From the NCBI GenBank assembly GCA_043814605.1, contig JBDRJV010000022.1, positions 21,305-85,304 of the forward strand: a stretch of DNA of 64,000 nt, given 5' to 3'. The position numbers and the translations under genes were made by a program. This document shows positions 1 to 64,000 of the stretch, piece by piece. This stretch comes from Candidatus Omnitrophota bacterium (GTDB lineage Bacteria; Omnitrophota; Gorgyraeia; B26-G9). The notes below the pieces were generated by a model. The model did not search any database. It was not told the DNA's origin and saw only the letters and a program-made list of their open reading frames with translations. How positions within the stretch are numbered: the stretch's first letter is position 1; each line of letters begins with the position of its first letter.

Positions 1-776
1 ATATAAGAATTTTTTAAAAGTTCATTCGAAATAAAAATACGTTCAAAATTATCAAATTTATAAGATTGAAGAACTTCGTTCGCTTTTTTTAAAATTATCG
101 GCACCTGAACATTTTTAAAGTTGTCATTTCTCGCCACGATCACCGAAAAATTAAACTGTCTCTGCAGATCATCATACTTTGCCGCAACTTTGGTTTTATA
201 CACTAAGGACGAAGCAAAAATAACATCTAGCCGGCGGCTGATTTGCTGGGCCAAAAAATCAGCTAAAAAAACTTCCTCCCCGGAAAAATCATAATCCTGA
301 TTATTCAATAGAACAGGATTAAAATTTATTTGCCATAAAATCCTTTGGCTGTAATCTTCACGCTTTATCCAGCCATACATAAATTTATAAACATCATCCA
401 TGAACCGGACTAAAATTACTTCCGCCGCTGTAGTTTTAGTATCTGCAGCAATAATTTTATAGAAATCAATTTTTGTGTCCGTACTTAAAATCACACGTGA
501 AGTTGACAAAATCACACGTTCAATTTTTTCGATTGCATTTGGCAAAATATCCAGTTGCCTGTCGAATAATTCATCCAAGGGGACAAAAACAATAATTGTT
601 TTTCCTACTAATTCTGCCTGTACATCAATATTATATTCTTTTTTACATATTTCCTTTAACGCAGAAATTAATTTATCCCGGGGATAACTCGGGGCACAGC
701 CCAGACAAAAAGCTCCCAAAACAACAAAAATAATTAGGATTTTAAGAATTCTCTTTAGGATAAGGAGTCGTACCAT
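1..776 (-). CDS. Partial CDS, not in the supplied ORF track, that runs off the window edge. Predicted lipoprotein (signal peptide plus lipobox LGC), function unknown.
   Basis: I translated the minus strand from the ATG at 776 down to position 1 and got more than 258 codons with no stop, which is very unlikely by chance in AT-rich DNA. The N-terminus reads MVRLLILKRILKILIIFVVLGAFCLGCAPSY. It overlaps the 3' end of ftsH by about 35 nt in another frame. The track probably missed it because there is no stop codon inside the window. Confidence 0.5.
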   Translation of the reverse strand, partial: MVRLLILKRILKILIIFVVLGAFCLGCAPSYPRDKLISALKEICKKEYNIDVQAELVGKTIIVFVPLDELFDRQLDILPNAIEKIERVILSTSRVILSTDTKIDFYKIIAADTKTTAAEVILVRFMDDVYKFMYGWIKREDYSQRILWQINFNPVLLNNQDYDFSGEEVFLADFLAQQISRRLDVIFASSLVYKTKVAAKYDDLQRQFNFSVIVARNDNFKNVQVPIILKKANEVLQSYKFDNFERIFISNELLKNSY

Positions 777-2361
777 GTTCCGCAAAAATTTCCTCTATTT
801 CATCATATTCCAGTTCTTCTTTTTCTAAAAGTTCCTGAGCAAACCGGTCCAATAATTTTTTTTCTTTTTTAAGCAGTTCGGTTACCTCTTTAAGGCATTT
901 TTGTAAAATTTGATTTGTTTCCTCATTCAAACGATGTTTCATCGATTCGGAAAGCTGTTCTGCTGGAATTGCGGTAAAATCACCAATTTGTCCGGATACA
1001 CCCATGCCATATTTCCAAACCATTGTATGGGCAATTGCCATAGCCAGATGAAAATCAGATGATACCCCGTCGGAAGTAACGTTAAAATGTAATTTTTCTG
1101 CTACATATCCGGCTAAAGACACTTTAATATTTGCGAGCAAATGATTCGCACTGTGGGTAAATAATTCTTCCCGCGGCTGATGGTGCACTACACCTAAGGC
1201 GCTGCGCCGAGAAATAATTGAAGCTTTAAATACATCATCCGTCGGATGCAAAATATAAAGCACCAGTAAATGTCCTGATTCGTGATAAGCAACCATCTCT
1301 TTTTCTCTTTTAGTCATTTTACGGCGGTGCTTTACTCCTAATTCTATTCTTTCCATTGCTTCGCTGAGTTCCTTATGACTAACAATTTCTTTTTTATTCC
1401 GTGTGGCAATTAAAGCCGCTTCTTTGATAATATTTTCGATCTCCGCCGGAGTCTTCCCTACGGCTTTACGCGCCAACTTACCCACATCAATTTTCGGATC
1501 AAATTTAACTTTACTTAAATAAAACTCAAAAAGCTTTTCCCGGCCCCAAAGATTCGGACGGTCAATATAAATTTTTCGGTCAAATCTTCCCGGACGCATC
1601 AAAGCTGGATCTAAATGTTCTTCGGCGGCATTAGTCGCACCAATTACTACAATATTCGCACCCCCTTTAAGGCCGTCCAATTCAACAAGCAGCTGATTTA
1701 AAGTATTATTTGTTTCCTGCCCTCCGCCGAAACTAAACGCCCGCACCCGTCCCACGGCATCGATTTCGTCAATAAATACAATACATCCTCCGTGAGAATA
1801 AGCAAAACGCCTGGCTTTCTGAAATATTTTACGGATTCTACTTGCTCCCACTCCCACAAACATTTCCACAAATTCACTTCCCGACATACTTAAAAATGGC
1901 ACACCGGTTTCTGTAGCAATGGCTTTCGCTAAATAGGTTTTACCGCAACCTGGGGCTCCAACCATTAAAATCCCTTTTATTATTTTTCCGCCGATATTTT
2001 TTAACCGCGTTCTATCCAGTAATAACTGACAAACTTCAATTGCTTCTTCTTTTGATTCATCAATTCCGATAACATCATCGAATTTCACATCTACATCTGA
2101 TTTATTAACTTTACTTTGTTTCATTCGTCCCATATAACCAAACATAACGGAAACATAAATAAATGCGGTAATTGCACCGCTAACCAGCATCACTAATATC
2201 CACAAAGGCATATTTGCTAATGCTGTAATTCTGGCATAAGATTCAAGTTTAGACATTCCGATTGCTGAAAGAACAATCAATATCCCCGCAACTAAAACAA
2301 TAGCAATAATAACCCAATGGTCTTCAAAAAAAATTCTTAATTTTCTCGTTAACAATTTCAT
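742..2361 (-). CDS. ftsH: ATP-dependent zinc metalloprotease FtsH, with an unusually short periplasmic loop
   Basis: Two N-terminal TM helices, a AAA+ Walker A (GAPGCGKT), Walker B and second region of homology, and the HESGH zinc motif. I moved the start to the internal Met (MKLLTRK) at 2361, which is preceded by AGGAGG 5 nt upstream. The ORF track extends to 2385. Confidence 0.9.
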   Translation of the reverse strand: MKLLTRKLRIFFEDHWVIIAIVLVAGILIVLSAIGMSKLESYARITALANMPLWILVMLVSGAITAFIYVSVMFGYMGRMKQSKVNKSDVDVKFDDVIGIDESKEEAIEVCQLLLDRTRLKNIGGKIIKGILMVGAPGCGKTYLAKAIATETGVPFLSMSGSEFVEMFVGVGASRIRKIFQKARRFAYSHGGCIVFIDEIDAVGRVRAFSFGGGQETNNTLNQLLVELDGLKGGANIVVIGATNAAEEHLDPALMRPGRFDRKIYIDRPNLWGREKLFEFYLSKVKFDPKIDVGKLARKAVGKTPAEIENIIKEAALIATRNKKEIVSHKELSEAMERIELGVKHRRKMTKREKEMVAYHESGHLLVLYILHPTDDVFKASIISRRSALGVVHHQPREELFTHSANHLLANIKVSLAGYVAEKLHFNVTSDGVSSDFHLAMAIAHTMVWKYGMGVSGQIGDFTAIPAEQLSESMKHRLNEETNQILQKCLKEVTELLKKEKKLLDRFAQELLEKEELEYDEIEEIFAEHGTTPYPKENS

Positions 2362-2483
2362 TATTCCTCCTTTGTCACAAACCAAAAACCTACGATAACA
2401 GAAAATAAACCTTTTGGTTTATTTTAGTTTTCTGTTACCGGCTCAGTTTTTAGGGATTTATATTATTTTTAAAACAATTCTGT

Positions 2484-4016
2484 TCATTTTAATTGTTCTA
2501 ATTTTTTATTTATTTCCTCTTGATCGGGATCAATTTGTAAAGATTTTAACCACGCTTCTTTTGCCTCATTAATTAATCCTTTTTTTAAATATGCATCACC
2601 TAAGTGATCATAAATTACCGGATCCGCAGCCAAAAGTTCTGCTGCATTTTTAAGACATTTTAAAGCTTCATCAATCTTGCCCTGTTTAAAATATGCCCAC
2701 CCCAAAGAATCAATATACGCCCCGTTTTCCGGTTCGATTGCTAACGCTCTGTTTATCAGCGCAATTGCTTCTTCCATATTTTCGCCTGCTTCAACCATCA
2801 TATACCCTAAGTAATTACAGGCATCGGAATTCTGGGAATTAATTTCCAGTGTTTTTAAAAACTGTTTTTTCGCTGATTCTCTTTTTCCCTGTTTCTCGTA
2901 AAGAGCTCCTAAGTAAAAATATACTAATTCATCGTTCGGGTTCAAAGCCAAAGTTTTGTAATAATAGTCTTCTGCTCTTGCGTAATCGTCTTTAATACTA
3001 TGTGCTAGTCCCAGTAAAAGAAATAATCTGGACTTATTTTTTAAGAGCGGCTCAGCTTGTCGCAAGACTTCAATCGCCTGGTCTGTTTTTTCCTGTTTTA
3101 AATAAATATGCGCCGTTTCAAAGTAAACATCAACAATTCGAGAATTTAATTCTTTTACTTTTTGAAATTGTTCCAGCGCCGCATCGAGCATCTCACGTTC
3201 AGCATACATTTGCCCCAAACGAAAATAAGCTAAAGGATTTTCCGGATTAAGACTTATTGCTTTTTCGTATGCTTGTTCAGACTTAAGATTTTCTTTTTTT
3301 AATTCATAGACTAATCCTAACCCTAAATAGGCTTCCAAATAATCCGGAGCAAGTTCAATCGTTTTTTCTAAATTCGAAATTGCCAGATCATATTTATTGA
3401 GCTGGCTATAAATCATCCCTAAATTAAAATACAGATAAGGCAGCTGTATTCCCTCTGCGGCCATCTGTTCATAAATAATAATTGCTTTTTCTAATTGCCT
3501 CTCTAAAATATGCAGGTCGGCTAAACTAAGCCGGGCTTGTTTATTTTTAGGGTCTAATGCTATAATTTGACGGTATAACTCACTGGCTTTTTGAAAATCA
3601 CCTAAAGCTGTATGGATTACCCCGAGGATTAACCTGACGTTTATATTATCCGGTTCAATTTTTAAAACTTTTTCCAGCTGGTCAATTGCTGCATCAAATT
3701 TTCCCTGCCTAAAATAAGCCGTACCCAATTTTATATTTAACGATGATGAGCTTTGATCATAACGGACCGCCTGCGTATATTCATCTACAGCTGCGTTTAA
3801 ATCATGGTTATATTCATACAAAAGCCCACGCAAATAATGTGCGTAGGCTTTGGAAATTAAATTCTTCGCCGGATAGTCTCTTTTCAGTTTATCCGGCTGA
3901 TTATCTTTAAGAATTTTTTTTACATACGGTTTTTTTGCTGCACACCCATTGATTGGCACAAAAAATATTACGGCTAAAAGCAAAAGCCAGCAAAAATCTT
4001 TCTCAATATATTTCAT
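2484..4016 (-). CDS. TPR-repeat lipoprotein
   Basis: N-terminal signal with Cys (PINGCAAKK). The whole body is tandem 34-residue TPR-like repeats: many A..Y...G...A repeats and short Y/F-x-LG motifs throughout. Confidence 0.8.
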   Translation of the reverse strand: MKYIEKDFCWLLLLAVIFFVPINGCAAKKPYVKKILKDNQPDKLKRDYPAKNLISKAYAHYLRGLLYEYNHDLNAAVDEYTQAVRYDQSSSSLNIKLGTAYFRQGKFDAAIDQLEKVLKIEPDNINVRLILGVIHTALGDFQKASELYRQIIALDPKNKQARLSLADLHILERQLEKAIIIYEQMAAEGIQLPYLYFNLGMIYSQLNKYDLAISNLEKTIELAPDYLEAYLGLGLVYELKKENLKSEQAYEKAISLNPENPLAYFRLGQMYAEREMLDAALEQFQKVKELNSRIVDVYFETAHIYLKQEKTDQAIEVLRQAEPLLKNKSRLFLLLGLAHSIKDDYARAEDYYYKTLALNPNDELVYFYLGALYEKQGKRESAKKQFLKTLEINSQNSDACNYLGYMMVEAGENMEEAIALINRALAIEPENGAYIDSLGWAYFKQGKIDEALKCLKNAAELLAADPVIYDHLGDAYLKKGLINEAKEAWLKSLQIDPDQEEINKKLEQLK

Positions 4017-4031
4017 TTTAAATGTTGCCTT

Positions 4032-4124
4032 TTATGATTTTTTCTTATGTCTATCTCTTCTCAACCTTTTTTTTCTTTTATGGGTAGATATTTTTTTGCG
4101 TTTTCTTTTTTTTCCACACGGCAT
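4032..4124 (-). CDS. Candidate small ORF (30 aa, extremely K/R-rich: MPCGKKRKRKKISTHKRKKRLRRDRHKKKS), function unknown
   Basis: AGGAGG lies 10 nt upstream of the ATG and a TAA stop follows. It sits between hisG and the TPR gene on the same strand. It is below the ORF-track length cutoff. Confidence 0.3.
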   Translation of the reverse strand: MPCGKKRKRKKISTHKRKKRLRRDRHKKKS

Positions 4125-4270
4125 GATCTTTTATCCTCCTTTAAATGATCCCGCTAAGGCGGGAGAATTTAATCTCGCCACTGTCCACTTCCATAAGTTT
4201 ACCTGGCGGATGAATTTAATTTAAATTTAAATTATATGCGATAAAAAAAGTTTTCTTATGAATATGATTT

Positions 4271-5152
4271 TTAAGGAATAACTTTCGTTAAATTATACTC
4301 AATTATTGCCTCGGCCCCGGCTTTTTTAAGTTTTTGTATTAAATCCCGCACAACTTTTTCTTCGGCAATAATTTCAATCGCATACCAATCCTGGCGGCTC
4401 AAATGAGAAATTGTCGGATTACGCATCGCCGGAAGCAAAGCCAGCACTCTGTCTAAATTATTTTTATGCACGTTTAATTTTAATCCTACCTTATCTTCTG
4501 CATTAATCGCGCCTTTAAGCAGCAAACAAACATGTTCGATTTTCTCTTTTTTCCAAATATCTTTCCAGGAATTTTTATTCGCAATAAATTGAGTTGTAGA
4601 CCAGCACAGCGTATCAATAATTTGTAAGTTATTTGCTTTTAAACTTGATCCGGTTTCCGTTAATTCAACGATGGCATCAACAAGTTGAGGAACTTTAGCC
4701 TCGGTTGCACCCCAGCTAAATTCTACGTCTGCTTTTACCTTATTCTTTTTTAAATACTGCCGCGTAACATTAACTAATTCTGTAGCAATTATTTTACCTT
4801 TTAAATCTTTGACCTGTTTAATTTTTGAATTAACCGGAACCGCTAATACCCAACGTACAGTGCTCATGCTTTGCTTCGCATACATAAGATCGCTGACTCT
4901 AACAACTTTAGCGTTATTCTCCAAAATCCAATCTTCTCCGGTAATCCCACAATCCAAAACTCCGTTTTCCACATAACGCGGTAATTCCTGAGCGCGGAGT
5001 AATACAGCTTCGATCTCCGGATCATCTACGTTAGGAAAATAAGAGCGGTCGGAAACAGATACGGAAAAACCTGCTTTTTTTAACATCCGAACAGTAGACT
5101 CTTGTAAACTTCCCTTGGGCAAACCTAATCTGATCACTTGTTTTTTCATCAC
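4271..5152 (-). CDS. hisG: ATP phosphoribosyltransferase, long form (HisG with a C-terminal regulatory domain)
   Basis: 293 aa. The N-terminus (RLGLPKGSLQE) and overall length fit long-form HisG. Confidence 0.8.
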   Translation of the reverse strand: MMKKQVIRLGLPKGSLQESTVRMLKKAGFSVSVSDRSYFPNVDDPEIEAVLLRAQELPRYVENGVLDCGITGEDWILENNAKVVRVSDLMYAKQSMSTVRWVLAVPVNSKIKQVKDLKGKIIATELVNVTRQYLKKNKVKADVEFSWGATEAKVPQLVDAIVELTETGSSLKANNLQIIDTLCWSTTQFIANKNSWKDIWKKEKIEHVCLLLKGAINAEDKVGLKLNVHKNNLDRVLALLPAMRNPTISHLSRQDWYAIEIIAEEKVVRDLIQKLKKAGAEAIIEYNLTKVIP

Positions 5153-5331
5153 AAACCTCTTTATTATTCAGGTTGTTTAAATCTTATAAATATTTATTTT
5201 TTAACGACTTATCAAAATATTTTATAACATACTCAAAAAAAGTCAATACCATAATAGACTACAGACCTTACCAAAAACAATTTTTTCTCATTGTTTGATT
5301 CTTTCTTATTTTAACCCTCCCCCTAGATTTA

Positions 5332-6249
5332 TTATCTGACTTCCCAGCGTTTATGAATCCAATTAACCCATTGCCCCGGATAATTACGTATGTATTTTTC
5401 AACAATATTAATAATTTTCTGTAAATTATCTTTTATATCTTTATTTTGATCTTGAGTATTTTGTAAAATAATTTCTGGCTCAATCCTAATTGTTCGCGTT
5501 TGGTTTTTATTATGGATGATAAATATCGGTACAATTGCCGCTTGTGTGCTCATTGCTAATTTAATCGGCCCTGTGGCAACCATAGCAGGATGATTAAAAA
5601 AACTAACTGCTTGCCCTTCTGTACCAAAATTCTGGTCCATTTCAATGACTAAGAGCTCATTGCGTGAGAGTAATTTCATACAGCGGCGCATACAAGTTAC
5701 TACCGGTTGGTTAAAAACAATTTTTTGGCCCACTTGACGGCAAAAACTCATGATGAGTTTTTCTATCCCTTTATTTCGTGCATGTCGCGCCACAAATGCT
5801 GCTTTATAACCGTCTATTGCTAACCGTGCGCCAATCAATGTAAAACTGCCTAAATGTGCACTCGCCGCAATTACTCCCTTACCCTTTTGAAAAGCCTGCT
5901 CTAAATTTTCAACTCCTTCAATTTTAATCAAAGATCTTACTCTATCTTTAGTTAAATCCTTGAAACGAATTGTATCCAGAATAATCAAACCCATTGTATT
6001 AAAACTTTGCTTGGCAATTTTTATAATTTGAGCTTTTGTTAATTGTTTGCCTAAGGCAATTCTTAAATTTCTTAAAGCTAGTTTTCTGTTTTTATGAGCC
6101 AGTTTATAATATAACCGGCTTAAACTTCGACCCAAGGCATAAATCAATTTTTCCGGTAAAATTCGAACAATCACTAAAAGAAATCTTAACCCAAAAACAC
6201 TAAACCAGGACACAAAGATTTTTGCAATGCTATTTTTACTCTTCTTCAT
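5332..6249 (-). CDS. LpxL/HtrB-family lipid A late (lauroyl/myristoyl) acyltransferase
   Basis: 305 aa with an N-terminal membrane anchor. The layout fits lysophospholipid / Kdo2-lipid IVA acyltransferases, and it is adjacent to lpxB. Confidence 0.7.
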   Translation of the reverse strand: MKKSKNSIAKIFVSWFSVFGLRFLLVIVRILPEKLIYALGRSLSRLYYKLAHKNRKLALRNLRIALGKQLTKAQIIKIAKQSFNTMGLIILDTIRFKDLTKDRVRSLIKIEGVENLEQAFQKGKGVIAASAHLGSFTLIGARLAIDGYKAAFVARHARNKGIEKLIMSFCRQVGQKIVFNQPVVTCMRRCMKLLSRNELLVIEMDQNFGTEGQAVSFFNHPAMVATGPIKLAMSTQAAIVPIFIIHNKNQTRTIRIEPEIILQNTQDQNKDIKDNLQKIINIVEKYIRNYPGQWVNWIHKRWEVR

Positions 6250-6343
6250 GGGTTTATAGCTTACTATAAATTAAGCTTTTGGTCAATATTTATGATTGAT
6301 ATTTTAAGTATATAAGTAACTATAATTATTAAATTAGAACACT

Positions 6344-6390
6344 TGACATCCTGTTAACATTTTGTTAAATTTATTGATATTATAATCTTT
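6344..6390 (+). promoter_or_regulatory. Putative sigma70-like promoter region for the Gfo/Idh/MocA-lpxB transcript. The same gap also serves lpxL on the opposite strand.
   Basis: TTGACA at 6345-6350 and a perfect TATAAT at about 6384-6389, 17 nt before the ATG at 6407. The ribosome-binding site is AAAGGA. Confidence 0.3.
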
Positions 6391-6406
6391 CAAAAGGAAT
6401 CCCGCT

Positions 6407-7345
6407 ATGAAAAAAAATCTTTGCAGGGGAAAAGTTAAGGTTGCTGTTATTGGGGCCGGGCACTTGGGTAAAATTCATTGCCGCATATATTCCCAATCAA
6501 AAGATGCGCAGCTTATCGGTATTTGCGATATTGATGCACAACGAGCAAAAATTCATGCACAAACTTTCCGGACGCAAAGTTTTACAAATTACCAGGATTT
6601 ATTAGATAAAGTTGATGCCGTAAGTATTGCTACCCCAACAACTAACCATTTTAAAACTGCCTGCGCTTTTCTTAAGAATAATATCCACGTTATGATTGAA
6701 AAACCCATAACCACAACCACTCAACAGGCACAAAAGTTGATTAACTTAGCACAAAAGAAAAAATGCATTCTTCAGGTTGGACACGTTGAACGCTTTAACC
6801 CGGCGATTAAAACAATCCAGAAATTTTGTAAGTATCCTAAGTTTATTGAAGTACACCGGTTAAGCCCTTATCCTAAACGCGGTACAGATGTAGGAGTTGT
6901 GCTTGATTTAATGATCCATGATATTGACATAATTCAAGTTTTAGTAAAATCACGGATTAAAAGTTTTCAAGCTATCGGGGTTAAAGTTCTGTCTAAATTT
7001 GAAGATATTGCCAATGCTCGGATTATCTTTGCTAATGGTACAGTATGCAATTTAACTGCCAGCCGTATCAGCGCAGATACTTTGAGAAAGATCAGGATTT
7101 TTCAAAACAATTCATACTTGAGTATTGACTATGCTCAACAAAAAATTGATTTTTACGAAAAAAAAGGTTTAAAGATTATCCATCGGGAAATAACTGTATT
7201 AAAAAAAGAACCCTTAGTCGAAGAACTTAATTCTTTTCTGCACTGCATAAAACAAGGTAAAAAACCTGTTGTTTGCGGCATTAACGCCAAAAAAGCTTTA
7301 AAAATCGCTTTAGCCATCACCAAACAAATTCACAAAAATAACTGA
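6407..7345 (+). CDS. Gfo/Idh/MocA-family NAD(P)-dependent oxidoreductase, possibly GnnA-like (UDP-GlcNAc 3-dehydrogenase) given its lipid A neighbours
   Basis: N-terminal Rossmann motif VAVIGAGHLG and the overall Gfo/Idh/MocA architecture. It sits between lpxL and lpxB. Confidence 0.7.
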   Translation: MKKNLCRGKVKVAVIGAGHLGKIHCRIYSQSKDAQLIGICDIDAQRAKIHAQTFRTQSFTNYQDLLDKVDAVSIATPTTNHFKTACAFLKNNIHVMIEKPITTTTQQAQKLINLAQKKKCILQVGHVERFNPAIKTIQKFCKYPKFIEVHRLSPYPKRGTDVGVVLDLMIHDIDIIQVLVKSRIKSFQAIGVKVLSKFEDIANARIIFANGTVCNLTASRISADTLRKIRIFQNNSYLSIDYAQQKIDFYEKKGLKIIHREITVLKKEPLVEELNSFLHCIKQGKKPVVCGINAKKALKIALAITKQIHKNN

Positions 7346-7361
7346 TAAACTTGCAAAAAAA

Positions 7362-8516
7362 ATGGACCATAAAAAAATTTTTATTATTGCCGGTGAGCCT
7401 TCGGCAGATATACACGCCGCTGCTTTAGTTATGGAACTAAAAAAATCTCAGCCGAATTTAAAAATAATTGGGATCGGCAGTAAAAAAATGCAGGAAGCCG
7501 GGGTAGAAATTTTTGCTGATTTAAGTCAATATGCGGTAATTGGATTTATTGAAGTTTTAAAGCACTATCCTATTTTTAAAAAAATATTTAACCTTACCCT
7601 CGATAAAATCAGGCAGGAAAACCCCCGGGCAATTGTGCTGATTGATTATCCAGGATTTAATTTAAGATTAGCAAAAAAAATCAGACAAAAATTTCCGCAA
7701 GTAAAAATTATTTATTATATCAGCCCGCAAGTCTGGGCTTGGGGCCAAAAACGCATCGAGCTTATTAAAAAAATTGTGGATAAGATGATTGTTGTTTTTG
7801 ATTTTGAAAAAACATTATATCTTAAACATGGTGTTAATGCTGAATTCGTCGGCCATCCGCTGCTGGAAATAATCAATCCTCAAGCTGATAAAACTGAAAT
7901 CATGAAAAAACACAATTTAGTTTCGGAATATGAATATTTGGGAATTTTACCTGGTTCACGCATTATGGAAGTAAAACGCATTTTACCTGTAATGCTCAAA
8001 GCTGCAAAAAAACTCTCTTTTAATAATCCTCATCTAATATTTTTATTGTTTAAAGCTGCAAACATACCCGATGATTTAGTTGAAAAATTATTAAGTAATT
8101 ATCAGCATTTAAATTTAAAGATTATTAAAAAAAATCGACACGAGATACTCAGCATTTGCTCTTTTGCCTGGGTTTGCTCAGGCACAGCAACATTGGAAAC
8201 CGCAATTTTAAACACTCCCATGTTAATTGTGTATAAAACCAGCTTTTTGACTTGGGCAATTTCTAAATGTTTAATTAAGCTGCCTTATATTGGATTGGTT
8301 AATATTGTTGTGGGGGAGAAAATTGTACCGGAATTTGTACAATATCAAGCAACTGCTGAAAATATTTGTAATTTTACACAAAATTGGTTTCGGCAGGACC
8401 AAAAAGATAAACAAATACTTAAACAAAAATTATCTACTGTTAAACAAAAACTTGGCTCCTTAAACGCAAATAAAAACACCGCGCAAATCATTACGAACTT
8501 AATAATTACGGAGTAA
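7362..8516 (+). CDS. lpxB: Lipid-A-disaccharide synthase
   Basis: 384 aa. The N-terminus IFIIAGEPSADIHAA and the C-terminal GT-B region (PGSRIMEV) match LpxB. Confidence 0.85.
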   Translation: MDHKKIFIIAGEPSADIHAAALVMELKKSQPNLKIIGIGSKKMQEAGVEIFADLSQYAVIGFIEVLKHYPIFKKIFNLTLDKIRQENPRAIVLIDYPGFNLRLAKKIRQKFPQVKIIYYISPQVWAWGQKRIELIKKIVDKMIVVFDFEKTLYLKHGVNAEFVGHPLLEIINPQADKTEIMKKHNLVSEYEYLGILPGSRIMEVKRILPVMLKAAKKLSFNNPHLIFLLFKAANIPDDLVEKLLSNYQHLNLKIIKKNRHEILSICSFAWVCSGTATLETAILNTPMLIVYKTSFLTWAISKCLIKLPYIGLVNIVVGEKIVPEFVQYQATAENICNFTQNWFRQDQKDKQILKQKLSTVKQKLGSLNANKNTAQIITNLIITE

Positions 8517-8880
8517 AATTGTCTGTTTCTGTTCCGTTCATATCTAAAATAATGTCTAAAGTAGCGCGAGGGCCTCTGGCGCGCACAGCTGTTGCCTGAG
8601 GATTAGTAAAAGTATAAGTCCAATCTAGATTACTGGGATTTTCCATTCCCACAGCGATCCATTCTGCATCTGTACCGGCATTATCTAAAGTAATTGTTGT
8701 TCTGCGTTCGGAAGAGTAAGTTCTTTCTGCCGCAATTATAGCCTGTAAGGTTGCTCTGGCTTCACGGCCGCGCACACGTTCGACTGTATTAACATAAGTC
8801 GGGATAGCCACACTGGCTAATATTGCGACAATTATTACTGTAACTAATAATTCAATTAAGGTAAATCCATGAATTTTCAT
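8506..8880 (-). CDS. Type IV pilin / pseudopilin with an N-terminal methylation motif
   Basis: MKIHGFTLIELLVTVIIVAILASVAIP is a class III signal peptide (G/F cleavage site, Glu at +5) followed by a hydrophobic helix. It is the first gene of the pilus cluster. Confidence 0.75.
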   Translation of the reverse strand: MKIHGFTLIELLVTVIIVAILASVAIPTYVNTVERVRGREARATLQAIIAAERTYSSERRTTITLDNAGTDAEWIAVGMENPSNLDWTYTFTNPQATAVRARGPRATLDIILDMNGTETDNFTP

Positions 8881-8904
8881 GTTTAACCTCCTTTGGTTAA
8901 TTTT

Positions 8905-10140
8905 TTACATTTTAATAGTGGTTGCCATTTTAAATATGGGCATAAACATCGCAATAACTAAATAACCGATTATCCCCCCCATAAACACAAGCATAAACGG
9001 CTCAATCAAAGCGGAAAGCCTTTCCACCATTACTCCCACTCTTTCTTCGTAAAACTCAGATATATGTCTTAACATATCGGATAATTCTCCGGTTTCTTCT
9101 CCAACGTTTACCATCAAAACAACCATTGGCGGAAAAATACCGCTTTGTTCAAGCGGTTCTGCAATTGATTTTCCATCACGCACACTATCTTTTACCACAT
9201 CCAAGGCATCCTCTATTATTTTATTGCCTACAGTTTTAGTAACAATTTCTAATGCATAAAGAATGGGGACTCCGCTCGAAATCATGGTGCCTAATCCTTT
9301 TGCAAAATTTGAAATTGCAATCTGGCGGAATAGATTACCAAACACCGGCATTTGTAAACGAATTTTATCAATAATAAATCTTCCTTTATCAGTTTTTAAA
9401 ATCTGTTTTAACAGAAAAAATAGTCCGGGCGCAGTAAATATCAATAAAAACCAGTAATTTTTTAAAATCGCACTTAAATTCACTAACATTTGAGTTGCCG
9501 GAGGTAATGTTGCCCCAAAACCTTCAAACATTTCGGCAAAAATTGGTACAATTTTAATCATAAAAACTAAAATTGCTCCAGCACAAACAAGCAGTAATAT
9601 TGCCGGATAAGTTAAGGCGGAAACAATTTTTCTCTGTAACTCCCCACTACTTTCAAAATACTCCGCAATTTGTTCTAAAACAGAAGGCAGCTGACCCGAA
9701 GCTTCACCTGTTCCCACTAAATTTACCCAAAAACTGGTAAAAACTTTAGGATGTTTAGCTAATGCATCACGTAAAGTACTTCCTCCCTGGATATCATCTT
9801 TAATTTTTTCTACTGCTTCTTGCAACGGAAAACAAGTAATCTGCTTGCTTAATACAGATAAACTTCTTAAAAGCGGCACACCCGCGTTTAGCAAGGTTCC
9901 TAGTTGTCTGGCAAAAATACACAAATCATCATTTTTCACCCGCCCGGAGAATCCTAATCTCTTAGGTATTTTAAAGCTTAATTTTACTGCCTTTTTTTTG
10001 ACGATAATTTCTTCAATTGAAGTAATTAATAAATTTCTGCGCTGCAGAATTTCAATAACTTCATTTTTCCCTTCCGCAATCATCGTTCCTTGAACTAGGT
10101 TTCCCTCTGAATCTCGCGCTTTATAAAGAAAATCTGCCAT
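8905..10140 (-). CDS. pilC: Type IV pilus inner-membrane platform protein PilC (GspF family)
   Basis: 411 aa, two GspF repeats, three TM segments. GGAGAGAG ribosome-binding site before the ATG. Confidence 0.85.
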   Translation of the reverse strand: MADFLYKARDSEGNLVQGTMIAEGKNEVIEILQRRNLLITSIEEIIVKKKAVKLSFKIPKRLGFSGRVKNDDLCIFARQLGTLLNAGVPLLRSLSVLSKQITCFPLQEAVEKIKDDIQGGSTLRDALAKHPKVFTSFWVNLVGTGEASGQLPSVLEQIAEYFESSGELQRKIVSALTYPAILLLVCAGAILVFMIKIVPIFAEMFEGFGATLPPATQMLVNLSAILKNYWFLLIFTAPGLFFLLKQILKTDKGRFIIDKIRLQMPVFGNLFRQIAISNFAKGLGTMISSGVPILYALEIVTKTVGNKIIEDALDVVKDSVRDGKSIAEPLEQSGIFPPMVVLMVNVGEETGELSDMLRHISEFYEERVGVMVERLSALIEPFMLVFMGGIIGYLVIAMFMPIFKMATTIKM

Positions 10141-10466
10141 GTTCTATCTCTCTCCGTAAAATGCCCACAAATGTAATTACTATTTTAATATACCTTAATC
10201 TTAGTTAGCAAGGAAGATTTTTAAATATTAGTTTATGTTCTTTTCTTAATTAAGTTAAAAAAAAGAACCTGATTTCAGCGATTTAAATAACAGATTACAT
10301 AGATTCACCTGGCTCATCGTCATACAGGCCGGCTAAAGCGAATAAAATTAATCAGTGTAATCTTTTTTAATCTGTGTAATCAGGAGCAATCTCAATCCTA
10401 ATCTCTATTATTACTTTTTATTTAATGCAAAATATTTATGAACACAAATAAAAATAATCCATTATT

Positions 10467-12164
10467 TTAATCGGAGACAGTTACGGCAATTACTTCTTCT
10501 AGCGTAGTTAAGCCTAGTTTTACTTTCTCTATTCCACATTTATACAGACTGCGCATACCAATTTCTTCTGCTCTTTTCCTGATTTCATCGCTAGATTTTC
10601 GATAATAAATCATATTACGAATTTCTTCATTTATGGGTAATAATTCATAAATACCAATTCGCCCTTTATATCCTGTAAACCGGCATTTATCACAGCCTTT
10701 AGCCGTATAAACTGGTCCTTCAATACCTAATTCTTTATGACGAATATCTATCTTTGCAACTTCTTTACAATCCGGACAAAGTCTGCGGGTTAATCTTTGG
10801 GCAATAACTAATCTTAAAGCTGATACCAGTAAAAACGGCTCAATCCCAATATCCATAAGCCGGGTTACTGCTGTCGGTGCATCATTAGTGTGCAAAGTGC
10901 TTAATACTAAATGCCCGGTCAGGGCAGCACGAATACACATTTGTGCTGTTTCTAAATCTCTCACTTCTCCGACCATCATAATATCCGGGTCTTGACGCAA
11001 AAAGGAGCGCAATGTATTGGCAAAGGTCAAACCGATTAAAGGTTTAATTTGGACTTGATTAATTCCGTCAAGTTTATACTCAACCGGATCTTCTACGGTA
11101 ATAATATTTTTATGAGGACTTCGGATAGAATTCAAAATAGTATAAAGTGTTGTTGATTTTCCAGCCCCCGTAGGCCCGGTGACATAAATCATTCCGTAAG
11201 GCTTAAAAATTTCACTTTTAATAATTTTTAAATCACATTCATCAAATCCCAGTTTATCAAATTCTAAAGGTAACTTAGTTTGATCTAATAGTCTCAGAAC
11301 CATTTTCTCCCCAAACACAGTAGGCAGGCTGGAAACTCTTACATCAATAATTTTATCCTTAAATGCTACAGAAAACCCCCCGTCTTGCGGTAATCTGCGT
11401 TCGGCAATATCCAGTTTTGACAATATTTTCATGCGGGAGACAACCGCAAAATACATTTTCGGCTGCGGAGCATTAGCCTCATAAAGCACTCCATCTATCC
11501 GATAGCGCAAGCTTACTCTTTTTTCAAAATGCTCAAGATGAATATCCGAAGCCCCTTGTTCAATTGCATCCATTAAGATCAAATCCACAAATTTTACAAC
11601 CGGGGCTGCTTCTGATTCTGAGAAGACATCACGCACATCAACTTTTCCCTCAGTTTTTTCTCCGTCACTCTCTTCCATTAAAGTAAACTGGGCTTGAATA
11701 TCTTTTTTCTTCATATCTTTACTCAGATAAAACGCATCAATCGCTTTTTCTAAATCACTGTTAGTTGTAACCACAACATTAACATCACAGCCCGACATTT
11801 TCATAATATCATCCGTTGTCATTAAATCCAACGGATCAACCATAGCCACAGTAATCGTATTAATGTGTTTGGATAAGGGGAGTACACGATGGTATCGCGC
11901 ATAATCCATGGGGATCATTTTTTCTAGCTCTTGATGCAGGTTAGGACGCAGTAAACCTTTTTTACTCGAAGCATGCATAATTCCTAATTGCCGTGATAAT
12001 GCTTCGGCAATATCAGATTCTTTAACAAAATTTTTAACAATTAAAATTTCTCCCAGTTTGCCGCCCACTTCTTTTTGCTCATTAAGAACACTATCCAGTT
12101 GTTCTTTTTTTAATAATCCTTCTTTAACCAAGATATCCCCTAACTTTAAATTTGATTTAATCAT
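10467..12164 (-). CDS. pilB: Type IV pilus assembly ATPase PilB (GspE family) with an N-terminal MshEN-type c-di-GMP-binding motif pair
   Basis: Walker A GPTGAGKST, Asp/His boxes, and a C-terminal tetracysteine (CPDC...CDKC). The N-terminus has two 24-residue motifs, KLGDILVKEGLLKKEQLDSVLNEQ and KLGEILIVKNFVKESDIAEALSRQ, separated by 5 residues. Confidence 0.9.
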   Translation of the reverse strand: MIKSNLKLGDILVKEGLLKKEQLDSVLNEQKEVGGKLGEILIVKNFVKESDIAEALSRQLGIMHASSKKGLLRPNLHQELEKMIPMDYARYHRVLPLSKHINTITVAMVDPLDLMTTDDIMKMSGCDVNVVVTTNSDLEKAIDAFYLSKDMKKKDIQAQFTLMEESDGEKTEGKVDVRDVFSESEAAPVVKFVDLILMDAIEQGASDIHLEHFEKRVSLRYRIDGVLYEANAPQPKMYFAVVSRMKILSKLDIAERRLPQDGGFSVAFKDKIIDVRVSSLPTVFGEKMVLRLLDQTKLPLEFDKLGFDECDLKIIKSEIFKPYGMIYVTGPTGAGKSTTLYTILNSIRSPHKNIITVEDPVEYKLDGINQVQIKPLIGLTFANTLRSFLRQDPDIMMVGEVRDLETAQMCIRAALTGHLVLSTLHTNDAPTAVTRLMDIGIEPFLLVSALRLVIAQRLTRRLCPDCKEVAKIDIRHKELGIEGPVYTAKGCDKCRFTGYKGRIGIYELLPINEEIRNMIYYRKSSDEIRKRAEEIGMRSLYKCGIEKVKLGLTTLEEVIAVTVSD

Positions 12165-12188
12165 TTTTTTAAGTCTTTCGTCATAATT

Positions 12189-13838
12189 TTATTTTACTAA
12201 ATCAACAACATTTAAATTTGGATTATTTAGGGTTAGATTTAATTCTAAATCTTCTTGTTCACGAAACGATAATTCTTTCGGTACAGCTGCGTTTTTCGGG
12301 GCAGAATCATTGCCTGCCGAAACTGCCGGTGATTGATCGCCTTCTTTTAATGCATCAATAATAACTGTTTTCTGATCTTTTATTACTGCATCTTTTTGCG
12401 TTTCTATCTGCTGATGCCAATAGTCCATTGTTTGCACTGGATTTACAATTTTTGGGGTAATAAAAATTAATAATTCTTTATCCACTCTGTCCGATGTAGT
12501 ATGACGGAATAATGCGCCAAAAAAAGGGATATCGCCTAACCAAGGAATTTTAGTTTTCACTTCTTCATCCTCTGTTGTAATAAAACCTCCCACAACAATT
12601 GTTGTCCCGCTTTTAGCCATAACAACTGTACGCATACTCCGTTCTTGGGGATCAATAAAATGTGTCCCCTCACTGGAAGTGAACGTTGATTCTTTTGGCC
12701 TAGAAATTTTTGGCTCAATTAATAAAGATACAAACCCCTCTTCCTCATTAATCATCGGAACAAGTTTTAAGATAGTTCCGACTTCCATTCTGTTTACACT
12801 TATATCTACAGAACCATCATCATTTCTTCTTGTTGTCAAAGAAACTATCTGATCTGCAGTCACTTTTAATTGTGCCCATTCCCGGTCTTGACATAATATT
12901 CTTGGTTTTGCCAGAAATTTTGTGTTTGTATCAGTTTGCAGCATTTCCAATATCCATGATAATCCGGTTGCATCCATAAGCCCGTAGCTAAAATATGATC
13001 CATAATCAGTATCTGCACCCAAAGGTTTGCCTAATATTGGAGATACTTCTGCATATTCCCTATTCTTCCAGGGGGTAAATGGTATCGAAGTAATTCTTTT
13101 TGGACCGTAATATCTTGCCATTTCTTTACCCCATTTTACGCCTAAATCTTTAAGAAAATCTGCTGTTGTTTCAATCAGTTCAACCTCAATCATAACTTCC
13201 GCTACTGGTTTATCAATTTCACTAATAACTTCATCAATCAATTTAAACCGTTCCGGAACATCAGTAATAATAAGCAAATTCATATAGGGAACACACTTTC
13301 CATATTCACTTAATAACGGATTAATAATCGGTCTCCAGCCAAAACTCTGTTCTCTCCCTTGAGATTGTTCTCCCCCGGTACTAGCTGCAGTCAGTGTCGC
13401 CCCTGGTGTAATATTGCCAAAATAATACCTTATCTTATAAACCCGGGTGATTGTTTCAATCGGCTGTGTGGGCTTGGGCCGAACAATTAAGATATTACTT
13501 CCCGGGCTTTGGTAAATTCCCAAATTATTTGAATCAAGTAATGCATTTAAAGCATCTTCAACTAAAACATCATTCATGTATAATGTTATTTGCCGATCCT
13601 CAATACTTTTTGCCGCAACAAAATTTAAACCAGACTGCTGTGAAAATACTTTTAAAACATCTTTTAAATTAGCATCTTTAAAATCCAAAGAAACTAATCC
13701 CTCTTGGATTTCTTCATTTGCTTCGACATCGTCTTCTATTTCGTATGTATTCTGAGTATACCCTAATTCCGCACTGGCACTAAAAAACCCGGCCAGGCAT
13801 AAACAAACAATTAATACACATAAAAAGATCCGTCTCAT
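12189..13838 (-). CDS. pilQ: Type IV pilus secretin PilQ (GspD family)
   Basis: Signal peptide. C-terminal secretin domain (VVGGFITTEDEEVKTKIPWLGDIPFFGALF...LLIFITPKIV). Confidence 0.8.
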   Translation of the reverse strand: MRRIFLCVLIVCLCLAGFFSASAELGYTQNTYEIEDDVEANEEIQEGLVSLDFKDANLKDVLKVFSQQSGLNFVAAKSIEDRQITLYMNDVLVEDALNALLDSNNLGIYQSPGSNILIVRPKPTQPIETITRVYKIRYYFGNITPGATLTAASTGGEQSQGREQSFGWRPIINPLLSEYGKCVPYMNLLIITDVPERFKLIDEVISEIDKPVAEVMIEVELIETTADFLKDLGVKWGKEMARYYGPKRITSIPFTPWKNREYAEVSPILGKPLGADTDYGSYFSYGLMDATGLSWILEMLQTDTNTKFLAKPRILCQDREWAQLKVTADQIVSLTTRRNDDGSVDISVNRMEVGTILKLVPMINEEEGFVSLLIEPKISRPKESTFTSSEGTHFIDPQERSMRTVVMAKSGTTIVVGGFITTEDEEVKTKIPWLGDIPFFGALFRHTTSDRVDKELLIFITPKIVNPVQTMDYWHQQIETQKDAVIKDQKTVIIDALKEGDQSPAVSAGNDSAPKNAAVPKELSFREQEDLELNLTLNNPNLNVVDLVK

Positions 13839-13867
13839 TTTTTTACTCCTTATTTAGTTTTTAAATT

Positions 13868-14293
13868 CTAATAGCCTTGCATTTTTATTTCAAATTCTTT
13901 ACCTTTATAAAACAAGACAATACCGTTTCTAGTAATTTCTCTTACCTCAAATTCCTCAATATACTCGCCTACGTTGATCACGCAGCCATTGAGGATTGCC
14001 TGAGGCCGGCCTTTTTTATAAACAATTCCCTGCAACTCAATCTTTGGCAAAATAATTTGCACATCTTTAGGGATAAGTTGTTTAGGGGGTAACTTAATTA
14101 ATCTTTCTAATTCTTGCGATAACATAAACGGATCTCTTTTTGCTTCGGCTCCTGTATATTTCACGATTCTTCCCTTAAGTAAACTAGAGGCCGGTTCTTT
14201 CTCGCTGGCATTTTCTGCAAAACACACCTTTCCGAAAAAAATCAAAACCGCCAGAAAAAAAATCGCTAAAAAATTTAATATTTTTTTAAACAT
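13868..14293 (-). CDS. PilP-like pilus assembly lipoprotein or periplasmic protein
   Basis: 141 aa, N-terminal signal or TM. Its position between pilO-like and pilQ fits PilP. I recognised no diagnostic motif. Confidence 0.4.
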   Translation of the reverse strand: MFKKILNFLAIFFLAVLIFFGKVCFAENASEKEPASSLLKGRIVKYTGAEAKRDPFMLSQELERLIKLPPKQLIPKDVQIILPKIELQGIVYKKGRPQAILNGCVINVGEYIEEFEVREITRNGIVLFYKGKEFEIKMQGY

Positions 14294-14832
14294 TATTGCT
14301 CCAAAATTGTGTCATTATAATCTAAAGTGCTCAAATTCAGATCCGCAATAACTTTAATTTCTTTCAACTCTTGTTTTTCAAAAACTATTGACTGTTTTAA
14401 ACTCATTTTATCTATCTGGATAAAAAGGTCAGAATTCTCCAAATCACTGATAAAAATACCCAATTGATGATAAGTAGTATTGATCGATAAAGTTACGCCT
14501 AATTTTGAATACTGATTTCTCTTTTCGGCCGGAAGCGCTGAAATTGAAATAATTTTCAGATTTAGTTTTCCCGCCATTTTTGCAATATGAGCTAAGAACC
14601 GTGAACTTCCCTCTACTTTTTGCATCTCTTCCCGCATTTCTTTTAAGTTCGCCAGTTTATCACCCACTTTATTTTCCAGCTTGATACGGTCAATCTCTTT
14701 TCTGTACCCTTTTAGCAGTTTTTGGCTTCTTTGAAAGAAAATTCTCCCGCCAAAAAAAAGCAGCAGACAAAAAATAAATATTCCCAACATTAAAACTTGC
14801 TGCATTTCTTTCGTTAATATTTTCTTTAACAT
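14293..14832 (-). CDS. PilO-like bitopic inner-membrane protein
   Basis: 179 aa, a single N-terminal TM followed by a coiled-coil region. It sits immediately after pilMN. Confidence 0.45.
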   Translation of the reverse strand: MLKKILTKEMQQVLMLGIFIFCLLLFFGGRIFFQRSQKLLKGYRKEIDRIKLENKVGDKLANLKEMREEMQKVEGSSRFLAHIAKMAGKLNLKIISISALPAEKRNQYSKLGVTLSINTTYHQLGIFISDLENSDLFIQIDKMSLKQSIVFEKQELKEIKVIADLNLSTLDYNDTILEQ

Positions 14833-14850
14833 TATAAAATTCCTCTAAAA

Positions 14851-16516
14851 CTATCGCGCTGAATCAATTTCGGAAGAAGCAATTAGATTAAAAGTCATTA
14901 CCGGAATCCCGTTAAAATCACCCTTATTGATTGACCCTGTTTTAATCATTTTAAATCCGTCAAAAAAATCTGTGCTGGCTTTTAATTTTTCAGAAAAATT
15001 ATTAACAACTTCAATCTCTAATCCTCTTTGTTCAGAATAAACAGTTCCATCGAGCTTTAATGTTGTTTCTTTTTTGACTAAACTTTTTTCTAATTTTAAA
15101 ATTTCTTCATAAGTTAAACTTGTTAACCAGGCATTCTCCGGAATTAAGTTGGGGACAGCACTTAATTTGATCGTTAAAAGATTACGGTCTTTTATTGTTT
15201 TTTTGATCATATTTGAAAGCGTAATAATTTCTTTCTCCCCTTGGATCAGCTGATTATCCGTAAAATGACTCAGATCCATAAATTTTGGGCTTTTCCTTTT
15301 TTCCAGTTCTAAAAGCTTCTTTTCGCGAGAAACAAAAAATGAAAAAATTAAATAAATCACAATATAACAAATTATTAATCCGATAGATCCAAAAATCACC
15401 ATTTTCGAAATAAAAACCTTAGTTTTTAAGCTTGTTTTTTTTCTCGCGCTAAATAAATCTATTTCCACAGTTGATTTGCTTTGGTTTCTTAATGCCGCAC
15501 CAATCGTCACGGCAAGCATAGGGAAAGTATAGGGCAGGGGCTTAACCGATTTAGGAATGGTAATATTCTTCAGCGGATCTATCGTATTTACCGGAATATC
15601 AAAACTTTTCTGAAGGTAAGCAGCCAGCGGACAGTTACAATCTGGAATTCCTTTAGCCACTTCCGCCACAATCTCCAAATCATCAAAATCTTCTAATTCT
15701 CCGCAAAGAATAATCTTATTTATTTCTTCTTTTCCCAATTCTTTCTTGTAATATTCCATGGAAATACGGCATTCGCTGAGCATATTTTCCAAGGTTATTT
15801 GACGCGAATCTGATGAACTGATACTTCCTTCCATTAAAAATTCAGCTGCTTCATCGTCGATCCATTCTTCTTTTTCTGCTAAAGAAAGATCACGCACAAA
15901 ATAAGGCACTCCGTTTTTAAGAATAATCAGGTTCATTCTCTGTGCATATATATAAATAACTGCATTTGATTTAAGTTTTTCAATTTCACCGGAATATTCT
16001 AAAAGCCGGAGCAAAGCAAAGGAAGCTGTTTCAACCGCAACAGGATATATCTTTGATTTATGTAAGGTAGTTAAATGATTTTTAATTGATTCTTCTTTGG
16101 TAACTAAAGAAAGGATTCCTAGCTTACGATTAACCTGGTCTTCTTTAAGAATATAAAACCCGGTTACTGCTTGTTCTAAGGGAAAGGGTATATATATATT
16201 TTCTGGCTTCAAAACGTACTGCTTCTTCGAGTTCTTCGGCACTAATCGGCGGCATTTGAAAATAGCGCAGTAATACCATCCCGGGCATCAGGATACTATT
16301 AACATTTTTTAAATCAGCTTTTGATTTTTTTACAGCTTTATCCAGCGCCGCTAAAATAAGCTCATCTTTATTTGCCCCTGCAGCTTGATTATCTTCAAAA
16401 ATGTCTACATGAATAAAATTAATCAGCTGTATTTTGCCGGCTACATTTTGTAATTGGGCAAGTTGTACAGTTTTAGGGCCAATATACAAGCCTATTGTAC
16501 TTTTAAATAAGAACAT
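14851..16516 (-). CDS. pilM: PilM-PilN fusion (actin-like ATPase plus bitopic PilN) interrupted by a frameshift in a (TA)5 tract
   Basis: ORF 16145..16516 encodes a PilM N-terminus. ORF 14851..16242 (GTG start) continues with the PilM consensus YIPFPLEQAV and a later PilN-like TM helix. The two frames overlap at the TATATATATA tract at 16189-16198. Removing two TA units or adding one restores ...ARKYIPFPLEQ... in a single frame. Confidence 0.6.
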
Positions 16517-16635
16517 AATTTAAATCCATTTACTTTCTTAGTTCTGTATCTACATATCCTTAATATATTTAAATTATCATATTAGGAAGTGTCTGTCAAG
16601 GGGTTTTAAAGAGGTTAGACTACTTTGTCAAAATT

Positions 16636-18357
16636 TTAAACTAGTTTTTCTAAAATATCCTTTACTTTAGAAATTACATCTTTAACCAAAACTTGAGTTT
16701 TTTGGTTATTTTTACGAATTTTAATTTCAACTAAATCTTGTTTAAGCCCTTTTTCTCCAATCACAACCTGAACCGGGATTCCTACTAAATCCGCATCTTT
16801 AAATTTTGTCCCTGCTCTTAGATCACGATCATCCAAAAGCACATCCAGGTCATTATTTTTAAGTTCGTTATATATTTTGTGTGCAATTCCTGCTAATTCC
16901 GGATTATCTGTATTTAAAGGCATTACCAGAACCTCAAAAGGGCATATTTCTTTTGACCAGATAATCCCGTATTCATCATTATTTTGTTCAATACAAGCAG
17001 CAATTATCCGCGTTACTCCAATTCCATAGCAACCCATAATAATTTTCTGAGGTTTCCCTGATTCATCCAGGAAATCCGCGCCAAAACTATCTGTATACTT
17101 TGTCCCTAATTTAAAAACATGCCCAACTTCAATTGCCTGTGATAGTTGGATTGCATTTTTGCAGCGCGGGCAAAAATCGTTTTCTGTGATATTACGCACA
17201 TCCGCCCAAATATCAACCTTAAAATCCCGGGATTCATTTACATTGATTAAATGCCTGTCTATTTTATTTGCCCCGGTTATGGCATTTTTTAATCCCTGGA
17301 TTGAATAATCCGCGATAATTTTAATATTTTCTAATTCTACCGGGCCGCTAAACCCTCGCGGGCCATTAGTAATTTTCTTGATTGCCCCTTCATCTGCCAT
17401 GATTAAATGTTGTGCTTTTAAAACACGGTTTAGTTTTGTTTCATTTATCTCATAATCACCTCGGATCAATATAGCCACCGGCTGATTATCCGCTAAATAA
17501 ATGATTGTTTTAATCAACTGTGCCGGCTTGACTTTTAAAAGATGGGCTACCTCTTTAACCGAGCTTACTCCCGGCGTACTCACCTCTTCCATACTTTTAG
17601 CTTTTGAGCTGTGTTCTGTGGTCTGTGGTCTGTAGTCGGCTAAGCATTCTGCTTTATCCAAGCTCACTGCATAATCACATTTTTTACATCTGATGATTTT
17701 ATCTTCACCGTTATCCGCAATCACCATAAATTCATGAGAGATATCGCCTCCCATAATTCCGGTATCTGCCTCAACCGCAATATAATTTAATCCGCAGCGT
17801 CTGAATATATTACAATACGCTTCATACATTTTTTTATAACTATGATCTAAGCCTTGCTCATCCCGGTCAAAACTGTAAGCATCTTTCATAATAAATTCAC
17901 GGGATCTCATCACACCAAAACGCGGCCGTGCTTCATCCCGGAATTTAGTTTGAATCTGATAAACAATAATCGGAAGCTGGCGGTATGATCTGATTTCATT
18001 CTTGATTAAATTAGTAATAACCTCTTCATGAGTCGGACCCAGTACATTTAACTTCTTATGGCGGTCCGTAAAGGTAATCATATCCTCTCCTAAAGTCTCC
18101 AGCCTGCCGCTCTGCTGCCAAAGATCTACAGGTTGTATTGCCGGCAAAAGCATTTCCTGCGCCCCTTGGTTATTCATTTCCTCTTGAATAATTTTTGTCA
18201 CTTTCTTTAACACACGCATTCCCAATGGTAAATATGAATAGACCCCGGAAGTAAGTTTACGGATTAAGCCGGCCCGAATCATTAGAATATGACTTATTGC
18301 TTCTGCATCCTGAGGAACTTCTTTAAGTGTCGGTAACAAAACTTTAGACCACTTCAT
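16636..18357 (-). CDS. proS: Proline--tRNA ligase, bacterial type with editing domain
   Basis: 573 aa with class II aaRS motifs. The N-terminus MKWSKVLLPTLKEVP is typical of ProRS. Confidence 0.9.
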   Translation of the reverse strand: MKWSKVLLPTLKEVPQDAEAISHILMIRAGLIRKLTSGVYSYLPLGMRVLKKVTKIIQEEMNNQGAQEMLLPAIQPVDLWQQSGRLETLGEDMITFTDRHKKLNVLGPTHEEVITNLIKNEIRSYRQLPIIVYQIQTKFRDEARPRFGVMRSREFIMKDAYSFDRDEQGLDHSYKKMYEAYCNIFRRCGLNYIAVEADTGIMGGDISHEFMVIADNGEDKIIRCKKCDYAVSLDKAECLADYRPQTTEHSSKAKSMEEVSTPGVSSVKEVAHLLKVKPAQLIKTIIYLADNQPVAILIRGDYEINETKLNRVLKAQHLIMADEGAIKKITNGPRGFSGPVELENIKIIADYSIQGLKNAITGANKIDRHLINVNESRDFKVDIWADVRNITENDFCPRCKNAIQLSQAIEVGHVFKLGTKYTDSFGADFLDESGKPQKIIMGCYGIGVTRIIAACIEQNNDEYGIIWSKEICPFEVLVMPLNTDNPELAGIAHKIYNELKNNDLDVLLDDRDLRAGTKFKDADLVGIPVQVVIGEKGLKQDLVEIKIRKNNQKTQVLVKDVISKVKDILEKLV

Positions 18358-19411
18358 TTTTTACCTCCGAAACTAAAACTTCTAATATTTCTTTTTCCTT
18401 AACCAATTTTATTTTTTTCCCTTTTTTAAATAATATACCCGAACTGCCGCCCCAAGCAATACCCAAATCCGCATCCTTAGCTTCTCCGGGCCCATTCACA
18501 ATACAGCCCATAATTGCCACTTTTAATCTGGGCTGAAAACAATTATCCTGAAAAATAGATAATGCTTGTTTTACTTTCTTAACCAAAGAAATTAAATCAA
18601 TTTTACAGCGTCCGCATGTAGGACAGGCGATTATTTCAATCCCCTTATTATAAATTCCGAGCATTCCCAATATTTTCTTTCCCACTACCACTTCTTCCAC
18701 TGGATCCGCAGTTAAAGAAACCCTTAATGTATCGCCAATCCCCTCAAGTAAGAGAACTCCTATGCCTAAGGTTGATTTTATAATTCCATCCGGTATTAAT
18801 CCCGCTGCAGTAACGCCTAAATGCATGGGCGCATCAGTTATTTTTGACATTTGACGGTAAGCATCAATTGTCGTTAATATATCATGAGTTTTTAACGAAA
18901 ATACAATTTGATTAAATTTATACTTTTCAAAAATTTTTAAATATCGTTTCCCTGCGCTTACCATATCCTTAACTAAATTATTACCTAGAGTTCTTTTAAC
19001 TGAACCGGAATTTAACCCGACACGTATCGGCACGTTATATTCTTTTGCTTTTTCAATCACCGCTTTGATTTGTGATTCCTTTTTGATATTCCCGGGATTA
19101 AGCCGGATTTTATCTGCTCCCTGTTCAATAGCTGCAAGCGCTAAACGATAATCAAAATGAATATCCGCAACCAGCGGAATCCTGATTTGTTTTTTAATTT
19201 TTGCGATAGCGGCGGCTGCTTGTTGATTTAAAACCGCAATACGCACAATTTCACAGCCGGCTTTTTCCAATCGTTTAATCTGCCCTACACAAGCACGCAC
19301 ATCCGCTGTATCCGCGGTAATCATGGATTGAATTGATATTGCACTGCCGCTCCCAATCACCGTACCGTTTTTTAATATGACTTTTCTGGTTTTTTTACGA
19401 TCAATTTTCAT
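18344..19411 (-). CDS. ispG: 4-hydroxy-3-methylbut-2-en-1-yl diphosphate synthase (flavodoxin)
   Basis: 355 aa with the C-terminal 4Fe-4S Cys triad (CPTCGRC...). The TIM-barrel N-domain matches IspG/GcpE. Confidence 0.9.
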   Translation of the reverse strand: MKIDRKKTRKVILKNGTVIGSGSAISIQSMITADTADVRACVGQIKRLEKAGCEIVRIAVLNQQAAAAIAKIKKQIRIPLVADIHFDYRLALAAIEQGADKIRLNPGNIKKESQIKAVIEKAKEYNVPIRVGLNSGSVKRTLGNNLVKDMVSAGKRYLKIFEKYKFNQIVFSLKTHDILTTIDAYRQMSKITDAPMHLGVTAAGLIPDGIIKSTLGIGVLLLEGIGDTLRVSLTADPVEEVVVGKKILGMLGIYNKGIEIIACPTCGRCKIDLISLVKKVKQALSIFQDNCFQPRLKVAIMGCIVNGPGEAKDADLGIAWGGSSGILFKKGKKIKLVKEKEILEVLVSEVKNEVV

Positions 19412-20532
19412 TTTCTATTTACCGATAAAAAATTGCCTACTTTTTCAAAAAACCCAACTCTGACTAAATCATTATAAAATACAAATACCATTAAAAGAAT
19501 TAAAATCGAAAACCCCACGCGGCTAGCCATCTCCTGAAATTTCAAACTAATTGGCTTACCTTTAATTTTTTCAAAAAATAAAAATAACAAATGGCCGCCG
19601 TCAAGTACCGGCACAGGAAATAAATTAATAATCGCCAGGCTCACACTTAAAGCTCCCATAATCTGCATTAAGTAAACAAACCCTAACTTTGCGGCATCTC
19701 CGGTTATTTTAAAAATTGTCACTGGTCCGGCCAAAGAATCTTTTACAGACATTTTCCCCATAAGCATCCGGGATAACGCAAAATAAGTCATTTGGGTTAA
19801 TCCGACAACTTGTTTTGCTCCTAAACCAATTGCTTTGAAAAAACCGTATTTAACAATTTCTGTTTCATCTCCGGGGCTAATCCCGATTAAGCCGACTTTT
19901 ATCTGCTCCCCAAAAATATTATTAACTGCATCAACTTGGGGAACAACCTTTACCTGCAGGATTTCTTGCTTTCTTTCTACGGCTAAAACAATTTCTTCAC
20001 CGCTAATTTTTTCATGAATAACTGATGAAAGTTCATCCCAAAATTTTATTTTTTTTCCATCAATCGAAATAATTTTATCATCCATCTGCAAACCTGCTAA
20101 TTGCGCCGGATACCCTGCTTTAACTTCCCCTACAGTAGCCTTTAAACTAGGCGCTCCGATAAAAAACACAAGGCTGAATAATAAAAACGCAACGAGATAA
20201 TTAAACAATGGCCCGGCAATTACAATTGCCGCGCGTTCTCCCACTGATTTAGACAAAAATTCCCAAGCCTTGCCCGCTCTCTCTTCTTCCGGATTCTCTC
20301 CGGCAAGTTTCACATACCCGCCTAAAGGAATCAAAGAAATTTTATATTCCGTATCCCCATATTTCAGGCCTGCAAGTTTTTTGCCAAACCCTAAGGAAAA
20401 AGCTTCAACTTTTACCTTTAAAAATTTTGCTACAATAAAATGACCAAACTCATGCGCTAAGACTAAAACGCCTAAAACAAAAATAAATGCTATTGTGGAT
20501 AACAAAGTAACCGCGCCTCCCTTCTTGCCCAA
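19408..20532 (-). CDS. rseP: Site-2 protease RseP (M50 zinc metalloprotease with PDZ domain)
   Basis: HEFGHF zinc motif in the first TM, a central PDZ domain, and a C-terminal LDGG motif. Confidence 0.85.
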   Translation of the reverse strand: MGKKGGAVTLLSTIAFIFVLGVLVLAHEFGHFIVAKFLKVKVEAFSLGFGKKLAGLKYGDTEYKISLIPLGGYVKLAGENPEEERAGKAWEFLSKSVGERAAIVIAGPLFNYLVAFLLFSLVFFIGAPSLKATVGEVKAGYPAQLAGLQMDDKIISIDGKKIKFWDELSSVIHEKISGEEIVLAVERKQEILQVKVVPQVDAVNNIFGEQIKVGLIGISPGDETEIVKYGFFKAIGLGAKQVVGLTQMTYFALSRMLMGKMSVKDSLAGPVTIFKITGDAAKLGFVYLMQIMGALSVSLAIINLFPVPVLDGGHLLFLFFEKIKGKPISLKFQEMASRVGFSILILLMVFVFYNDLVRVGFFEKVGNFLSVNRK

Positions 20533-21647
20533 TCATCAAATGAGAAAATTTCATTAAGGCTGGGATGCTTCACTGCCTTATGTTTTTTTAGTACCTGCTT
20601 AATTGTGTTATGAATATCCCTAAATTCTATTTTCTTATCCAAAAAAGCATTTACCGCAACTTCATTTGCTGCGTTCATAACTGCACCCAAACTCCCCATC
20701 TGACTTGCTGCAACCTCCCGGGCTATTCCCAAACAAGGGAATTTTTTCACATCCGGTCGGTAAAAAGTAAAACTTTTTAGTTTAAAAAAATCAAGCAGTT
20801 TTAATTTATTGCTGATGCGTTTTGGATAATCCAAAGCATACTGAATTGGTAAACGCATATCGGTTATGCCCAATTGTGCTAAAACTGCTCCGTCACAATA
20901 TTCAACCATAGAATGAATCACCGCCTCCGGATGGATCAGAATTTCAATTTTATCTGCCGGAATATTAAAAAGCCAGCGTGCTTCAATCAACTCTAAACCT
21001 TTATTCATTAAAGTTGCGGAATCTATGGTGATTTTCTTTCCCATTTTCCACTTAGGATGTTTTAAAGCCATATTTAAGTTGACAGATTTTAGTTGTTTTT
21101 TTGTAAATTTTCGAAACGGGCCACCGGAACCAGTAAGATAAATTTTATTCACCGACTTAATTTCTTCGTTTTTTAAACACTGAAAAATCGCATTATGCTC
21201 AGAATCAACCGGAATAATTTCCGCTTTGCTATTCTCGATTCTTTGCCTGAAAAATTCACCGGCCATAACTAATGGTTCTTTATTGGCTAAAGCAATCCGC
21301 TTGCCTTGTTCAATCGCTGCCAGCGCCGGCCTTAAACTGACTGTGCCTGAGGTTGCCACAACCAAGGTTTGAACCTGATTAGCAGTGGCAATTTTTATCA
21401 GGCCAGTATCTTGCGTGTAAACTTTTATGCCTTTTAAATCTGTAATATTAGCGAGTTCTTTAATTGCAGCTGTATCTTTAACGCTAACTATTTCAGGACA
21501 AAACTTTTTAATTTGAGCTGAGAGTAATTTCATATTGCGATATGCACTCAAGCCAATGACTTTATACTCTTTCGGCCTGTTTTGGATTACCCGCAAAGTA
21601 TTTGTTCCGATTGAACCGGTTGAACCCAGGATTGCAATTTTTTTCAT
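20490..21647 (-). CDS. dxr: 1-deoxy-D-xylulose 5-phosphate reductoisomerase
   Basis: N-terminal ILGSTGSIG NADPH motif. 385 aa. It sits in the canonical dxr-rseP context. Confidence 0.9.
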   Translation of the reverse strand: MKKIAILGSTGSIGTNTLRVIQNRPKEYKVIGLSAYRNMKLLSAQIKKFCPEIVSVKDTAAIKELANITDLKGIKVYTQDTGLIKIATANQVQTLVVATSGTVSLRPALAAIEQGKRIALANKEPLVMAGEFFRQRIENSKAEIIPVDSEHNAIFQCLKNEEIKSVNKIYLTGSGGPFRKFTKKQLKSVNLNMALKHPKWKMGKKITIDSATLMNKGLELIEARWLFNIPADKIEILIHPEAVIHSMVEYCDGAVLAQLGITDMRLPIQYALDYPKRISNKLKLLDFFKLKSFTFYRPDVKKFPCLGIAREVAASQMGSLGAVMNAANEVAVNAFLDKKIEFRDIHNTIKQVLKKHKAVKHPSLNEIFSFDDWARREARLLCYPQ

Positions 21648-21663
21648 ATTTTTTTTAATTACG

Positions 21664-22494
21664 CTATATTAGAAACGGCACCAAATTAAAATAAATCACA
21701 TAAAAATAAAATATGGGGCTAACAAAAATTATACTATCAATAATATCTAAAACTCCTCCTAATCCGGGTAAATAATCACCGCTGTCTTTAACCCCGCAAT
21801 CCCGTTTTATCAATGATTCACAAAGATCTCCTATCTGGGCTAAAAACCCGATCAGCACTCCCATTGCCAACAAATGAACCAAGGGAATAAACGGTAAATA
21901 TAACTTACTCACCGCGGCTGCTGCCAAACTAAATAATAGCCCGCCCAAAGCCCCTTCTAATGTTTTTTTTGGGCTAATGCGGGTTATTAATAATTTTTTG
22001 CCAAAACCTGTACCAATAATATATGCCCCGATATCTCCCATTTTTGTCACAAAAAGCAAAAATGCCGCCAAAAGCGTTCCGTAGGGCATGAATCTGATTT
22101 TTATTAAAAAAGAAAAAAACCAGCTCACATAAAATATTCCAAAAAAAGTTGTAGAAATTCCCACAATTGCCTGCGAACTATCTTTACGGATAAACTGCAG
22201 CATAAAAAATATCAGGGTTGTTGTGACAATAAAAAATAATTCCCAGCCTTTTGTCGGCTCAAATTTAAAATAAATACTCAAAGGGATTAAAATACCCAAA
22301 AAAATCCCAAAATACTTATAAATAAAAATTCCTTTTTTTTCAATTAATCCGTAAAACTCAAACAACCCGATACCAATTAAAAAAACCACAACTGCCGTAA
22401 AAAACCATTGCGGCATAAAAAATATACCTAAGAAAACTGACAAGATCACTAAACTTGTGGTAATAACTCGAACTTTTATTGTTGTATCCGCCAT
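21664..22494 (-). CDS. cdsA: Phosphatidate cytidylyltransferase
   Basis: Polytopic membrane protein. The C-terminus carries the CDS signature region (SLIKRDCGVKDSGDYLPGLGGVLD). I moved the start to the internal Met MADTTIKV to avoid overlapping uppS. The ORF track extends to 22590. Confidence 0.75.
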   Translation of the reverse strand: MADTTIKVRVITTSLVILSVFLGIFFMPQWFFTAVVVFLIGIGLFEFYGLIEKKGIFIYKYFGIFLGILIPLSIYFKFEPTKGWELFFIVTTTLIFFMLQFIRKDSSQAIVGISTTFFGIFYVSWFFSFLIKIRFMPYGTLLAAFLLFVTKMGDIGAYIIGTGFGKKLLITRISPKKTLEGALGGLLFSLAAAAVSKLYLPFIPLVHLLAMGVLIGFLAQIGDLCESLIKRDCGVKDSGDYLPGLGGVLDIIDSIIFVSPIFYFYVIYFNLVPFLI

Positions 22495-22525
22495 TTTCCT
22501 TTTCTTATCCTTTTTCCTGGGTGTA

Positions 22526-23260
22526 TTATTTTTTGTTTTTAGCCAGTGATTCGATTGCGCCAAACCGGCGATTTCTTTTTTGATAAACACTAATTGCTTT
22601 TTTTAATTCTTCTTTATCAAATTCCGGCCATAATTTATCGGTGATATAAAATTCACTGTAGGAAAGCTGCCAAAGCAGGAAATTGCTTAATCTCATTTCT
22701 CCGCTGGTTCTAATCAAAAGATCCGGGTCAGGGATTTGAGCTGTATATAAATACTGGGCAAAAATATTTTCCGTCACTTTTTCACTCAGAATTTTTCCTT
22801 GCTTAATATCCTGAGCCAAAGCCACTGCGGCATCTTTTATTTCTGTACGCGCTCCATAATTTAAAGCCAGGACTAAACTTAAACCTGTATTATTTTTTGT
22901 TTCATTTTTAGCCTGCGCAATAACAACCTGGGCTTTTTTCGGCAGTTTACTAATATCCCCGATTGTTAATAATCTTGCGTTATTTTCTTTCAGTTCTTTA
23001 ATTTCCTTATTTAAAATGAAACTCAAAAGATGCATAAGAAAATTTATTTCTTTTGTCGGCCTTTTCCAGTTTTCTGTAGAAAAAGTGTAAAGAGTTAGAA
23101 ACTTCACTCCCAGTTTATCACAAGTTCGCACAATTTCTTTAACCACTTCTGCTCCGCGTTTATGCCCGGCGATACGCGGCAATCTGCGTTTTTTTGCCCA
23201 ACGCCCGTTACCATCCATGATAATAGCAATATGCTCAGGAACTTGTAGTGACTTGCTCAT
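22526..23260 (-). CDS. uppS: Di-trans,poly-cis-undecaprenyl-diphosphate synthase
   Basis: HIAIIMDGNGRWA and the other cis-prenyltransferase motifs. I placed the start at MSKSL. The upstream 15 codons in the track read through an intergenic repeat element. Confidence 0.85.
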   Translation of the reverse strand: MSKSLQVPEHIAIIMDGNGRWAKKRRLPRIAGHKRGAEVVKEIVRTCDKLGVKFLTLYTFSTENWKRPTKEINFLMHLLSFILNKEIKELKENNARLLTIGDISKLPKKAQVVIAQAKNETKNNTGLSLVLALNYGARTEIKDAAVALAQDIKQGKILSEKVTENIFAQYLYTAQIPDPDLLIRTSGEMRLSNFLLWQLSYSEFYITDKLWPEFDKEELKKAISVYQKRNRRFGAIESLAKNKK

Positions 23261-23293
23261 CTCAATCCATCCAAAAAGTAACGAGTAGAGAGA

Positions 23294-23452
23294 AGCAAGT
23301 AGCAAGAGAAACTACGAGCTAGATTACAAATATTAAAGTTTAGATAAAAACATAGAATTTTAAAATTCTTCATTTTTATTTTTAATTTCCACTTGTACTC
23401 GCCACTTTATTTAAGTATCTATTTTTTCTTGCTACTCGCTACTTTATTTAGC
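23294..23452. repeat. Intergenic element with imperfect roughly 17-bp terminal inverted repeats (AGCAAGTAGCAAGAGAAA ... TTTCTTGCTACTCGCT) and an internal 20-bp direct repeat (TACTCGCCACTTTATTTAAG / TACTCGCTACTTTATTTAGC)
   Basis: Read directly from the sequence between uppS and the GH57 gene. The interior is AT-rich. Confidence 0.35.
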
Positions 23453-25028
23453 TATGGAACCTGTAATCAATGTCCGGAAATATATTATTTTTAAATTCAA
23501 TTTTACCCAGCCAAGCTTGATTTATATTGTTCCCCTTAATTTGATGGTATAATTTCGTAAAATTCAAGATATGCTCTTTGGTTCTTTCCACTGCATAAGA
23601 AACATGCGTACCCGTTTTTATAATAAACGCCCAGTCTGAACTTTGCGCGAGTAATAATTCTCGCAATGACTGATTTAGAGCATTTTTCCTTAATCCATCC
23701 GCTTCCGGATAAAGTTTGACCAATTCACACATCCGATCCGAAGCTTTATGCAAATGGCGGTAAATCCAATCATTCGAGCCTTCCAGCCAAAACTCAGAAT
23801 ACCCTTTCCATCCCCAGCTTGACATTGACGGAGTAATCACTTGATTTTTAGGATATTTTTCTAAATACTGTGAAGGCGTAATCATTTTAATTATGTTTTG
23901 GTCATAAGCAATTTTACGCATTAAAAAATTTATCCAATCCGGCCCTTCATACCACCAATGTCCGAATAATTCTGCATCGTAAGGAGAAATAATTATCGGA
24001 TTTCTTTTCGTAATACTTTGAATATATTCGACTTGCTTTTGCCGATTAAACATAAAATTTCCCGCATGAGAAGCTGCTGTATCCATAGCTGCCTCCGGAT
24101 TATAAGGCTGTTTATCGTCTGTTCTGCCGGTTATCCGATAATACTTTATCCCGGTATTTGTTCTAATCCCATCCGGATGGATATACGGTTTAATATAATC
24201 AAAATCCAAATCAAAACCAATATCCCGGTAAAATTCACGATAATTATAATCTCCGGGATAACCCTGTACTGCACTCCAAACCTGCTTTGAAGATTCCAGG
24301 TCACGGCCAAAACAAGCCACACCGCTTTTACAATAAACCGGGGCAAAAACCCCGTACTTAGGCCTGGGCGTACCGTGTAAAATCCCGTGTGTATCTGTAA
24401 AAAAATAACGCAGCCCATTTTCTTTTAAAATCTGATCATCGCCCGGATTATACCCGCATTCTGGCAGCCAGATTCCCTTCGGCTGCCGGCCAAAAACACG
24501 TTTATATTGATCCACTGCAGTTTTTACTTGCGCCCGGACCGAAGCCTTGCACACATCCATCAGCGGAAAAAATCCGTGTGTTGCCCCGCAAGTCATAATT
24601 TCTAACTTACCTGTATCCTGAATTCTTTTAAATGCTTGGACAATATTTTTTTTATTTTGCTCAACAAAACAATACCGTGCTAAATTAAAGTTACTTAAAT
24701 ACATTAAAGCCAGCCGATTAAATTCTGGCTGCCAACGTGTTCTTTCTACTTCTCTTGAGGCTAATTCTATTAATTTTTCAATATGACGCGTATAGCGGTC
24801 CTGCAACAATGGATCCATAAGCATTGAAATTAAAGTCGGTGAAAGTCCGATTGTAATCCGGAAATCAACATTATCTTTAATTAGCCGCTCAAAAATAGTC
24901 AATAACGGAATATATGTTTCTGTAATTGCTTCATATAACCAATCTTCTTCTAAAAAATTCTCATGCTCTGGGTGCCGCACAAAGGGTAAATGACCGTGTA
25001 AAACAAAACAAAGATATCCTTTTTCCAT
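23448..25028 (-). CDS. Glycoside hydrolase family 57 protein, 1,4-alpha-glucan branching-enzyme-like
   Basis: The N-terminus GYLCFVLHGHLPFVRHPE is the GH57 signature. 526 aa. Confidence 0.8.
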   Translation of the reverse strand: MEKGYLCFVLHGHLPFVRHPEHENFLEEDWLYEAITETYIPLLTIFERLIKDNVDFRITIGLSPTLISMLMDPLLQDRYTRHIEKLIELASREVERTRWQPEFNRLALMYLSNFNLARYCFVEQNKKNIVQAFKRIQDTGKLEIMTCGATHGFFPLMDVCKASVRAQVKTAVDQYKRVFGRQPKGIWLPECGYNPGDDQILKENGLRYFFTDTHGILHGTPRPKYGVFAPVYCKSGVACFGRDLESSKQVWSAVQGYPGDYNYREFYRDIGFDLDFDYIKPYIHPDGIRTNTGIKYYRITGRTDDKQPYNPEAAMDTAASHAGNFMFNRQKQVEYIQSITKRNPIIISPYDAELFGHWWYEGPDWINFLMRKIAYDQNIIKMITPSQYLEKYPKNQVITPSMSSWGWKGYSEFWLEGSNDWIYRHLHKASDRMCELVKLYPEADGLRKNALNQSLRELLLAQSSDWAFIIKTGTHVSYAVERTKEHILNFTKLYHQIKGNNINQAWLGKIEFKNNIFPDIDYRFHS

Positions 25029-25174
25029 ATTTAGAAATTCTCCATTACGTAAATACCAATAAAAACATTAGTTAGGAACAATAAAAGATAATTTCATTAT
25101 AAAAATAATGTAGATATTTTAACACGCCCTTATTTATAATTCAAGTTATTTCCTGCTGTTCTTTTTTGAAATTC

Positions 25175-25207
25175 ACAAAAAAACCGGAATATAATTTTAT
25201 ATATTCC
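25175..25207 (-). terminator. Rho-independent terminator ending the parA-CBM48 operon
   Basis: Perfect 10-bp stem CCGGAATATA / TATATTCCGG with a 4-nt loop. On the transcribed (minus) strand it is immediately followed by a U7-8 tract. It lies about 65 nt 3' of the 25274 stop codon. Confidence 0.65.
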
Positions 25208-25273
25208 GGCACAGAATCATTTTTTTAAATCCCGCTAAATTTAGATTATCCCCAACCTAAATTTAGTTTTAAA

Positions 25274-26704
25274 TTAATTCGTTTTTTTCTTAACAACTGG
25301 GGTAATTTCTCTTGTATCTACACCATCTTCAGAAACTGCTTTAACCGGAATTACTTGCTGGCCATCCGGCAAAGCAAACCTTAAACTAAAAGTTCCATCT
25401 TTATTTAAAGCAATCGGGTTTCCTTGTACAGTTACTTTTGCGTCTGGTTCTGTTGCTCCATAAACAATCAATTCTGTATTAACTTTAAGCCAAAATTTAC
25501 GTTTTTGCGCTTTTTTCCCGGCTCCGGGCGAAGATAATATTCCGGAAGAAATATCGCTCATTCTTTGAATAATCTGTCTTCTGATATCCGCAGAACTAAG
25601 CCCAATTCCCAGGCCTGCGGATAATCCGTAAAGCTTATTAAAATCCTCCTCTACAATCATCCATTCCTCATCCGTAACCCAGCTAGAGCCATCAATCGGA
25701 GTTGAGACACAATTAGAACGGGCTAATAAAACAAACCTGCCGTCTTTTAAACAAAACCCAATATCTACACAAAAACTGCGTCCGGGATTTGCGGTATTTA
25801 TATACCAGTTATTGGCAAAATTATTAATATCAATATCCCAAAAATTGTTTGCATTCGAACCGCTAAAATTCACACTGGTAATATCATAAACTCTTAATAT
25901 GCGCCGGGCATCTTCCAAAGCCCCGTTAAATTCCTGATAAACAGTATTCAGTTTTGCCTGTGTAATTTCCCAATAAGCGTGCAGCCAATAAGGATCTCTG
26001 ACCTGAATAATAATGCGGTTATCCCCGTAGCCTAAGGGTAATTCTGCAAACTCTTTTTCCCCCACTACATTTTCTACCGGCACAGGGCTGACAAAAAATT
26101 TGCTTTCTTCAATAATCTGCTCTTGTGCTAAATTCTGCATTAAAGCTGGTTCTTTTTTATTTTTGCTAGTAAACAAATATTTTAGTTCACTGATCGGCCC
26201 TAAACGGGTTGATTTATCTTTTTCTTTTGTTTGCCTGTTCTGATTTTTTTTAACCAGCTTAATTTTGGAATTTTCTGCTGTTTGGATGTTTTTTGTTTTT
26301 TTTGCTTCTGTTTTTTTTGAATTTGCCATCTTCATCACCTCTGTTTTCCGGGCAGCTTGACGGGAAATAATTTTTTGCCAGGTACTCGCTTTATCCGTAT
26401 TTTTTCTTACTGTTTTTTTAGGCTGAGAAACAGTTTTTTTTCTCTCAATTTTTTTTATCTTAACCCTAGGCTCTGATTTTATCTTTTGTATCGTTACTTT
26501 TTTTAGCTTAGGTTTTTCCCGTTTTCTTTCTGTTTTAACTGCTTTTTTCGCTGCTTTACCTTTAACCGCGCTTTGAGTTTGAAAAGATGGCTTTACTGTA
26601 TTTTTAACTTTTAAATTTTTCTCTTTGAATTTGGATTTAATTATCTTTTTCTGATCAGCTATTTTTTTCGTCTTACTATTTATAACTGCTTTTTTTTTAA
26701 TCAT
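25274..26704 (-). CDS. Lysine-rich protein with a conserved C-terminal domain that resembles DUF4912
   Basis: The first roughly 190 aa are low-complexity K-rich (KKxxK repeats). The C-terminus contains LPLGYGDNRIIIQVRDPYWLHAYWEI, which I recall as the core of DUF4912. That is recall, not a search result. Confidence 0.45.
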   Translation of the reverse strand: MIKKKAVINSKTKKIADQKKIIKSKFKEKNLKVKNTVKPSFQTQSAVKGKAAKKAVKTERKREKPKLKKVTIQKIKSEPRVKIKKIERKKTVSQPKKTVRKNTDKASTWQKIISRQAARKTEVMKMANSKKTEAKKTKNIQTAENSKIKLVKKNQNRQTKEKDKSTRLGPISELKYLFTSKNKKEPALMQNLAQEQIIEESKFFVSPVPVENVVGEKEFAELPLGYGDNRIIIQVRDPYWLHAYWEITQAKLNTVYQEFNGALEDARRILRVYDITSVNFSGSNANNFWDIDINNFANNWYINTANPGRSFCVDIGFCLKDGRFVLLARSNCVSTPIDGSSWVTDEEWMIVEEDFNKLYGLSAGLGIGLSSADIRRQIIQRMSDISSGILSSPGAGKKAQKRKFWLKVNTELIVYGATEPDAKVTVQGNPIALNKDGTFSLRFALPDGQQVIPVKAVSEDGVDTREITPVVKKKTN

Positions 26705-26815
26705 TTTAATTCTTTTTTTTCCTAAAAATTAGATAAATTTTGCATTATAAATACTCTGTTGTAGAATTTAAAAGTACTACATAAATACATAAATGTCAAG
26801 AAGATAATTAGTTGA

Positions 26816-27667
26816 TCATGCCTCGGCCTGGTCCGGGGGCCGGCAAATCAAACTCAGCATCCTTTTATCCGTATTTTCCCGTCGGTAAGAGTAAAAAATG
26901 CCGGAATTGCATTTAGTGCACAACTTTAAATCGAAAATATTTTTTTCTCTGACGCCAAATGTTTTCATTTGTACTGTATTCGCCTGAATTAAATCAAGAT
27001 ATATTCTCCGGGTTTTTTTATTTTCTCTAATAAAATCCGGGAATATTTTTTTAAATTCAAAACCGACCTCATAACAGCAATCCCTGATTCCCGGGCCAAA
27101 ACATGTCTTGATCTGAGCCGGATCAGACTGGAATTGTTTCTGCATTTTTTCCAACAAGTTACGTACAATTGCCTGTTTTGTCCCCCGCCATCCGGCATGA
27201 GCAATGCCAATAGCTTTTTTCCCGGGATCCCAGAAGATTATCGGTAGGCAATCTGCTGTTAATAAACACAATGCCCTGCCTTTATTTTGCGTAATCGCCC
27301 CATCTGCTCCGGATATACTTTCGGCAAAACTTACAATTCCTGCATTCTGTTTAGAGCTGTTAATTTTAGCCACTTTATTTTTATGCACTTGCTCTAAGAA
27401 AACTGCTTTTTTAAAATCAATCCCTAAATCTGTAAACATTCTTTGCCGTGCACTGATTATTCTTGTGCGCGCGGTTTTATTTTCACCCGCCCTCAAATCA
27501 TAATTAAAATTCTTTAAACTAAACGCGATAATAATTCTTTCTGATTGCTTTTGCTCAAATTGGGGGGAAAATATTAGATAATTCTTTGTAAATTTTATAT
27601 TTTTAAAAACTGGCAATAATATTTTTTTGCGCATGATTTTCTTAAATTTGAATAAAAATAAAGGCAA
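26816..27667 (-). CDS. pgeF: YfiH/PgeF family protein (laccase-domain / purine nucleoside phosphorylase, DUF152)
   Basis: Contains the conserved HAGWRG motif (IAHAGWRGT) and the Cys/His residues of the Cu-oxidase_4 fold. Confidence 0.8.
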   Translation of the reverse strand: MPLFLFKFKKIMRKKILLPVFKNIKFTKNYLIFSPQFEQKQSERIIIAFSLKNFNYDLRAGENKTARTRIISARQRMFTDLGIDFKKAVFLEQVHKNKVAKINSSKQNAGIVSFAESISGADGAITQNKGRALCLLTADCLPIIFWDPGKKAIGIAHAGWRGTKQAIVRNLLEKMQKQFQSDPAQIKTCFGPGIRDCCYEVGFEFKKIFPDFIRENKKTRRIYLDLIQANTVQMKTFGVREKNIFDLKLCTKCNSGIFYSYRRENTDKRMLSLICRPPDQAEA

Positions 27668-27680
27668 GGGCTTACCGATA

Positions 27681-28415
27681 TCAATCTGCTATTTTTTCTA
27701 ATTTATGAGTTTTATTAAAATCCATAAACTCCGCTATTTCCTCAGGTGTTAGATTTATATCATCTAAACTCAGTGCTTCTTTTTTCTGTATATTTTCGCT
27801 GCTGGTTCTTTTTTGCAAAACCGGAGAGACTATGGCTGGTTTAAATTTTTTTGTTATTTTTTTCTCAGCCGGAATCTCGCCCGGGCTGGATAAGGTTTCG
27901 TCTTGTTCTATTTCTATTGTTTTGTGCAATGTTACTGCGGATAATTGTCCCTGCTGTTTATTATCAAATATTTTCTCAAAAATTACTCCTTCAATATCCT
28001 GGTTAACTACATATTTTACTTCAATAAGTTTAATATCATTCAGCTCTAACTGTTTTGCTGCCGATTGAATTTTTTTTGAAAAACAATCACATACCAAAAT
28101 AATTTCTGCGGCACGGTTAAAATCAATATTTTCATTAAAAAACAATCTTTTAATCAAAGTTTCATTGTCTTTTAACCATTGCAACTGGCTTAAAGTGCCC
28201 TCTAAAATTCCCTCATTTGCACTCTCAATATCAAAGTTAACCACCACCAGCCGGCCGGTATCATCAATGCCTAAAAAATCCATGAATCCGTTTTCCTGCG
28301 TACCCAATTCCAAATCAATAAAACTTAAGCCCGGGCTTAAAGCCTCCGGATTTTTTAGAATAATTTCTTTTAATTTTTTTCTCGGGATTTTTTGTTTTTG
28401 AAATACTCTCTCCAT
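27681..28415 (-). CDS. Hypothetical protein. The N-terminal segment has a weak resemblance to the DUF91/NucS-type PD-(D/E)XK fold, and the C-terminus is acidic or charged.
   Basis: GFMDFLGIDDTGRLVVVNFDIE resembles the G.iDll..D.dG.lvviE.K core but lacks the E.K. The similarity is weak. This is the third gene of the operon. Confidence 0.3.
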   Translation of the reverse strand: MERVFQKQKIPRKKLKEIILKNPEALSPGLSFIDLELGTQENGFMDFLGIDDTGRLVVVNFDIESANEGILEGTLSQLQWLKDNETLIKRLFFNENIDFNRAAEIILVCDCFSKKIQSAAKQLELNDIKLIEVKYVVNQDIEGVIFEKIFDNKQQGQLSAVTLHKTIEIEQDETLSSPGEIPAEKKITKKFKPAIVSPVLQKRTSSENIQKKEALSLDDINLTPEEIAEFMDFNKTHKLEKIAD

Positions 28416-28448
28416 TTTTTTATTTCCTCAAATTACTTTTTTCTTAAA

Positions 28449-29375
28449 TCACCTTAACCCGCTAAACTCATCAACAATACGCTTAAAAAACATTTTTCCG
28501 GCAGCCGGATTTGTTTCTTCCAGATTTAAGCGCAGCACAATTATTTGGGCAATATTCGATATACAGGCAGTAAGATCCGCATCATAAAAAGAAGCGATAT
28601 TTGTATTCGAATCAATTTCCTGTTTAATCTTAAACATAAACCCGTATTTATACAATTCTTTGTCTAAAAATTTCCTTACCGCACCGGCAAGTTTATTATA
28701 AATTTTATCAATTTCATACATATGGTCAATATCGGCAATAATTGCCCCGACTTTAGCCAGCGGATTATGGGCAAAAATAATTTTCATTACTTTATAGGCA
28801 TTAATCATATTATTGCTTTCGGGGTTTACTAATACCAAAAACTCGCGGATTAAATCCTTAAATACCGGGGATATTTTTAATAAATTTTGCTGCATCACGC
28901 TGATTAAAATCAGGTCTGAATTTTCTTCAATATCCTTTAATTTTAGCATTAGTTCCTGTTCTTTTTCTTCGCTGGCTAAAAAGCTTAAACTTTTTTGGTT
29001 TAACCCGATTATTTTTACGCCTAACGGACCGTCTTTAATTAACATCTGGGGGTTACTGATTTCTGTATTTTGCACATCCCGGCCTAAGAAAAATTTCAGG
29101 CAAGGCAAATCTTCATCCATATCCACAACGGTAATCCGCATTCCTAAGCGGGCCAGAGCTAAGGAAAGATTAATCACGAGAAAAGCATCTCTAAAATCAG
29201 TGCTGTTTCCGATTAAACCCACACTTTTTGTCGGAACTTTTACTGGATAAGCCGCGGTTTCTTTTTGAGCATCACTTTTGGTAGGATCTAAAACTTGATT
29301 TTCATCCTGTGAAAGGAATAAATAAGAAATATCTTCTAATCCTTTTCCCAATTTTTTTAACTTATTCATCTGCAT
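28449..29375 (-). CDS. ParA/MinD/FlhG-fold protein with a degenerate Walker A, a likely non-catalytic partner ATPase
   Basis: ...VGLIGNSTDFRDAFLVINLSLALARLGMRITVVDMD aligns to the MinD/ParA P-loop region, but KGG(V/C)GKT(T/S) is replaced by NSTDFRDA. A Walker-B-like DLILISV follows. The N-terminal roughly 50 aa are an extension. Confidence 0.5.
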   Translation of the reverse strand: MQMNKLKKLGKGLEDISYLFLSQDENQVLDPTKSDAQKETAAYPVKVPTKSVGLIGNSTDFRDAFLVINLSLALARLGMRITVVDMDEDLPCLKFFLGRDVQNTEISNPQMLIKDGPLGVKIIGLNQKSLSFLASEEKEQELMLKLKDIEENSDLILISVMQQNLLKISPVFKDLIREFLVLVNPESNNMINAYKVMKIIFAHNPLAKVGAIIADIDHMYEIDKIYNKLAGAVRKFLDKELYKYGFMFKIKQEIDSNTNIASFYDADLTACISNIAQIIVLRLNLEETNPAAGKMFFKRIVDEFSGLR

Positions 29376-29401
29376 ATGCGTCTAGCACAATCTTTTCTCC
29401 C

Positions 29402-30553
29402 CTATTCGATTTCAACTAAAGAATTCTCATTTCCCACCGGATCAGAAACTCTTTTTGGATTATTAGGATCAACAATCCATTTCCCATCTACAATAAACTT
29501 ATACTGATATTTCCCCGGGTTTAATTTATAGACCCGAGACCATACCCCTTTTTCCTCATTCTCTAATTTACTCTGGTTCTGCGCTACCCAATTATTAAAA
29601 TCACCGGCAATTTCTACGCTTTTTGCCTCAGGCGCATAAACAAAAAATTTTGTTTCTTTTTCTAATTTTTTCTCAGGTATTATTTTATCTATATCCTGCT
29701 TTTGTTGTATTTGCGGTTCTTGTGCTCTGGCTTTATCCAGAACGCGTTTAATGAAAATATCGTCTTGTTTATTTTTCGCTGTATTTTTTATTGAAGAAAC
29801 TTCCCGGGCTAGCTGTATATAATCTTCGGCGCCATTACTGCGCTGATCATAACTGGTTATGGGAACGCCGTGGCTGGAAGCTTCTCTGAGGCGGATATTA
29901 TTACGAATGATTGTGTTAAATACATTACCTGAAAAATATTTAAATATTTGTTCTTTAATCTCCTGCGCAAATCGGGTGCGGCGGTTAAACATTGTCAATA
30001 AGGCTTTAACTTTTATTTTACAATCTAATCGGGAATTAATCAGATTGATTGTTTCCATAAGTTTACTGATCCCATGTAAAGAAAAGAATCCTGTTTCCAC
30101 CGGGGCAATAACTTCATTTGACGCACGCAGCGCATTAAAGGTCAGCAGTCCCAAGCTCGGTGAGCAGTCAATTATCACAAAATCATATGTCTTTGTTCCG
30201 ACCATTAATGATATTGCCTGATGCAATTTTGCTTCTCTTGCGGGTTTGCCGGAAAGCTCCTGTTCTATTGCGCAAAGCCTGATATTTGCCGGAGCTAAAT
30301 CTAGTTTTTCGGTAATACGCGTTATTACTTGATCTAAGCGCATCCGGCTTTGCTCATTATCTGTCAAAACATTATACATTGATTTTTCCAAATTTTCTGG
30401 ATTAACATTCAGGCCTAAAGTTGCATGCGCCTGCGCATCCATATCAATAAGCAAGACATTCTGGTTTAGATCCGCTAAACTTGCTGCGAGATTAATTGCT
30501 GTTGTAGTTTTACCGCATCCGCCTTTTTGATTCGCAATAGCAATTATCTGCAT
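29402..30553 (-). CDS. ParA/MinD-family ATPase fused to a C-terminal CBM48 / AMPK-beta-type glycogen-binding domain
   Basis: Deviant Walker A at residues 9-17 (QKGGCGKTT), A' and B motifs, and a ParA fold through about aa 260. The C-terminus FFVYAPEAKSVEIAGDFNNWV...GKYQYKFIVDGKWIVDPNNP...NSLVEIE matches the AMPK beta GBD (GSFNNW...HQYKFFVDGQWTHDP). Confidence 0.8.
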   Translation of the reverse strand: MQIIAIANQKGGCGKTTTAINLAASLADLNQNVLLIDMDAQAHATLGLNVNPENLEKSMYNVLTDNEQSRMRLDQVITRITEKLDLAPANIRLCAIEQELSGKPAREAKLHQAISLMVGTKTYDFVIIDCSPSLGLLTFNALRASNEVIAPVETGFFSLHGISKLMETINLINSRLDCKIKVKALLTMFNRRTRFAQEIKEQIFKYFSGNVFNTIIRNNIRLREASSHGVPITSYDQRSNGAEDYIQLAREVSSIKNTAKNKQDDIFIKRVLDKARAQEPQIQQKQDIDKIIPEKKLEKETKFFVYAPEAKSVEIAGDFNNWVAQNQSKLENEEKGVWSRVYKLNPGKYQYKFIVDGKWIVDPNNPKRVSDPVGNENSLVEIE

Positions 30554-30617
30554 TTTTTTAGCCTCCTTAAATTAATAAGTTAAACCAAGCACAAAATTAA
30601 ACACTTTTCCTAAGTTT

Positions 30618-30673
30618 AAAAAAAACCACTGGTTTATTCATTACCCTATACTTTTTAACGAATAAACCAGTGG
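30618..30673 (-). terminator. Rho-independent terminator downstream of the major pilin gene
   Basis: Perfect 14-bp inverted repeat CCACTGGTTTATTC / GAATAAACCAGTGG. On the minus-strand RNA it is followed by a U8-9 run. It lies 55 nt 3' of the pilin stop. Confidence 0.65.
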
Positions 30674-30728
30674 AATCATTTTTAAATAACTTTCTCTTTT
30701 TTAATCCAAACAAAATTAAAAACCTATT

Positions 30729-31130
30729 TTAGTTCCATTCTTGAGGGCCTGCACCAGCTGCATTATCATACGTACCATCCTGATCCATTGTTACCATTTG
30801 ACCGCTATAAGGACCAGCGATTCGTGATGCTGTAGTAACAACTGTTGAAGGAGTTGCAACACTTGCATATGTCCAATCCCCATCATCACCGTCTAGATAA
30901 TCATCAGGCAAATCAACATCAGTTAAATCAGCATAAGCAGCAGTAAACTGATCTTGAAGCGCTCTATACTGTATTTGCGCATTTGTAATCGCGCGTAACC
31001 CTGCTTTTGCTTTCCCGCCTTTTGTTCTTTCAATTGATCTAAAATAACTTGGTACAGCTATTGTTACCAATATACCGATAATGATAACAACCATTAAAAG
31101 TTCCACAAGTGTAAAACCTTTTCTCTTCAT
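30729..31130 (-). CDS. pilA: Type IV pilin, candidate major pilin
   Basis: MKRKGFTLVELLMVVIIIGILVTIAVPSY is a class III signal with G/F cleavage and Glu+5. It has its own strong promoter and terminator. Confidence 0.8.
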   Translation of the reverse strand: MKRKGFTLVELLMVVIIIGILVTIAVPSYFRSIERTKGGKAKAGLRAITNAQIQYRALQDQFTAAYADLTDVDLPDDYLDGDDGDWTYASVATPSTVVTTASRIAGPYSGQMVTMDQDGTYDNAAGAGPQEWN

Positions 31131-31152
31131 CTTAAAACCCCCTTATAGTATA

Positions 31153-31181
31153 TATATATCAAAATTACTTTTTTCTGTCAA
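31153..31181 (-). promoter_or_regulatory. Sigma70-type promoter of the pilin gene
   Basis: On the minus strand: TTGACA, a 17-nt spacer, TATATA, then about 20 nt later AAGGGGG and the ATG. Confidence 0.5.
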
Positions 31182-31873
31182 GTCAAAATTCCCCGTTTTG
31201 ACTTCAATTTTATCCCCTTCTTTTTTACCTTAATTTCAAATTTAAGGCATATAGATAACTCATTAGTTGTAAAACTTGTCTCTTCCCTTTTTCACCCCCT
31301 TTCAATCTTGGGTTAAAGCGTTATCTACTTTCACCCCCTTTCAAATTTAGACATAAAAAATCCGACCTATCCTGATGAACAGATAGCTCGGTTTATTTTT
31401 GAAGAAAACTTCCCTTTTGTGATTAGGTAGCCCGGCTGTCTAAAAAATCCTTTTTTAGATCCGTAACTTTGCCCCGAAAAAATTATAAATAATAACATTT
31501 TTCCTTTAATTTTCGGGGTCCCAATTTATCTCCAGATACAATCCGAACTTTGGGACGCCCCCTGTTTTCACAGGGTTTGCCTTTTTCTGTACAAGGGTAG
31601 TACTAAATTTTTGTTTTAACCGGATGTGATGGTTAAAAAATTCTAAACTTAAAAATTATATAAAAGAGCTTGTATCATAATTATACCTGATTATAGCCTA
31701 TTTTGCCAGTTTTTTATAAAAAAAATTCTGTATCTTACTAAAAATAAATAAGTTACATAATTATAAAATTTATTGATTTAAATCTTCTATTTTTTTCTGA
31801 AATCTAACAATCGCAATAATGCTTTATTTATAATAATTAAAATATTCTGCTAGCATTCACCCCATCCTGATTT

Positions 31874-31908
31874 AACCCAATTCTGACCGCGGGGGTCAGA
31901 GTTGGGTT
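31874..31908. repeat. REP-like palindromic element, copy 1 (AACCCAATTCTGACC-GCGGG-GGTCAGAGTTGGGTT)
   Basis: 15-bp arms with a 5-nt loop. It abuts the stop codon of the 1303-aa gene. A near-identical copy lies at 36049-36083. Confidence 0.6.
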
Positions 31909-34900
31909 AAATTGACATTTCTGGATTTATATTGTGCATGTAAAAAATATCTTTTATTTGCTCTAAGGCAATCATGGCAACCTTGGAATCTTCAACAACT
32001 TTTTTTTGCCTTGCCTTGTTTTTAATAATTCGCTCAAGTGAATCAATAAAACTACATGCACTTTCCTGCTCATAATCCTTTAGCTTGCTAAGATCAATTA
32101 TTTTAATGCATTTTAATAACTGCCTTAAGTATTTATTCTTTAAAAATTTTAACTTATAAAGAAGCTTATCAGAATCATAGTAACCAGAGCTGATTGATAT
32201 CCGAATTAGCTCAGCCGCATCAAATCTCTTTTTATTGCTGGGTGATTGTAAAGCCTCTACCACCTGACCTTCAATTTGCGGCATAATTTTCGGTACCATT
32301 GCCGGCATAACTAATTTTGAAAACATTTTTACCGCTAAAGAACTGGTAAAATTAAAATCTTTCACTCTATCTTCACCTGTATATACTGTTACAATCCCAG
32401 AATATTTATCTTCTATGCCAAATAAAAATACAGCAATCCGGTTTTTTTTATTATCTCCAGTGCCGGTTTTCCCAAATATATTAATATGTTCGGCTAAAAC
32501 AGAATTTTTAATTTTTGCCCTTTGCGCTGATCCTTGCAAAACAACTTGTTTCAAAACTTTTATACCAACCTCTGCTATTTCTTTAGATAACACTTGCTCT
32601 GATTTTAAGAGCATTTTATTTAGAAAACTGGCAAAAGGGGTTTCTCTGGCTAACTGGATTTCTCCAACTTCCTGAGTATCTTTTTTAACCCCTTTATTTA
32701 TCAAAATACTAATTAAATCCACCAGTGCTCCGGGCGTATCCCCCGAAGGCCCCAGCGCCACGCTCAAGGTAGGGATAACTTTAAACGGATATCCTAGTTT
32801 TTGCCAAAAAGGCGTGATCTTCTGGTAAAAAATACTTTTTTCTAAATCTGTATAAATCCTCCGATACATTTCATGTGAAGCCGCAGGACTTAATAACCAT
32901 TCCGCTGTACTATTAATAATCATTTTTGTCTGTTTTGAATCAGGTTGATACCCTGATTTTATTTGCTGTTTTAGCCATTTACTTTGTTTTTTAGCTAATC
33001 TTTTAAAAAAATCCTGATATGTTTTATTTTTCATTTGCGCAATAGTCTTTTTAATATTTCCTTTATTTTGTTTTGCTTGTCTAATAAACTTTATAATCTC
33101 CTCAGCTATGTGCTTCTTTTCTGTCTGAAGTACCTCCGTAGCATACTCCTGCCAAACCGGATTATTATGATTCTTACATATCTCATCCGCTGCATACCCA
33201 AATGTTTGCTCAACATAATACTCAAATATTTGTTCTGCTAAACGCACAAAAACTAAATTAATGGATAGAATTAATGCTTTGTCCACGCTCACAGCCTCTA
33301 AGTTATGTGCCGGATGATAGTTATTTATTTGCTGCCAGCCGCCGGCTGTAAAAAATTTACCCGGCATTGCAGAAACTTTATATTTTAAAGCTTTTTCTAA
33401 TATATCCTTTAAACTCAGATCAGGATTCACATATAACTGTGCAATCACCCACTGGCTTATCGGATTACTTTTTTGTGCAAGTGCCATTTCTAATTCCACT
33501 GAGCTTTGGGCAAAAGATTTATGAAAATTATAGACATCTGCAACAATAGTTAAAAATTGTAAAAAAATACGCAGTTTAGCAGTTGAACCCAATTCCGTCT
33601 TACTATCTAAAACATAGTCAAACTGCTGATCATCAAATGTATCAATATGTGCGACTACTTTATTTGCAGATGAAGCATCTCCACCTTTTTCTACTACATA
33701 ACAGCTATAGCGCAACTGAGAAATGTCATTATTCCTTAAATTAATCAGTTTCCTGCCGGCAAAGGAATACTTTTGCAAAAAATACGGATCATACATTTGT
33801 ACAAAATTTTCATACAGCTTCTGTTGCAATAAATGATCATTAGAAGCTCGCAACCTTATATCCATCCTATTTAATGTATTAAGATTAATTAAATCCTCTG
33901 GAGTTGATTCTCTTAAAAGCTTTACCATCCAATTACGCATGGACAAAGCCGCCCGATTTTTACCGTAAGGCACTCCGTTAAATAAAACTTTTTTCTGCGG
34001 ATTCCAATAATCATAAGTTTCTTGTGCAGTTTTTGATTCTTGTTCGCTAATAAATTCCATCCTCTGGATTTTTTTTAAAAGCAGGTTTGCTTCCTCATTA
34101 CCCCCATTATTTCTTAATATGCTTGGATTTCTAATTGCACCCATCAAGGCCGCAATTCGTTTTAGAGCCTTAGTCCGTAACTGCGGATCTTTTAACTGCG
34201 TATTTAGTTCCGTCAGACTGATTCCGTAAAAAGCGTACAAAGCCTCACCAAAACCAATAACTTCCCCCAGATAACCGTTTGGCCCACCGGCAAATGGTAC
34301 CCAGTTTAAATAATTCAATAATATATTTTGCGCAGCGAGTTGCGGATTATCATTGCTAAAAAGTAATGAGGCATGTATAAGCTGCTTAATTTTTTCTTCA
34401 AAATCTTTTGTTTTACCATTTTCTGAATGTAGTATTTTAGCTAACTGAATCGCAATTGTACTTGCTCCGTGCACTCTCCCATAATAATCATGTGAAATAT
34501 TACTATAGATAATTGAGTATATCGCGTTTACTAAACGCCGCTCCTCAATTATATAATTTCCTTTTCCTAGAAATACTCTCAATTCCGGAAAAAGCAGTTG
34601 TAATAACTTTGTATTTTCCCAAGCTAGGAGCATTTTTATGATCAAAGGGTCAACATCTGAAAATTTTTCAATTCGATAAGGATCATTATATTCATAAATA
34701 ATTCTTTCTTGAGGATCAATAATTAAAAAATTATTTCCCTGATCCCAAACTGGCGGCATAATTGAGCGTTTTTTTATTAGATCAATTAATAACCGGGATT
34801 GAGCTGTTTTCGCTTTAAAGTCAAATCCCTGTTTATTAATCAAAAAAGAAATTAAATCAGGCAACAAAATATAACCTTTTGTTTTAGAGTACAAACCTGT

Positions 34901-35818
34901 TTTGGGATAAACCATTTTAATGCCTGATAAATTTTTACCTTCATCTTTAAACACTGTTTGCCAATAAATACATGCACGCATAAGGTTAAAATATTGTTTA
35001 TACAAAACCGCATAATAAAGTTCAAAAAACAATATTGCTTTAAATGACAGAAAAAGCCCGGCAATAAGTAACCATTTTTTTCTTCTATCCGTGGGAAATT
35101 GTATTTTTTTAATTAAAAGTAAATGCGGGGTTAAAATCGCAGCAACTAATAAGCTATTAAAAATTAAGGAACCAAAGCAGTAACAATAACTTATGGTAAA
35201 AACAGCCGGAATTAATATCACCCCGGATAAAAAACTAACTAAAATTTTATCTAAACCAAACGCATCTTCTAATACAGTTTCGCGGAAAATCTTATTCTTA
35301 CCAACTCCCCAAACATGAGACATATGCCAGAAAACCTGAAAAGTGATAAATGATTGAGCAAACCATCTGAAACTATCTTGAGTAATATCAAAAGGCAGAC
35401 CGGTTTTTTGATACATAACAAAGGCCATACCACAGATCATTAAAAACGGGTAATAATAAATTTCAAAAAACTTTTTAATAAAATCTCTGTGATTTTTCCA
35501 AAACAGCTTGAAATATTTTTTTAAACCATCTGTAAAATTAAAGGGGAAATTTTTTTCTTTACCTTTAATCTTTTCTTGTTGTTCTTTAAAATTCAATAAT
35601 GTTCTTTTTATCTTGCCTTGCTGCCGCATTGTTTGGTTAAACGATCCGGCAAATAAGTCTATAAAGTTATTCTGGGAAATTTGCACTTGCGGGGATAAAC
35701 AATCATGACGATTCTTGCTAAAACCAGACAAATCTCCTGCGGCAAAAACAAGGTTTGTCCATAATAATAGCTCTATTAATATGAAAACAATAATATTTAA
35801 TTTTAACTTATTTTTCAT
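31907..35818 (-). CDS. Highly divergent class A penicillin-binding-protein-like protein (GT51 transglycosylase-like plus transpeptidase-like motifs) with extra N-terminal TM segments and large insertions
   Basis: Signal or TM plus about 5 additional TM helices. HGASTIAIQLAK matches GT51 motif 2. KIKQLIHASLLF...ILLNYLNWVPFAGG matches motifs 3/4. ELGSTAKL is an SxxK motif, LSIN is an SxN motif, and FGKTGTGDNKKNRIAVFLFG matches the KTG(T) motif plus the D..WFVG region. These are my motif-level calls, not a search. Confidence 0.5.
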   Translation of the reverse strand: MKNKLKLNIIVFILIELLLWTNLVFAAGDLSGFSKNRHDCLSPQVQISQNNFIDLFAGSFNQTMRQQGKIKRTLLNFKEQQEKIKGKEKNFPFNFTDGLKKYFKLFWKNHRDFIKKFFEIYYYPFLMICGMAFVMYQKTGLPFDITQDSFRWFAQSFITFQVFWHMSHVWGVGKNKIFRETVLEDAFGLDKILVSFLSGVILIPAVFTISYCYCFGSLIFNSLLVAAILTPHLLLIKKIQFPTDRRKKWLLIAGLFLSFKAILFFELYYAVLYKQYFNLMRACIYWQTVFKDEGKNLSGIKMVYPKTGLYSKTKGYILLPDLISFLINKQGFDFKAKTAQSRLLIDLIKKRSIMPPVWDQGNNFLIIDPQERIIYEYNDPYRIEKFSDVDPLIIKMLLAWENTKLLQLLFPELRVFLGKGNYIIEERRLVNAIYSIIYSNISHDYYGRVHGASTIAIQLAKILHSENGKTKDFEEKIKQLIHASLLFSNDNPQLAAQNILLNYLNWVPFAGGPNGYLGEVIGFGEALYAFYGISLTELNTQLKDPQLRTKALKRIAALMGAIRNPSILRNNGGNEEANLLLKKIQRMEFISEQESKTAQETYDYWNPQKKVLFNGVPYGKNRAALSMRNWMVKLLRESTPEDLINLNTLNRMDIRLRASNDHLLQQKLYENFVQMYDPYFLQKYSFAGRKLINLRNNDISQLRYSCYVVEKGGDASSANKVVAHIDTFDDQQFDYVLDSKTELGSTAKLRIFLQFLTIVADVYNFHKSFAQSSVELEMALAQKSNPISQWVIAQLYVNPDLSLKDILEKALKYKVSAMPGKFFTAGGWQQINNYHPAHNLEAVSVDKALILSINLVFVRLAEQIFEYYVEQTFGYAADEICKNHNNPVWQEYATEVLQTEKKHIAEEIIKFIRQAKQNKGNIKKTIAQMKNKTYQDFFKRLAKKQSKWLKQQIKSGYQPDSKQTKMIINSTAEWLLSPAASHEMYRRIYTDLEKSIFYQKITPFWQKLGYPFKVIPTLSVALGPSGDTPGALVDLISILINKGVKKDTQEVGEIQLARETPFASFLNKMLLKSEQVLSKEIAEVGIKVLKQVVLQGSAQRAKIKNSVLAEHINIFGKTGTGDNKKNRIAVFLFGIEDKYSGIVTVYTGEDRVKDFNFTSSLAVKMFSKLVMPAMVPKIMPQIEGQVVEALQSPSNKKRFDAAELIRISISSGYYDSDKLLYKLKFLKNKYLRQLLKCIKIIDLSKLKDYEQESACSFIDSLERIIKNKARQKKVVEDSKVAMIALEQIKDIFYMHNINPEMSI

Positions 35819-36048
35819 AACTTTATTAGTAGTAATATGTTATATTTATAATATAAAGATAATAATTTGAAAAAGTGTACCATATAATTTATTTATTTGC
35901 AACAAAGCAAAAATATAGTTTAGCGGTTTCTTTGGATTAAATTTCTGATAGGAAACGGATAGCGAAAAGCGGAAAAATAAATCCGGGAGATGTGGAATGT
36001 TTAAAGTGTAATGAAAGTTATTTCAGGGTTCAAGTATCCGGCAACAAG

Positions 36049-36083
36049 CTCAGGTAATAACCCAATTCTGACCGCGGGGGTCA
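36049..36083. repeat. REP-like palindromic element, copy 2 (AACCCAATTCTGACC-GCGGG-GGTCAGAATTGGGTT)
   Basis: It differs from copy 1 by one compensated position. It lies 15 nt 3' of the stop of the 36099 gene. Confidence 0.6.
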
Positions 36084-36098
36084 GAATTGGGTTACCCA

Positions 36099-36806
36099 TC
36101 ATAACTTGCCCTCTTCAAATCCGTATAGGGATTTTGCACATTCAGGACATAGCCCGTGCGTAAATTCTGTTTCAGAATGATCAGTAATATATCTTTCAAT
36201 CTGATTCCAATAACCTTTATCATCACGGATTTTTTTGCAATTCGCGCAAATTGGTAAAATTGTTCTTAAAGTCATGACTTCTTTACGAATCTTATTAACA
36301 ATGATATTTAAAAGAAAACCTAACCAAACTGCATAAAACAAAAATCCAAAGTTAGTAAAAATAGTTCTCCAGGTTGCCGCAGGGCCTGAAAATAATAATA
36401 TATTGTGAAAAATAATTATTAGCGATCCAGGCACGAGAAACTCAATGAATGGTTTACTGGATAATATTGCCGCAACTAAAATAATTACCATATTGCCGGC
36501 AAAATAAATACTGTTAAATCCTTCACCAACAATAAGTGTTATATATGAAATGCTAATCCCGCATACAACATAAGCCGAAGCAATTATCACAGATACTAAT
36601 TTTTCCGGTATTTTTTCAATTACAAAATAAAAAATAAAACAATAGGCCATGGCAAATAAACGCACAATAAGCAGGGGCAACCAAAAGTTAAGATAGTAAA
36701 TGTGATCTAATAAATGATAACTTAACATGCCAAAAAAACCGATTAAAAGATGTATGGCCAAACGGGTTTTTAATTCATTAAGGTTTGTTTTAATCATTTT
36801 TTGCAT
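36099..36806 (-). CDS. Polytopic membrane sensor-like protein with a C-terminal 4-Cys (CxxC...CxxC) domain, paralog B
   Basis: About 5 TM helices, then LRTILPICANCKKIRDDKGYWNQIERYITDHSETEFTHGLCPECAKSLYG. I moved the start to MQKMIKTNL, matching the paralog. It is about 70% identical to the upstream gene. Confidence 0.5.
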   Translation of the reverse strand: MQKMIKTNLNELKTRLAIHLLIGFFGMLSYHLLDHIYYLNFWLPLLIVRLFAMAYCFIFYFVIEKIPEKLVSVIIASAYVVCGISISYITLIVGEGFNSIYFAGNMVIILVAAILSSKPFIEFLVPGSLIIIFHNILLFSGPAATWRTIFTNFGFLFYAVWLGFLLNIIVNKIRKEVMTLRTILPICANCKKIRDDKGYWNQIERYITDHSETEFTHGLCPECAKSLYGFEEGKL

Positions 36807-36817
36807 TATATTAAAAC

Positions 36818-37531
36818 TCACGGCCATTCCTTATCTTCTTCAAATCCGTACAAAGCTTTTGCGCAATCCGGACATATACCGTGTGTAAATTCTGTTTCAG
36901 AATGATCAGTAATATATCTTTCAATCTGATTCCAATAACCTTTATCATCACGGATTTTTTTGCACTTTGAACAAATCGGCAGAATTGTTCTTAAAGTCAT
37001 GACTTCTTTACGAACCTTATTAACAAGGATATTTAAAATAAAACCCAAAGCTACTGCATAACATAAAAACCCGGAAGTAGTTAAAATGGTTCTCAAAGTC
37101 GCCTTCGGACCAAAAGATAATAATATGTTGTGCAAAATAATTATTAGGGAGCCAGGCACGAGAAACTCTACAAATGGTTTACTGGTTAATACCGCCATAA
37201 CTACTATAATCACTATATTACCGGCAAAATAAATACTGTTAAACCCTTCATTTACAACCATAGTCATTGATGAAATACCGAATGCAGCCACAATATAAGC
37301 CGAACCCATTACCGCAGATACTAGTTTTTCCGGTATCTTCTCAATAATAATATAGAAAATAAAACAATAAACCATTGTAAATAAACGCACAATAAGTAAG
37401 GGCGAGCGATAATCAGGATAATAGACACAATCCCATAAATGATAACTTAACATGCCAAAAAAACCGATTAAAAGCTGTATGGCCAGGCGGGTTTTTGATT
37501 CATCAAGATTTACTTTAATTATTTTTTTCAT
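36818..37531 (-). CDS. Polytopic membrane sensor-like protein with a C-terminal 4-Cys domain, paralog A
   Basis: Same architecture: ...ICSKCKKIRDDKGYWNQIERYITDHSETEFTHGICPDCAKALYG. It is a tandem duplicate of the downstream gene. Confidence 0.5.
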   Translation of the reverse strand: MKKIIKVNLDESKTRLAIQLLIGFFGMLSYHLWDCVYYPDYRSPLLIVRLFTMVYCFIFYIIIEKIPEKLVSAVMGSAYIVAAFGISSMTMVVNEGFNSIYFAGNIVIIVVMAVLTSKPFVEFLVPGSLIIILHNILLSFGPKATLRTILTTSGFLCYAVALGFILNILVNKVRKEVMTLRTILPICSKCKKIRDDKGYWNQIERYITDHSETEFTHGICPDCAKALYGFEEDKEWP

Positions 37532-37662
37532 AATAAACTTTTCAAAAATAAAATTTTAGTCTTTAATCTGAAGTCTCTGGGCTTTGGTCCCGCCAAGATT
37601 TTTCTTGAAGTATCATACAGAAGGCTTGCCATTGCATATTTATTCGTATACACCGCGGGCAG

Positions 37663-38058
37663 CTATTTCTTAAGATTTTCTTTAATACATTTAAGCAACT
37701 CTTCTGTAGAAACTGGTTTGGATAATAAAGGATATCCAAAATAAGTATCGGCTAGGGATTTCGGATGGCCACTGTCAACAATACCACTGACAAAAATAAT
37801 CGGAATATTTTTAAGTTTAGAATCTTTTTTTACTTGGGCCGCTACCTGGGTTCCGTCCATATCGCCTAAAATAATATCCAGTAAAATTAAATCCGGCTTG
37901 TATTCCTTTAGTACTGCTAAAGCTGAAGCCCCATGCAATTCAACTCTTACTTCATACTTACCTGTATTTTCAAGGTTAAGCTTAACAAAGTCTGCAAAAT
38001 CCTGCTCATCATCAACTAATAATAACTGGATCTTCTTGGGGGGTTTTTTAGTAACCAT
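37663..38058 (-). CDS. Stand-alone response-regulator receiver domain protein (CheY-like)
   Basis: 131 aa. DD acidic pocket (LLVDDEQD), phospho-acceptor Asp in LILLDIILGDMDG, conserved Ser/Thr and Lys (LSKP). Confidence 0.85.
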   Translation of the reverse strand: MVTKKPPKKIQLLLVDDEQDFADFVKLNLENTGKYEVRVELHGASALAVLKEYKPDLILLDIILGDMDGTQVAAQVKKDSKLKNIPIIFVSGIVDSGHPKSLADTYFGYPLLSKPVSTEELLKCIKENLKK

Positions 38059-38206
38059 ACGTCACCTCCTTGTTTACTTATAACATAATATACGATTTTA
38101 TTCAACTTAGTAGTAAGTAGTAAAGATTAGGATTAATTGTTTAGCAAAAAAATGAAAATTTTCCGCTATTAAAAAATTTTTCTTCAAGCTTAATACCTAC
38201 TACTAC

Positions 38207-38590
38207 TTATCCCTTATTTGTGTTTTCCTCAATACAATTTATCAAATCAGCTATAGCTATGGGCTTCGAAAGCAATGGAAATCCGCCAAGATAATTATGC
38301 AACGAATGCTCCTGTCCTAACTTTATTATCCCGGAAATATAAACAATCGGGATGTCTTTGCCATAATCACTATTTTTTATTTCATAAGCCACTTGCGAAC
38401 CGTCCATATCTCCAATCGCAATGTCCAAGAGAATTAAATCCGGCTTAAAAACTAAAACTGCAGAAAGGGTTGATGACCCATGAATTTCACTTCTCACGGT
38501 ATACTTCCCAGTAGCTTCGAGATTAATTTTAATCATCTCACAAAAGTCCTTTTCATCATCAACAATGAGAATTTTTTTCTTTTCCGGCAT
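38207..38590 (-). CDS. Stand-alone response-regulator receiver domain protein, paralog
   Basis: 127 aa, with the same motifs (ILIVDDEKD, LILLDIAIGDMDG, LSKP). Confidence 0.85.
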   Translation of the reverse strand: MPEKKKILIVDDEKDFCEMIKINLEATGKYTVRSEIHGSSTLSAVLVFKPDLILLDIAIGDMDGSQVAYEIKNSDYGKDIPIVYISGIIKLGQEHSLHNYLGGFPLLSKPIAIADLINCIEENTNKG

Positions 38591-38622
38591 TGATTTCTCT
38601 CCTCTCCATACTTTTTTTAAAA

Positions 38623-40059
38623 TTATTTTCGTTCATAGATATCTTCAAATCGGACAATATCATCTTCCTCAATATAATCCCCGGTCTGCACTTCAATAAT
38701 TACTACTTCTTTATCAAAGGGATTAGTTATACGGTGTTTTTGTCCTTTAGCAATAAACACGCTTTCATTGGAATTTAGCGTCACGGAATCTTTTCCCGAA
38801 ACTATCTTTGCTCTGCCGGAAACAACCACCCAATGCTCACTGCGATGGTTATGCTTTTGCAAAGATAATTCCTGTTTCGGATTTACGATCACGCGTTTAA
38901 TTTTATAACCCGGGCCTATTTCAAAAACCGTATAATTCCCCCATGGCCTGTAAACAGTAGTGTGAAATTTTGTTAACGCAGATTTAGCCTGCTTTAATTT
39001 ATCCACAACAGTCTTTACATCTTGCGAACGTTCTTTATCAGAAATTAATAATGCATCCGGCGTATCAATAACAATCATATTTTCTAAGCCTACAGCCGCG
39101 ACAAAACGCTTTTCACTTTTAATGAATGAATTTTTAGTATCTACTCCATAAATATCACCGGAAAATACATTGCCGTTTTTATCTTTAGCGCAAACCTCAT
39201 GCACCATATGCCAGCAACCCACATCACACCAGCCGAAATCAGCCTTGATTACTGTACGACGCGGTGCCTTTTCCATTACCGCATAATCAATCGATGTCGC
39301 CGGGAATTTAGCAAAATCATTTTCATTAAACTCCACGCTATCTGTTTTTTGTTTTCTTTTTTTCCAAACATTTTGCGCTGTTTTCCAAACCCCGGGTGAA
39401 AAATTAGCTAAATTATCCGCAATAACTCCTGTATCAAATACAAATATCCCGCTATTCCATAAATATTTTTTGCTTTTTAAATATTTCTTGGCAACTGTTT
39501 GATTAGGTTTTTCTTTGAATTGGTCCACTTTAAAAACATTAGCTGAAATTTTTTTACCTAATTTTATATAACCGTACCCGGTTTCCGGATAAGTCGGGAT
39601 AATGCCAAAAGTCACAATATTGCCTATTGCTGCTGACATTATTCCGGTTTTAAGTAATTGCGCAAACCGCTTCTGGTTTTTAATCATATGGTCCGCAGCC
39701 AAACTAATCATAATTACATCTTCGCCAAAACGCTCCCGGGCCGCTAACACCGCTAAGGCAATCGCCGGAGCTGTATTACGGCTTAAAGGCTCAAGAATCA
39801 GCCAAGGTGAATTTTTAATCTTTAAATTGTGCCATTGTTCTTTTATGGAGAAATAAAGGTCTTTACGGGTACCAATAAGAATATTTGCCGCATTACCTTG
39901 CTGAGAACGGGAAATTTTTAAAACTCTGGCTATGGATTGCTGCAAAAGAGATTTACTGCCGAGTAAAGAATGTAATTGTTTGGGAAAATGTGACCGGCTC
40001 ATGGGCCAAAGCCGCATGCCTTCTCCACCAGCCATAATAAAATAAACGATTTTTTTCAT
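38623..40059 (-). CDS. manC: Bifunctional mannose-1-phosphate guanylyltransferase / mannose-6-phosphate isomerase (type II PMI, ManC/CpsB-like)
   Basis: N-terminal nucleotidyltransferase G-rich loop (FIMAGGEGMRLWPMSR) and a C-terminal cupin PMI domain. I placed the start at the internal Met MKKIVYF to avoid overlapping nadE. Confidence 0.85.
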   Translation of the reverse strand: MKKIVYFIMAGGEGMRLWPMSRSHFPKQLHSLLGSKSLLQQSIARVLKISRSQQGNAANILIGTRKDLYFSIKEQWHNLKIKNSPWLILEPLSRNTAPAIALAVLAARERFGEDVIMISLAADHMIKNQKRFAQLLKTGIMSAAIGNIVTFGIIPTYPETGYGYIKLGKKISANVFKVDQFKEKPNQTVAKKYLKSKKYLWNSGIFVFDTGVIADNLANFSPGVWKTAQNVWKKRKQKTDSVEFNENDFAKFPATSIDYAVMEKAPRRTVIKADFGWCDVGCWHMVHEVCAKDKNGNVFSGDIYGVDTKNSFIKSEKRFVAAVGLENMIVIDTPDALLISDKERSQDVKTVVDKLKQAKSALTKFHTTVYRPWGNYTVFEIGPGYKIKRVIVNPKQELSLQKHNHRSEHWVVVSGRAKIVSGKDSVTLNSNESVFIAKGQKHRITNPFDKEVVIIEVQTGDYIEEDDIVRFEDIYERK

Positions 40060-40087
40060 AGGCTGCCTTTCTAATATGATTGCTTTT

Positions 40088-41752
40088 TTAAAAATTTCGT
40101 TTGCAAGCAATCGGCATTCTCCATCCTGTGCCAAAAGCCTGGTCTGTAATTTTTACACCCGGGGCTAACTGCCTGCGTTTAAACTCAGCATTTTTAACTA
40201 AACGTAAAACCTTTAAAACCTTTTCTGGCTCAAAACCCGCATCAATGATTTCCTGGGCAGATTTATGCTCCTGAATACAATGAAACAGAATTTTATCCAA
40301 AACATCATAATCCGGCAAAGAATCCTGGTCTTTTTGATCCGGCCGCAATTCAGCTGAAGGAGCTTTTTTAATAATTTCCTGCGGAATGATATCTTTCCCT
40401 TTTTCTTGATTAATGTAATTCGCAATTTTATAAACTAAAGTTTTCGGGACATCCGCAATCACCGCAAACCCGCCGGACATATCTCCGTAAATAGTACAAT
40501 ACCCCACAGAAAGCTCGGATTTATTCCCGGTAGTTAATAATAAGGACTTATATTTATTCGATAAGGCCATGAGCAAATTACCGCGGATACGCGCTTGGAT
40601 ATTCTCTTCAGTTAAATCCGGCTTAACCCCCTGAAAAGATTTTTTCAAAGCCGCATCAAAAGCTTTCATTACCGGTTCTATTTTTATTACACTGGTTTTA
40701 ATGCCTAAATTATCCGCAAGCTTAAGCGAATCATCAATACTGCCCTGGCTTGAATATGGAGATGGCATTAATACTCCTAAGACATTATCCGCACCTAAAG
40801 CATCCACAGCAATCGCTGCAGTTAAAGCCGAATCAATCCCTCCGGATAAACCCAGGACAACTCTTGTAAAACCGCATTTACGCACATAATCGCGTGTCCC
40901 CAAAACCAATGCTTTATACGCTTCCGCTTCTTCTTTACACTCATGAGTAGTCTGTGTAGTATGCACGGTTACAGGAGCCGTAATCTTAGTAAAATCATAA
41001 ATCACAGTTTCCTCAACAAATCGTTTAGCCCGCGCAAGCAGATTACCTTGTTTATCAATAATACAACTGCCTCCATCAAAAACTAAATCATCATTACCAC
41101 CGATTTGATTAACATAAATAACATATGCTGCATACTGTTGCGCAATATTTTTTAACATTGATTCCCGCAGTTTCTGTTTGCTAATTGCAAACGGAGAAGA
41201 AGAAAGATTAATAATATATCCAATATTTGCTTCCTTAAATATAGCTAATGGATCCTCATGATAACCCCTGCGGTAATAACCCTGGACATGATTCCAGATA
41301 TCCTCACATATGGTTACGCCGATTTTTACTCCCTTAAGCTCAAAAAATCCCGGCTTTTTGGCTGGTTCAAAATATCTTTCCTCATCAAAAACATCATAGG
41401 CAGGCAAAAGACTTTTATGAAAAGCATTTTGGACTTTTCCTTGATTAATGAGTAAAGCAGAATTGTATAAAGGTTTCCCCTTAATTTCAGGCACAATACT
41501 TATTGTGCCCAATAAAAGGGCTGGCCCGGGGTTTATATCTTGGGAAATTTTATCTACAGCTTCCTGCGCAGACTGAATAAAACTATGGTTAAGCAGTAAA
41601 TCCCGCGGCGGATAGCCTAAAAGCGCCAGCTCGGCACTGATACACAAATCAACATTATTCGTTTGGGCATTTTTTACAGCGGCAATTATCTTTGCGCTAT
41701 TGCCTTCGATATCGCCGACAGTCATATTAAGCTGTAATAATGCAACCTTCAA
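40088..41752 (-). CDS. nadE: Glutamine-dependent NAD+ synthetase (N-terminal nitrilase/CN-hydrolase domain plus a NAD synthetase domain)
   Basis: The C-terminal domain has the PP-loop LGLSGGIDSAL. I predict a TTG start at 41752, preceded by GGAGAAAAA. The ORF track starts at 41830. Confidence 0.85.
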   Translation of the reverse strand: MKVALLQLNMTVGDIEGNSAKIIAAVKNAQTNNVDLCISAELALLGYPPRDLLLNHSFIQSAQEAVDKISQDINPGPALLLGTISIVPEIKGKPLYNSALLINQGKVQNAFHKSLLPAYDVFDEERYFEPAKKPGFFELKGVKIGVTICEDIWNHVQGYYRRGYHEDPLAIFKEANIGYIINLSSSPFAISKQKLRESMLKNIAQQYAAYVIYVNQIGGNDDLVFDGGSCIIDKQGNLLARAKRFVEETVIYDFTKITAPVTVHTTQTTHECKEEAEAYKALVLGTRDYVRKCGFTRVVLGLSGGIDSALTAAIAVDALGADNVLGVLMPSPYSSQGSIDDSLKLADNLGIKTSVIKIEPVMKAFDAALKKSFQGVKPDLTEENIQARIRGNLLMALSNKYKSLLLTTGNKSELSVGYCTIYGDMSGGFAVIADVPKTLVYKIANYINQEKGKDIIPQEIIKKAPSAELRPDQKDQDSLPDYDVLDKILFHCIQEHKSAQEIIDAGFEPEKVLKVLRLVKNAEFKRRQLAPGVKITDQAFGTGWRMPIACKRNF

Positions 41753-41941
41753 GATTTTTCTCCAATTATTGTGTAATGTGTTATGTGTCCCGCATGAAGT
41801 TAACTTTTTAAAACTTCTTCGGGATCCCAATCATTCGGGATAAAATGTAATGAAAAAACTTAACTTAAAAAATTTTATAATTAAATTTTTAATTTTACCT
41901 GTTACTTGCCGCTTGCAGCTTGTAGCTTTTTATCTATTCTA

Positions 41942-42991
41942 TCAGAAATGGCCCATTTGGCAAATTTCATCAATGATTTTATCAATATTGTAACTAAAAT
42001 CCCAATCCGGATAATGATTTTTAAATTTACGCACATCAGTTATATACCAGATATGATCACTGATACGGTTTTCATCCACATATTTATATACAGCTTTTTT
42101 TCTTAAAACTTTTTCTATTTTAGCTATCGCTTCTCGGATAGATATATTGGACTGCCTGGCTCCGCCGGTATTATAAACTTCCCCCTTACGGGGATTTTGA
42201 TGAAAATGCCAAAACATATTAACCAAATCATAACTATGAATATTATCCCGCACTTGCTTTCCTTTATAGCCAAAAATCGTATATTTAGTTCCTGTGGCAA
42301 TGCATTTAATCAAATAAGCTAAAAATCCGTGCAATTGCGTACTGCTATGCGCCGGACCGGTTAAGCACCCGCCGCGAAAAATTCCAGTATTAAGCTGAAA
42401 ATATTTTCCGTATTCCTGCACTAAAATATCTGCCGCTAGTTTTGATGCTCCGAATAAACTATGGCGGGAATTATCCACACTCATAGACTCATCAATCCCT
42501 TGATAGTATTTATGATCAGCCGGTAATTCATAACGCGTACCGGTTTCTATTAAAGGTAAGGTATTCGGATGGTCTCCATAAACTTTATTTGTCGAGGTAA
42601 AAATAAAACTCGCATTTGGGGAATAATTTCTAAAGGCCTCTAATAAAATCAAGGTTCCTTGCGCATTAATTAAAAAATCTGTTTCCGGCTCACGCACTGC
42701 CCAATCATGGCTGGGCTGGGCCGCAGCATGAATAATTGATTCAAATTCATGAATTTTAAAAATCTCTGCAATTTTTTCTTTATCACGAATATCCACATTA
42801 TAATGAATATATTTATCTTTAAAACTTTTTGCCAATTCCTGTCTTTGCCAATCCGTAGAGGCCTCAATGCCAAAGAAATACTTGCGCATATCATTATCAA
42901 CTCCGATTGCTTGATATCCACGCTCAATAAAAAATTTCACTGTCTCAGATCCAATTAATCCCGCTGAACCAGTAACAAGAATTTTTTTCAT
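41942..42991 (-). CDS. NAD-dependent epimerase/dehydratase (extended SDR, CDP-paratose-2-epimerase-like clade)
   Basis: N-terminal TGSAGLIGS, catalytic YxxxK (ASKLAADIL), and [10 protein letters not shown] near the C-terminus. Confidence 0.75.
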
Positions 42992-43069
42992 ATTCCCTTT
43001 ATAAACATTAATTGTGAAATAATTATTATTTTTATATCTCCAATAATTCTAGTTAGTAATGTGATTTTA

Positions 43070-44536
43070 TCACAAAATCTTTTTTATACCAAACATTAGA
43101 TAATTTTTGAGTTCTCTGAAAGATTTAATATTTTTAAGCAACTGACAGATATATTTTAAGCGACAGTGGAAACGAATATTAGCATAATTGCGAAATTTTA
43201 TTAATTCATTTCGGCTCATATAGTTAGTATTGATCATCGGATTCGTAAAATAATCGTGTTCTAAACTTGTTTCATTAATCAAACCTTGATTTTCACATAA
43301 ATTATACAGTTCTGTTCCCTCGTAAGGAACAGCCAGATGGAATTCATTAAAATCACAACTTAAATCAATAGCTAATTTCAATGTTTTTTCCATAGCTTCT
43401 TTCTTTTCCCAGGGAAAACCAAACATATAAAAACCGTAAGTTTTAAGACCTGCCTGCTTTGCTAAATTTACCGCATTAACTGCATCCTCAACGTTTGTTC
43501 CTTTTTTAATTTTATCCAGTGTTTCTTGCGTCCCAACTTCAATTCCTAAAGCAATCAACCAGCACCCGGCTGCTTTCATTGCCTGAAACATTTCTAAACT
43601 AACCGGCTTCGTTCTAGAATTCGCCACCCAGGATATATCAAGTTTTCTTTTCTTTATCTGCGCACAAAGATCCAAAACAAACTGTTCGTTAATTGTAAAG
43701 GTATCGGCCCTAAAGAAAAAATTCCGGATATGGTATCTTTCCATACATTCATAGAGTTCATCCAACACATTATTCACAGAACGCATACGTAGTTTTTTAC
43801 CGGAAATTATAGGAGTTAAACAAAAAATACAGGATGATGGACACCCGCGTGAAACTTGAATCGTAGCTTGAATTTCCCTTGTGTCCGGCCGAATATATAA
43901 ACTATTATCCATCAAATCCCGTGCCGGAAACGGCAGGGTATCTAAATTTTCCCGAAAATCTGTGGGTTTGTTTTTAATTAACTTTTCTTTCTGCCAATAA
44001 AGAATCCCCCTTACCGAGTGTGGGGGATAATTTTCATCAACAGCTTGAATAAGTTTATCAATTATTGTCTCGGCTTCGCCAAAAATAGCATAATCCATAA
44101 ATTTAAAATTTTCATGTTTAAACACCTCAGGTTTTAAGTTAAAAAATACTGCGCCTTTGGCAATGGTAATGATATCCGGATTAAATTCTTTGGCTTTCTT
44201 AAAAGCAATTATATCCTCAAGTAAAGTTGCGTTAGTAACACTGATCACTAAAACATCCGGTGAAAATTCTTTTAACTCTTGAAAATAATCATCCCAACCT
44301 AATTTTGCCCCCATATAATCACGGATTTTACATGCTTTGCCCTGTTGTCTTAAAACAGCAGCCATATAGCCTAAATCATTACAGGCACGCAGAGTTGTTG
44401 CACTGGAATCTGAGATATTAGACTGACAACGGTCTTCTCCCCGTTGATAAACTTTCCCTGGAGGATAAACTAAAAATACTTTTTTAATATTTTTTCTCTT
44501 CATCAGTAGATAATAATAATCACCGCAATTATCCAA
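43070..44536 (-). CDS. B12-binding radical SAM protein (class B rSAM, likely a methyltransferase)
   Basis: N-terminal cobalamin-binding Rossmann region, followed by CPSSCIFC (CxxxCxxC) and the rest of the radical SAM core. Confidence 0.8.
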   Translation of the reverse strand: MDNCGDYYYLLMKRKNIKKVFLVYPPGKVYQRGEDRCQSNISDSSATTLRACNDLGYMAAVLRQQGKACKIRDYMGAKLGWDDYFQELKEFSPDVLVISVTNATLLEDIIAFKKAKEFNPDIITIAKGAVFFNLKPEVFKHENFKFMDYAIFGEAETIIDKLIQAVDENYPPHSVRGILYWQKEKLIKNKPTDFRENLDTLPFPARDLMDNSLYIRPDTREIQATIQVSRGCPSSCIFCLTPIISGKKLRMRSVNNVLDELYECMERYHIRNFFFRADTFTINEQFVLDLCAQIKKRKLDISWVANSRTKPVSLEMFQAMKAAGCWLIALGIEVGTQETLDKIKKGTNVEDAVNAVNLAKQAGLKTYGFYMFGFPWEKKEAMEKTLKLAIDLSCDFNEFHLAVPYEGTELYNLCENQGLINETSLEHDYFTNPMINTNYMSRNELIKFRNYANIRFHCRLKYICQLLKNIKSFRELKNYLMFGIKKIL

Positions 44537-45369
44537 AGCAGAACATTTAGCTGTAGTTTTTTATCATTAAAAAAAATACTGGTAGGATCTAATTGAACTT
44601 TATTTTTTAATAAATCATATAAATAACGAAAAATCCCGTAATAAACCAACGGAATAGTATATAATAGATTTTTCGTACCAAAATTTGCATACGTTCTTGC
44701 ATCTATTGTATAAAGCGTGTAACAAATTACTAAAGCAGAGGCAATAATCAAAACCATCTGGCTCAGAAATTTTAAATCATATGAATCTAATACTGGCCGA
44801 TAATCCGCGGCTTTTTTATCCAGTAAGTATGTTTCTGCATAACGTTTTGAAAACCCCAGGAATAAAGCTAATAATCCTCCGCAAATAATGATCCAATGGG
44901 ATAAGTTTTGATTGATCACTATTGATCCTGCAACAAGGCGCAGAATAAAAAAAACACCAATACACATAACATCAATAATCACAACATATTTTAGCCAAAC
45001 TGAATAAAAGATATTCAAAATAAAATAAGCCAGGATTACTATTGCGAATTTATGGTTTAAGTAAAAAGCCCCGCTTAAAGAAACTCCTAAAAGGATTAAA
45101 GCCGCTAATTTTGCAGCAGATAAAGAAATTTTATTTGATGCAATCGGACGCCGGGCTTTTTTTGGATGATGGCGATCTTTCTCGCAATCGAAAATATCAT
45201 TAATTATATAAGCACTTGATGCAGCTAAGCAAAACAAAAAAAATGCCGCAATTACCTTATAGATTGAGGGCCAATCAAATAATTTTTGCCCAAATATTAA
45301 TGGGGCCAAAATAAATAAATTTTTTACCCAATGCCTTGGCCGCATAGATTCTAGAATATATTTATTCAT
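44503..45369 (-). CDS. UbiA-family prenyltransferase, decaprenyl/polyprenyl-phosphate phosphoribosyltransferase-like
   Basis: 8-9 TM helices. The first Asp-rich motif is in YIINDIFDCEKDRHHPKKARRPIAS, and a second conserved loop lies later. Confidence 0.7.
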   Translation of the reverse strand: MNKYILESMRPRHWVKNLFILAPLIFGQKLFDWPSIYKVIAAFFLFCLAASSAYIINDIFDCEKDRHHPKKARRPIASNKISLSAAKLAALILLGVSLSGAFYLNHKFAIVILAYFILNIFYSVWLKYVVIIDVMCIGVFFILRLVAGSIVINQNLSHWIIICGGLLALFLGFSKRYAETYLLDKKAADYRPVLDSYDLKFLSQMVLIIASALVICYTLYTIDARTYANFGTKNLLYTIPLVYYGIFRYLYDLLKNKVQLDPTSIFFNDKKLQLNVLLWIIAVIIIIY

Positions 45370-45435
45370 AAAAAAAACAGAAGATTAAAACCTTATCTTT
45401 CAAAGACTGATCGTATTATGACAAAAGTGATTAGG

Positions 45436-45846
45436 CTAGCCTGACCTTGATATTAAAAATACACCGATACAAATAACCACAATTCCCAGCCAGCGCATAA
45501 ATGTAATTACTTCATTAAAAAAAACTTTTGATAAAATGGTTACAATAATATACCCCAAAGCAACGCAAGGATACGCTAAGCTTAACGGTAATTTAGAAAG
45601 TACCAGCAGCCAAACTAATGTACTCGCCGCAAAAGACAAAAAACCAATAATTATGTAAATGTTCGTGAATGCTTTAAGAAAGTAAGTTATCATACTCTCA
45701 TCTGAGACATTAAAAACTCCGACAACAACCATTCCTTTTTTCAATAAAACCTGGCCCACTGAAGCTAAAGTAATTGCGGATATTAATAAAATCAATGACG
45801 ACATCTTCTTATTCCTTTCTTTAATCGCTGTTTTTAAGATTTTCAT
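45436..45846 (-). CDS. Small 4-TM membrane protein, SMR/EamA-like (ArnE/ArnF-type lipid-linked sugar flippase subunit candidate)
   Basis: 136 aa, four hydrophobic helices. Its position directly after the UbiA-family gene fits an ArnE/ArnF role. Confidence 0.45.
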   Translation of the reverse strand: MKILKTAIKERNKKMSSLILLISAITLASVGQVLLKKGMVVVGVFNVSDESMITYFLKAFTNIYIIIGFLSFAASTLVWLLVLSKLPLSLAYPCVALGYIIVTILSKVFFNEVITFMRWLGIVVICIGVFLISRSG

Positions 45847-45900
45847 TATTTCCTTTTCTTTACATTAAAATGATGAGGAATATTATTGAGAGTAAGTTAC

Positions 45901-46935
45901 TTAAAAAAGCTTGATGTTATCTTTAAGCCAAGCATGTACATTTTTAAGCCCCACATTAACACTAGTTTCCGGAAACCAGTTTAATTCTTGTTTTATTCGC
46001 TTTATGTCTGTAATATAAACTTTTTGATCACAAATCCGGTCTTGGCCAAAACTAATGTACGGCTTGCGGCCTGTTTCTTGTTCTAATAATTTTATAAATT
46101 CAAGTAAAGATACAGAATTTTTTACTCCCCCTCCAATATTATATAATCTATATTCATATTTACTTTGAATAAATTTATCAAAAGCCAAAATTAAATTATC
46201 CACGTATAATAAATCTCGGACTTGTTTGCCATCCCCAAATATAGTGATTTTTTTTCCTAACAAATTAGCTAGCATAAACCAACTTACCCATCCCTGCTGG
46301 ACAAAACCAAATTGCCGGGGGCCATAAACACAACCTATTCTAAATATTGCTGCTTTCATCCCATAAAGTCTTGCATATCCCTGTACATACATTTCTCCGC
46401 TTAATTTACTGATGCCGTAAGGCGTATGCCCGCTTAAATCAACTGGTAATTTTTCATTTATTCCTTTAATGTTTTTAAAATCATAACGTGTTTTTAGCTT
46501 TTTTATAGGTTGAGCGCTGATATTTTTACCATACACATTATTGCTTGAACAATAAATAAATAACGGTTTGTTTTTTTTAATTTTTAAGCATTCCAGTACA
46601 TTTAAAGTGCCAAAAGCATTAATTGCAAAATCTTTTTGAGGATTATTTATCGAAGGAGAAATCCCGGGCTGTCCGGCAGCATGAATAACAACATCAACGC
46701 CGTTACCGATTGCCTTTAAAACATCTTTACTATTGCGTACATCACCTTTAACTCTGGTAATATTTTTAAATTTTCCTAAATAGTTCCAGGTATGTTCTAC
46801 TGTTTTTTTCTTTGAGCCAAATATTTTTGATCTGATTAAGCTATCTAAGATTATTACTTTTGCTTTTTTTTCAGCATAATATTGCGCACAATGTGAGCCG
46901 ATTAATCCGGCACCGCCGGTTATTAAAATTCTCAT
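45901..46935 (-). CDS. NAD-dependent epimerase/dehydratase (extended SDR), paralogous in type to the 41942 gene
   Basis: ITGGAGLIGSH, YGISKLSGEMY (YxxxK), and FGDGKQVRD. Confidence 0.8.
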   Translation of the reverse strand: MRILITGGAGLIGSHCAQYYAEKKAKVIILDSLIRSKIFGSKKKTVEHTWNYLGKFKNITRVKGDVRNSKDVLKAIGNGVDVVIHAAGQPGISPSINNPQKDFAINAFGTLNVLECLKIKKNKPLFIYCSSNNVYGKNISAQPIKKLKTRYDFKNIKGINEKLPVDLSGHTPYGISKLSGEMYVQGYARLYGMKAAIFRIGCVYGPRQFGFVQQGWVSWFMLANLLGKKITIFGDGKQVRDLLYVDNLILAFDKFIQSKYEYRLYNIGGGVKNSVSLLEFIKLLEQETGRKPYISFGQDRICDQKVYITDIKRIKQELNWFPETSVNVGLKNVHAWLKDNIKLF

Positions 46936-49553
46936 TGATCTCTCTGTCTGTATAACCTGTCTTGTTTTTCTAAACTAATTAGCCCGGCTTTTGTAAAAGC
47001 TTCTATTTTTACCAATTCTTGTTTATCAGTTTTATTAAACCACAAAATAATATCTGCTATTTTTTTATTCATATCCTTACCTTTAACAATCCCCTCTTTC
47101 CGTCTCAAACATTTATAAACTTGTTCATTAATCATAATTTCATTTTGTCTATCCACAACTAATTCTAATTGATCGTCTGTAATTTTTTTATTCATATCTT
47201 TACCTTTAACAATTCCTCCTTTTAATCTCCAGCATTTATAAACTTGTTCATTAATCATAATTTCATCTTCTCTATCCACAACTAATTCTAATTGATAGTT
47301 TGTTTTCCCTGGATTTAAATCTACGGATATTCTTTTATCAAGCCACAGTTTCTGACTGGAAAGGAAAAATACCGCGGAAATAGGGTCTTGGGTATAAGGC
47401 GTAATCTTCACTTGCCTGTCCTTTGTACTCATAAGGCCATTTTCTCTATCAAAAACCGCTGTTTTCTCTTTAATTTTATTTTTTACTTGTATTGATTCTT
47501 CATATTTGTAATTATAAAAATTGTTTATGTCGAACAAGGATTGCACTTGAGCTTTTCCATCAAAAAAACGCGAGAAGAAACTAGACGGGTAAACATTGGC
47601 CTCTATCCGCATTGTTCTAGTGCCATCCATTGGTTGGCCTTCTCCCAATTTAATATTAAGATGCAATGCCGGGATAAGCCCCATATATTTTATAATATAT
47701 TCAAAACTATCTCCTTCTTTAAAGTTAAAATTCATATTTAAAGCCGGCAATAAATCCGTTTTCTGATCCGGAGAGGAAATAACCGGGTCTTTATCAATAG
47801 TGACAGCGTCCGGATTAACAGGTTTTGACATCACTTTATAAACAGCTGTATTTCCAAAATCTCTTACGAATTTAAATCCAGGATTATTCTCTATATCCGG
47901 TACCTGACCTAAAACCCTTCCCCCTTCATAATTTAAATATTTATCTTTGTGCACCAGCACATAATCCGTGCCTAAAAACGACAATATGCCCGCTGTAGAA
48001 GAATCTTTTAAACCAATGATCTTCTGCATTACTTCATAGGCATATGTCTCCGGGATAGCCCCGTTAATTAATTTTTTTTGGTGTACCCGTTGATAAAATA
48101 ATATCGGACGGAAATCTGCCTCTATAGGATATTCCGCAACAACTGTATCTTCTGGTTGTAGTCTCAACCAATTATAGACTTCTGGTATACTCTGGGTATC
48201 TGTTATCGGTGACACATTTAAAAATTCAAAAAGCACTCCGCAACATAATAAGGTTACAACAACAAATTTCATTTTTTTACTGCTAAGCTTTTTTATAATA
48301 TTATTTAGTCCAAATCCGGCAAGTACACAAACAGCAATCATTACTACCCCACCCATACGTGCGTAATTACGAATCATCGGGAATATTTTAAATAAAAAAA
48401 ATGAAGGAAACGGGATAAAAAAAACATTTTTAATCCCCCAATAAGGGCTAAACGAACAAACCATAAAAGTAAATAAAGCAAAAACCCAAAAACAGATTAA
48501 AAAATCCGTTGCCGGATTTGATCGCCTGCTAATTCTTCTCTTTTTCCAGCTTTTATACCCCGCAAAAGCCAGAAAAATAGGGATAACTCCCAAATACAGA
48601 GACTGTTCCCCCCCGCTATTTTCACCATATAACGGCGTATCAACAAACACCTTGGTTATTTTTCCTAGTAATGGATGATACACTGTCGGAAGAAAATAGT
48701 TTAACGGCCGAGCAGCATCAGAAAAAAGCTGGCCAAAAGAACGGATAATCCCGGTTGTTTGGGCTTTACTTGAGCTGTAAATTACCATTTTTAGGTGACG
48801 CCAAATTTGAGGAAGCATTATCAAAGCAATAACCGTTAAACCCGCAATTGAAAGCTTCACGAACTGAAAAATTTCTTTTAACCTAACTTTTTGTTTTCTA
48901 AATACAGCATATCCAACATTAAAAACAAAAAATAATATAGTAAAGATACCCATGAAATAAACATAATAATAACTGCTAAACTGCCCGATTAATGCAAAAC
49001 AAACTCCGCAAATAAACGCGCTTCCATAAGTTCTTTTCTGATATAAGTTGAATAAGGAAATAATATAAAATAGCATCCAGTGCATATTGGATAAACAAAG
49101 ATGTTCCCAGGAACGAGCAAAATGGTAAGGGCTAAACATTAACACTAATCCCGAAAAAAAAGAAGCTAGACGATTTTTCGTGAAATAAAAAACAAGAGCA
49201 TACATCGCCAAGCCCGAAAGAAAAAAACTGCCTAATACCTGAATATTATACGCTGCTATCTCTCCCATTAAAATTGTTAAATACCTATTAAAAACTACCC
49301 AGACAGGATAAAGATGGGGATTATTCAAACCAAAAGGAGAAGATAAAATAGAAATAAAATCAGAAGGCAACCCTTTTAAGTAAGAATATTTCAACCACCA
49401 GAATTCCCAAATCCATGCTAACGAATCTGTGGCTGTGCCATAAATAGCCGAATTTAAACGAAAAATTACAGGAAAGGTAGCGCATATACTTAAAAATAGA
49501 TAAAGTAGTATAATAAAAATTTCTGCTTTAAAATTTTTTATCTTATTTTTCAT
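46932..49553 (-). CDS. Large polytopic membrane protein, GT-C-fold glycosyltransferase-like (ArnT/PMT/YfhO-type), with a C-terminal soluble region containing a 41-aa tandem repeat
   Basis: About 12+ TM helices with an acidic first loop (GTATDSLAWIWEFWW). The large C-terminal extracytoplasmic domain is followed by 2 x 41-aa repeats. Confidence 0.45.
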   Translation of the reverse strand: MKNKIKNFKAEIFIILLYLFLSICATFPVIFRLNSAIYGTATDSLAWIWEFWWLKYSYLKGLPSDFISILSSPFGLNNPHLYPVWVVFNRYLTILMGEIAAYNIQVLGSFFLSGLAMYALVFYFTKNRLASFFSGLVLMFSPYHFARSWEHLCLSNMHWMLFYIISLFNLYQKRTYGSAFICGVCFALIGQFSSYYYVYFMGIFTILFFVFNVGYAVFRKQKVRLKEIFQFVKLSIAGLTVIALIMLPQIWRHLKMVIYSSSKAQTTGIIRSFGQLFSDAARPLNYFLPTVYHPLLGKITKVFVDTPLYGENSGGEQSLYLGVIPIFLAFAGYKSWKKRRISRRSNPATDFLICFWVFALFTFMVCSFSPYWGIKNVFFIPFPSFFLFKIFPMIRNYARMGGVVMIAVCVLAGFGLNNIIKKLSSKKMKFVVVTLLCCGVLFEFLNVSPITDTQSIPEVYNWLRLQPEDTVVAEYPIEADFRPILFYQRVHQKKLINGAIPETYAYEVMQKIIGLKDSSTAGILSFLGTDYVLVHKDKYLNYEGGRVLGQVPDIENNPGFKFVRDFGNTAVYKVMSKPVNPDAVTIDKDPVISSPDQKTDLLPALNMNFNFKEGDSFEYIIKYMGLIPALHLNIKLGEGQPMDGTRTMRIEANVYPSSFFSRFFDGKAQVQSLFDINNFYNYKYEESIQVKNKIKEKTAVFDRENGLMSTKDRQVKITPYTQDPISAVFFLSSQKLWLDKRISVDLNPGKTNYQLELVVDREDEIMINEQVYKCWRLKGGIVKGKDMNKKITDDQLELVVDRQNEIMINEQVYKCLRRKEGIVKGKDMNKKIADIILWFNKTDKQELVKIEAFTKAGLISLEKQDRLYRQRDQ
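47052..47295. repeat. In-frame tandem duplication, 2 x 123 bp at about 90% identity, inside the 3' end of the GT-C-like gene
   Basis: Copy 1 is about 47052-47172 and copy 2 about 47175-47295. It encodes QLELVVDR(E/Q)xEIMINEQVYKCxRxKxGIVKGKDMNKKIxD twice. Confidence 0.8.
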
Positions 49554-49590
49554 TAGAGATTAAATTAAAAATTTTACACATTTTTATATA

Positions 49591-50646
49591 CTACTCTTTT
49601 TTAAAAATTGACTGAAAAAACTTTATTGAAATACCACTCACTAAAAAAAAATAAGCAACTGTTCCGGCAGTATCCAGCCATTTCTTTAACCCAATACTCC
49701 GCAAAATTGCGCATAAAATAAGCCCTGACATAAATGCTACAAGACATTTATCAGAAAATTTACAATCTAAAACCCAAATTATTTGCTCTTTAATCCAAAG
49801 AAATACCTTATTTATAATATAAAATATTTTATTGAAAATTAAACTGTTATCTCCAATATTTCTTCTTCCAATATCATCTTTTAATTTATTTAATAACACC
49901 CATGTCAATAAATTTACAATCATATTTGCAAATGCAACATTGATACAAACAAATAAAAAAGCATACTTTATCTGCACCACCAATGAATACGGCCCTTTCA
50001 GAGAAATATACCCCAAAACTAAGCAGAAAAAAGCACAAAATATAAACGAAAAAATATTATTTAAAATACTCTGCTTTATAGATAGATTCAATACTATTAA
50101 TTCAAATAAAAGCATAATCCACCATAAAATTACTATAAAAAAGAAAAAAATAATTCCTGGTAACAAAACTTTTTTTAAATCATTATTTCGAAGGACTGAA
50201 TCACGAAGAGTCAAAATAATATTTTCATTATGCACTTGACCCAGAAAATTCTTCGTGCGAACCATCAAGTTTTTAGGATTATTCGGATAGAAATGAACCT
50301 GCAACTTATTATTACCTTCGACCATTATTTCTTTAGGAACATAATAATAACGCGACAGAATACAATTTTCCGAACTATTACTAATTCTAAGTTCAAGTTT
50401 ATTATTATTTAGTTTAGCCAGTTCCGCATCTGTATTTTTAGCATCGAATTTAAGCTGTAACAAATAATCACTGACCTTTGGCAAACTTATTATAGTCTCG
50501 AACACTTCAGAATTTACTAAAAAGATATCTTCTTTTTTTACAATATTCTCATGGATCCCTGATGAGCAAAGTAAAAAAAATGCCACAGTAAAAACTGTTG
50601 CAAAAATTATGCTCAAAACTAAACTTATTTTTCTAGTTCTTTGCAT
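49591..50646 (-). CDS. Hypothetical membrane protein
   Basis: 351 aa, an N-terminal TM, an extracytoplasmic domain of about 140 aa, then about 6 TM helices. No motif recognised. Confidence 0.35.
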   Translation of the reverse strand: MQRTRKISLVLSIIFATVFTVAFFLLCSSGIHENIVKKEDIFLVNSEVFETIISLPKVSDYLLQLKFDAKNTDAELAKLNNNKLELRISNSSENCILSRYYYVPKEIMVEGNNKLQVHFYPNNPKNLMVRTKNFLGQVHNENIILTLRDSVLRNNDLKKVLLPGIIFFFFIVILWWIMLLFELIVLNLSIKQSILNNIFSFIFCAFFCLVLGYISLKGPYSLVVQIKYAFLFVCINVAFANMIVNLLTWVLLNKLKDDIGRRNIGDNSLIFNKIFYIINKVFLWIKEQIIWVLDCKFSDKCLVAFMSGLILCAILRSIGLKKWLDTAGTVAYFFLVSGISIKFFQSIFKKE

Positions 50647-52564
50647 CTATAGCTCCTTTTTTCTTAATATCTAGATATTTTAAATAAAATAAACAAGCAA
50701 TAACTGCCACAAAAAATATTATTAATCCCAAATAATAAAGCAGCTGTGGCCAAAAATATATTATTATTGTAAAATTTTCATTCAAACCCAATTTACTCGG
50801 TTCTACCCGCCAGCAATTTGCATAACCATTAGCAAAATAGTGCGGTAACTTTAACGGCTTTTTAAATAATAACTTTACATCTTCAAAACTAAATTTATAT
50901 TCACCTCTTGATTCTTTTACATGTAAATGCGGATAGTCTGCTACTATTTCATTAAACTCCTCTGGCTTGTGAATAGAAACTTGTGACTCATACAGCTTCC
51001 ACTGTTCATGAAAACTTTCACTAAATACAAGCCAAAAAGGATAATTTGCTCCTTTAATATTAACTAAATATTTTACCGGATTTATTTTTTTAAAGATTAT
51101 TTCCGGCTCTTGAGTTATGAATTGTAAATTAGGAGTTACAACTGGTTCTAATATTACCCACTCTATTTCAATAATACTATTTTTTACTTTTTCATAATGA
51201 TGTTTTCCCTTTCTCAGATCAATTATCTTTTGCAAAATAATTTCCTGATCATCTATGTGTTTTTCCCAATTTTTAAAACTATTCAGGGAAACTTCCTCTT
51301 CATCTATTTTTAAAAAAACAGGATTAAATTCAGAAAGCAAAGAAGTAAATTTTTCTTTTGTTTTAAGAGCCTTTAAAGGATAAGGGAGCCCTTCACTGCT
51401 TCTATTCAACTGGAAATTCCCTAATTTCAATTCAAAATATTCTTTTTCAAGTAAAAGTTTTTTTAGTTTTACTTCCAGTACTAAGGTCATATACTTAGAC
51501 TTATCATCCTGAAATATATTATTTATATCAATTACTATATTGTCATCGTTTTTTTTGTATTGCTCCGGGGAGAGGCTGAACATCTCTACTTTATCACTTA
51601 TATCCTCACTCTTATGAAAGATGGCATAAACTCTTACATCATAGGCTTCTTGTCCGGCTGCTTCACAATCAAAGGAAAGAGAATCTATTTTTCGCAATTG
51701 TTCTTCAGAAAACTGGATATAAACCGATAGCTGATTATTCTCATCCTTAGGAGCTGTTCTGGACTCGAGGTCATGTTTGCTTTCAGTATCGTGATAACAT
51801 AAAATTTTAAACTTTTCGTTCTGTTTTAATAGGGTATATCCCATATTATCGCTTTGGATCATTAATTCTGGATCTATTTTTTGCCTTTTAAGAAACTGAA
51901 TAGACTTTTCATTATAAAATTTTAGATTTTTTAACCTGAATATATATATTTCATTATCAATTTCACTCATATTTTTATTAAAAGAATGAATAAAAAATAT
52001 TTTTCTTAATATAAAACCTTTCGACACTTCATTAACCGATAATAACTCTTTTTTAATTTTATCAAGAATATAATATTGGCTGAACGTATCTATTCTAACA
52101 TAGCCATCAACATCGTTATCTCCCATATAATCAATACCCAAATTAGCATATATGCGTTGATCATTTTTATTCGGAATTTCCGCTTCTATCTCTGAGAAAG
52201 GGAATTCCTCCAGATTAATTTCCACGGATCGGCTTAAAGCAATGGTATTTCCTCCCGATAATAAAATATCCGCAAATTCTTTACGCGGTAAGCATTTAAC
52301 AAATTCTTTTGATTCATTTAAAGAGGTTTTCTGCCCTGCTTTAAAAAAAGAATTAATATCTTCTTTAGAAATAAACTCAATTTCCCAGTTTTTTATCTCA
52401 TCTCTCCAATCTGCCACTTTATCTTGATAATATATTCTAGAGTTTACAAATTTAGAATTTAGCTTAATTTTTAAATTATAAGGTTCAGTTTCCTGAGCAA
52501 ATACAACCACAGGGAATAATAATATAATCAGTACTATTTTTCTGCAAAAATTATTTTTTTTCAT
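50633..52564 (-). CDS. Hypothetical secreted or membrane-anchored protein
   Basis: 643 aa, N-terminal signal peptide and a C-terminal TM anchor. No motif recognised. Confidence 0.35.
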   Translation of the reverse strand: MKKNNFCRKIVLIILLFPVVVFAQETEPYNLKIKLNSKFVNSRIYYQDKVADWRDEIKNWEIEFISKEDINSFFKAGQKTSLNESKEFVKCLPRKEFADILLSGGNTIALSRSVEINLEEFPFSEIEAEIPNKNDQRIYANLGIDYMGDNDVDGYVRIDTFSQYYILDKIKKELLSVNEVSKGFILRKIFFIHSFNKNMSEIDNEIYIFRLKNLKFYNEKSIQFLKRQKIDPELMIQSDNMGYTLLKQNEKFKILCYHDTESKHDLESRTAPKDENNQLSVYIQFSEEQLRKIDSLSFDCEAAGQEAYDVRVYAIFHKSEDISDKVEMFSLSPEQYKKNDDNIVIDINNIFQDDKSKYMTLVLEVKLKKLLLEKEYFELKLGNFQLNRSSEGLPYPLKALKTKEKFTSLLSEFNPVFLKIDEEEVSLNSFKNWEKHIDDQEIILQKIIDLRKGKHHYEKVKNSIIEIEWVILEPVVTPNLQFITQEPEIIFKKINPVKYLVNIKGANYPFWLVFSESFHEQWKLYESQVSIHKPEEFNEIVADYPHLHVKESRGEYKFSFEDVKLLFKKPLKLPHYFANGYANCWRVEPSKLGLNENFTIIIYFWPQLLYYLGLIIFFVAVIACLFYLKYLDIKKKGAIDAKN

Positions 52565-52571
52565 CCTAAAA

Positions 52572-53234
52572 TCAGTTTATAAAAAACTCTCCTCTTTCCT
52601 TCTCCAAAATATAATATAAATCAGTTTTTTTGCTATTTACTTTCTGTTTTAAAATTTCTCTAGTACTTTCTCTTTCCTTTTCTTCCAAGATAAGCATTTT
52701 TAGTTGCAACGCGTTAAGATCCATTGAAACATTCTTAAGCACTACAGGATATATTCCTCTGTTTAATTCTGCTTCGCCAATATATGTATACATAGTTGTA
52801 TTTTGGGAGACTACCTTTTTTTGATTTTTTAATATTTGTTTGTTATCAATTTTAACGATCCAGTCTTCTTTCTTTTTCTGATTTTCGTCAAAATTTGAAC
52901 AATCCAACCAGAATTCAAAATTGCCTTCTTTTTCTATTTTTACCCTAAATTTTTGTGAATAACTAATCGATCTGGCTGCAATTTCTACGGCTAAATCCTG
53001 CCATGTCGTATCACAAAACACAAAATTAACAACCTCGGTCAAAATCTCTATTACATCAGCACTGCCGATAAACTGTTCTGAAAAAAATATCACTGGCTTG
53101 CTATCTAGGAATCTAGTATGGGTAAGTTCCGCTGAAATATCATCACTTCCTACAACAAAAACAGTTTCCGCAAAAACATTAAAACATAAAATATTTACTA
53201 TAATAAAAATTATAGCCAAAAATCTTATTTTCAT
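52572..53234 (-). CDS. Hypothetical secreted protein
   Basis: 220 aa, signal peptide. No motif recognised. Confidence 0.35.
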   Translation of the reverse strand: MKIRFLAIIFIIVNILCFNVFAETVFVVGSDDISAELTHTRFLDSKPVIFFSEQFIGSADVIEILTEVVNFVFCDTTWQDLAVEIAARSISYSQKFRVKIEKEGNFEFWLDCSNFDENQKKKEDWIVKIDNKQILKNQKKVVSQNTTMYTYIGEAELNRGIYPVVLKNVSMDLNALQLKMLILEEKERESTREILKQKVNSKKTDLYYILEKERGEFFIN

Positions 53235-53282
53235 CTTTTTCCTTGCCTTCTTATGCTTTTAAAAGCCTGCCCCACTTTAATT

Positions 53283-55019
53283 TTAATTACTAGAAACATA
53301 TATTCGCGGCAGAAAATCATCCTCGTTCTCATAAACCGTTATGCTGCCCAGGCTATAGGGCTGCATAAAACCGGTAAATATTATCTTCTTTTCCTCAATT
53401 GTTTCTTTCTCAAGGAATCCGTACCATGCGATCAAATCCTCATTCACAACAACCTGCCCTACATTATAAATACCTAAAACTTTTTTATAATTACTTAAGC
53501 CTATTCCTTTGTACAAAAGATTAAAATAATGATGCGTTCCAATAAACGGTTTATTAGTATTCTTTAGCACCGGATCCAATCCTGTATATTTTTTATTGTT
53601 ATAATTACTTAAGCACACCTGATAATTAGCTGTCCCCGGCAAGCTTAAAATCCGTTGTTCAAAATTTTTGCTATTTACAAATTCTCTAAACTGCTTATAT
53701 TCTGTCTTGTCTTTATATTTCCTTGAACCATAACCAAAATTCTTAATTTTATATTCAGGAATTATATTCCCCGTCAATAGCGGCACGGAACAAAATAGTA
53801 AATATAATGCAAAAATAAACGAAATAAATTTATAATGCCTGCGCTCTTTAATGTTATTCATTATAAATAATAATAAAATTGATAATATAAAAACATAAAG
53901 AATGCCGAATTTTTCTACCGGTGTTTTAAAAATTTTAAAATAAGGCACATGAATAAATAAAAAATTATAAATGCCCCCAAAAGGCGCAGCATTACCCTTT
54001 ACGAAAAATAATACAATCAACAAAATTCCTAATGTGCCCATGGGAAGCAAATTTCTTTTTTTTCGGTCATAAATAAACAAAAAATAGAATATTATTACAA
54101 ACATTGGCACTAAGGTAATTATCCCCGCAAATACCGTGTTATACCAATATGCAAAAAAATCATAAGATGAGTCATCGGAAATCAATAAAGTCAAGGAAAA
54201 CATTTTAGCAATAATAGGATAAAAATCAGTTACTACAGTATTTAACAGGTCTTTAGCTATAGATAAAGGATATATACTCTTCCCCACAGATTTAAGATTC
54301 AAATAAAGGGTCATTATCCACCAGGAATTAAATACGAAAAATGATACTAATAAAATAACAAGTTTCTTAACTATCTGGATTAAAATAATTTTTTTGTTGT
54401 GATAAAAAGAACCCAAAACCACTGAAAGCAAAACGGAAAAAAATATAATCGCAAAAAGCGGCGGGTTTGAAAAGGAAAAAGAAAAGCAAGCTGAAATAAA
54501 ACCGAAGAAAAAACATAGCCTAAAATTATCATTATAATATTTTAGAATGAGCCATAAAAATAAAGGCATTACTCCTATGGAAAAAACATTGTTTTGATTA
54601 ATACAAATCAAGTGATATAAAATAAAAGGATTAACCACATAAAAAAAAGATACCATAAATGCAACAAAAGGTCTTGCTTTTAATAGCCTTGATAGCATGA
54701 ACATTGCAATAAATGGCAGAAAATATATTGAAAATATCATTGTAAAATTAGCGGCAACAACACTACCCGTAAATTTTTCAATAAGCGAAAGAATAACAAT
54801 ATTTAAAGCAAAAGCATGAGGAGACATGTTTATAACCCCTGCACCGAAAGTAGAATACCAAGCAAAACAGGAATTTTTAAGGTGAGTTGTAAAATCCAAA
54901 ACAAAATCTGCTTCTCCCCCAAGGATAAGACAGCCATCAAAATAATATGGCAATAATGCCAGGAAAAAAATAGCTCCTCCTAGCATCAAAAAAACATTAT
55001 AGGCATTAATTCTTTTCAT
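53283..55019 (-). CDS. Polytopic membrane protein, possible GT-C-fold glycosyltransferase or polymerase
   Basis: 578 aa, about 12 TM helices, an acidic first loop (LILGGEADFVLDF), and a C-terminal extracytoplasmic domain. Confidence 0.4.
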   Translation of the reverse strand: MKRINAYNVFLMLGGAIFFLALLPYYFDGCLILGGEADFVLDFTTHLKNSCFAWYSTFGAGVINMSPHAFALNIVILSLIEKFTGSVVAANFTMIFSIYFLPFIAMFMLSRLLKARPFVAFMVSFFYVVNPFILYHLICINQNNVFSIGVMPLFLWLILKYYNDNFRLCFFFGFISACFSFSFSNPPLFAIIFFSVLLSVVLGSFYHNKKIILIQIVKKLVILLVSFFVFNSWWIMTLYLNLKSVGKSIYPLSIAKDLLNTVVTDFYPIIAKMFSLTLLISDDSSYDFFAYWYNTVFAGIITLVPMFVIIFYFLFIYDRKKRNLLPMGTLGILLIVLFFVKGNAAPFGGIYNFLFIHVPYFKIFKTPVEKFGILYVFILSILLLFIMNNIKERRHYKFISFIFALYLLFCSVPLLTGNIIPEYKIKNFGYGSRKYKDKTEYKQFREFVNSKNFEQRILSLPGTANYQVCLSNYNNKKYTGLDPVLKNTNKPFIGTHHYFNLLYKGIGLSNYKKVLGIYNVGQVVVNEDLIAWYGFLEKETIEEKKIIFTGFMQPYSLGSITVYENEDDFLPRIYVSSN

Positions 55020-55053
55020 TTTAATTTTGTATATAAAATTGCGATTGGTTATT

Positions 55054-55827
55054 TTACCTGCTAATGCTTTTATAGCATTGATAAATGATTACATAAGATT
55101 TTCTTATACATTCCACATTCTTACTTATTTGGTAAGGTGTCTCTATTTTTTTCCTTTTCCCAATAATCATATTTTTTAATGGTAGCGGCATGATTCTTGC
55201 AATTTTCCTTACAATTTCTATTTGAGATAAAGTGCTAATTAATTTAGCATGAAAATCAGTCTTTATTTCCTCCTCATTAAACTGTCCAAATAATAAAACA
55301 TTATCAAATTGTAACTTTAATATTCCAAATAAATCTTCTGGATAATATTCATACTTATGAAAAGGAAAAACTGGCTTATTTTTATTATGCGAAGTAATAT
55401 ATTTATTAACTGTTGCTAAAAAAAGAATCCCTTGCGGCTTTAGATAATTTAAAAATTTTTTAATCAAAACTATACCCTCATCTCGGCTTATATGCTCTAT
55501 CATTTGAGAACAAACTATTACGTCAAACTTACAGGAAAGATTTAAAGCAGTAGTAAATTCTAAATGACCAATATCCTTAAAAAACAAAGCTGCTTGATTA
55601 ATGACTTTCGCATTAATATCGTAGCCGACAACTTTATTTTGAGTAAACCGAGAAAGATATTCACTACCATAGCCTCCGGCACAACCATAATCCAACACTT
55701 GTGATTGCTTATTTATAAATTTTGCAGACATCTCGTAAACTATTTGATGCACTCTATCGGCTTGTTCGAACTTCCTATTAATAATTGGCCTTTCTCCGGT
55801 ATTCAACACCATTACTCCTCCCATCAC
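55054..55827 (-). CDS. Class I SAM-dependent methyltransferase
   Basis: Motif I VLDYGCAGGYGSEYL and a downstream acidic motif. Confidence 0.75.
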   Translation of the reverse strand: MMGGVMVLNTGERPIINRKFEQADRVHQIVYEMSAKFINKQSQVLDYGCAGGYGSEYLSRFTQNKVVGYDINAKVINQAALFFKDIGHLEFTTALNLSCKFDVIVCSQMIEHISRDEGIVLIKKFLNYLKPQGILFLATVNKYITSHNKNKPVFPFHKYEYYPEDLFGILKLQFDNVLLFGQFNEEEIKTDFHAKLISTLSQIEIVRKIARIMPLPLKNMIIGKRKKIETPYQISKNVECIRKSYVIIYQCYKSISR

Positions 55828-55861
55828 TAAAACATTTTCTTCCTACATTTTGTTATTTATT

Positions 55862-57301
55862 TTATGACAACTGCCCCTTGGTCCCACCCCTCATAAATAC
55901 ATAAAAAGCTATTTTAAACAGTTTTAAATCCTCTTTAAATCTTCGCGGGATTAAAAACCAGATTCTTATTCTGCGCAACAACCACATAGGGTTAATAAAA
56001 AATCTTCTGTACGCCATCTTTTTAATATTTACTAAATCCTCCAAAGTAGATCCCTTTGGAATAAATAAAGGCCAAATCCCGCGAAAACCTTTTCCTAATT
56101 CACCGCTAGCATATTTATCGATAATATCCTCGGGTATCATCTTGTGTTTTATCGCGTAATTAAAAACTTCTGTACCGGGAAAAGGCATGGTGATATGAAT
56201 CCCGATTACATCAGCTTTAACCTTACTGCCGATTTTAACCGTATCTAGCATTTCCTTTCTGGTCTCTGTAGGAAAACCAACCATTAAAAATAAATTGCTC
56301 ATAATCCTATATTTTCTGCATAATTCAACCGCTTTGGTAATTTGCTGATCATCAACTTTTTTCTTAATAATTTCGTTTCTGATCCTTTCATTCCCAGACT
56401 CAACTCCAAAATAAAGTTCATAACAGCCTGCTCTTCTTAATGCTTTTGCCACTTCATCATCAACTACACTTGCCCTAGTTGATGCAATAAACTTTATTTT
56501 AAGCTTCCGGTCAATAACTTCCTGGCAAAAATCCATGATATATTTTTTATTTAAAGTAAAACAATCATCATTAAACCCGTAACTACCCTGGCATTGGTCA
56601 TAAACCTGCTCCATCTCATCAACAATATTCTTTGCAGAGCGCAAGCGTAACTTAAATCCTATTACTGGGATACAGCAAAAAATACATTTAAAAGGGCAAC
56701 CTCTTGAGCCTAATATCCCTGCTGAAGGAACCTCGTACTTCATCTGTTCTTCACGTAGATATATTTCCGGCTTGATCAGATGCCTTGCCGGAAAAGGCAA
56801 GCTATCTAAGTCTTCTGTGATTTTCCCGATTATCGGTCCCCTTACCTTCTCTCCCTTTTTAATTTTACTTACAATCTCCTCAAAAGTATGCTCTCCCTCT
56901 CCGATAATCCCGAAATCAAAAACAGGAAATCTTTCCAGAAATGTTTTATCGCAACATAAATGCACCCCGCCAAGGCCTAAGTGAAAACTATCGCCGAATT
57001 TTTCCTTTATTGCTTTAGCCAAACTAACAGCTGAAGCAATACTCGTTGTCATTGAAGAAATCCCAACTACCATTGGTTTTTCATTTTTAATTGTTTGCAA
57101 TATATCCGGCAAGGTTATTCCTTCCGGAGCCACATCAATGATTTTTACCGAATGCCCAAATCTCTCCAAGAATGCGGCCATGTAAAGAATACCTGTGGGG
57201 TAAAAAGATTTTTCATCTCCCCCATGGCCTCTAAACTTTTCTTTTTCTTTTTCATCTTTATAAAGAATAATTGGACTGTGTATTAGAATAACATCAACCA
57301 T
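55862..57301 (-). CDS. B12-binding radical SAM protein (class B rSAM)
   Basis: N-terminal cobalamin-binding domain, then GSRGCPFKCIFC (CxxxCxxC). Confidence 0.8.
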   Translation of the reverse strand: MVDVILIHSPIILYKDEKEKEKFRGHGGDEKSFYPTGILYMAAFLERFGHSVKIIDVAPEGITLPDILQTIKNEKPMVVGISSMTTSIASAVSLAKAIKEKFGDSFHLGLGGVHLCCDKTFLERFPVFDFGIIGEGEHTFEEIVSKIKKGEKVRGPIIGKITEDLDSLPFPARHLIKPEIYLREEQMKYEVPSAGILGSRGCPFKCIFCCIPVIGFKLRLRSAKNIVDEMEQVYDQCQGSYGFNDDCFTLNKKYIMDFCQEVIDRKLKIKFIASTRASVVDDEVAKALRRAGCYELYFGVESGNERIRNEIIKKKVDDQQITKAVELCRKYRIMSNLFLMVGFPTETRKEMLDTVKIGSKVKADVIGIHITMPFPGTEVFNYAIKHKMIPEDIIDKYASGELGKGFRGIWPLFIPKGSTLEDLVNIKKMAYRRFFINPMWLLRRIRIWFLIPRRFKEDLKLFKIAFYVFMRGGTKGQLS

Positions 57302-57489
57302 CTTCCACCTAAATATATTTTTTAAACTTCAATCAAACCAATACGTTACTGATTTTAACAGATAATAGAGTTAAGTCAAGCTTACTCCTAGCAGTTTTAG
57401 CTTTTACATTTTTTCCTCCCATAATCTTCAACCCAAAAAAATTTATTTATAATTAAGCAATATTATAAAAATCCTTATTAAATTCTTAC

Positions 57490-58188
57490 TTATACAAAAA
57501 AATTGTGTTCTGGAGTTAGCAGAGAGACCTTTTTAATACCATTTATATTATTCAAAACACTAAGCATTTGCTCAAAACTGTCCTTCTGCACTTTTGCGTG
57601 TAATGAATATGTTATTTCTTTGATTTTTGATTCACTGTCTGTAAAACTTGACCTAAGTTCATATTTAATATTTTTCTGGCTAAATAAATCTCTAATCATG
57701 TTTTCTGCTTTTAAACTTAGTTGTAAATCAATATATAAAACCATGATGTAATCAGAATTAATTGTTTTGTCAAAATTTATTTTGGTTAAAATTATCACGA
57801 AACATCCTATAAAAAACGCGCTCACAGCAGCGGTTAAATAATTACCCGAACCAACAGCTAAACCTTCGGCAATCACCCAGAACAAATAAGCCATATCTTT
57901 TGTATCCTTGATAACTGTCCTAAATCTTATAATCGAAAGAGACCCAATCAACCCTAAAGATAAAGCAATATTCGAACCGATTACCATCATAATAACAGAA
58001 ACAATAACATTAATCATTATCAGCGTAAAAGTAAACGAGGATGCGGAAGAAAAGCCTCTATGCGTACGCTTATAGATAAAACAAATAAAAAGCCCTAAAA
58101 AAAACGAGATTGCTAATGTAAAAATAATTGTCAATACCGAAAGATCTTTTGAAACTGCTAAACTTAATTTTTCCAAAAATACATTCAT
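57490..58188 (-). CDS. DUF4956-like membrane protein
   Basis: 232 aa, N-terminal TM helices, and the conserved SLGLIGSLSIIRFRTVIKD segment. The family assignment is from memory. Confidence 0.5.
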   Translation of the reverse strand: MNVFLEKLSLAVSKDLSVLTIIFTLAISFFLGLFICFIYKRTHRGFSSASSFTFTLIMINVIVSVIMMVIGSNIALSLGLIGSLSIIRFRTVIKDTKDMAYLFWVIAEGLAVGSGNYLTAAVSAFFIGCFVIILTKINFDKTINSDYIMVLYIDLQLSLKAENMIRDLFSQKNIKYELRSSFTDSESKIKEITYSLHAKVQKDSFEQMLSVLNNINGIKKVSLLTPEHNFFV

Positions 58189-58201
58189 TTTTCTACCCTT
58201 T

Positions 58202-58957
58202 CTATTTTAAAAAAAGCGAACTATTGCAAGCTTGTTTTTGCGCGCTTAATAAATATTTGCTGATTGAACTTTGTTGTAATGAATACTTTTTAATCAAATA
58301 CACAAACCAAAAAGGAATATAATCCTGACATTTAAGTTCTAAAATCTGAACTTCTTCAGATAAAACCGGAATATGCGGTTTTATCTGTATGTCTCCAAAA
58401 AATCTACTGCAATATGTTTTAGCATCAATAGTAACACGAATACCGTCATCATTTTTAGCAAAAAAAGCATTCCGGGAATAATCAATTCGGATAAAAGGAT
58501 AATAATGTTCTGCTTTTCTTAACTTTATAAAATAAGATATAAGGGGATCAGTATCATCTAGTTGACTGCTGTTAAAATCTGATTTTAAAAGATTTTGCAC
58601 ACATTCATAGGACATCAGAATTGTCTTTTTAATAACCTTATCTAATCTTCTATATTTTAATTCAACTTTAATTGGACCAGTCACATTTAACGGCCGATAA
58701 AACCGCACCCGCAGTTTCAGCCTGTCACTTTCGCCTTTTAGTTTATCAAAATATGACTTTAACCCTAAAGTTTCAAAATAAACAGAAGAAATTTGATAAA
58801 CAGAATCTTCGCCTTGTCCATATTTATCTTTTTTTGTAAATTTTTTCAAATCGTTTATAAAATTAGCTCTTTCATGCTGCGGCAAATAATACTTATATTC
58901 AATTCTCGAACGCGTTTTCATCATAAACTCACCTTTATTACTCAATATCCATGCCAA
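58202..58957 (-). CDS. VTC-domain protein (polyphosphate-polymerase-like, CYTH/triphosphate-tunnel superfamily)
   Basis: RIEYKYYL...VYQISSVYFET...YFDKLKGESDRLKLRVRFY matches the bacterial VTC/CYTH-like core. Recall-based. Confidence 0.55.
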   Translation of the reverse strand: MAWILSNKGEFMMKTRSRIEYKYYLPQHERANFINDLKKFTKKDKYGQGEDSVYQISSVYFETLGLKSYFDKLKGESDRLKLRVRFYRPLNVTGPIKVELKYRRLDKVIKKTILMSYECVQNLLKSDFNSSQLDDTDPLISYFIKLRKAEHYYPFIRIDYSRNAFFAKNDDGIRVTIDAKTYCSRFFGDIQIKPHIPVLSEEVQILELKCQDYIPFWFVYLIKKYSLQQSSISKYLLSAQKQACNSSLFLK

Positions 58958-61900
58958 ACTGAGTCTGCGGCTTTTCCATGGTTAAAAGATATTCTGAATT
59001 AGAATTCAATATCATCATCCCTATGGGTATAGATTTTATCGCTATTGGCATTTTTAATTTATATTTTTCCATCAGAACAGTTACTATTTCCTTATTTCCC
59101 AGTGCACCTAGTATATTATCAATGTGATAATTACCCCTAGCATTTTTCTTAAGCAAAAAACCTTTCGAAATATTTCCTTCTTTACTTGTAATATTATTAC
59201 CCAGAAGCTTCGCATATTCATATCCGTTACTGCTTAGACTTTCTGCCTTTCCTTCAATTATTTCTTTATATTTTTTCCTTTTTCCCTTTTTTTTATTTTT
59301 ATTGTTTTTTAACTTAGGTTCTTTAATTAAAATTTTAGCTTTTTTATTTTTAAGCTCAAAAGCGGAATTTGAGACAATACAAACTGAAGTTTCTTTTTTT
59401 ACACCTTTATCCTCTCTATTTTCTATACCAAAATCCAACTTATTCCCTACCACTAAACTATTATAAACAATCAGGTTGCCTCCACCAAAAAATCTTTTCT
59501 TACAATACGCAGTTACCCCAACATTATTTTCCACAATCGTATTATTAATTAACCGTATTTGCGATAAGTCTTTCACGGCTACTCCCAGGTTACAGCCGAT
59601 AATTATATTATTAAATACTTCATCCTGTGACTGCTCTCCAAAACTAATCCCTTTGTCGCCTGATTTTTCAATCCTGTTATTAAAAATAAATGTTTCTGAA
59701 CCAGAAATATCAATACCATCATTCCCATTATCATAAAAATAACACCCCTCAATCCTACTGCCTGCTTTCATGCAATCAAAATCTACAGCATCACAGTTAT
59801 TTTTATAAAAATAACTGTTTTTTATGACTGATGTTCCATATTTAAAATTTAAAGCATCATCCCCCTTTTTTTTACTTGCATATCTGAAAATACAATTTTC
59901 AACTTTTACATCGCAATAATAGCCAGAAAGCATCCCTGAAAAATAAGTGCCATTAATATTTGCTTCACTGCCATTCTCAAATATACAATTCTCAAAATTT
60001 CCCGAAGCCTTGCTCTGAATAAGCCCAACCACACCCCATGATTTTTTACTTTCACTATTCGTAAACACAATTGGCTCAGATTGGCTACCGATAACTTGTA
60101 AGCAACCATATGAAACTAAAGAAATTCCTTTTTTAAATTTAAATGTAGTTCCTGGCTTAATTTCAAAAATATATCCTTTAGGCACAATAAGATTTTCTTC
60201 GATTGTATATACGCCCTTTTTGATCACAACTAAATACTCTGCCTTGATATCATCAATATTAAATGTACTTTTTAACTGTTGCCTGAAACGTTCAATAACC
60301 ACTGGTTGGCTTCCAATATCCTGCCATTTTCCATAATCCATATCCAACAATTCACAACCTATATTTTCCAAAAAAACATTGGTAGTACTAACCTGAGCAT
60401 TATCCTGCACAATTAAAAAATATGGGGCGTTTTTAACTGTAATATTAGTTAAAGCCATTTTTGTATCTACTCCTTTAAACCAAAAAATTCTGCTGGCAAT
60501 ATCATTTGCTTTTATCCCTGATATTTCACCCACACAATTCCCGGCTTTGATTGAATAAAGATTAGAGCTAAAAGTAAGCTCAGATAATTTCACCCTATTT
60601 TCATTCATTACTATGGCTTTTTTTGATCCGGAAAAATTAGAATTATTAATAACTAAAACAGAATCTGGATCACTTTTTATATCAATATTATTTAAATCAA
60701 AAGTAGAGTTATTTATAAACGAAACAGTCTCTTTTCTTAACTCCAGTCCTGTTCCAGAGCCAACCCCATTAACAATAACTTCATCAAAAATCACGTTTTT
60801 AAAAACTGCTATCCCTGCCCAAATTTGGTTATACGCAATAAACTGGGATTTTTTTGCTAAGATATATCCTGCCTCAAGTTTCTTCACTGGCAAAAATTGC
60901 AACTTTACCCCTTCGCCTAAAATCAGTAAGTCATTTTTGCCAAGTATAATATCTTCCATCACAATCAATTGCGAATTCCCGGGGATGAAGTATATTTTAG
61001 TATCGGTATTAAAATACTCTTTTAACTCAACGGTGTCATCCATTTTTTTGACCATGCTTTGCAGTTGTGTATATGTTGCCAGCTCTTTTAATTTTTTTTC
61101 CGATATTTTATATTTTTGAATTTCTTTCATTGTCAGCTGCGGCTTTTCAATTTGCGGTTGATATTCTATAAAAACTTCCCCCTTAACATTATCCATACGC
61201 ATCCCCTTATAATAAAGCACAACTTCGTAAGTTAAGGGTATAGGAGACTGCTTAATTGTTTCAGAAAAATCAATTACATATTCTCCGGGTTTATTTTCCC
61301 GGCTTAAACCATTACTAAAAACCTTTACATCCCAATCACTGTCTTCAGGATTCAAAATGCTAGCTTGCGGATATTTCTGTGAATCACTTTTTACAAAAGA
61401 AACCGTCAATTTTTTTGAAAAAATATTATCCTCTGAAGCAGCGATATTCACAATCAATTTAGGCTTTGGATCATATACAGGAATAATTGGCTCTCCGGTT
61501 ACCGCATTCCTGAGAGTTAATTTAAGATTATCTTTACTGTTAATATCCTTTCCCTGGTATTCATAAAAATATAAATACCGGGTCGGTTCTATAATATTCT
61601 GAGTCACTGCTGGTCTCCTAATCCTTATCCATTCTGGTAATAATAAGTTTTTTTCTTTATGCCACCAAGGGGGATTACTCAGCTGCCAGTCTGAAGTAAC
61701 ATTTTTATCTTTATATTCTACCTTATCAAGATAAACACCAACTGGAGAAGGTACATTTAAAACTAAATATATCTTCTGCGATATTTCATTATTTAAAATC
61801 TGCCACTTTAAAGTACAGCTGGATAATGCTCCTTTAATATAACTTTGTCTTATTGTTTCAAAACTTTTAATCTGTTCCACAGATTGGATAAAATTATTAA

Positions 61901-63020
61901 TATCCTGCGGCACACTCACCACTGAACCAATATCCAGTAATTCTTCTTGCAATACTTGAGAATATGCCAAAATTTCATCATAGATATAACTGATTTTTCT
62001 TTTCCCCAAAATCTCATTACATAAAAATTGAACATCTTGAAAATAATTATGCATCCAATAAGGATTACGCATAAAATATTCTGAAATATAATTCAAGTTA
62101 TAAGTAATCGGATTTTGAGTGATAAAATTCATACCCATTAAATCATTAAGAGCTAAATTAAAAGTTGTTTCGTTTTTCTCCTCTTCTTGGGCAACAAATA
62201 TTAAATTATGCGTAGTCATATGACAAGAATTAAATATCGTATTAAGAGCTAAATATCTTGTATAATCTACGTCATCTATAGCTATTGATTGCTGCAAACT
62301 CCTGGGAATAGAAGAAAGCGTTACTACTTCTCTTAATAAATCCATAAATTCCGATTTTATTTTGCCCTTTTTCCCTTTTAATAAATTACTTTTCCAATAA
62401 TATTTAAGTAGCCTTTCTGAATCTGGATAGGCAAAAAATCCCCATATAACATCCAGATTATCTGTAAAAGAATTTCTAAAATTATCATCCCATAAAATGC
62501 GATGCCCCAGGCTTTTACCTGAACTATCTGTAACATTCAACAATCTTGTTCTCGGAACTAGTTCATAATATTGTGAAGCCAGAGTGTAAACTACAAATTC
62601 ACTAAACACCTGTTCGTATGGGACAAAAGGATCGGTAATATTCCAAAATCCAAATACTTCTGAACCTAAAGCTTTCAATTTAAAATTATCTTCGTTTTCT
62701 ATATTGAATTTTACAGATCTATTTTTCCAGGAATGGAAATGCGGCGATGACCAACCGTTAAATTTAGCCTTACATTCTTTATTTAAATAAGGATCATAAA
62801 AATAGAACCAGTTAAAAACCGGTCGAAAATATGTTCCTGCCTTAGGAATTTCATATTCCATCATTTCTTCTATTTGCATAGGAATGGTTGGAACTATAAA
62901 TTTTTTGACGGCAAAGTCTATGTTATTAGTAATATTTTCATCATTCGCATTTCCATCACTCAAGAAAATGAACAGATTAATCGCAAATATTACAAAACAT
63001 ATTCCTCTTTTTATATTCAT
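58938..63020 (-). CDS. Giant secreted protein: CotH-kinase-like N-terminal domain, right-handed parallel beta-helix repeats, a K-rich linker, and a C-terminal domain
   Basis: Signal peptide MNIKRGICFVIFAINLFIFLSDGNA. The N-terminal 400 aa contain HNLIFVAQEEEKNETTFNLALNDLMGMNF, which resembles the CotH catalytic region. The central NxxIxxNxxxG-type repeats (e.g. NNRIEKSGDKGISFGEQSQDEVFNNIIIGCNLGVAVKD) are typical of pectate-lyase-fold beta-helices. Confidence 0.45.
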   Translation of the reverse strand: MNIKRGICFVIFAINLFIFLSDGNANDENITNNIDFAVKKFIVPTIPMQIEEMMEYEIPKAGTYFRPVFNWFYFYDPYLNKECKAKFNGWSSPHFHSWKNRSVKFNIENEDNFKLKALGSEVFGFWNITDPFVPYEQVFSEFVVYTLASQYYELVPRTRLLNVTDSSGKSLGHRILWDDNFRNSFTDNLDVIWGFFAYPDSERLLKYYWKSNLLKGKKGKIKSEFMDLLREVVTLSSIPRSLQQSIAIDDVDYTRYLALNTIFNSCHMTTHNLIFVAQEEEKNETTFNLALNDLMGMNFITQNPITYNLNYISEYFMRNPYWMHNYFQDVQFLCNEILGKRKISYIYDEILAYSQVLQEELLDIGSVVSVPQDINNFIQSVEQIKSFETIRQSYIKGALSSCTLKWQILNNEISQKIYLVLNVPSPVGVYLDKVEYKDKNVTSDWQLSNPPWWHKEKNLLLPEWIRIRRPAVTQNIIEPTRYLYFYEYQGKDINSKDNLKLTLRNAVTGEPIIPVYDPKPKLIVNIAASEDNIFSKKLTVSFVKSDSQKYPQASILNPEDSDWDVKVFSNGLSRENKPGEYVIDFSETIKQSPIPLTYEVVLYYKGMRMDNVKGEVFIEYQPQIEKPQLTMKEIQKYKISEKKLKELATYTQLQSMVKKMDDTVELKEYFNTDTKIYFIPGNSQLIVMEDIILGKNDLLILGEGVKLQFLPVKKLEAGYILAKKSQFIAYNQIWAGIAVFKNVIFDEVIVNGVGSGTGLELRKETVSFINNSTFDLNNIDIKSDPDSVLVINNSNFSGSKKAIVMNENRVKLSELTFSSNLYSIKAGNCVGEISGIKANDIASRIFWFKGVDTKMALTNITVKNAPYFLIVQDNAQVSTTNVFLENIGCELLDMDYGKWQDIGSQPVVIERFRQQLKSTFNIDDIKAEYLVVIKKGVYTIEENLIVPKGYIFEIKPGTTFKFKKGISLVSYGCLQVIGSQSEPIVFTNSESKKSWGVVGLIQSKASGNFENCIFENGSEANINGTYFSGMLSGYYCDVKVENCIFRYASKKKGDDALNFKYGTSVIKNSYFYKNNCDAVDFDCMKAGSRIEGCYFYDNGNDGIDISGSETFIFNNRIEKSGDKGISFGEQSQDEVFNNIIIGCNLGVAVKDLSQIRLINNTIVENNVGVTAYCKKRFFGGGNLIVYNSLVVGNKLDFGIENREDKGVKKETSVCIVSNSAFELKNKKAKILIKEPKLKNNKNKKKGKRKKYKEIIEGKAESLSSNGYEYAKLLGNNITSKEGNISKGFLLKKNARGNYHIDNILGALGNKEIVTVLMEKYKLKMPIAIKSIPIGMMILNSNSEYLLTMEKPQTQFGMDIE

Positions 63021-63042
63021 GACCCAATCCTATAAAACATTA

Positions 63043-63972
63043 TTATTGATTAAAAGCTATTTTTTTTATAACATAAGTATTAATCTCAGCTTTGCCCAGG
63101 ACAAATAATGCCATTAACAACCGGATAATTAAGCCAAATGGTATTAACAAAACTGCCAAAATACCATTCACCACAGGATTTTTACCCGCAAAGCACATAT
63201 AAAAACTAAACGCTAGATCCTGAAAATAATCAATCGCATTACTCTTGTATTCGACTATTTTTAAGTTATACTTAGCTAATAAAATTTTCATGCCCTCATA
63301 GCCATAAAAAAATAAATGCCGAGGAGTATCCAAATGGAACCAGAATTTTCTCGTTAGATTAAAACCGAGACTATTTCTATTAGGTATTTCTAAAATCAAG
63401 ACACCGTTTTTAGCCAATAAGCAAGAAAGTCCTTTCATGAAACTATCCACATTATCAATATGTTCAAATACATGCCACATAACAATAATATCAAACTCAC
63501 CAAATTCATTTTTGCTACAAATACTATTGTCTATTTTAGTATTATAAATTTCTATATCTTGATAATTATCTTTTATATATTGATAGGCCTGCTTGTTTAT
63601 TTCAATGCCGGATTTTTGGAAAGTTTTAGGTAAAGAGTGCAAAAAGCCTCCCCAGCCACAACCAACTTCCAAAATTTTCATACCTTTAGGATGATATTGT
63701 TTTATTAATTGCAATCTTCTGTGAAAACTAATATTCGAAAGCCACGCTAAGATAGACTTGATCAGAAAATTATAGGCTGGCGTATTATAATAACCATCTA
63801 AATAATACTTTTCATAATATCCGTTATTTATTTCAACAGCCGTAAATGTAACCTTGCAGTTTAAACATTCAAGAATTTCAAAACCCTCTTGGCTCAAAAG
63901 CTCTCGGCCATGTCTGTTTTCTGCTACAAACAATAATTTAGTTTTTTCACTTAAACAATACTTACACTTCAT
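63043..63972 (-). CDS. Class I SAM-dependent methyltransferase with an N-terminal 4-Cys zinc ribbon
   Basis: CKYC...CLNC ribbon, then motif I ILEVGCGWGGFLH and a Type 11/12 methyltransferase fold. Confidence 0.7.
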   Translation of the reverse strand: MKCKYCLSEKTKLLFVAENRHGRELLSQEGFEILECLNCKVTFTAVEINNGYYEKYYLDGYYNTPAYNFLIKSILAWLSNISFHRRLQLIKQYHPKGMKILEVGCGWGGFLHSLPKTFQKSGIEINKQAYQYIKDNYQDIEIYNTKIDNSICSKNEFGEFDIIVMWHVFEHIDNVDSFMKGLSCLLAKNGVLILEIPNRNSLGFNLTRKFWFHLDTPRHLFFYGYEGMKILLAKYNLKIVEYKSNAIDYFQDLAFSFYMCFAGKNPVVNGILAVLLIPFGLIIRLLMALFVLGKAEINTYVIKKIAFNQ

Positions 63973-64000
63973 TTTCCCCTAAAACTTTCGATAACTAATA

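Follow-up and report, generated by a model that had tools for sequence, protein, structure and literature searches.

The best described counterpart of the locus analysed here is the three-component system for extracytoplasmic pentofuranose glycosylation encoded by orf12-orf15 of Citrobacter youngae O1/O2, for which each role, the flippase excepted, has been shown genetically or biochemically in O2 (Kelly, Duong, Nothof, Lowary & Whitfield, PNAS 2024, PMC11127046). The mycobacterial decaprenyl-phospho-arabinose (DPA) pathway consists of Rv3806c, Rv3807c, DprE1/DprE2, Rv3789 and the Emb/Aft GT-Cs, and the Ara4N modification of lipid A (Arn) relies on ArnC, ArnD, ArnE/F and ArnT. CsbB/GtcA/YfhO are three-component teichoic-acid glycosylation systems in which YfhO is a GT-C using a C55-P-sugar donor outside the membrane (PMC5836110, PMC8035078).

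The window, i.e. the whole stretch of 64,000 nucleotides that was analysed, comes from a Candidatus Omnitrophota MAG, and the locus occupies its positions 38623-57301. The locus is a variant of the kind of lipid-linked pentose machinery already described by Kelly et al. (2024, PMC11127046), and the idea is thus not a novel one. What sets it apart are the radical-SAM enzyme and the atypical, epimerase-like protein that lie within it. With modest confidence we favour a reading in which it encodes periplasmic glycosylation machinery of the 'three-component pentofuranose' type and forms part of a hypervariable Omnitrophota surface-glycan locus. This reading is based on the identity of the UbiA protein, the transporter, the GT-C folds, the gene order shared with Citrobacter, the packing of the genes and their recurrence in other phyla. 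It is weakened by the lack of the UbiA cassette in the closest relative, the lack of a phosphatase gene in 23-64 kb, the hints that the SDRs use NDP-sugars and the rarity of the rSAM1-UbiA linkage (3/81 loci).

Gene content and comparison with described systems

All ORFs of the locus lie on the minus strand, at the coordinates given in the preliminary description, and every item of the gene inventory drawn up there was recovered with Pfam and NCBIfam (Table 1). Its core logic, a UbiA-family enzyme for a polyprenyl-phosphate-linked pentose, a small flippase and GT-C transfer, was also supported. The mycobacterial DPA and Arn pathways, proposed there as models, were superseded as the best analogue by the Citrobacter system, which fits better.

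Table 1. Features of the locus, in window coordinates
Feature	Position	Strand	Basis or remark
ManC (mannose-1-phosphate guanylyltransferase/mannose-6-phosphate isomerase)	38623..40134	-	NTP_transferase, ManC beta-helix and MannoseP_isomer domains
Glutamine-dependent NAD+ synthetase NadE	40088..41830	-	CN_hydrolase and NAD_synthase domains
SDR-349, atypical TyvE-related extended SDR	41942..42991	-	Phe180 replaces the catalytic Tyr
rSAM1, class-B-like radical SAM, candidate tailoring enzyme	43070..44536	-	Radical_SAM 75 bits
Predicted polyprenyl-phosphate 5-phosphoribosyltransferase (PPPRS/DPPRS-type UbiA-fold), 288 aa	44503..45369	-	NF008977 and Rv3806c homology
EmrE/ArnE/F-like transporter, 136 aa, candidate flippase for lipid-linked pentose	45436..45846	-	EamA match, 4 TM
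SDR-344, TyvE-like (sugar C2-epimerase-like) extended SDR, canonical YxxxK	45901..46935	-	9rl0 (TaTyvE) 220 bits, E 4e-64
Predicted GT-C (YfhO/DUF6311-related, about residues 1-590) with C-terminal DUF3108 beta-barrel-like domain, 873 aa	46932..49553	-	AF2, Foldseek
In-frame tandem duplication, 123 bp x 2, in DUF3108-coding part	47059..47303	.	TRF score 399, 89% matches
Polytopic membrane protein, 351 aa	49591..50646	-	Five hydrophobic segments
Periplasmic protein with C-terminal TM anchor, 643 aa	50633..52564	-	Putative detached C-terminal module of second GT-C
Secreted or anchored protein, 220 aa	52572..53234	-	One N-terminal hydrophobic segment
Predicted second GT-C, 578 aa, no Pfam family	53283..55019	-	AF2, Foldseek
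Class I SAM-dependent methyltransferase, 257 aa	55054..55827	-	Methyltransf_23 E 1e-14 and related models
rSAM2, class B (B12-binding) radical SAM, 479 aa	55862..57301	-	B12-binding 72.3, Radical_SAM 76.5 bits
Best sigma-70-like promoter match, just upstream of rSAM2	57352..57379	-	TTGACT-16-TAAAAT, extended -10 TG, 10/12 positions; weak

The start codon of SDR-344 overlaps the stop codon of the 873-aa GT-C by 4 nt (ATGA), the stop codon of UbiA overlaps the ATG of rSAM1 (TGATG), and no terminator-like sites were found between the genes on the coding strand. The total count of sigma-70-like sites was not above that of shuffled controls.

The gene order, GT-C with a beta-rich C-terminal domain, SDR, small transporter and phosphoribosyltransferase, is that of orf12-orf15. 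Both systems comprise a UbiA-fold polyprenyl-phosphate phosphoribosyltransferase (predicted in the window) with NDxxDxxxD and R..E motifs, a 4-TM EmrE/ArnE-like transporter, a GT-C with such a domain and an auxiliary extended-SDR epimerase, and both are set in a surface-glycan locus beside manC. However, the window synthase has no HAD phosphoribose-phosphatase domain, fused or near, and profile searches of 23-64 kb detected no HAD or PAP2 phosphatase, i.e. no 5-phosphatase. The window has two GT-Cs, one apparently split, of YfhO/DUF6311-related and unnamed families, and the C-terminal domain is a barrel-like DUF3108 instead of an Ig-like CBM. A radical SAM enzyme appears to be coupled to the window synthase, the SDRs are TyvE-like, one of them without the catalytic Tyr, and the host is an uncultured Omnitrophota bacterium.

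With the DPA pathway the locus shares a homologous first enzyme (E 3e-43) with conserved PRPP ligands, the presumed use of a lipid-linked pentofuranose by GT-Cs, and AftD and AftA among the best structural matches of the latter. In contrast, DprE1 (the FAD oxidase, FAD_binding_4), a DprE2-type classical SDR and an Rv3807c-type PAP2 phosphatase are absent from 23-64 kb, there are no arabinan-polymerising Emb-type enzymes in the window, and the flippase candidate is EmrE/ArnF-like, not GtrA-like. A true decaprenyl-phospho-arabinose-type pathway, in which a single NAD-dependent TyvE-like 2-epimerase replaces DprE1 and DprE2 and the GT-Cs are arabinofuranosyltransferases, would accommodate the Rv3806c homology and the AftD and AftA matches, and the nearest relative of the SDRs is a sugar C2-epimerase, whose regiochemistry fits the conversion of ribose to arabinose. 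We regard such a pathway as quite unlikely, given the missing genes. Moreover, a shared GT-C fold says nothing about the donor, sequence alone does not reveal which sugar is involved, and in the Citrobacter system a GalE-like SDR works on C3 instead of C2 (PMC11127046).

The likeness to Arn lies in the small ArnE/F-like transporter and in a GT-C that takes its pentose from a polyprenyl-monophosphate donor (presumed in the window), but the window synthase is of the PRPP-dependent UbiA-fold type and not a GT2 (ArnC) using UDP-Ara4FN, and ArnA, ArnB and ArnD are lacking from the window. Relatives of the 873-aa protein carry precomputed YfhO or DUF6311 matches or the YfhO name, which recalls the CsbB/GtcA/YfhO systems; these differ in that their donor synthase is a GT2 using UDP-sugar, their flippase is GtrA-type and their acceptor is teichoic acid in monoderm bacteria.

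Phosphoribosyltransferase, transporter and GT-C proteins

The UbiA-fold protein is predicted to be a decaprenyl/polyprenyl-phosphate phosphoribosyltransferase. It scored 276.9 bits with NCBIfam NF008977 ('decaprenyl-phosphate phosphoribosyltransferase', cut-off 234) and 165-277 bits with the DPPRS models, whereas no other NCBIfam prenyltransferase model gave more than 61 bits. Residues 5-283 matched Rv3806c (8j8j) with E 3.4e-43 and 151.7 bits, compared with 26.6 bits for archaeal UbiA/DGGGP synthase. In the placement proposed earlier as a check, the protein thus groups with DPPR synthase and not with the quinone or heme prenyltransferases. In the alignment R10, K16, Y54, N57, D61, D65, K71, R74, Y122 and K127 correspond to R22, K28, Y70, N73, D77, D81, K87, R90, Y138 and K143 of Rv3806c, and its Q135 and Y157 are substituted by Asn and Phe. 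The mapped residues vary little or not at all among 20 homologs, and the D81 equivalent is part of the conserved NDxxDxxxD motif. All matched Rv3806c residues except D81 are listed PRPP/Mg ligands; K28 and Y70, both conserved in the window protein, contact the 5'-phosphate of phosphoribose, and phosphoribose-binding sites are not common to prenyltransferases (PMC10994848). An ordinary aromatic prenyltransferase of the quinone, heme O or chlorophyll type, which would leave the locus without any tie to lipid-linked sugars, agrees with the generic Pfam UbiA match only; it is refuted as an identity for this protein by the DPPRS scores, the Rv3806c match and the ligand residues, and we consider that reading of the locus extremely improbable.

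The 136-aa protein, with four predicted hydrophobic segments, matched Pfam EamA at 35.6 bits (cut-off 28.2) and NCBIfam ArnF at 65.8 bits, below the cut-off of 99, and its best solved relative is EmrE (E 2e-4). Its homologs lie directly after UbiA homologs, or up to about 4 kb downstream of them, in loci L015, L022, L051, L048, L071 and L017.

The two large membrane proteins had been called GT-C-like as a guess, and both are now confidently modelled as GT-C glycosyltransferases. The AlphaFold (AF2) model of the 873-aa protein (pLDDT 87.5, pTM 0.82) matched STT3, AglB, PglB, DPY19, AftA and ArnT in Foldseek with E 2e-9 to 5e-5. Its C-terminal domain, detected by Pfam as DUF3108 (E 1.6e-11), matched DUF1849, YmcC-like and LprG folds. 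For the 578-aa model (pLDDT 88.2, pTM 0.90) the best match was the arabinofuranosyltransferase AftD (6w98; E 1.6e-7, TMq 0.55), with further matches to OST, DPY19, PglB, AftA and ArnT. A conserved acidic residue was found in the first periplasmic loop of both: all 45 sequences compared for the 873-aa protein carry Asp (35) or Glu (10) at position 43, after TM1, and Glu36 after TM1 is invariant in the 578-aa family (38/38 sequences). Profile-profile comparison related the two families with 97.4% probability (E 1e-11, 471 columns).

The second GT-C appears, on sequence comparison, to be split between the 578-aa protein and a C-terminal module on the 643-aa ORF. In hhalign, residues 483-636 of the latter align with the C-terminal extension in the alignment of the 578-aa family (probability 99.8%, E 4e-29), and residues 418-628 share 47% identity with positions 707-918 of a fused 924-aa homolog of the 578-aa GT-C (P0248). 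The 220-aa ORF between the split halves is conserved, a homolog (86 bits) occupying the corresponding place in L002, and the 351-aa protein is a conserved upstream neighbour of the 873-aa GT-C, with homologs likewise in place in L002 (140 bits) and L004 (130 bits). The 351-, 643- and 220-aa ORFs all have N-terminal hydrophobic segments; no Pfam match was obtained for the 643- and 220-aa ORFs, nor for the 351-aa protein even at E<=5. The tandem duplication in the 873-aa gene coincides with the low-confidence model segment 786-829 and accounts for the approximately 45 residues that the protein has in excess of its 810-846-aa relatives.

In the mechanism that we propose, the UbiA-fold enzyme would move 5-phosphoribose from PRPP to polyprenyl phosphate at the cytoplasmic face, as its homology and conserved ligand residues suggest, and the 5-phosphate would be removed by a phosphatase encoded outside the locus, which is a gap in the scheme. 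The ribofuranose head group would then be tailored while lipid-linked. Candidates for this step are rSAM1, by C-methylation or AprD4-like dehydration, and one TyvE-like SDR, by epimerisation, most simply at C2 to give arabinofuranose. The 4-TM EmrE/ArnF-like protein, judging from homology and recurrent adjacency to UbiA, would flip the donor to the periplasmic face, where the 873-aa GT-C and the split 578-aa plus 643-aa GT-C may move the pentofuranose to an envelope acceptor; the fold of these enzymes comes from models, and donor and acceptor are presumed. The DUF3108 domain is a likely acceptor- or lipid-binding module, and ManC, the methyltransferase and rSAM2 would serve the same glycan.

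Candidate tailoring enzymes

The epimerases had been compared with DprE2, but both proved closest to CDP-tyvelose 2-epimerase. Among solved structures neither SDR has a closer relative than TyvE/RfbE (1orr, 9rl0), which gave 220 bits with SDR-344 and 135 bits with SDR-349; the second-best match of SDR-349, also a CDP-tyvelose 2-epimerase, gave 129 bits. Both SDRs retain the NAD-binding GxxGxxG, the YxxxK Lys and the Arg equivalents. The VAM sugar-binding segment, however, is replaced in both, and the paratose/tyvelose genes RfbF, RfbG, RfbH and RfbS are not nearby in the window. SDR-349 has Phe at the position of catalytic Tyr164 (HSLFGASK against HSPYGCSK), which is the family state, found in 38 of the 48 sampled members of a subfamily with 646 representatives at E<1e-30. 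In SDR-344 of the window only, the TNK segment reads SNN, with loss of the Lys that binds the NDP pyrophosphate in TaTyvE (PMC13098431).

rSAM1 has 488 aa when read from a TTG start, and its true start is likely the ATG at 44503. The B12-binding domain was barely above the Pfam cut-off (32.8 bits), and the best NCBIfam matches, HpnJ (181 bits), BchE (157) and AprD4 (120), were all far below cut-off, as were those of rSAM2 (ApyD, HpnJ and BchE) below theirs. The closest solved structure for both rSAMs is AprD4 (6fd2; E 8e-28 for rSAM1 and 8e-20 for rSAM2), and the C-methyltransferase role first ascribed to them stands unproven. AprD4 and AprD3, a radical SAM 1,2-diol dehydratase and an NAD(P)H reductase, carry out C3' deoxygenation of a sugar in apramycin biosynthesis, and in the window rSAM1 is immediately followed by an SDR-fold gene. 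This SDR lacks the catalytic Tyr, however, the match is limited to the radical SAM core and the C-terminal part, the AprD4 model has a cut-off of 500 bits, and the window substrate would be a lipid- or nucleotide-linked sugar and not an aminoglycoside.

The codon overlap suggests that rSAM1 is translationally coupled to UbiA. In a Planctomycetota locus (L020) the gene directly after UbiA encodes an rSAM1 ortholog that is 50% identical (518 bits), and in L053 a second ortholog (441 bits) is encoded 6 kb from UbiA; the closest locus homolog of rSAM2 is in L005 (295 bits). It is also possible, though somewhat unlikely in our view, that rSAM1 and SDR-349 (and SDR-344) modify nucleotide sugars, e.g. 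the GDP-mannose of ManC or a CDP-hexose, for cytoplasmic glycosyltransferases, and that the UbiA/transporter/GT-C part adds plain ribofuranose. In the SDR-349 subfamily, GT2, GT11, WecG/TagA and methyltransferase domains occur as fusion partners, and such fusions to cytoplasmic Leloir glycosyltransferases point to nucleotide-sugar substrates. A sugar-1-phosphate nucleotidyltransferase follows SDR-344 orthologs in L001 and L004, which points to NDP-sugar chemistry. Both SDRs are nearest to NDP-sugar 2-epimerases, TaTyvE acting on CDP-glucose (PMC13098431), and B12-rSAM and methyltransferase genes are common in UbiA-less glycan loci of the relatives. Tailoring of the lipid-linked pentose is favoured over this by the UbiA-rSAM1 codon overlap, by the adjacency of UbiA and an rSAM1 ortholog in a different phylum and by the loss of the TNK Lys in SDR-344; besides, Pfam searches found no Leloir glycosyltransferase gene in 38.6-57.3 kb that could use a nucleotide sugar.

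Related loci and base composition

ManC flanks the variable glycan locus on its distal side and is conserved there, with orthologs (750-790 bits) at the same relative position in L001, L002, L004 and L005. NadE, found at the same position in the closest relative L002 (831 bits), is a housekeeping passenger to which no pathway role is assigned. SDR-344 is a conserved partner of the 873-aa GT-C, its orthologs following the GT-C ortholog in L001, L002, L004 and L005.

In L002, whose counterpart of the 873-aa GT-C is 58% identical, both GT-Cs, the accessory genes, SDR-344, NadE and ManC are kept, and no UbiA, transporter, rSAM1 or SDR-349 was found within the 22 kb compared. The GT-Cs are thus independent of adjacency to the cassette and may use another lipid-linked donor. 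The locus could accordingly be two unrelated adjacent modules, a conserved Omnitrophota GT-C block (578/220/643/351/873 plus SDR-344) supplied with a polyprenyl-phosphate hexose made elsewhere, and a UbiA/transporter cassette feeding another transferase elsewhere in the genome. GT2 genes near the GT-C ortholog in L004, L005 and L001 could encode polyprenyl-P-sugar synthases, and in other Omnitrophota loci UbiA-SDR pairs are followed by PMT_2/TMEM260-like GT-Cs and not by the window families. The same loci also speak for the favoured reading, as a further recurrence of a GT-C beside UbiA. We nevertheless hold two modules to be unlikely, since the co-directional, tightly packed gene string of the window contains no other lipid-sugar synthase, its genes follow the order of C. 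youngae orf12-15, UbiA is adjoined in a Glassbacteria locus (L047) by a member of the 873-aa family, and the structure that best matches the 578-aa model is that of an arabinofuranosyltransferase.

Two plasmids used as comparators, one from Lactococcus (annotated with DPPRS, HAD phosphatase and GtrA) and one from Chondrinema (annotated with DPPRS, FAD oxidoreductase, SDR and GT39), carry the same architecture with other accessories.

The locus had also been described as AT-rich and, on that basis, as horizontally acquired. The AT-richness was found in 49.6-55.8 kb (GC 0.28-0.30, GC3 0.24-0.28) and in 57.5-64 kb, but not in 38.6-47 kb with the UbiA cassette (GC 0.35, GC3 0.30), which is indistinguishable from the upstream block (GC3 0.31 +/- 0.03). 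The four-gene UbiA cassette is variable by gene content, being absent from L002, and not by composition. Much of the difference in the low-GC regions falls in codon positions 1 and 2, i.e. in amino-acid composition.

The phosphoribosyltransferase and its co-encoded partners

The genes from 57301 down to 38623 all lie on the minus strand and either overlap or are separated by 7–111 bp. The products earlier named as ManC, NadE, two extended SDRs, two B12-binding/radical SAM proteins, a UbiA-family enzyme, a 136-aa EamA/ArnF/SMR-like protein and a methyltransferase were each upheld by Pfam and NCBIfam. The reading which is somewhat favoured here is that the locus encodes a periplasmic pentofuranosylation system of the three-component type, equipped with unusual tailoring enzymes. 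Side chains of pentofuranose (ribo-, xylo- and arabinofuranose) strongly determine surface antigenicity, and the equivalent pathway of mycobacteria is a drug target.

The 288-aa UbiA-family protein scored 276.9 bits on NCBIfam model NF008977 (decaprenyl-phosphate phosphoribosyltransferase), above the curated equivalog cut-off of 234, in comparison to only 61 bits for the best model of any other prenyltransferase. In a search against solved structures it matched M. tuberculosis Rv3806c with an E value of 3.4e-43 and 151.7 bits, whereas the archaeal UbiA and DGGGP synthase reached only 26.6 bits. The NCBI record of an identical protein bears a decaprenyl/polyprenyl-phosphate phosphoribosyltransferase name. 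The alignment with Rv3806c was read against the published list of its PRPP/Mg2+ ligands: R22, K28, Y70, N73, D77, K87, R90, Q135, Y138, K143 and Y157 (PMC10994848). Nine of them are identical in the window protein, namely the pyrophosphate/Mg ligands R22, N73, D77, K87, R90, Y138 and K143 and the 5'-phosphate contacts K28 and Y70; Q135 is replaced by Asn and Y157 by Phe, the latter being a natural mycobacterial variant. In an alignment of 20 UbiA homologs these positions vary little or not at all, and it is the phosphoribose-binding sites that set the Rv3806c-type enzyme apart from prenyltransferases (PMC10994848). Both score gaps rule against an ordinary quinone or heme prenyltransferase and, together with the conserved ligands, confirm the DPPR type proposed in the preliminary description. 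The protein is a polyprenyl-phosphate phosphoribosyltransferase by sequence, with the corresponding activity predicted.

Positions of the features discussed (window coordinates unless a related locus is named)
Feature	Position	Strand	Remark
Type IV pilin-like gene	30729-31130		N_methyl motif
c-di-GMP-I riboswitch (RF01051)	31423-31591	-	
Additional genes in the interval from ManC to the pilin-like gene	31907-38590	-	
SDR-349, atypical extended SDR	41942-42991	-	TyvE-related
rSAM1, radical SAM gene	43070-44536	-	
UbiA-family synthase	44503-45369	-	equivalent of C. youngae orf15
136-aa transporter	45436-45846	-	equivalent of C. youngae orf14; EmrE is the best solved relative
SDR-344, second extended SDR	45901-46935	-	TyvE-related; equivalent of C. 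youngae orf13
873-aa GT-C with beta-rich C-terminal domain	46932-49553	-	equivalent of C. youngae orf12
Tandem duplication in the 873-aa GT-C	47059-47303		
578-aa GT-C	53283-55019	-	
rSAM2, second B12-binding radical SAM gene	55862-57301	-	
Genes upstream of the glycan genes	57490-63020	-	
Further methyltransferase	63043-63972		
DUF362 protein, Planctomycetota locus L020	8313-9611		
DUF362 protein, Nitrospinia locus L053	8644-9459		
DUF362 protein, locus L090	3205-4287		

In Citrobacter youngae O1/O2 a polyprenyl-phosphate phosphoribosyltransferase (orf15), a 4-TM EmrE/ArnE-like transporter (orf14) and a GT-C whose C-terminal carbohydrate-binding domain is beta-rich (orf12) are accompanied, in serotype O2 only, by a GalE-like SDR (orf13) converting lipid-linked ribofuranose to xylofuranose, and the products, working in the periplasm, jointly attach alpha-pentofuranose side chains (Kelly et al., PNAS 2024, PMC11127046). 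Four equivalent parts occur in the window in identical order. The synthase, the small membrane transporter and the GT-C are encoded together at 44503-49553 by contiguous, co-directional genes with overlaps or short gaps. The stop codon of the 873-aa GT-C overlaps the start of SDR-344 (ATGA), and that of the synthase overlaps the ATG of rSAM1, the gene directly after it (TGATG). Since systems of this type were called widespread, some having several epimerases or GT-Cs (PMC11127046), the concept is not new; the scheme that the 2024 Citrobacter work predicted to be widespread is now found in Omnitrophota, a phylum whose record is almost wholly metagenomic.

The window differs from its comparators in the phosphatase step. 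The C. youngae synthase carries a HAD phosphatase domain and a Lactococcus plasmid encodes DPPRS together with a HAD phosphatase and GtrA, whereas the window synthase is a stand-alone enzyme and no ORF of 23-64 kb matched a phosphoribose 5-phosphatase of the HAD or PAP2 type. In mycobacteria this step is performed by a PAP2 enzyme.

The 136-aa transporter scored 65.8 bits on the NCBIfam model of ArnF (cut-off 99) and 39 bits on that of ArnE (cut-off 92), which makes it a relative but not a member of the ArnE/ArnF undecaprenyl-phosphate-Ara4N flippases. It presumably flips the product of the synthase. An Arn-type Ara4N pathway, to which the locus had been likened, was rejected because ArnA-D are absent. 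The parallel drawn with the mycobacterial DPA pathway did not hold for epimerisation either: DprE1 (FAD_binding_4) and DprE2 (a classical SDR of the adh_short type), which carry out 2'-epimerisation there, are both missing from 23-64 kb, whereas the two window SDRs are extended and TyvE-like. A Chondrinema plasmid, in contrast to the window, has DPPRS with an FAD oxidoreductase, an SDR and GT39.

Two GT-C transferases, one of them split

No usable Pfam match was obtained for the large membrane proteins or for three other ORFs, except for DUF3108 at the C-terminus of the 873-aa protein. YfhO or DUF6311 matches are precomputed for relatives of the latter, but DUF6311 was not reproduced for the window protein by hmmscan. 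AlphaFold2 models built on alignments of 45 and 38 homologs reached pLDDT 87.5 and pTM 0.82 for the 873-aa protein and pLDDT 88.2 and pTM 0.90 for the 578-aa protein. Foldseek related the first model to STT3, AglB, PglB, DPY19, AftA and ArnT (E 1.8e-9 to 5e-5), and its DUF3108 domain to barrel-like lipid- or glycolipid-binding folds (DUF1849, YmcC-like, LprG). For the second the top match was AftD, an arabinofuranosyltransferase of mycobacteria (E 1.6e-7, TMq 0.55), and OST, DPY19, PglB, AftA and ArnT came next. In profile comparison the two families proved remotely homologous over 471 columns (hhalign probability 97.4 %, E 1e-11). In the first extracytoplasmic loop, right after TM1, where GT-C enzymes carry their catalytic residue, the 873-aa family has an acidic position 43 in all sequences (Asp in 35 and Glu in 10 of 45), and the 578-aa family has Glu36 in 38 of 38. 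The proteins earlier called GT-C-like have the GT-C fold in these models, their transferase activity being predicted, and they probably use the product of the synthase. The candidate GT-C next to the Lactococcus DPPRS gave nothing against either window family in profile comparison (probability below 1 %).

The second transferase is split in the window. A 924-aa homolog, P0248, is 53 % identical to the 578-aa GT-C over its first ~590 residues, and its C-terminus is 47 % identical to the last 210 residues of the 643-aa ORF, so the window encodes this enzyme as 578-aa and 643-aa parts, with a conserved 220-aa gene between them. The 643-aa ORF is thus part of a GT-C, and the earlier label of hypothetical envelope protein, applied to three ORFs, has to be withdrawn for this one. 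It did not match the 873-aa family. The whole 578/220/643/351/873 block recurs as 590/229/907/353/830 in the closest relative, locus L002. Inside DUF3108 of the 873-aa GT-C there is an in-frame tandem duplication of 123 bp x 2 with copies 89 % identical, contributing about 41 residues modelled with pLDDT below 50.

The extended SDRs and the radical SAM enzymes

The catalytic triad Thr/Ser-Tyr-Lys of TaTyvE consists of T124, Y164 and K168. SDR-344 keeps an S/Y/K triad with YxxxK; SDR-349, although nearest to CDP-tyvelose 2-epimerase, has Phe180 at the site of the catalytic Tyr164 and hence an incomplete triad. A sequencing error was rejected as the cause, since Phe is a family trait found in 38 of 48 sampled members of the SDR-349 subfamily (646 representatives at E<1e-30), within the motif HSLFG[AV]SK. 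Fusions to GT2, GT11, WecG/TagA and methyltransferase domains occur in members of this subfamily (among P0297-P0446) and argue for nucleotide-sugar chemistry in general.

In each of the four distinct related contigs that were examined the 873-aa GT-C has SDR-344 as its conserved partner, and in two of the four the SDR-344 ortholog is followed by a sugar-1-phosphate nucleotidyltransferase. The window protein reads SSNNVYG where four Omnitrophota orthologs and TyvE read STNKVYG. In TaTyvE Lys126 of this TNK segment binds the NDP pyrophosphate and the K126A mutant is inactive (PMC13098431); the SNN variant, seen in a single genome, weighs little. In place of the VAM segment SDR-344 has PGI and SDR-349, which retains TNK, has PSH.

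Both radical SAM enzymes had the diol dehydratase AprD4 as the nearest solved structure. rSAM2 matched B12-binding with 72.3 bits and Radical_SAM with 76.5 bits. rSAM1 matched Radical_SAM with 75.1 bits and contains CPSSCIFC (CxxxCxxC core), but it is borderline as a class B enzyme because its B12-binding score was marginal (32.8 bits, with the cut-off at 32.1) and the ortholog in Planctomycetota locus L020 has no such match. Among NCBIfam models, rSAM1 scored best on HpnJ and BchE, neither of which is a methylating enzyme, and rSAM2 on ApyD, a RiPP enzyme, with HpnJ and BchE next; all scores were far below cut-off, and neither protein could be equated with a characterised methylase family.

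The rSAM1 ortholog of L020 (50 % identity, 518 bits) also directly follows a UbiA homolog, and another (441 bits) lies 6 kb from one in Nitrospinia locus L053. A metagenome scan with rSAM1 returned one irrelevant locus at 22 % identity and was uninformative, so the linkage derives from the 80 genome loci fetched with UbiA. On the favoured reading the radical SAM enzyme and both SDRs have putative tailoring roles, and the sugar that results is a matter of inference. It is conceivable, but rather unlikely, that rSAM1, whose gene is translationally coupled to that of the synthase, acts directly on polyprenyl-phosphate-linked ribofuranose, possibly with the 5-phosphate still on, to give a C-methylated, deoxygenated or radical-epimerised pentofuranose donor, with the Tyr-less SDR as its partner. 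To our knowledge radical chemistry on a lipid-linked sugar donor is without described precedent, and the interest of the locus lies mainly here. If the proposal is true, it means a new envelope sugar, a wider known chemistry of lipid-linked donors and additional enzymes for use in glycoengineering; otherwise the locus belongs to a known class as an ordinary case that was already anticipated.

B12-binding radical SAM genes recur in the Omnitrophota glycan loci L001, L002 and L005 (up to three per locus), where SAM methyltransferases accompany them, and are more numerous in L020. This recurrence suggests sugar tailoring by radical SAM enzymes as a common trait of these anaerobes.

Distribution of the synthase and variability of the locus

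Among the candidates scored, the synthase family comprised 5267 proteins at E<=1e-20, and 592 matches were confirmed in species-representative genomes of many phyla, a large number of them uncultured. The single phage match was a 6.6-kb fragment without annotation. Of 63 UbiA loci with a callable downstream gene, 17 have DUF362 at this place, 8 (mostly Omnitrophota) an extended SDR and only 2 a DprE1-like protein. An SDR gene comes after the nearest UbiA homolog (63 % identity); one at 55 % identity is flanked by GT9 and DUF362. In Omnitrophota loci UbiA-SDR pairs precede PMT_2/TMEM260-type GT-Cs with TPR repeats. An ArnF-like transporter was encoded directly after UbiA or less than about 4 kb downstream in six loci, and in Glassbacteria locus L047 a member of the 873-aa family adjoins UbiA. 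The neighbours thus point to a general logic of synthase, transporter and GT-C with varying tailoring enzymes, and the synthase is accompanied by accessory enzymes other than DprE1/E2: extended SDRs, DUF362 Fe-S proteins and radical SAM enzymes.

DUF362, the commonest immediate neighbour of the phosphoribosyltransferase clade (loci L006-L085) and a candidate partner enzyme of it, is absent from the window. It occurs together with GT9 in L020, L053 and L090, and in the first two also with Wza-like export genes; the L020 protein carries a 4Fe-4S ferredoxin domain.

A backbone of GT-C/DUF3108, SDR, ManC, a pilin-like gene, ParA-CBM48 and further genes is syntenic across Omnitrophota, and the genes between and upstream of these differ from genome to genome. 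In L002 the SDR-344 ortholog directly adjoins NadE, so the transporter, synthase, rSAM1 and SDR-349 genes (41942-45846) form an insertion or deletion. L002 thereby supplies the main evidence against the pentofuranosylation reading, as it retains the GT-Cs without the cassette.

The locus had been described as AT-rich, and this was taken as a mark of horizontal transfer. Lower GC (0.28-0.31) was found only at 49.6-55.8 kb and 57.5-64 kb, with the difference mostly in codon positions 1 and 2. The four-gene cassette has GC 0.338 and GC3 0.296, equal to the upstream genes (GC3 0.31 ± 0.03), so composition yields no evidence for its recent transfer and the claim was dropped. Searches at the cassette boundaries gave only AT-rich chance matches as repeats, and no mobile element was in evidence. 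It is the comparison of gene content that reveals the cassette as mobile over evolutionary time.

Promoter and terminator scans gave no excess over shuffled controls. Directly upstream of the glycan genes the window encodes a membrane protein with DUF4956, a protein with a VTC domain and a secreted protein of 1360 aa that has a right-handed beta-helix region, followed by another methyltransferase. Between ManC and the pilin-like gene it has genes that are extra in comparison with related contigs, encoding two single-domain response regulators, two ~240-aa membrane proteins without Pfam match and a 1303-aa transglycosylase-domain protein. A c-di-GMP-I riboswitch (36.9 bits, gathering score 35) lies within the 776-bp gap upstream of the pilin-like gene.

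Follow-up and report, generated by a model that had tools for sequence, protein, structure and literature searches.

Three adjacent genes encoding a giant exported protein, a VTC/triphosphate-tunnel (TTM) protein and a DUF4956 membrane protein keep their arrangement across independent loci. We consider there to be about an even chance that they form a conserved cell-envelope module, for which we infer a mechanism of polyphosphate (polyP) export and phosphotransfer. The giant protein carries a domain that resembles the CotH atypical kinases and has a conserved His in place of the catalytic Asp.

Organization of the locus

The window, that is, the whole stretch of 64,000 nucleotides that was analysed, comes from a metagenome-assembled genome (MAG) of Candidatus Omnitrophota. 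This MAG contains a secretin gene, and the host is therefore taken to be diderm. The three genes had been reported by the first-pass annotation as consecutive on the minus strand, and all three ORFs were indeed found there, with a spacing of 13 nt between neighbours (Table 1). Moreover, the two methyltransferases and the B12-radical SAM enzyme said to flank the group were all recovered by Pfam.

Table 1. Features of the locus and of the giant protein, in window coordinates.
Feature	Coordinates	Strand	Evidence
Second SAM-dependent methyltransferase	55054..55827	-	Methyltransf_23 E 1e-14
B12-binding radical SAM enzyme	55862..57301	-	B12-binding and Radical_SAM matches; 188 nt downstream of the DUF4956 gene
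DUF4956/MgtC-like membrane protein, 232 aa	57490..58188	-	PF16316 E 3.7e-17
VTC/triphosphate-tunnel (TTM) protein, 240 aa	58202..58924	-	PF09359 E 1.1e-31
Giant exported protein, 1360 aa	58938..63020	-	ORF; AF2 models; identical to P0001
Predicted signal peptide or signal anchor, aa 1-25, MNIKRGICFVIFAINLFIFLSDGNA	62946..63020	-	Hydropathy
CotH-fold atypical-kinase-like domain (predicted), aa 36-412	61785..62915	-	AF2 and Foldseek
Active-site segment H267-x3-H271-N272 ... D293	62142..62222	-	Alignments to CotH
Two beta-sandwich domains, aa 414-618	61167..61781	-	AF2: all-beta, pLDDT mostly 75-90
Right-handed beta-helix 1, aa 676-893	60342..60995	-	AF2 pLDDT ~90, regular short strands
Right-handed beta-helix 2, aa 930-1191	59448..60233	-	Pfam Beta_helix PF13229 E 2.7e-16; NosD
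Lys-rich low-complexity stretch, aa 1224-1252	59265..59351	-	17 K/R in 29 residues; pLDDT <40
SAM-dependent methyltransferase	63043..63972	-	Methyltransf_23 E 3.7e-18; 22 nt upstream of the giant gene

The VTC ORF spans 58202-58957 before correction of its start site. The gene almost certainly begins at the ATG at 58924, because a Shine-Dalgarno sequence (AAGGTGAG) precedes this codon and the alignment of an ortholog starts at residue 12. Sites resembling promoters or terminators in the interval 54800-64000 were no commoner than in shuffled sequences, so that the limits of the operon follow from gene spacing only. One promoter-like site lies at 57379-57352, ahead of the B12-radical SAM gene, which possibly has its own promoter.

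Conservation of the gene order

The giant gene is followed directly by the VTC gene in 8/8 loci (the window, L001 and L004-L009), with a gap of at most 13 nt or an overlap, and the VTC gene is followed by the DUF4956 gene in all five loci whose DNA extends far enough. The co-occurrence of the triad, which had been proposed as a check, was thus borne out. The proteins of these eight independent loci share 24-64% identity. At L003, the genes stand in the order DUF4956, CotH/beta-helix, VTC. Given that the gene order recurs in eight independent loci, the arrangement is not due to chance, and chance adjacency of the three genes was rejected. Scanning genome contigs for further relatives yielded one, and scanning metagenome contigs yielded none.

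The related loci carry GT4, epimerase, GT-C_AftD, radical SAM and methyltransferase genes, not pel. The methyltransferase immediately upstream of the giant gene is 25% identical to that of L004, and the radical SAM enzyme is 41.5% identical over its full length to that of L006. In the window, no Pel biosynthesis protein was recognised by Pfam among the ~45 ORFs, on the assumption that Pfam holds a model for each of them. A tie of the triad to the adjoining glycan locus, as suggested by the first-pass annotation, is plausible because epimerase, GT4, GT-C, B12-radical SAM and methyltransferase neighbours recur at the related loci.

The VTC and DUF4956 proteins

The assignment of the second gene to the VTC family, first made by eye, was confirmed by an almost full-length profile match (110.7 bits, with a cut-off of 23; positions 2-230 of the 235 in the profile). 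A weak PDB match to yeast Vtc4 aligns an R-V-R motif with R264/R266, and the motifs R.E.K, R.K.R.R.Y, E.K and SKY are invariant among the VTC proteins of the eight loci. Judging from motif position, the invariant E-x-K strand (ILELK) is likely the equivalent of Vtc4 E426. In yeast, the R264/R266/E426 triple mutant is catalytically impaired (PMC9911596). From its sequence, the protein thus appears to be soluble and to resemble a polyphosphate polymerase with the conserved tunnel residues kept.

The third gene was likewise correctly recognised as a DUF4956 membrane protein: its profile match reaches 63 bits against a cut-off of 30.6, accompanied by weak MgtC matches, and its hydropathy profile is polytopic. 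Three hydrophobic blocks (aa 8-41, 48-87 and 115-140) precede a polar, soluble tail of ~90 aa. The motif LSI.RFRT.IK is invariant.

Architecture of the giant exported protein

The database entry P0001, to which the giant protein is identical, is named 'MAG: right-handed parallel beta-helix repeat-containing protein [Candidatus Omnitrophota bacterium]'. From the N- to the C-terminus, the protein comprises a signal peptide or anchor, a domain with a predicted CotH fold, two beta-sandwiches, two tandem beta-helices and a K-rich tail. The predicted export signal agrees with the earlier call of a signal peptide, since the only hydrophobic segment of the protein (K4 and R5, then aa 7-20) is N-terminal; a basic-then-hydrophobic N-terminus is common to all family members. 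The Lys-rich linker that had been described is also present. It is limited to the window protein and its ortholog P0002, and is followed by a poorly conserved tail of ~110 aa.

Pfam detects a beta-helix only at aa 1063-1210, and the AF2 models extend this picture. The first-pass annotation had placed one long, polysaccharide-type right-handed beta-helix at the centre of the protein. The type was upheld by Foldseek and Pfam; the layout was revised to two tandem domains reaching from the centre into the C-terminal half. For beta-helix 1, the ortholog P0002 gives a weak match to Pect-lyase_RHGA_epim at its aa 786-847. Beta-helix 2 contains repeated D-x-[IV]-D and GDK motifs and many invariant Asp, Lys and Glu residues. 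Foldseek searches with the beta-helices returned two-domain PL6 alginate lyases, GH55, tailspikes, AlgG and NosD, with a best E-value of 9e-6. Since these matches are generic (8-13% identity), they do not distinguish glycan binding from cleavage. A phage tailspike was rejected as an explanation of the beta-helix, as the surroundings consist of chromosomal housekeeping and envelope genes, free of phage genes.

Beta-helix 2 aligns with aa 597-848 of P0003 (30% identity, E 9e-26) and with P0004 (26%), and is, by sequence, a homologue of the beta-helix found in CotH-containing proteins. P0003 is a shorter CotH and beta-helix protein, encoded between DUF4956 and VTC genes. Furthermore, P0004 has relatives in at least 197 clusters (at 90% identity); among the matches listed, 118/120 have PF08757 together with PF13229, and 'CotH kinase family protein' is a frequent annotation. 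Fusions of CotH to a beta-helix, which had been thought unusual for a huge one, are therefore common.

The CotH-like domain and its active site

The AF2 model of aa 36-412 (pLDDT 77.7, pTM 0.83) was compared with the PDB by Foldseek. The top two matches, 5jda and 5jd9, are both B. cereus CotH (E 5e-9 and 9e-9, probability 1.0, TM 0.62/0.65), and HipA/HipT and Fam20C follow only at E>=0.01. At the sequence level, Pfam found no CotH domain in the giant protein, either in the whole protein at E<=0.01 or in aa 1-500 at E<=10. Searches of the protein and its thirds with Pfam and NCBIfam at E<=10 gave chance matches only (e.g., TcdA_TcdB_pore, LytB_SH3), with CotH absent. Against the PDB, phmmer of aa 31-400 returned merely chance streptavidin matches of 37 residues, and a profile of the N-domain family, built from 11 sequences, gave nothing below E 0.36.

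The family itself does reach CotH. P0007, which represents the same region in L004, scores 24.5 bits with Pfam CotH PF08757 (profile positions 145-322), above the gathering score of 23.8 bits, and P0006 scores 16 bits, below it. Using hhalign, the N-domain family aligned weakly but collinearly with a 120-sequence CotH profile over 135 columns (E 0.0024, probability 12%); the weak alignment to three CotH sequences (E 0.034) served for residue mapping only and was cross-checked with the 120-sequence profile. Across the CotH catalytic loop, both the profile-profile and the HMM alignments remain collinear. The resemblance to CotH noted in the first-pass annotation thus stands as a fold, supported by the structural models and by P0007, and found no match by Pfam, NCBIfam or PDB sequence search in the protein itself. 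The N-domain family amounts to 19 matches among 1.84 billion representatives, and the window locus is a rare, very divergent and deep-branching version of the CotH-VTC-DUF4956 set.

In the hhalign and HMM alignments, H267 takes the place of the residue that serves as catalytic Asp in CotH (D228 in B. subtilis, D224 in B. cereus), N272 aligns with N229, and D293 with B. cereus D247, which corresponds to the 'PWD' Asp D251 of B. subtilis. The first-pass annotation had asked for the conserved catalytic Asp and Lys. The Asp turned out to be replaced by His in 11/11 family members, and the Asn and the second Asp are kept in all of them; K116 and K86, both conserved in the family, are candidates for the ATP-binding Lys. 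In B. subtilis, the CotH mutants D228Q and D251A are both inactive (PMC7821199). By alignment, D293 is probably the retained metal-binding, DFG-like Asp of the 'PWD' strand, and by analogy with protein kinases the Asn five residues past the catalytic position may also bind metal.

Because the three residues are invariant at a domain identity of only 25-56%, a selected function is favoured over decay. A purely structural or adhesin role had been reserved for the case that CotH and VTC profile matches or the catalytic residues were lacking. This holds in part: the giant protein has neither a CotH profile match nor the catalytic Asp, and the VTC match is present. As the active site is conserved rather than decayed, a purely structural role does not follow. 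The change from Asp to His nevertheless makes a classical ATP-dependent Ser kinase unlikely, so that, from the sequence, a canonical CotH-type protein kinase is doubtful; with the catalytic Asp missing, the N-domain could also be a pseudokinase.

Possible functions of the module

In the reading that we favour, the VTC protein would use ATP to build polyP on the inner side of the cytoplasmic membrane, and the DUF4956 protein would dock it and pass the chain outward, by analogy with the Vtc transmembrane domains in yeast. Beyond the membrane, where little ATP is available, the beta-helices of the giant protein would hold a surface or periplasmic glycan, and its CotH-like pocket (His267, Asn272, Asp293) would bind the phosphate polymer and/or move phosphate to the glycan or to an envelope protein. 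Taken to its full extent, this becomes extracytoplasmic, polyP-driven phosphotransfer: VTC polymerises, DUF4956 exports, and the His-variant CotH fold uses polyP rather than ATP, perhaps via a phospho-histidine, to phosphorylate a surface polysaccharide held by the beta-helices or to attach polyP to it. We regard this complete scheme as unlikely. If true, it would represent a kinase-fold enzyme adapted to an ATP-free setting and would provide a function for bacterial VTC/DUF4956/CotH neighbourhoods in general.

The alternative that survives best, to which we grant a modest chance, takes the giant protein for a glycan-active enzyme or an adhesin, with the CotH-like domain as a dead pseudokinase that binds a ligand or partner. 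The tandem beta-helices would then be the working part (a lyase, hydrolase, epimerase or binder of surface polysaccharide), and the VTC and DUF4956 proteins would handle intracellular phosphate or polyP and be merely co-regulated. The loss of the catalytic Asp is consistent with this, as are the Ser at that position in 119/119 related Flavobacteriales CotH-beta-helix proteins, the invariant charged residues of beta-helix 2 and the structures that match the C-terminal half best (PL6 alginate lyases, GH55 glucanase, tailspike depolymerases and AlgG). Invariance of His267, Asn272 and Asp293 across so divergent a family would, however, be unusual for a chemistry-free site. Moreover, the tight and often overlapping coupling of the giant and VTC genes in all eight loci argues for a shared process, and the Ser-variant Flavobacteriales proteins, which may be true pseudokinases, show no link to VTC/DUF4956.

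Two further explanations fare less well. It is very unlikely that the giant protein is a classical secreted kinase of the CotH/Fam20C type, which would transfer phosphate from ATP to proteins of the envelope or matrix at Ser/Thr, with His267 as general base and the beta-helices for localisation only. In its favour, phosphorylation of coat proteins by CotH takes place outside the mother-cell cytoplasmic membrane context (PMC7821199), and catalytic residues are predicted in the S. intermedius homolog. The fold is nearest to CotH, then Fam20C or HipA, and the metal-binding Asn and Asp are kept. Against it, the D228-equivalent Asp is absent and D228Q is inactive (PMC7821199), the periplasm and the extracellular space have no known supply of ATP, and the constant presence of a polyP-polymerase-like gene and a membrane partner behind the giant gene would be left without explanation.

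We attach an equally low probability to a regulatory module, in which the VTC/TTM protein would be a triphosphatase or nucleotide-signal enzyme, DUF4956 would sense a metabolite, and the two would tune how the neighbouring glycan is made or exported, with the giant protein as effector. The TTM/CYTH superfamily does include triphosphatases and cyclases, and DUF4956 has weak MgtC matches. Its homolog in S. intermedius has been described with an ACT-like tail, and deletions in that species shift Pel amounts in opposite directions (PMC12345266). By contrast, the full-length Pfam match (E 1e-31) points specifically to the polymerase family of VTC proteins; the R-x-R pair is conserved, and the basic tunnel residues appear to be retained.

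Sets of VTC, DUF4956 and CotH genes are widespread, adjoining biofilm-polysaccharide operons in streptococci, clostridia and bifidobacteria. The window locus extends the module, in a very divergent form, to uncultured diderm lineages and outside pel loci. The VTC/DUF4956 partnership persists even though the CotH-like domain has diverged past Pfam detection, and in this branch the catalytic Asp has become a strictly conserved His while the metal ligands are kept. Taken together, these features argue against a simple secreted Ser kinase and make polyP, or some other donor than ATP, a candidate. In practice, the value is limited, as the organism is uncultured and the module is known here from sequence and models.

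Comparison with known systems

The closest known arrangement adjoins Gram-positive pel operons, where CotH, 'poly-phosphate polymerase' (VTC) and DUF4956 genes occur as accessory genes (Whitfield et al. 2020, PMC7112168); in S. intermedius, these are SIR_1594/1593/1592 (PMC12345266). Deleting the CotH-like or the DUF4956 gene of S. intermedius alters Pel levels and aggregation, and its authors consider that polyP may remain cytoplasmic (PMC12345266). The first-pass annotation, in agreement with both papers, had called the function of such neighbourhoods unresolved. Both systems place the same three families side by side in a polysaccharide-related setting, with a secreted CotH-like protein that bears an extra C-terminal extracellular module. 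They differ in that the pel-linked set sits by a pelDEA(DA)FG operon in Gram-positive hosts, whereas the window, from a diderm Omnitrophota MAG, has no recognised pel genes and lacks the DUF4832 glycoside hydrolase gene. SIR_1594 is reported or predicted to keep the catalytic residues, whereas the CotH-like domain of the window has His and lies beyond Pfam detection. The extracellular module of SIR_1594 is a single FN3 domain, compared with two beta-sandwiches and two beta-helices (~800 aa) here.

With Bacillus CotH (PDB 5JD9/5JDA, PF08757), the giant protein shares the overall fold as predicted, the H-N motif and the 'PWD' Asp, at 12% identity, with no Pfam match and with His in place of D228. 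Unlike this spore-coat Ser kinase, it is exported (as predicted) and fused to glycan-type domains, in an organism that does not form spores.

As in the eukaryotic VTC complex (the TTM polymerase Vtc4 with the membrane channel Vtc1/2/3), a TTM/VTC catalytic domain with a probably conserved basic tunnel is genetically tied to a small polytopic membrane protein. In yeast, VTC makes polyP and moves it across a membrane in a coupled process (PMC9911596). The VTC protein of the window, in contrast, has no SPX domain and stands as a soluble protein of its own; DUF4956 shows no sequence relationship to the transmembrane domains of Vtc, and translocation by it is hypothetical.

PL6 enzymes (7DMK/5GKD), GH55 (5M5Z), the HK620 tailspike and AlgG resemble the giant protein in their tandem right-handed parallel beta-helices; the fold class alone is shared, with no catalytic motif assignable in the giant protein. 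The Flavobacteriales proteins with CotH and Beta_helix (and LTD) domains, comprising P0004 and at least 196 related clusters, show the same domain order and a homologous helix with D-x-[IV]-D and GDK repeats, and they too lack the catalytic Asp (Ser in all 119). Unlike the giant protein, they have a clear Pfam CotH domain (E 6e-49), 800-1000 aa and a single beta-helix, and their genes are followed by a second CotH gene rather than linked to VTC/DUF4956.

Organization of the locus

The three genes described in the first-pass annotation (VTC, DUF4956 and a giant exported protein) are tightly packed on the minus strand as proposed, and Pfam bore out both the VTC and DUF4956 identities and the flanking methyltransferases and B12-radical SAM enzyme (see the table). 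Judging from the sequence, the ATG at 58924 is the most likely VTC start codon, since it is preceded by AAGGTGAG and lies 13 nt past the giant-gene stop, and since the protein alignment of the ortholog begins there.

Coordinates of the triad, its flanking genes and the regions of the giant protein
Feature	Position	Strand	Basis or remark
SAM methyltransferase	63043-63972		Pfam; 22 nt upstream of the triad
Giant protein ORF, 1360 aa	58938-63020	-	ORF scan
VTC ORF	58202-58957	-	Pfam PF09359, E 1.1e-31, nearly full profile
DUF4956 ORF, 232 aa	57490-58188	-	Pfam PF16316, E 3.7e-17, and weak MgtC signal
B12-binding radical SAM enzyme	55862-57301		Pfam; 188 nt downstream of the triad
Second methyltransferase	55054-55827		Pfam
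Two predicted beta-sandwich domains	aa 414-618		aa 414-1360 model
Predicted helical linker	between the beta-sandwiches and beta-helix 1		aa 414-1360 model
Predicted right-handed beta-helix 1	aa 676-893		aa 414-1360 model
Predicted short helical linker	between the two beta-helices		aa 414-1360 model
Predicted beta-helix 2	aa 930-1191		aa 414-1360 model
Unmodelled tail	aa 1193-1360		aa 414-1360 model
K-rich stretch in tail	aa 1224-1252		17 K/R in 29 residues

The window has a G+C content of ~34%, and nearly all of its genes, including almost all ORFs of at least 120 aa, lie on the minus strand. All 2-kb bins have a negative GC skew, and the cumulative skew drops steadily to -6.06; given this strand bias and one-sided skew, the window lies inside a single replichore with a strong gene-strand bias.

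Two further features were observed elsewhere in the window. The ORF at 29402-30553 encodes a fusion of a ParA/MinD-type ATPase (AAA_31, E 7e-53) and a CBM48/AMPK glycogen-binding module. Within a few genes of it, its strand also carries ORFs for a GH57 branching enzyme and a DUF4912/Glucodextran_B protein (23448-25028, 25274-26704), and the ATPase might position glycogen granules. Moreover, a 1303-aa protein (31907-35818) has a transglycosylase domain at aa 434-574 as its sole Pfam match, the other ~1100 residues having no Pfam assignment.

The giant protein and its export

The giant protein matches, residue for residue, an entry from a 221-kb contig that the database calls 'MAG: right-handed parallel beta-helix repeat-containing protein [Candidatus Omnitrophota bacterium]'. 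Its only Pfam/NCBIfam match is to beta-helix/NosD at aa 1063-1210, and sequence searches of the PDB returned chance matches only. The model of aa 414-1360 reached a mean pLDDT of 74. Foldseek matched this C-terminal half to two-domain PL6 alginate lyases, a GH55 glucanase, phage tailspikes, AlgG and NosD at 8-13% identity, which identifies, at the level of the predicted structure, a polysaccharide-binding or -cutting fold class and no specific activity. Outside the window protein, the K-rich tail occurs only in its ortholog P0002 (52% identity).

The N-terminus is the sole hydrophobic segment and is basic-then-hydrophobic in every family member. With this predicted export signal, the bulk of the protein is expected to lie outside the cytoplasmic membrane, and a window-encoded secretin implies that the organism has an outer membrane. 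The secretin belongs to a type II secretion/type IV pilus set (8905-16242, with T2SSF, T2SSE and a PilM-like gene), which indicates a diderm envelope and could serve large secreted proteins as a route of export.

The N-terminal domain and its active site

No Pfam/NCBIfam match to CotH was obtained for the giant protein, even when aa 1-500 were scanned alone at E<=10. An exhaustive HMM search of 1.84 billion representative proteins with aa 36-467 gave just 19 matches, 13 of them with E < 1e-10 and most of them 1210-1270 aa long; the family of this domain is therefore very small. AlphaFold2 modelled aa 36-412 from an 11-sequence alignment (pLDDT 77.7, pTM 0.83), and the top two Foldseek matches in the PDB were the B. 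cereus CotH structures 5JDA and 5JD9 (E 5e-9 and 9e-9, probability 1.0, TM 0.62-0.65), followed by other atypical kinases, HipA/HipT and Fam20C, at E 0.01 or worse. Sequence evidence agrees: P0007, the family member in locus L004, exceeds the Pfam CotH gathering score (24.5 vs 23.8 bits) over profile positions 145-322, and P0004, a bona fide CotH protein from Flavobacteriales, scores 18 bits against the giant-family HMM in a one-to-one comparison. With hhalign, the family was collinear with a 120-sequence CotH profile over 135 columns, but with E 0.0024 and a probability of 12%. From the predicted structure and these agreeing comparisons, we conclude that the domain has a CotH fold and is a remote CotH homolog. 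Thus, the CotH likeness noted in the first-pass annotation holds by structure prediction, whereas a PF08757 match is missing from the window protein.

Catalytically inactive mutants of B. subtilis CotH include D228Q and D251A (PMC7821199). Around these sites, B. cereus CotH reads NFD224-GFVH-N229-YALY ... IPW-D247-YD and the window protein NSC-H267-MTT-H271-N272-LIFV ... LALN-D293-LMG. In all three alignments, His267 stands opposite the catalytic Asp, Asn272 opposite the Asn five residues past it, and Asp293 opposite the Asp of 'PWD'. Aligned with CotH, the general-base Asp, which the first-pass annotation had proposed to look for, is replaced by His, and the presumed metal ligands are kept. 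H267, N272 and D293 are invariant in 11/11 family members, whose domain identity is just 25-56%, so that the site is remodelled rather than decayed. Candidates for the ATP-binding Lys are K116 (invariant) and K86 (nearly invariant).

The domain could be a pseudokinase attached to a glycan-active beta-helix enzyme, a reading that we consider rather unlikely; the lost Asp and the fold class of the C-terminal half are consistent with it, and the family-wide conservation of the remodelled site speaks against it. A classical ATP-dependent secreted kinase is improbable: the predicted fold and the retained ligands would suit it, and the Asp-to-His replacement makes canonical kinase chemistry doubtful.

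The VTC protein

In yeast, the VTC complex synthesises polyphosphate (polyP) from ATP inside a TTM tunnel, from which the polymer passes into a membrane channel, and the R264A/R266A/E426N mutant of the complex is catalytically impaired (PMC9911596). An R-V-R of the window VTC protein aligns with R264/R266, and the motifs R.E.K, R.K.R.R.Y, E.K and SKY are invariant in 8 loci; the enzyme therefore looks intact. A regulatory TTM/ACT module has little likelihood beside this conservation.

Synteny and neighbourhood

We recovered the loci of the ortholog and of seven more distant family members (L001, L004-L010); L009 and L010 are copies of one contig, giving 8 independent loci including the window. 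The VTC gene comes directly after the giant gene in 8/8, the two overlapping by up to 17 nt or lying up to 13 nt apart, and DUF4956 comes next in 5/5 loci with long enough DNA, so that the triad co-occurs in related genomes, as the first-pass annotation had suggested checking. In L003, the gene for a shorter CotH and beta-helix protein, P0003 (weak Pfam CotH match, 29 bits; beta-helix 30% identical to beta-helix 2 of the giant protein), lies between the DUF4956 and VTC genes.

Neighbours in L006 include an orthologous B12-radical SAM enzyme (41.5% identity), a second rSAM, epimerases, a GT4 and a methyltransferase; L004 has a methyltransferase and a GT4. In L009, a GT-C_AftD gene overlaps the giant gene, and the C-terminus of its product is 30% identical to that of window ORF 50633-52564. 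In L007, a nucleoside diphosphate kinase gene (225-809) immediately precedes the giant-family gene in divergent orientation, which could be a coincidence or a link to nucleotide/phosphate supply.

The window also encodes ManC and, within 41942-55019, a UbiA prenyltransferase (44503-45369), an EamA protein, two NAD-dependent epimerases/dehydratases and a second B12-radical SAM enzyme (43070-44536). Several polytopic membrane proteins have no Pfam family: 53283-55019 (at least 10 hydrophobic segments), 49591-50646 and 46932-49553 (DUF3108). Taken together with the GT-C_AftD likeness in L009, the genes of 41942-55019 give a hint of a pathway in which GT-C enzymes would build glycan from lipid-linked sugars. 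No Pel proteins were recognised among the ~45 window ORFs scanned.

Proposed function and comparison with known CotH sets

The locus is very probably a divergent member of the CotH-VTC-DUF4956 module. We tentatively propose a mechanism of polyP export and phosphotransfer, possible although well short of probable, in which VTC would make polyP at the membrane and DUF4956 would anchor VTC and conduct the polymer outward. The beta-helices of the exported giant protein would bind glycan, and the CotH-like pocket may bind the polymer or transfer phosphate from it. The most useful new fact is that a CotH-fold domain with an invariant Asp-to-His replacement is still genetically tied to a polyP-polymerase-like enzyme.

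The first-pass annotation considered fusion of CotH to a beta-helix unusual. This proved incorrect: a search with P0004 gave at least 197 clusters. Of the 120 listed, 118 contain both PF08757 and PF13229. The catalytic position is Ser in 119/119 Flavobacteriales CotH-beta-helix proteins. In three Flavobacteriales loci (L002 8001-12271, L011 8001-12935, L012 8001-12157), a CotH and beta-helix (and LTD) gene is directly followed by a second, shorter CotH gene, and neither VTC nor DUF4956 was found nearby. In contrast to the triad, the partner of P0004-type proteins is thus a second CotH gene, and the couple is possibly a pseudokinase/kinase pair.

CotH, a 'poly-phosphate polymerase', DUF4956 and DUF4832 form a contiguous accessory set beside pelDEA(DA)FG operons in streptococci, clostridia and bifidobacteria (Whitfield et al., PMC7112168). 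S. intermedius mutants lacking either the CotH-FN3 or the DUF4956 gene showed changes in Pel levels and aggregation, by a mechanism that the authors describe as unknown (PMC12345266), in agreement with the first-pass view of such neighbourhoods as functionally unresolved. These authors did not find the three-gene synteny outside pel loci (PMC12345266); the window and its related loci, however, show it outside pel and at great evolutionary distance, and are a new variant of this known, unexplained module.
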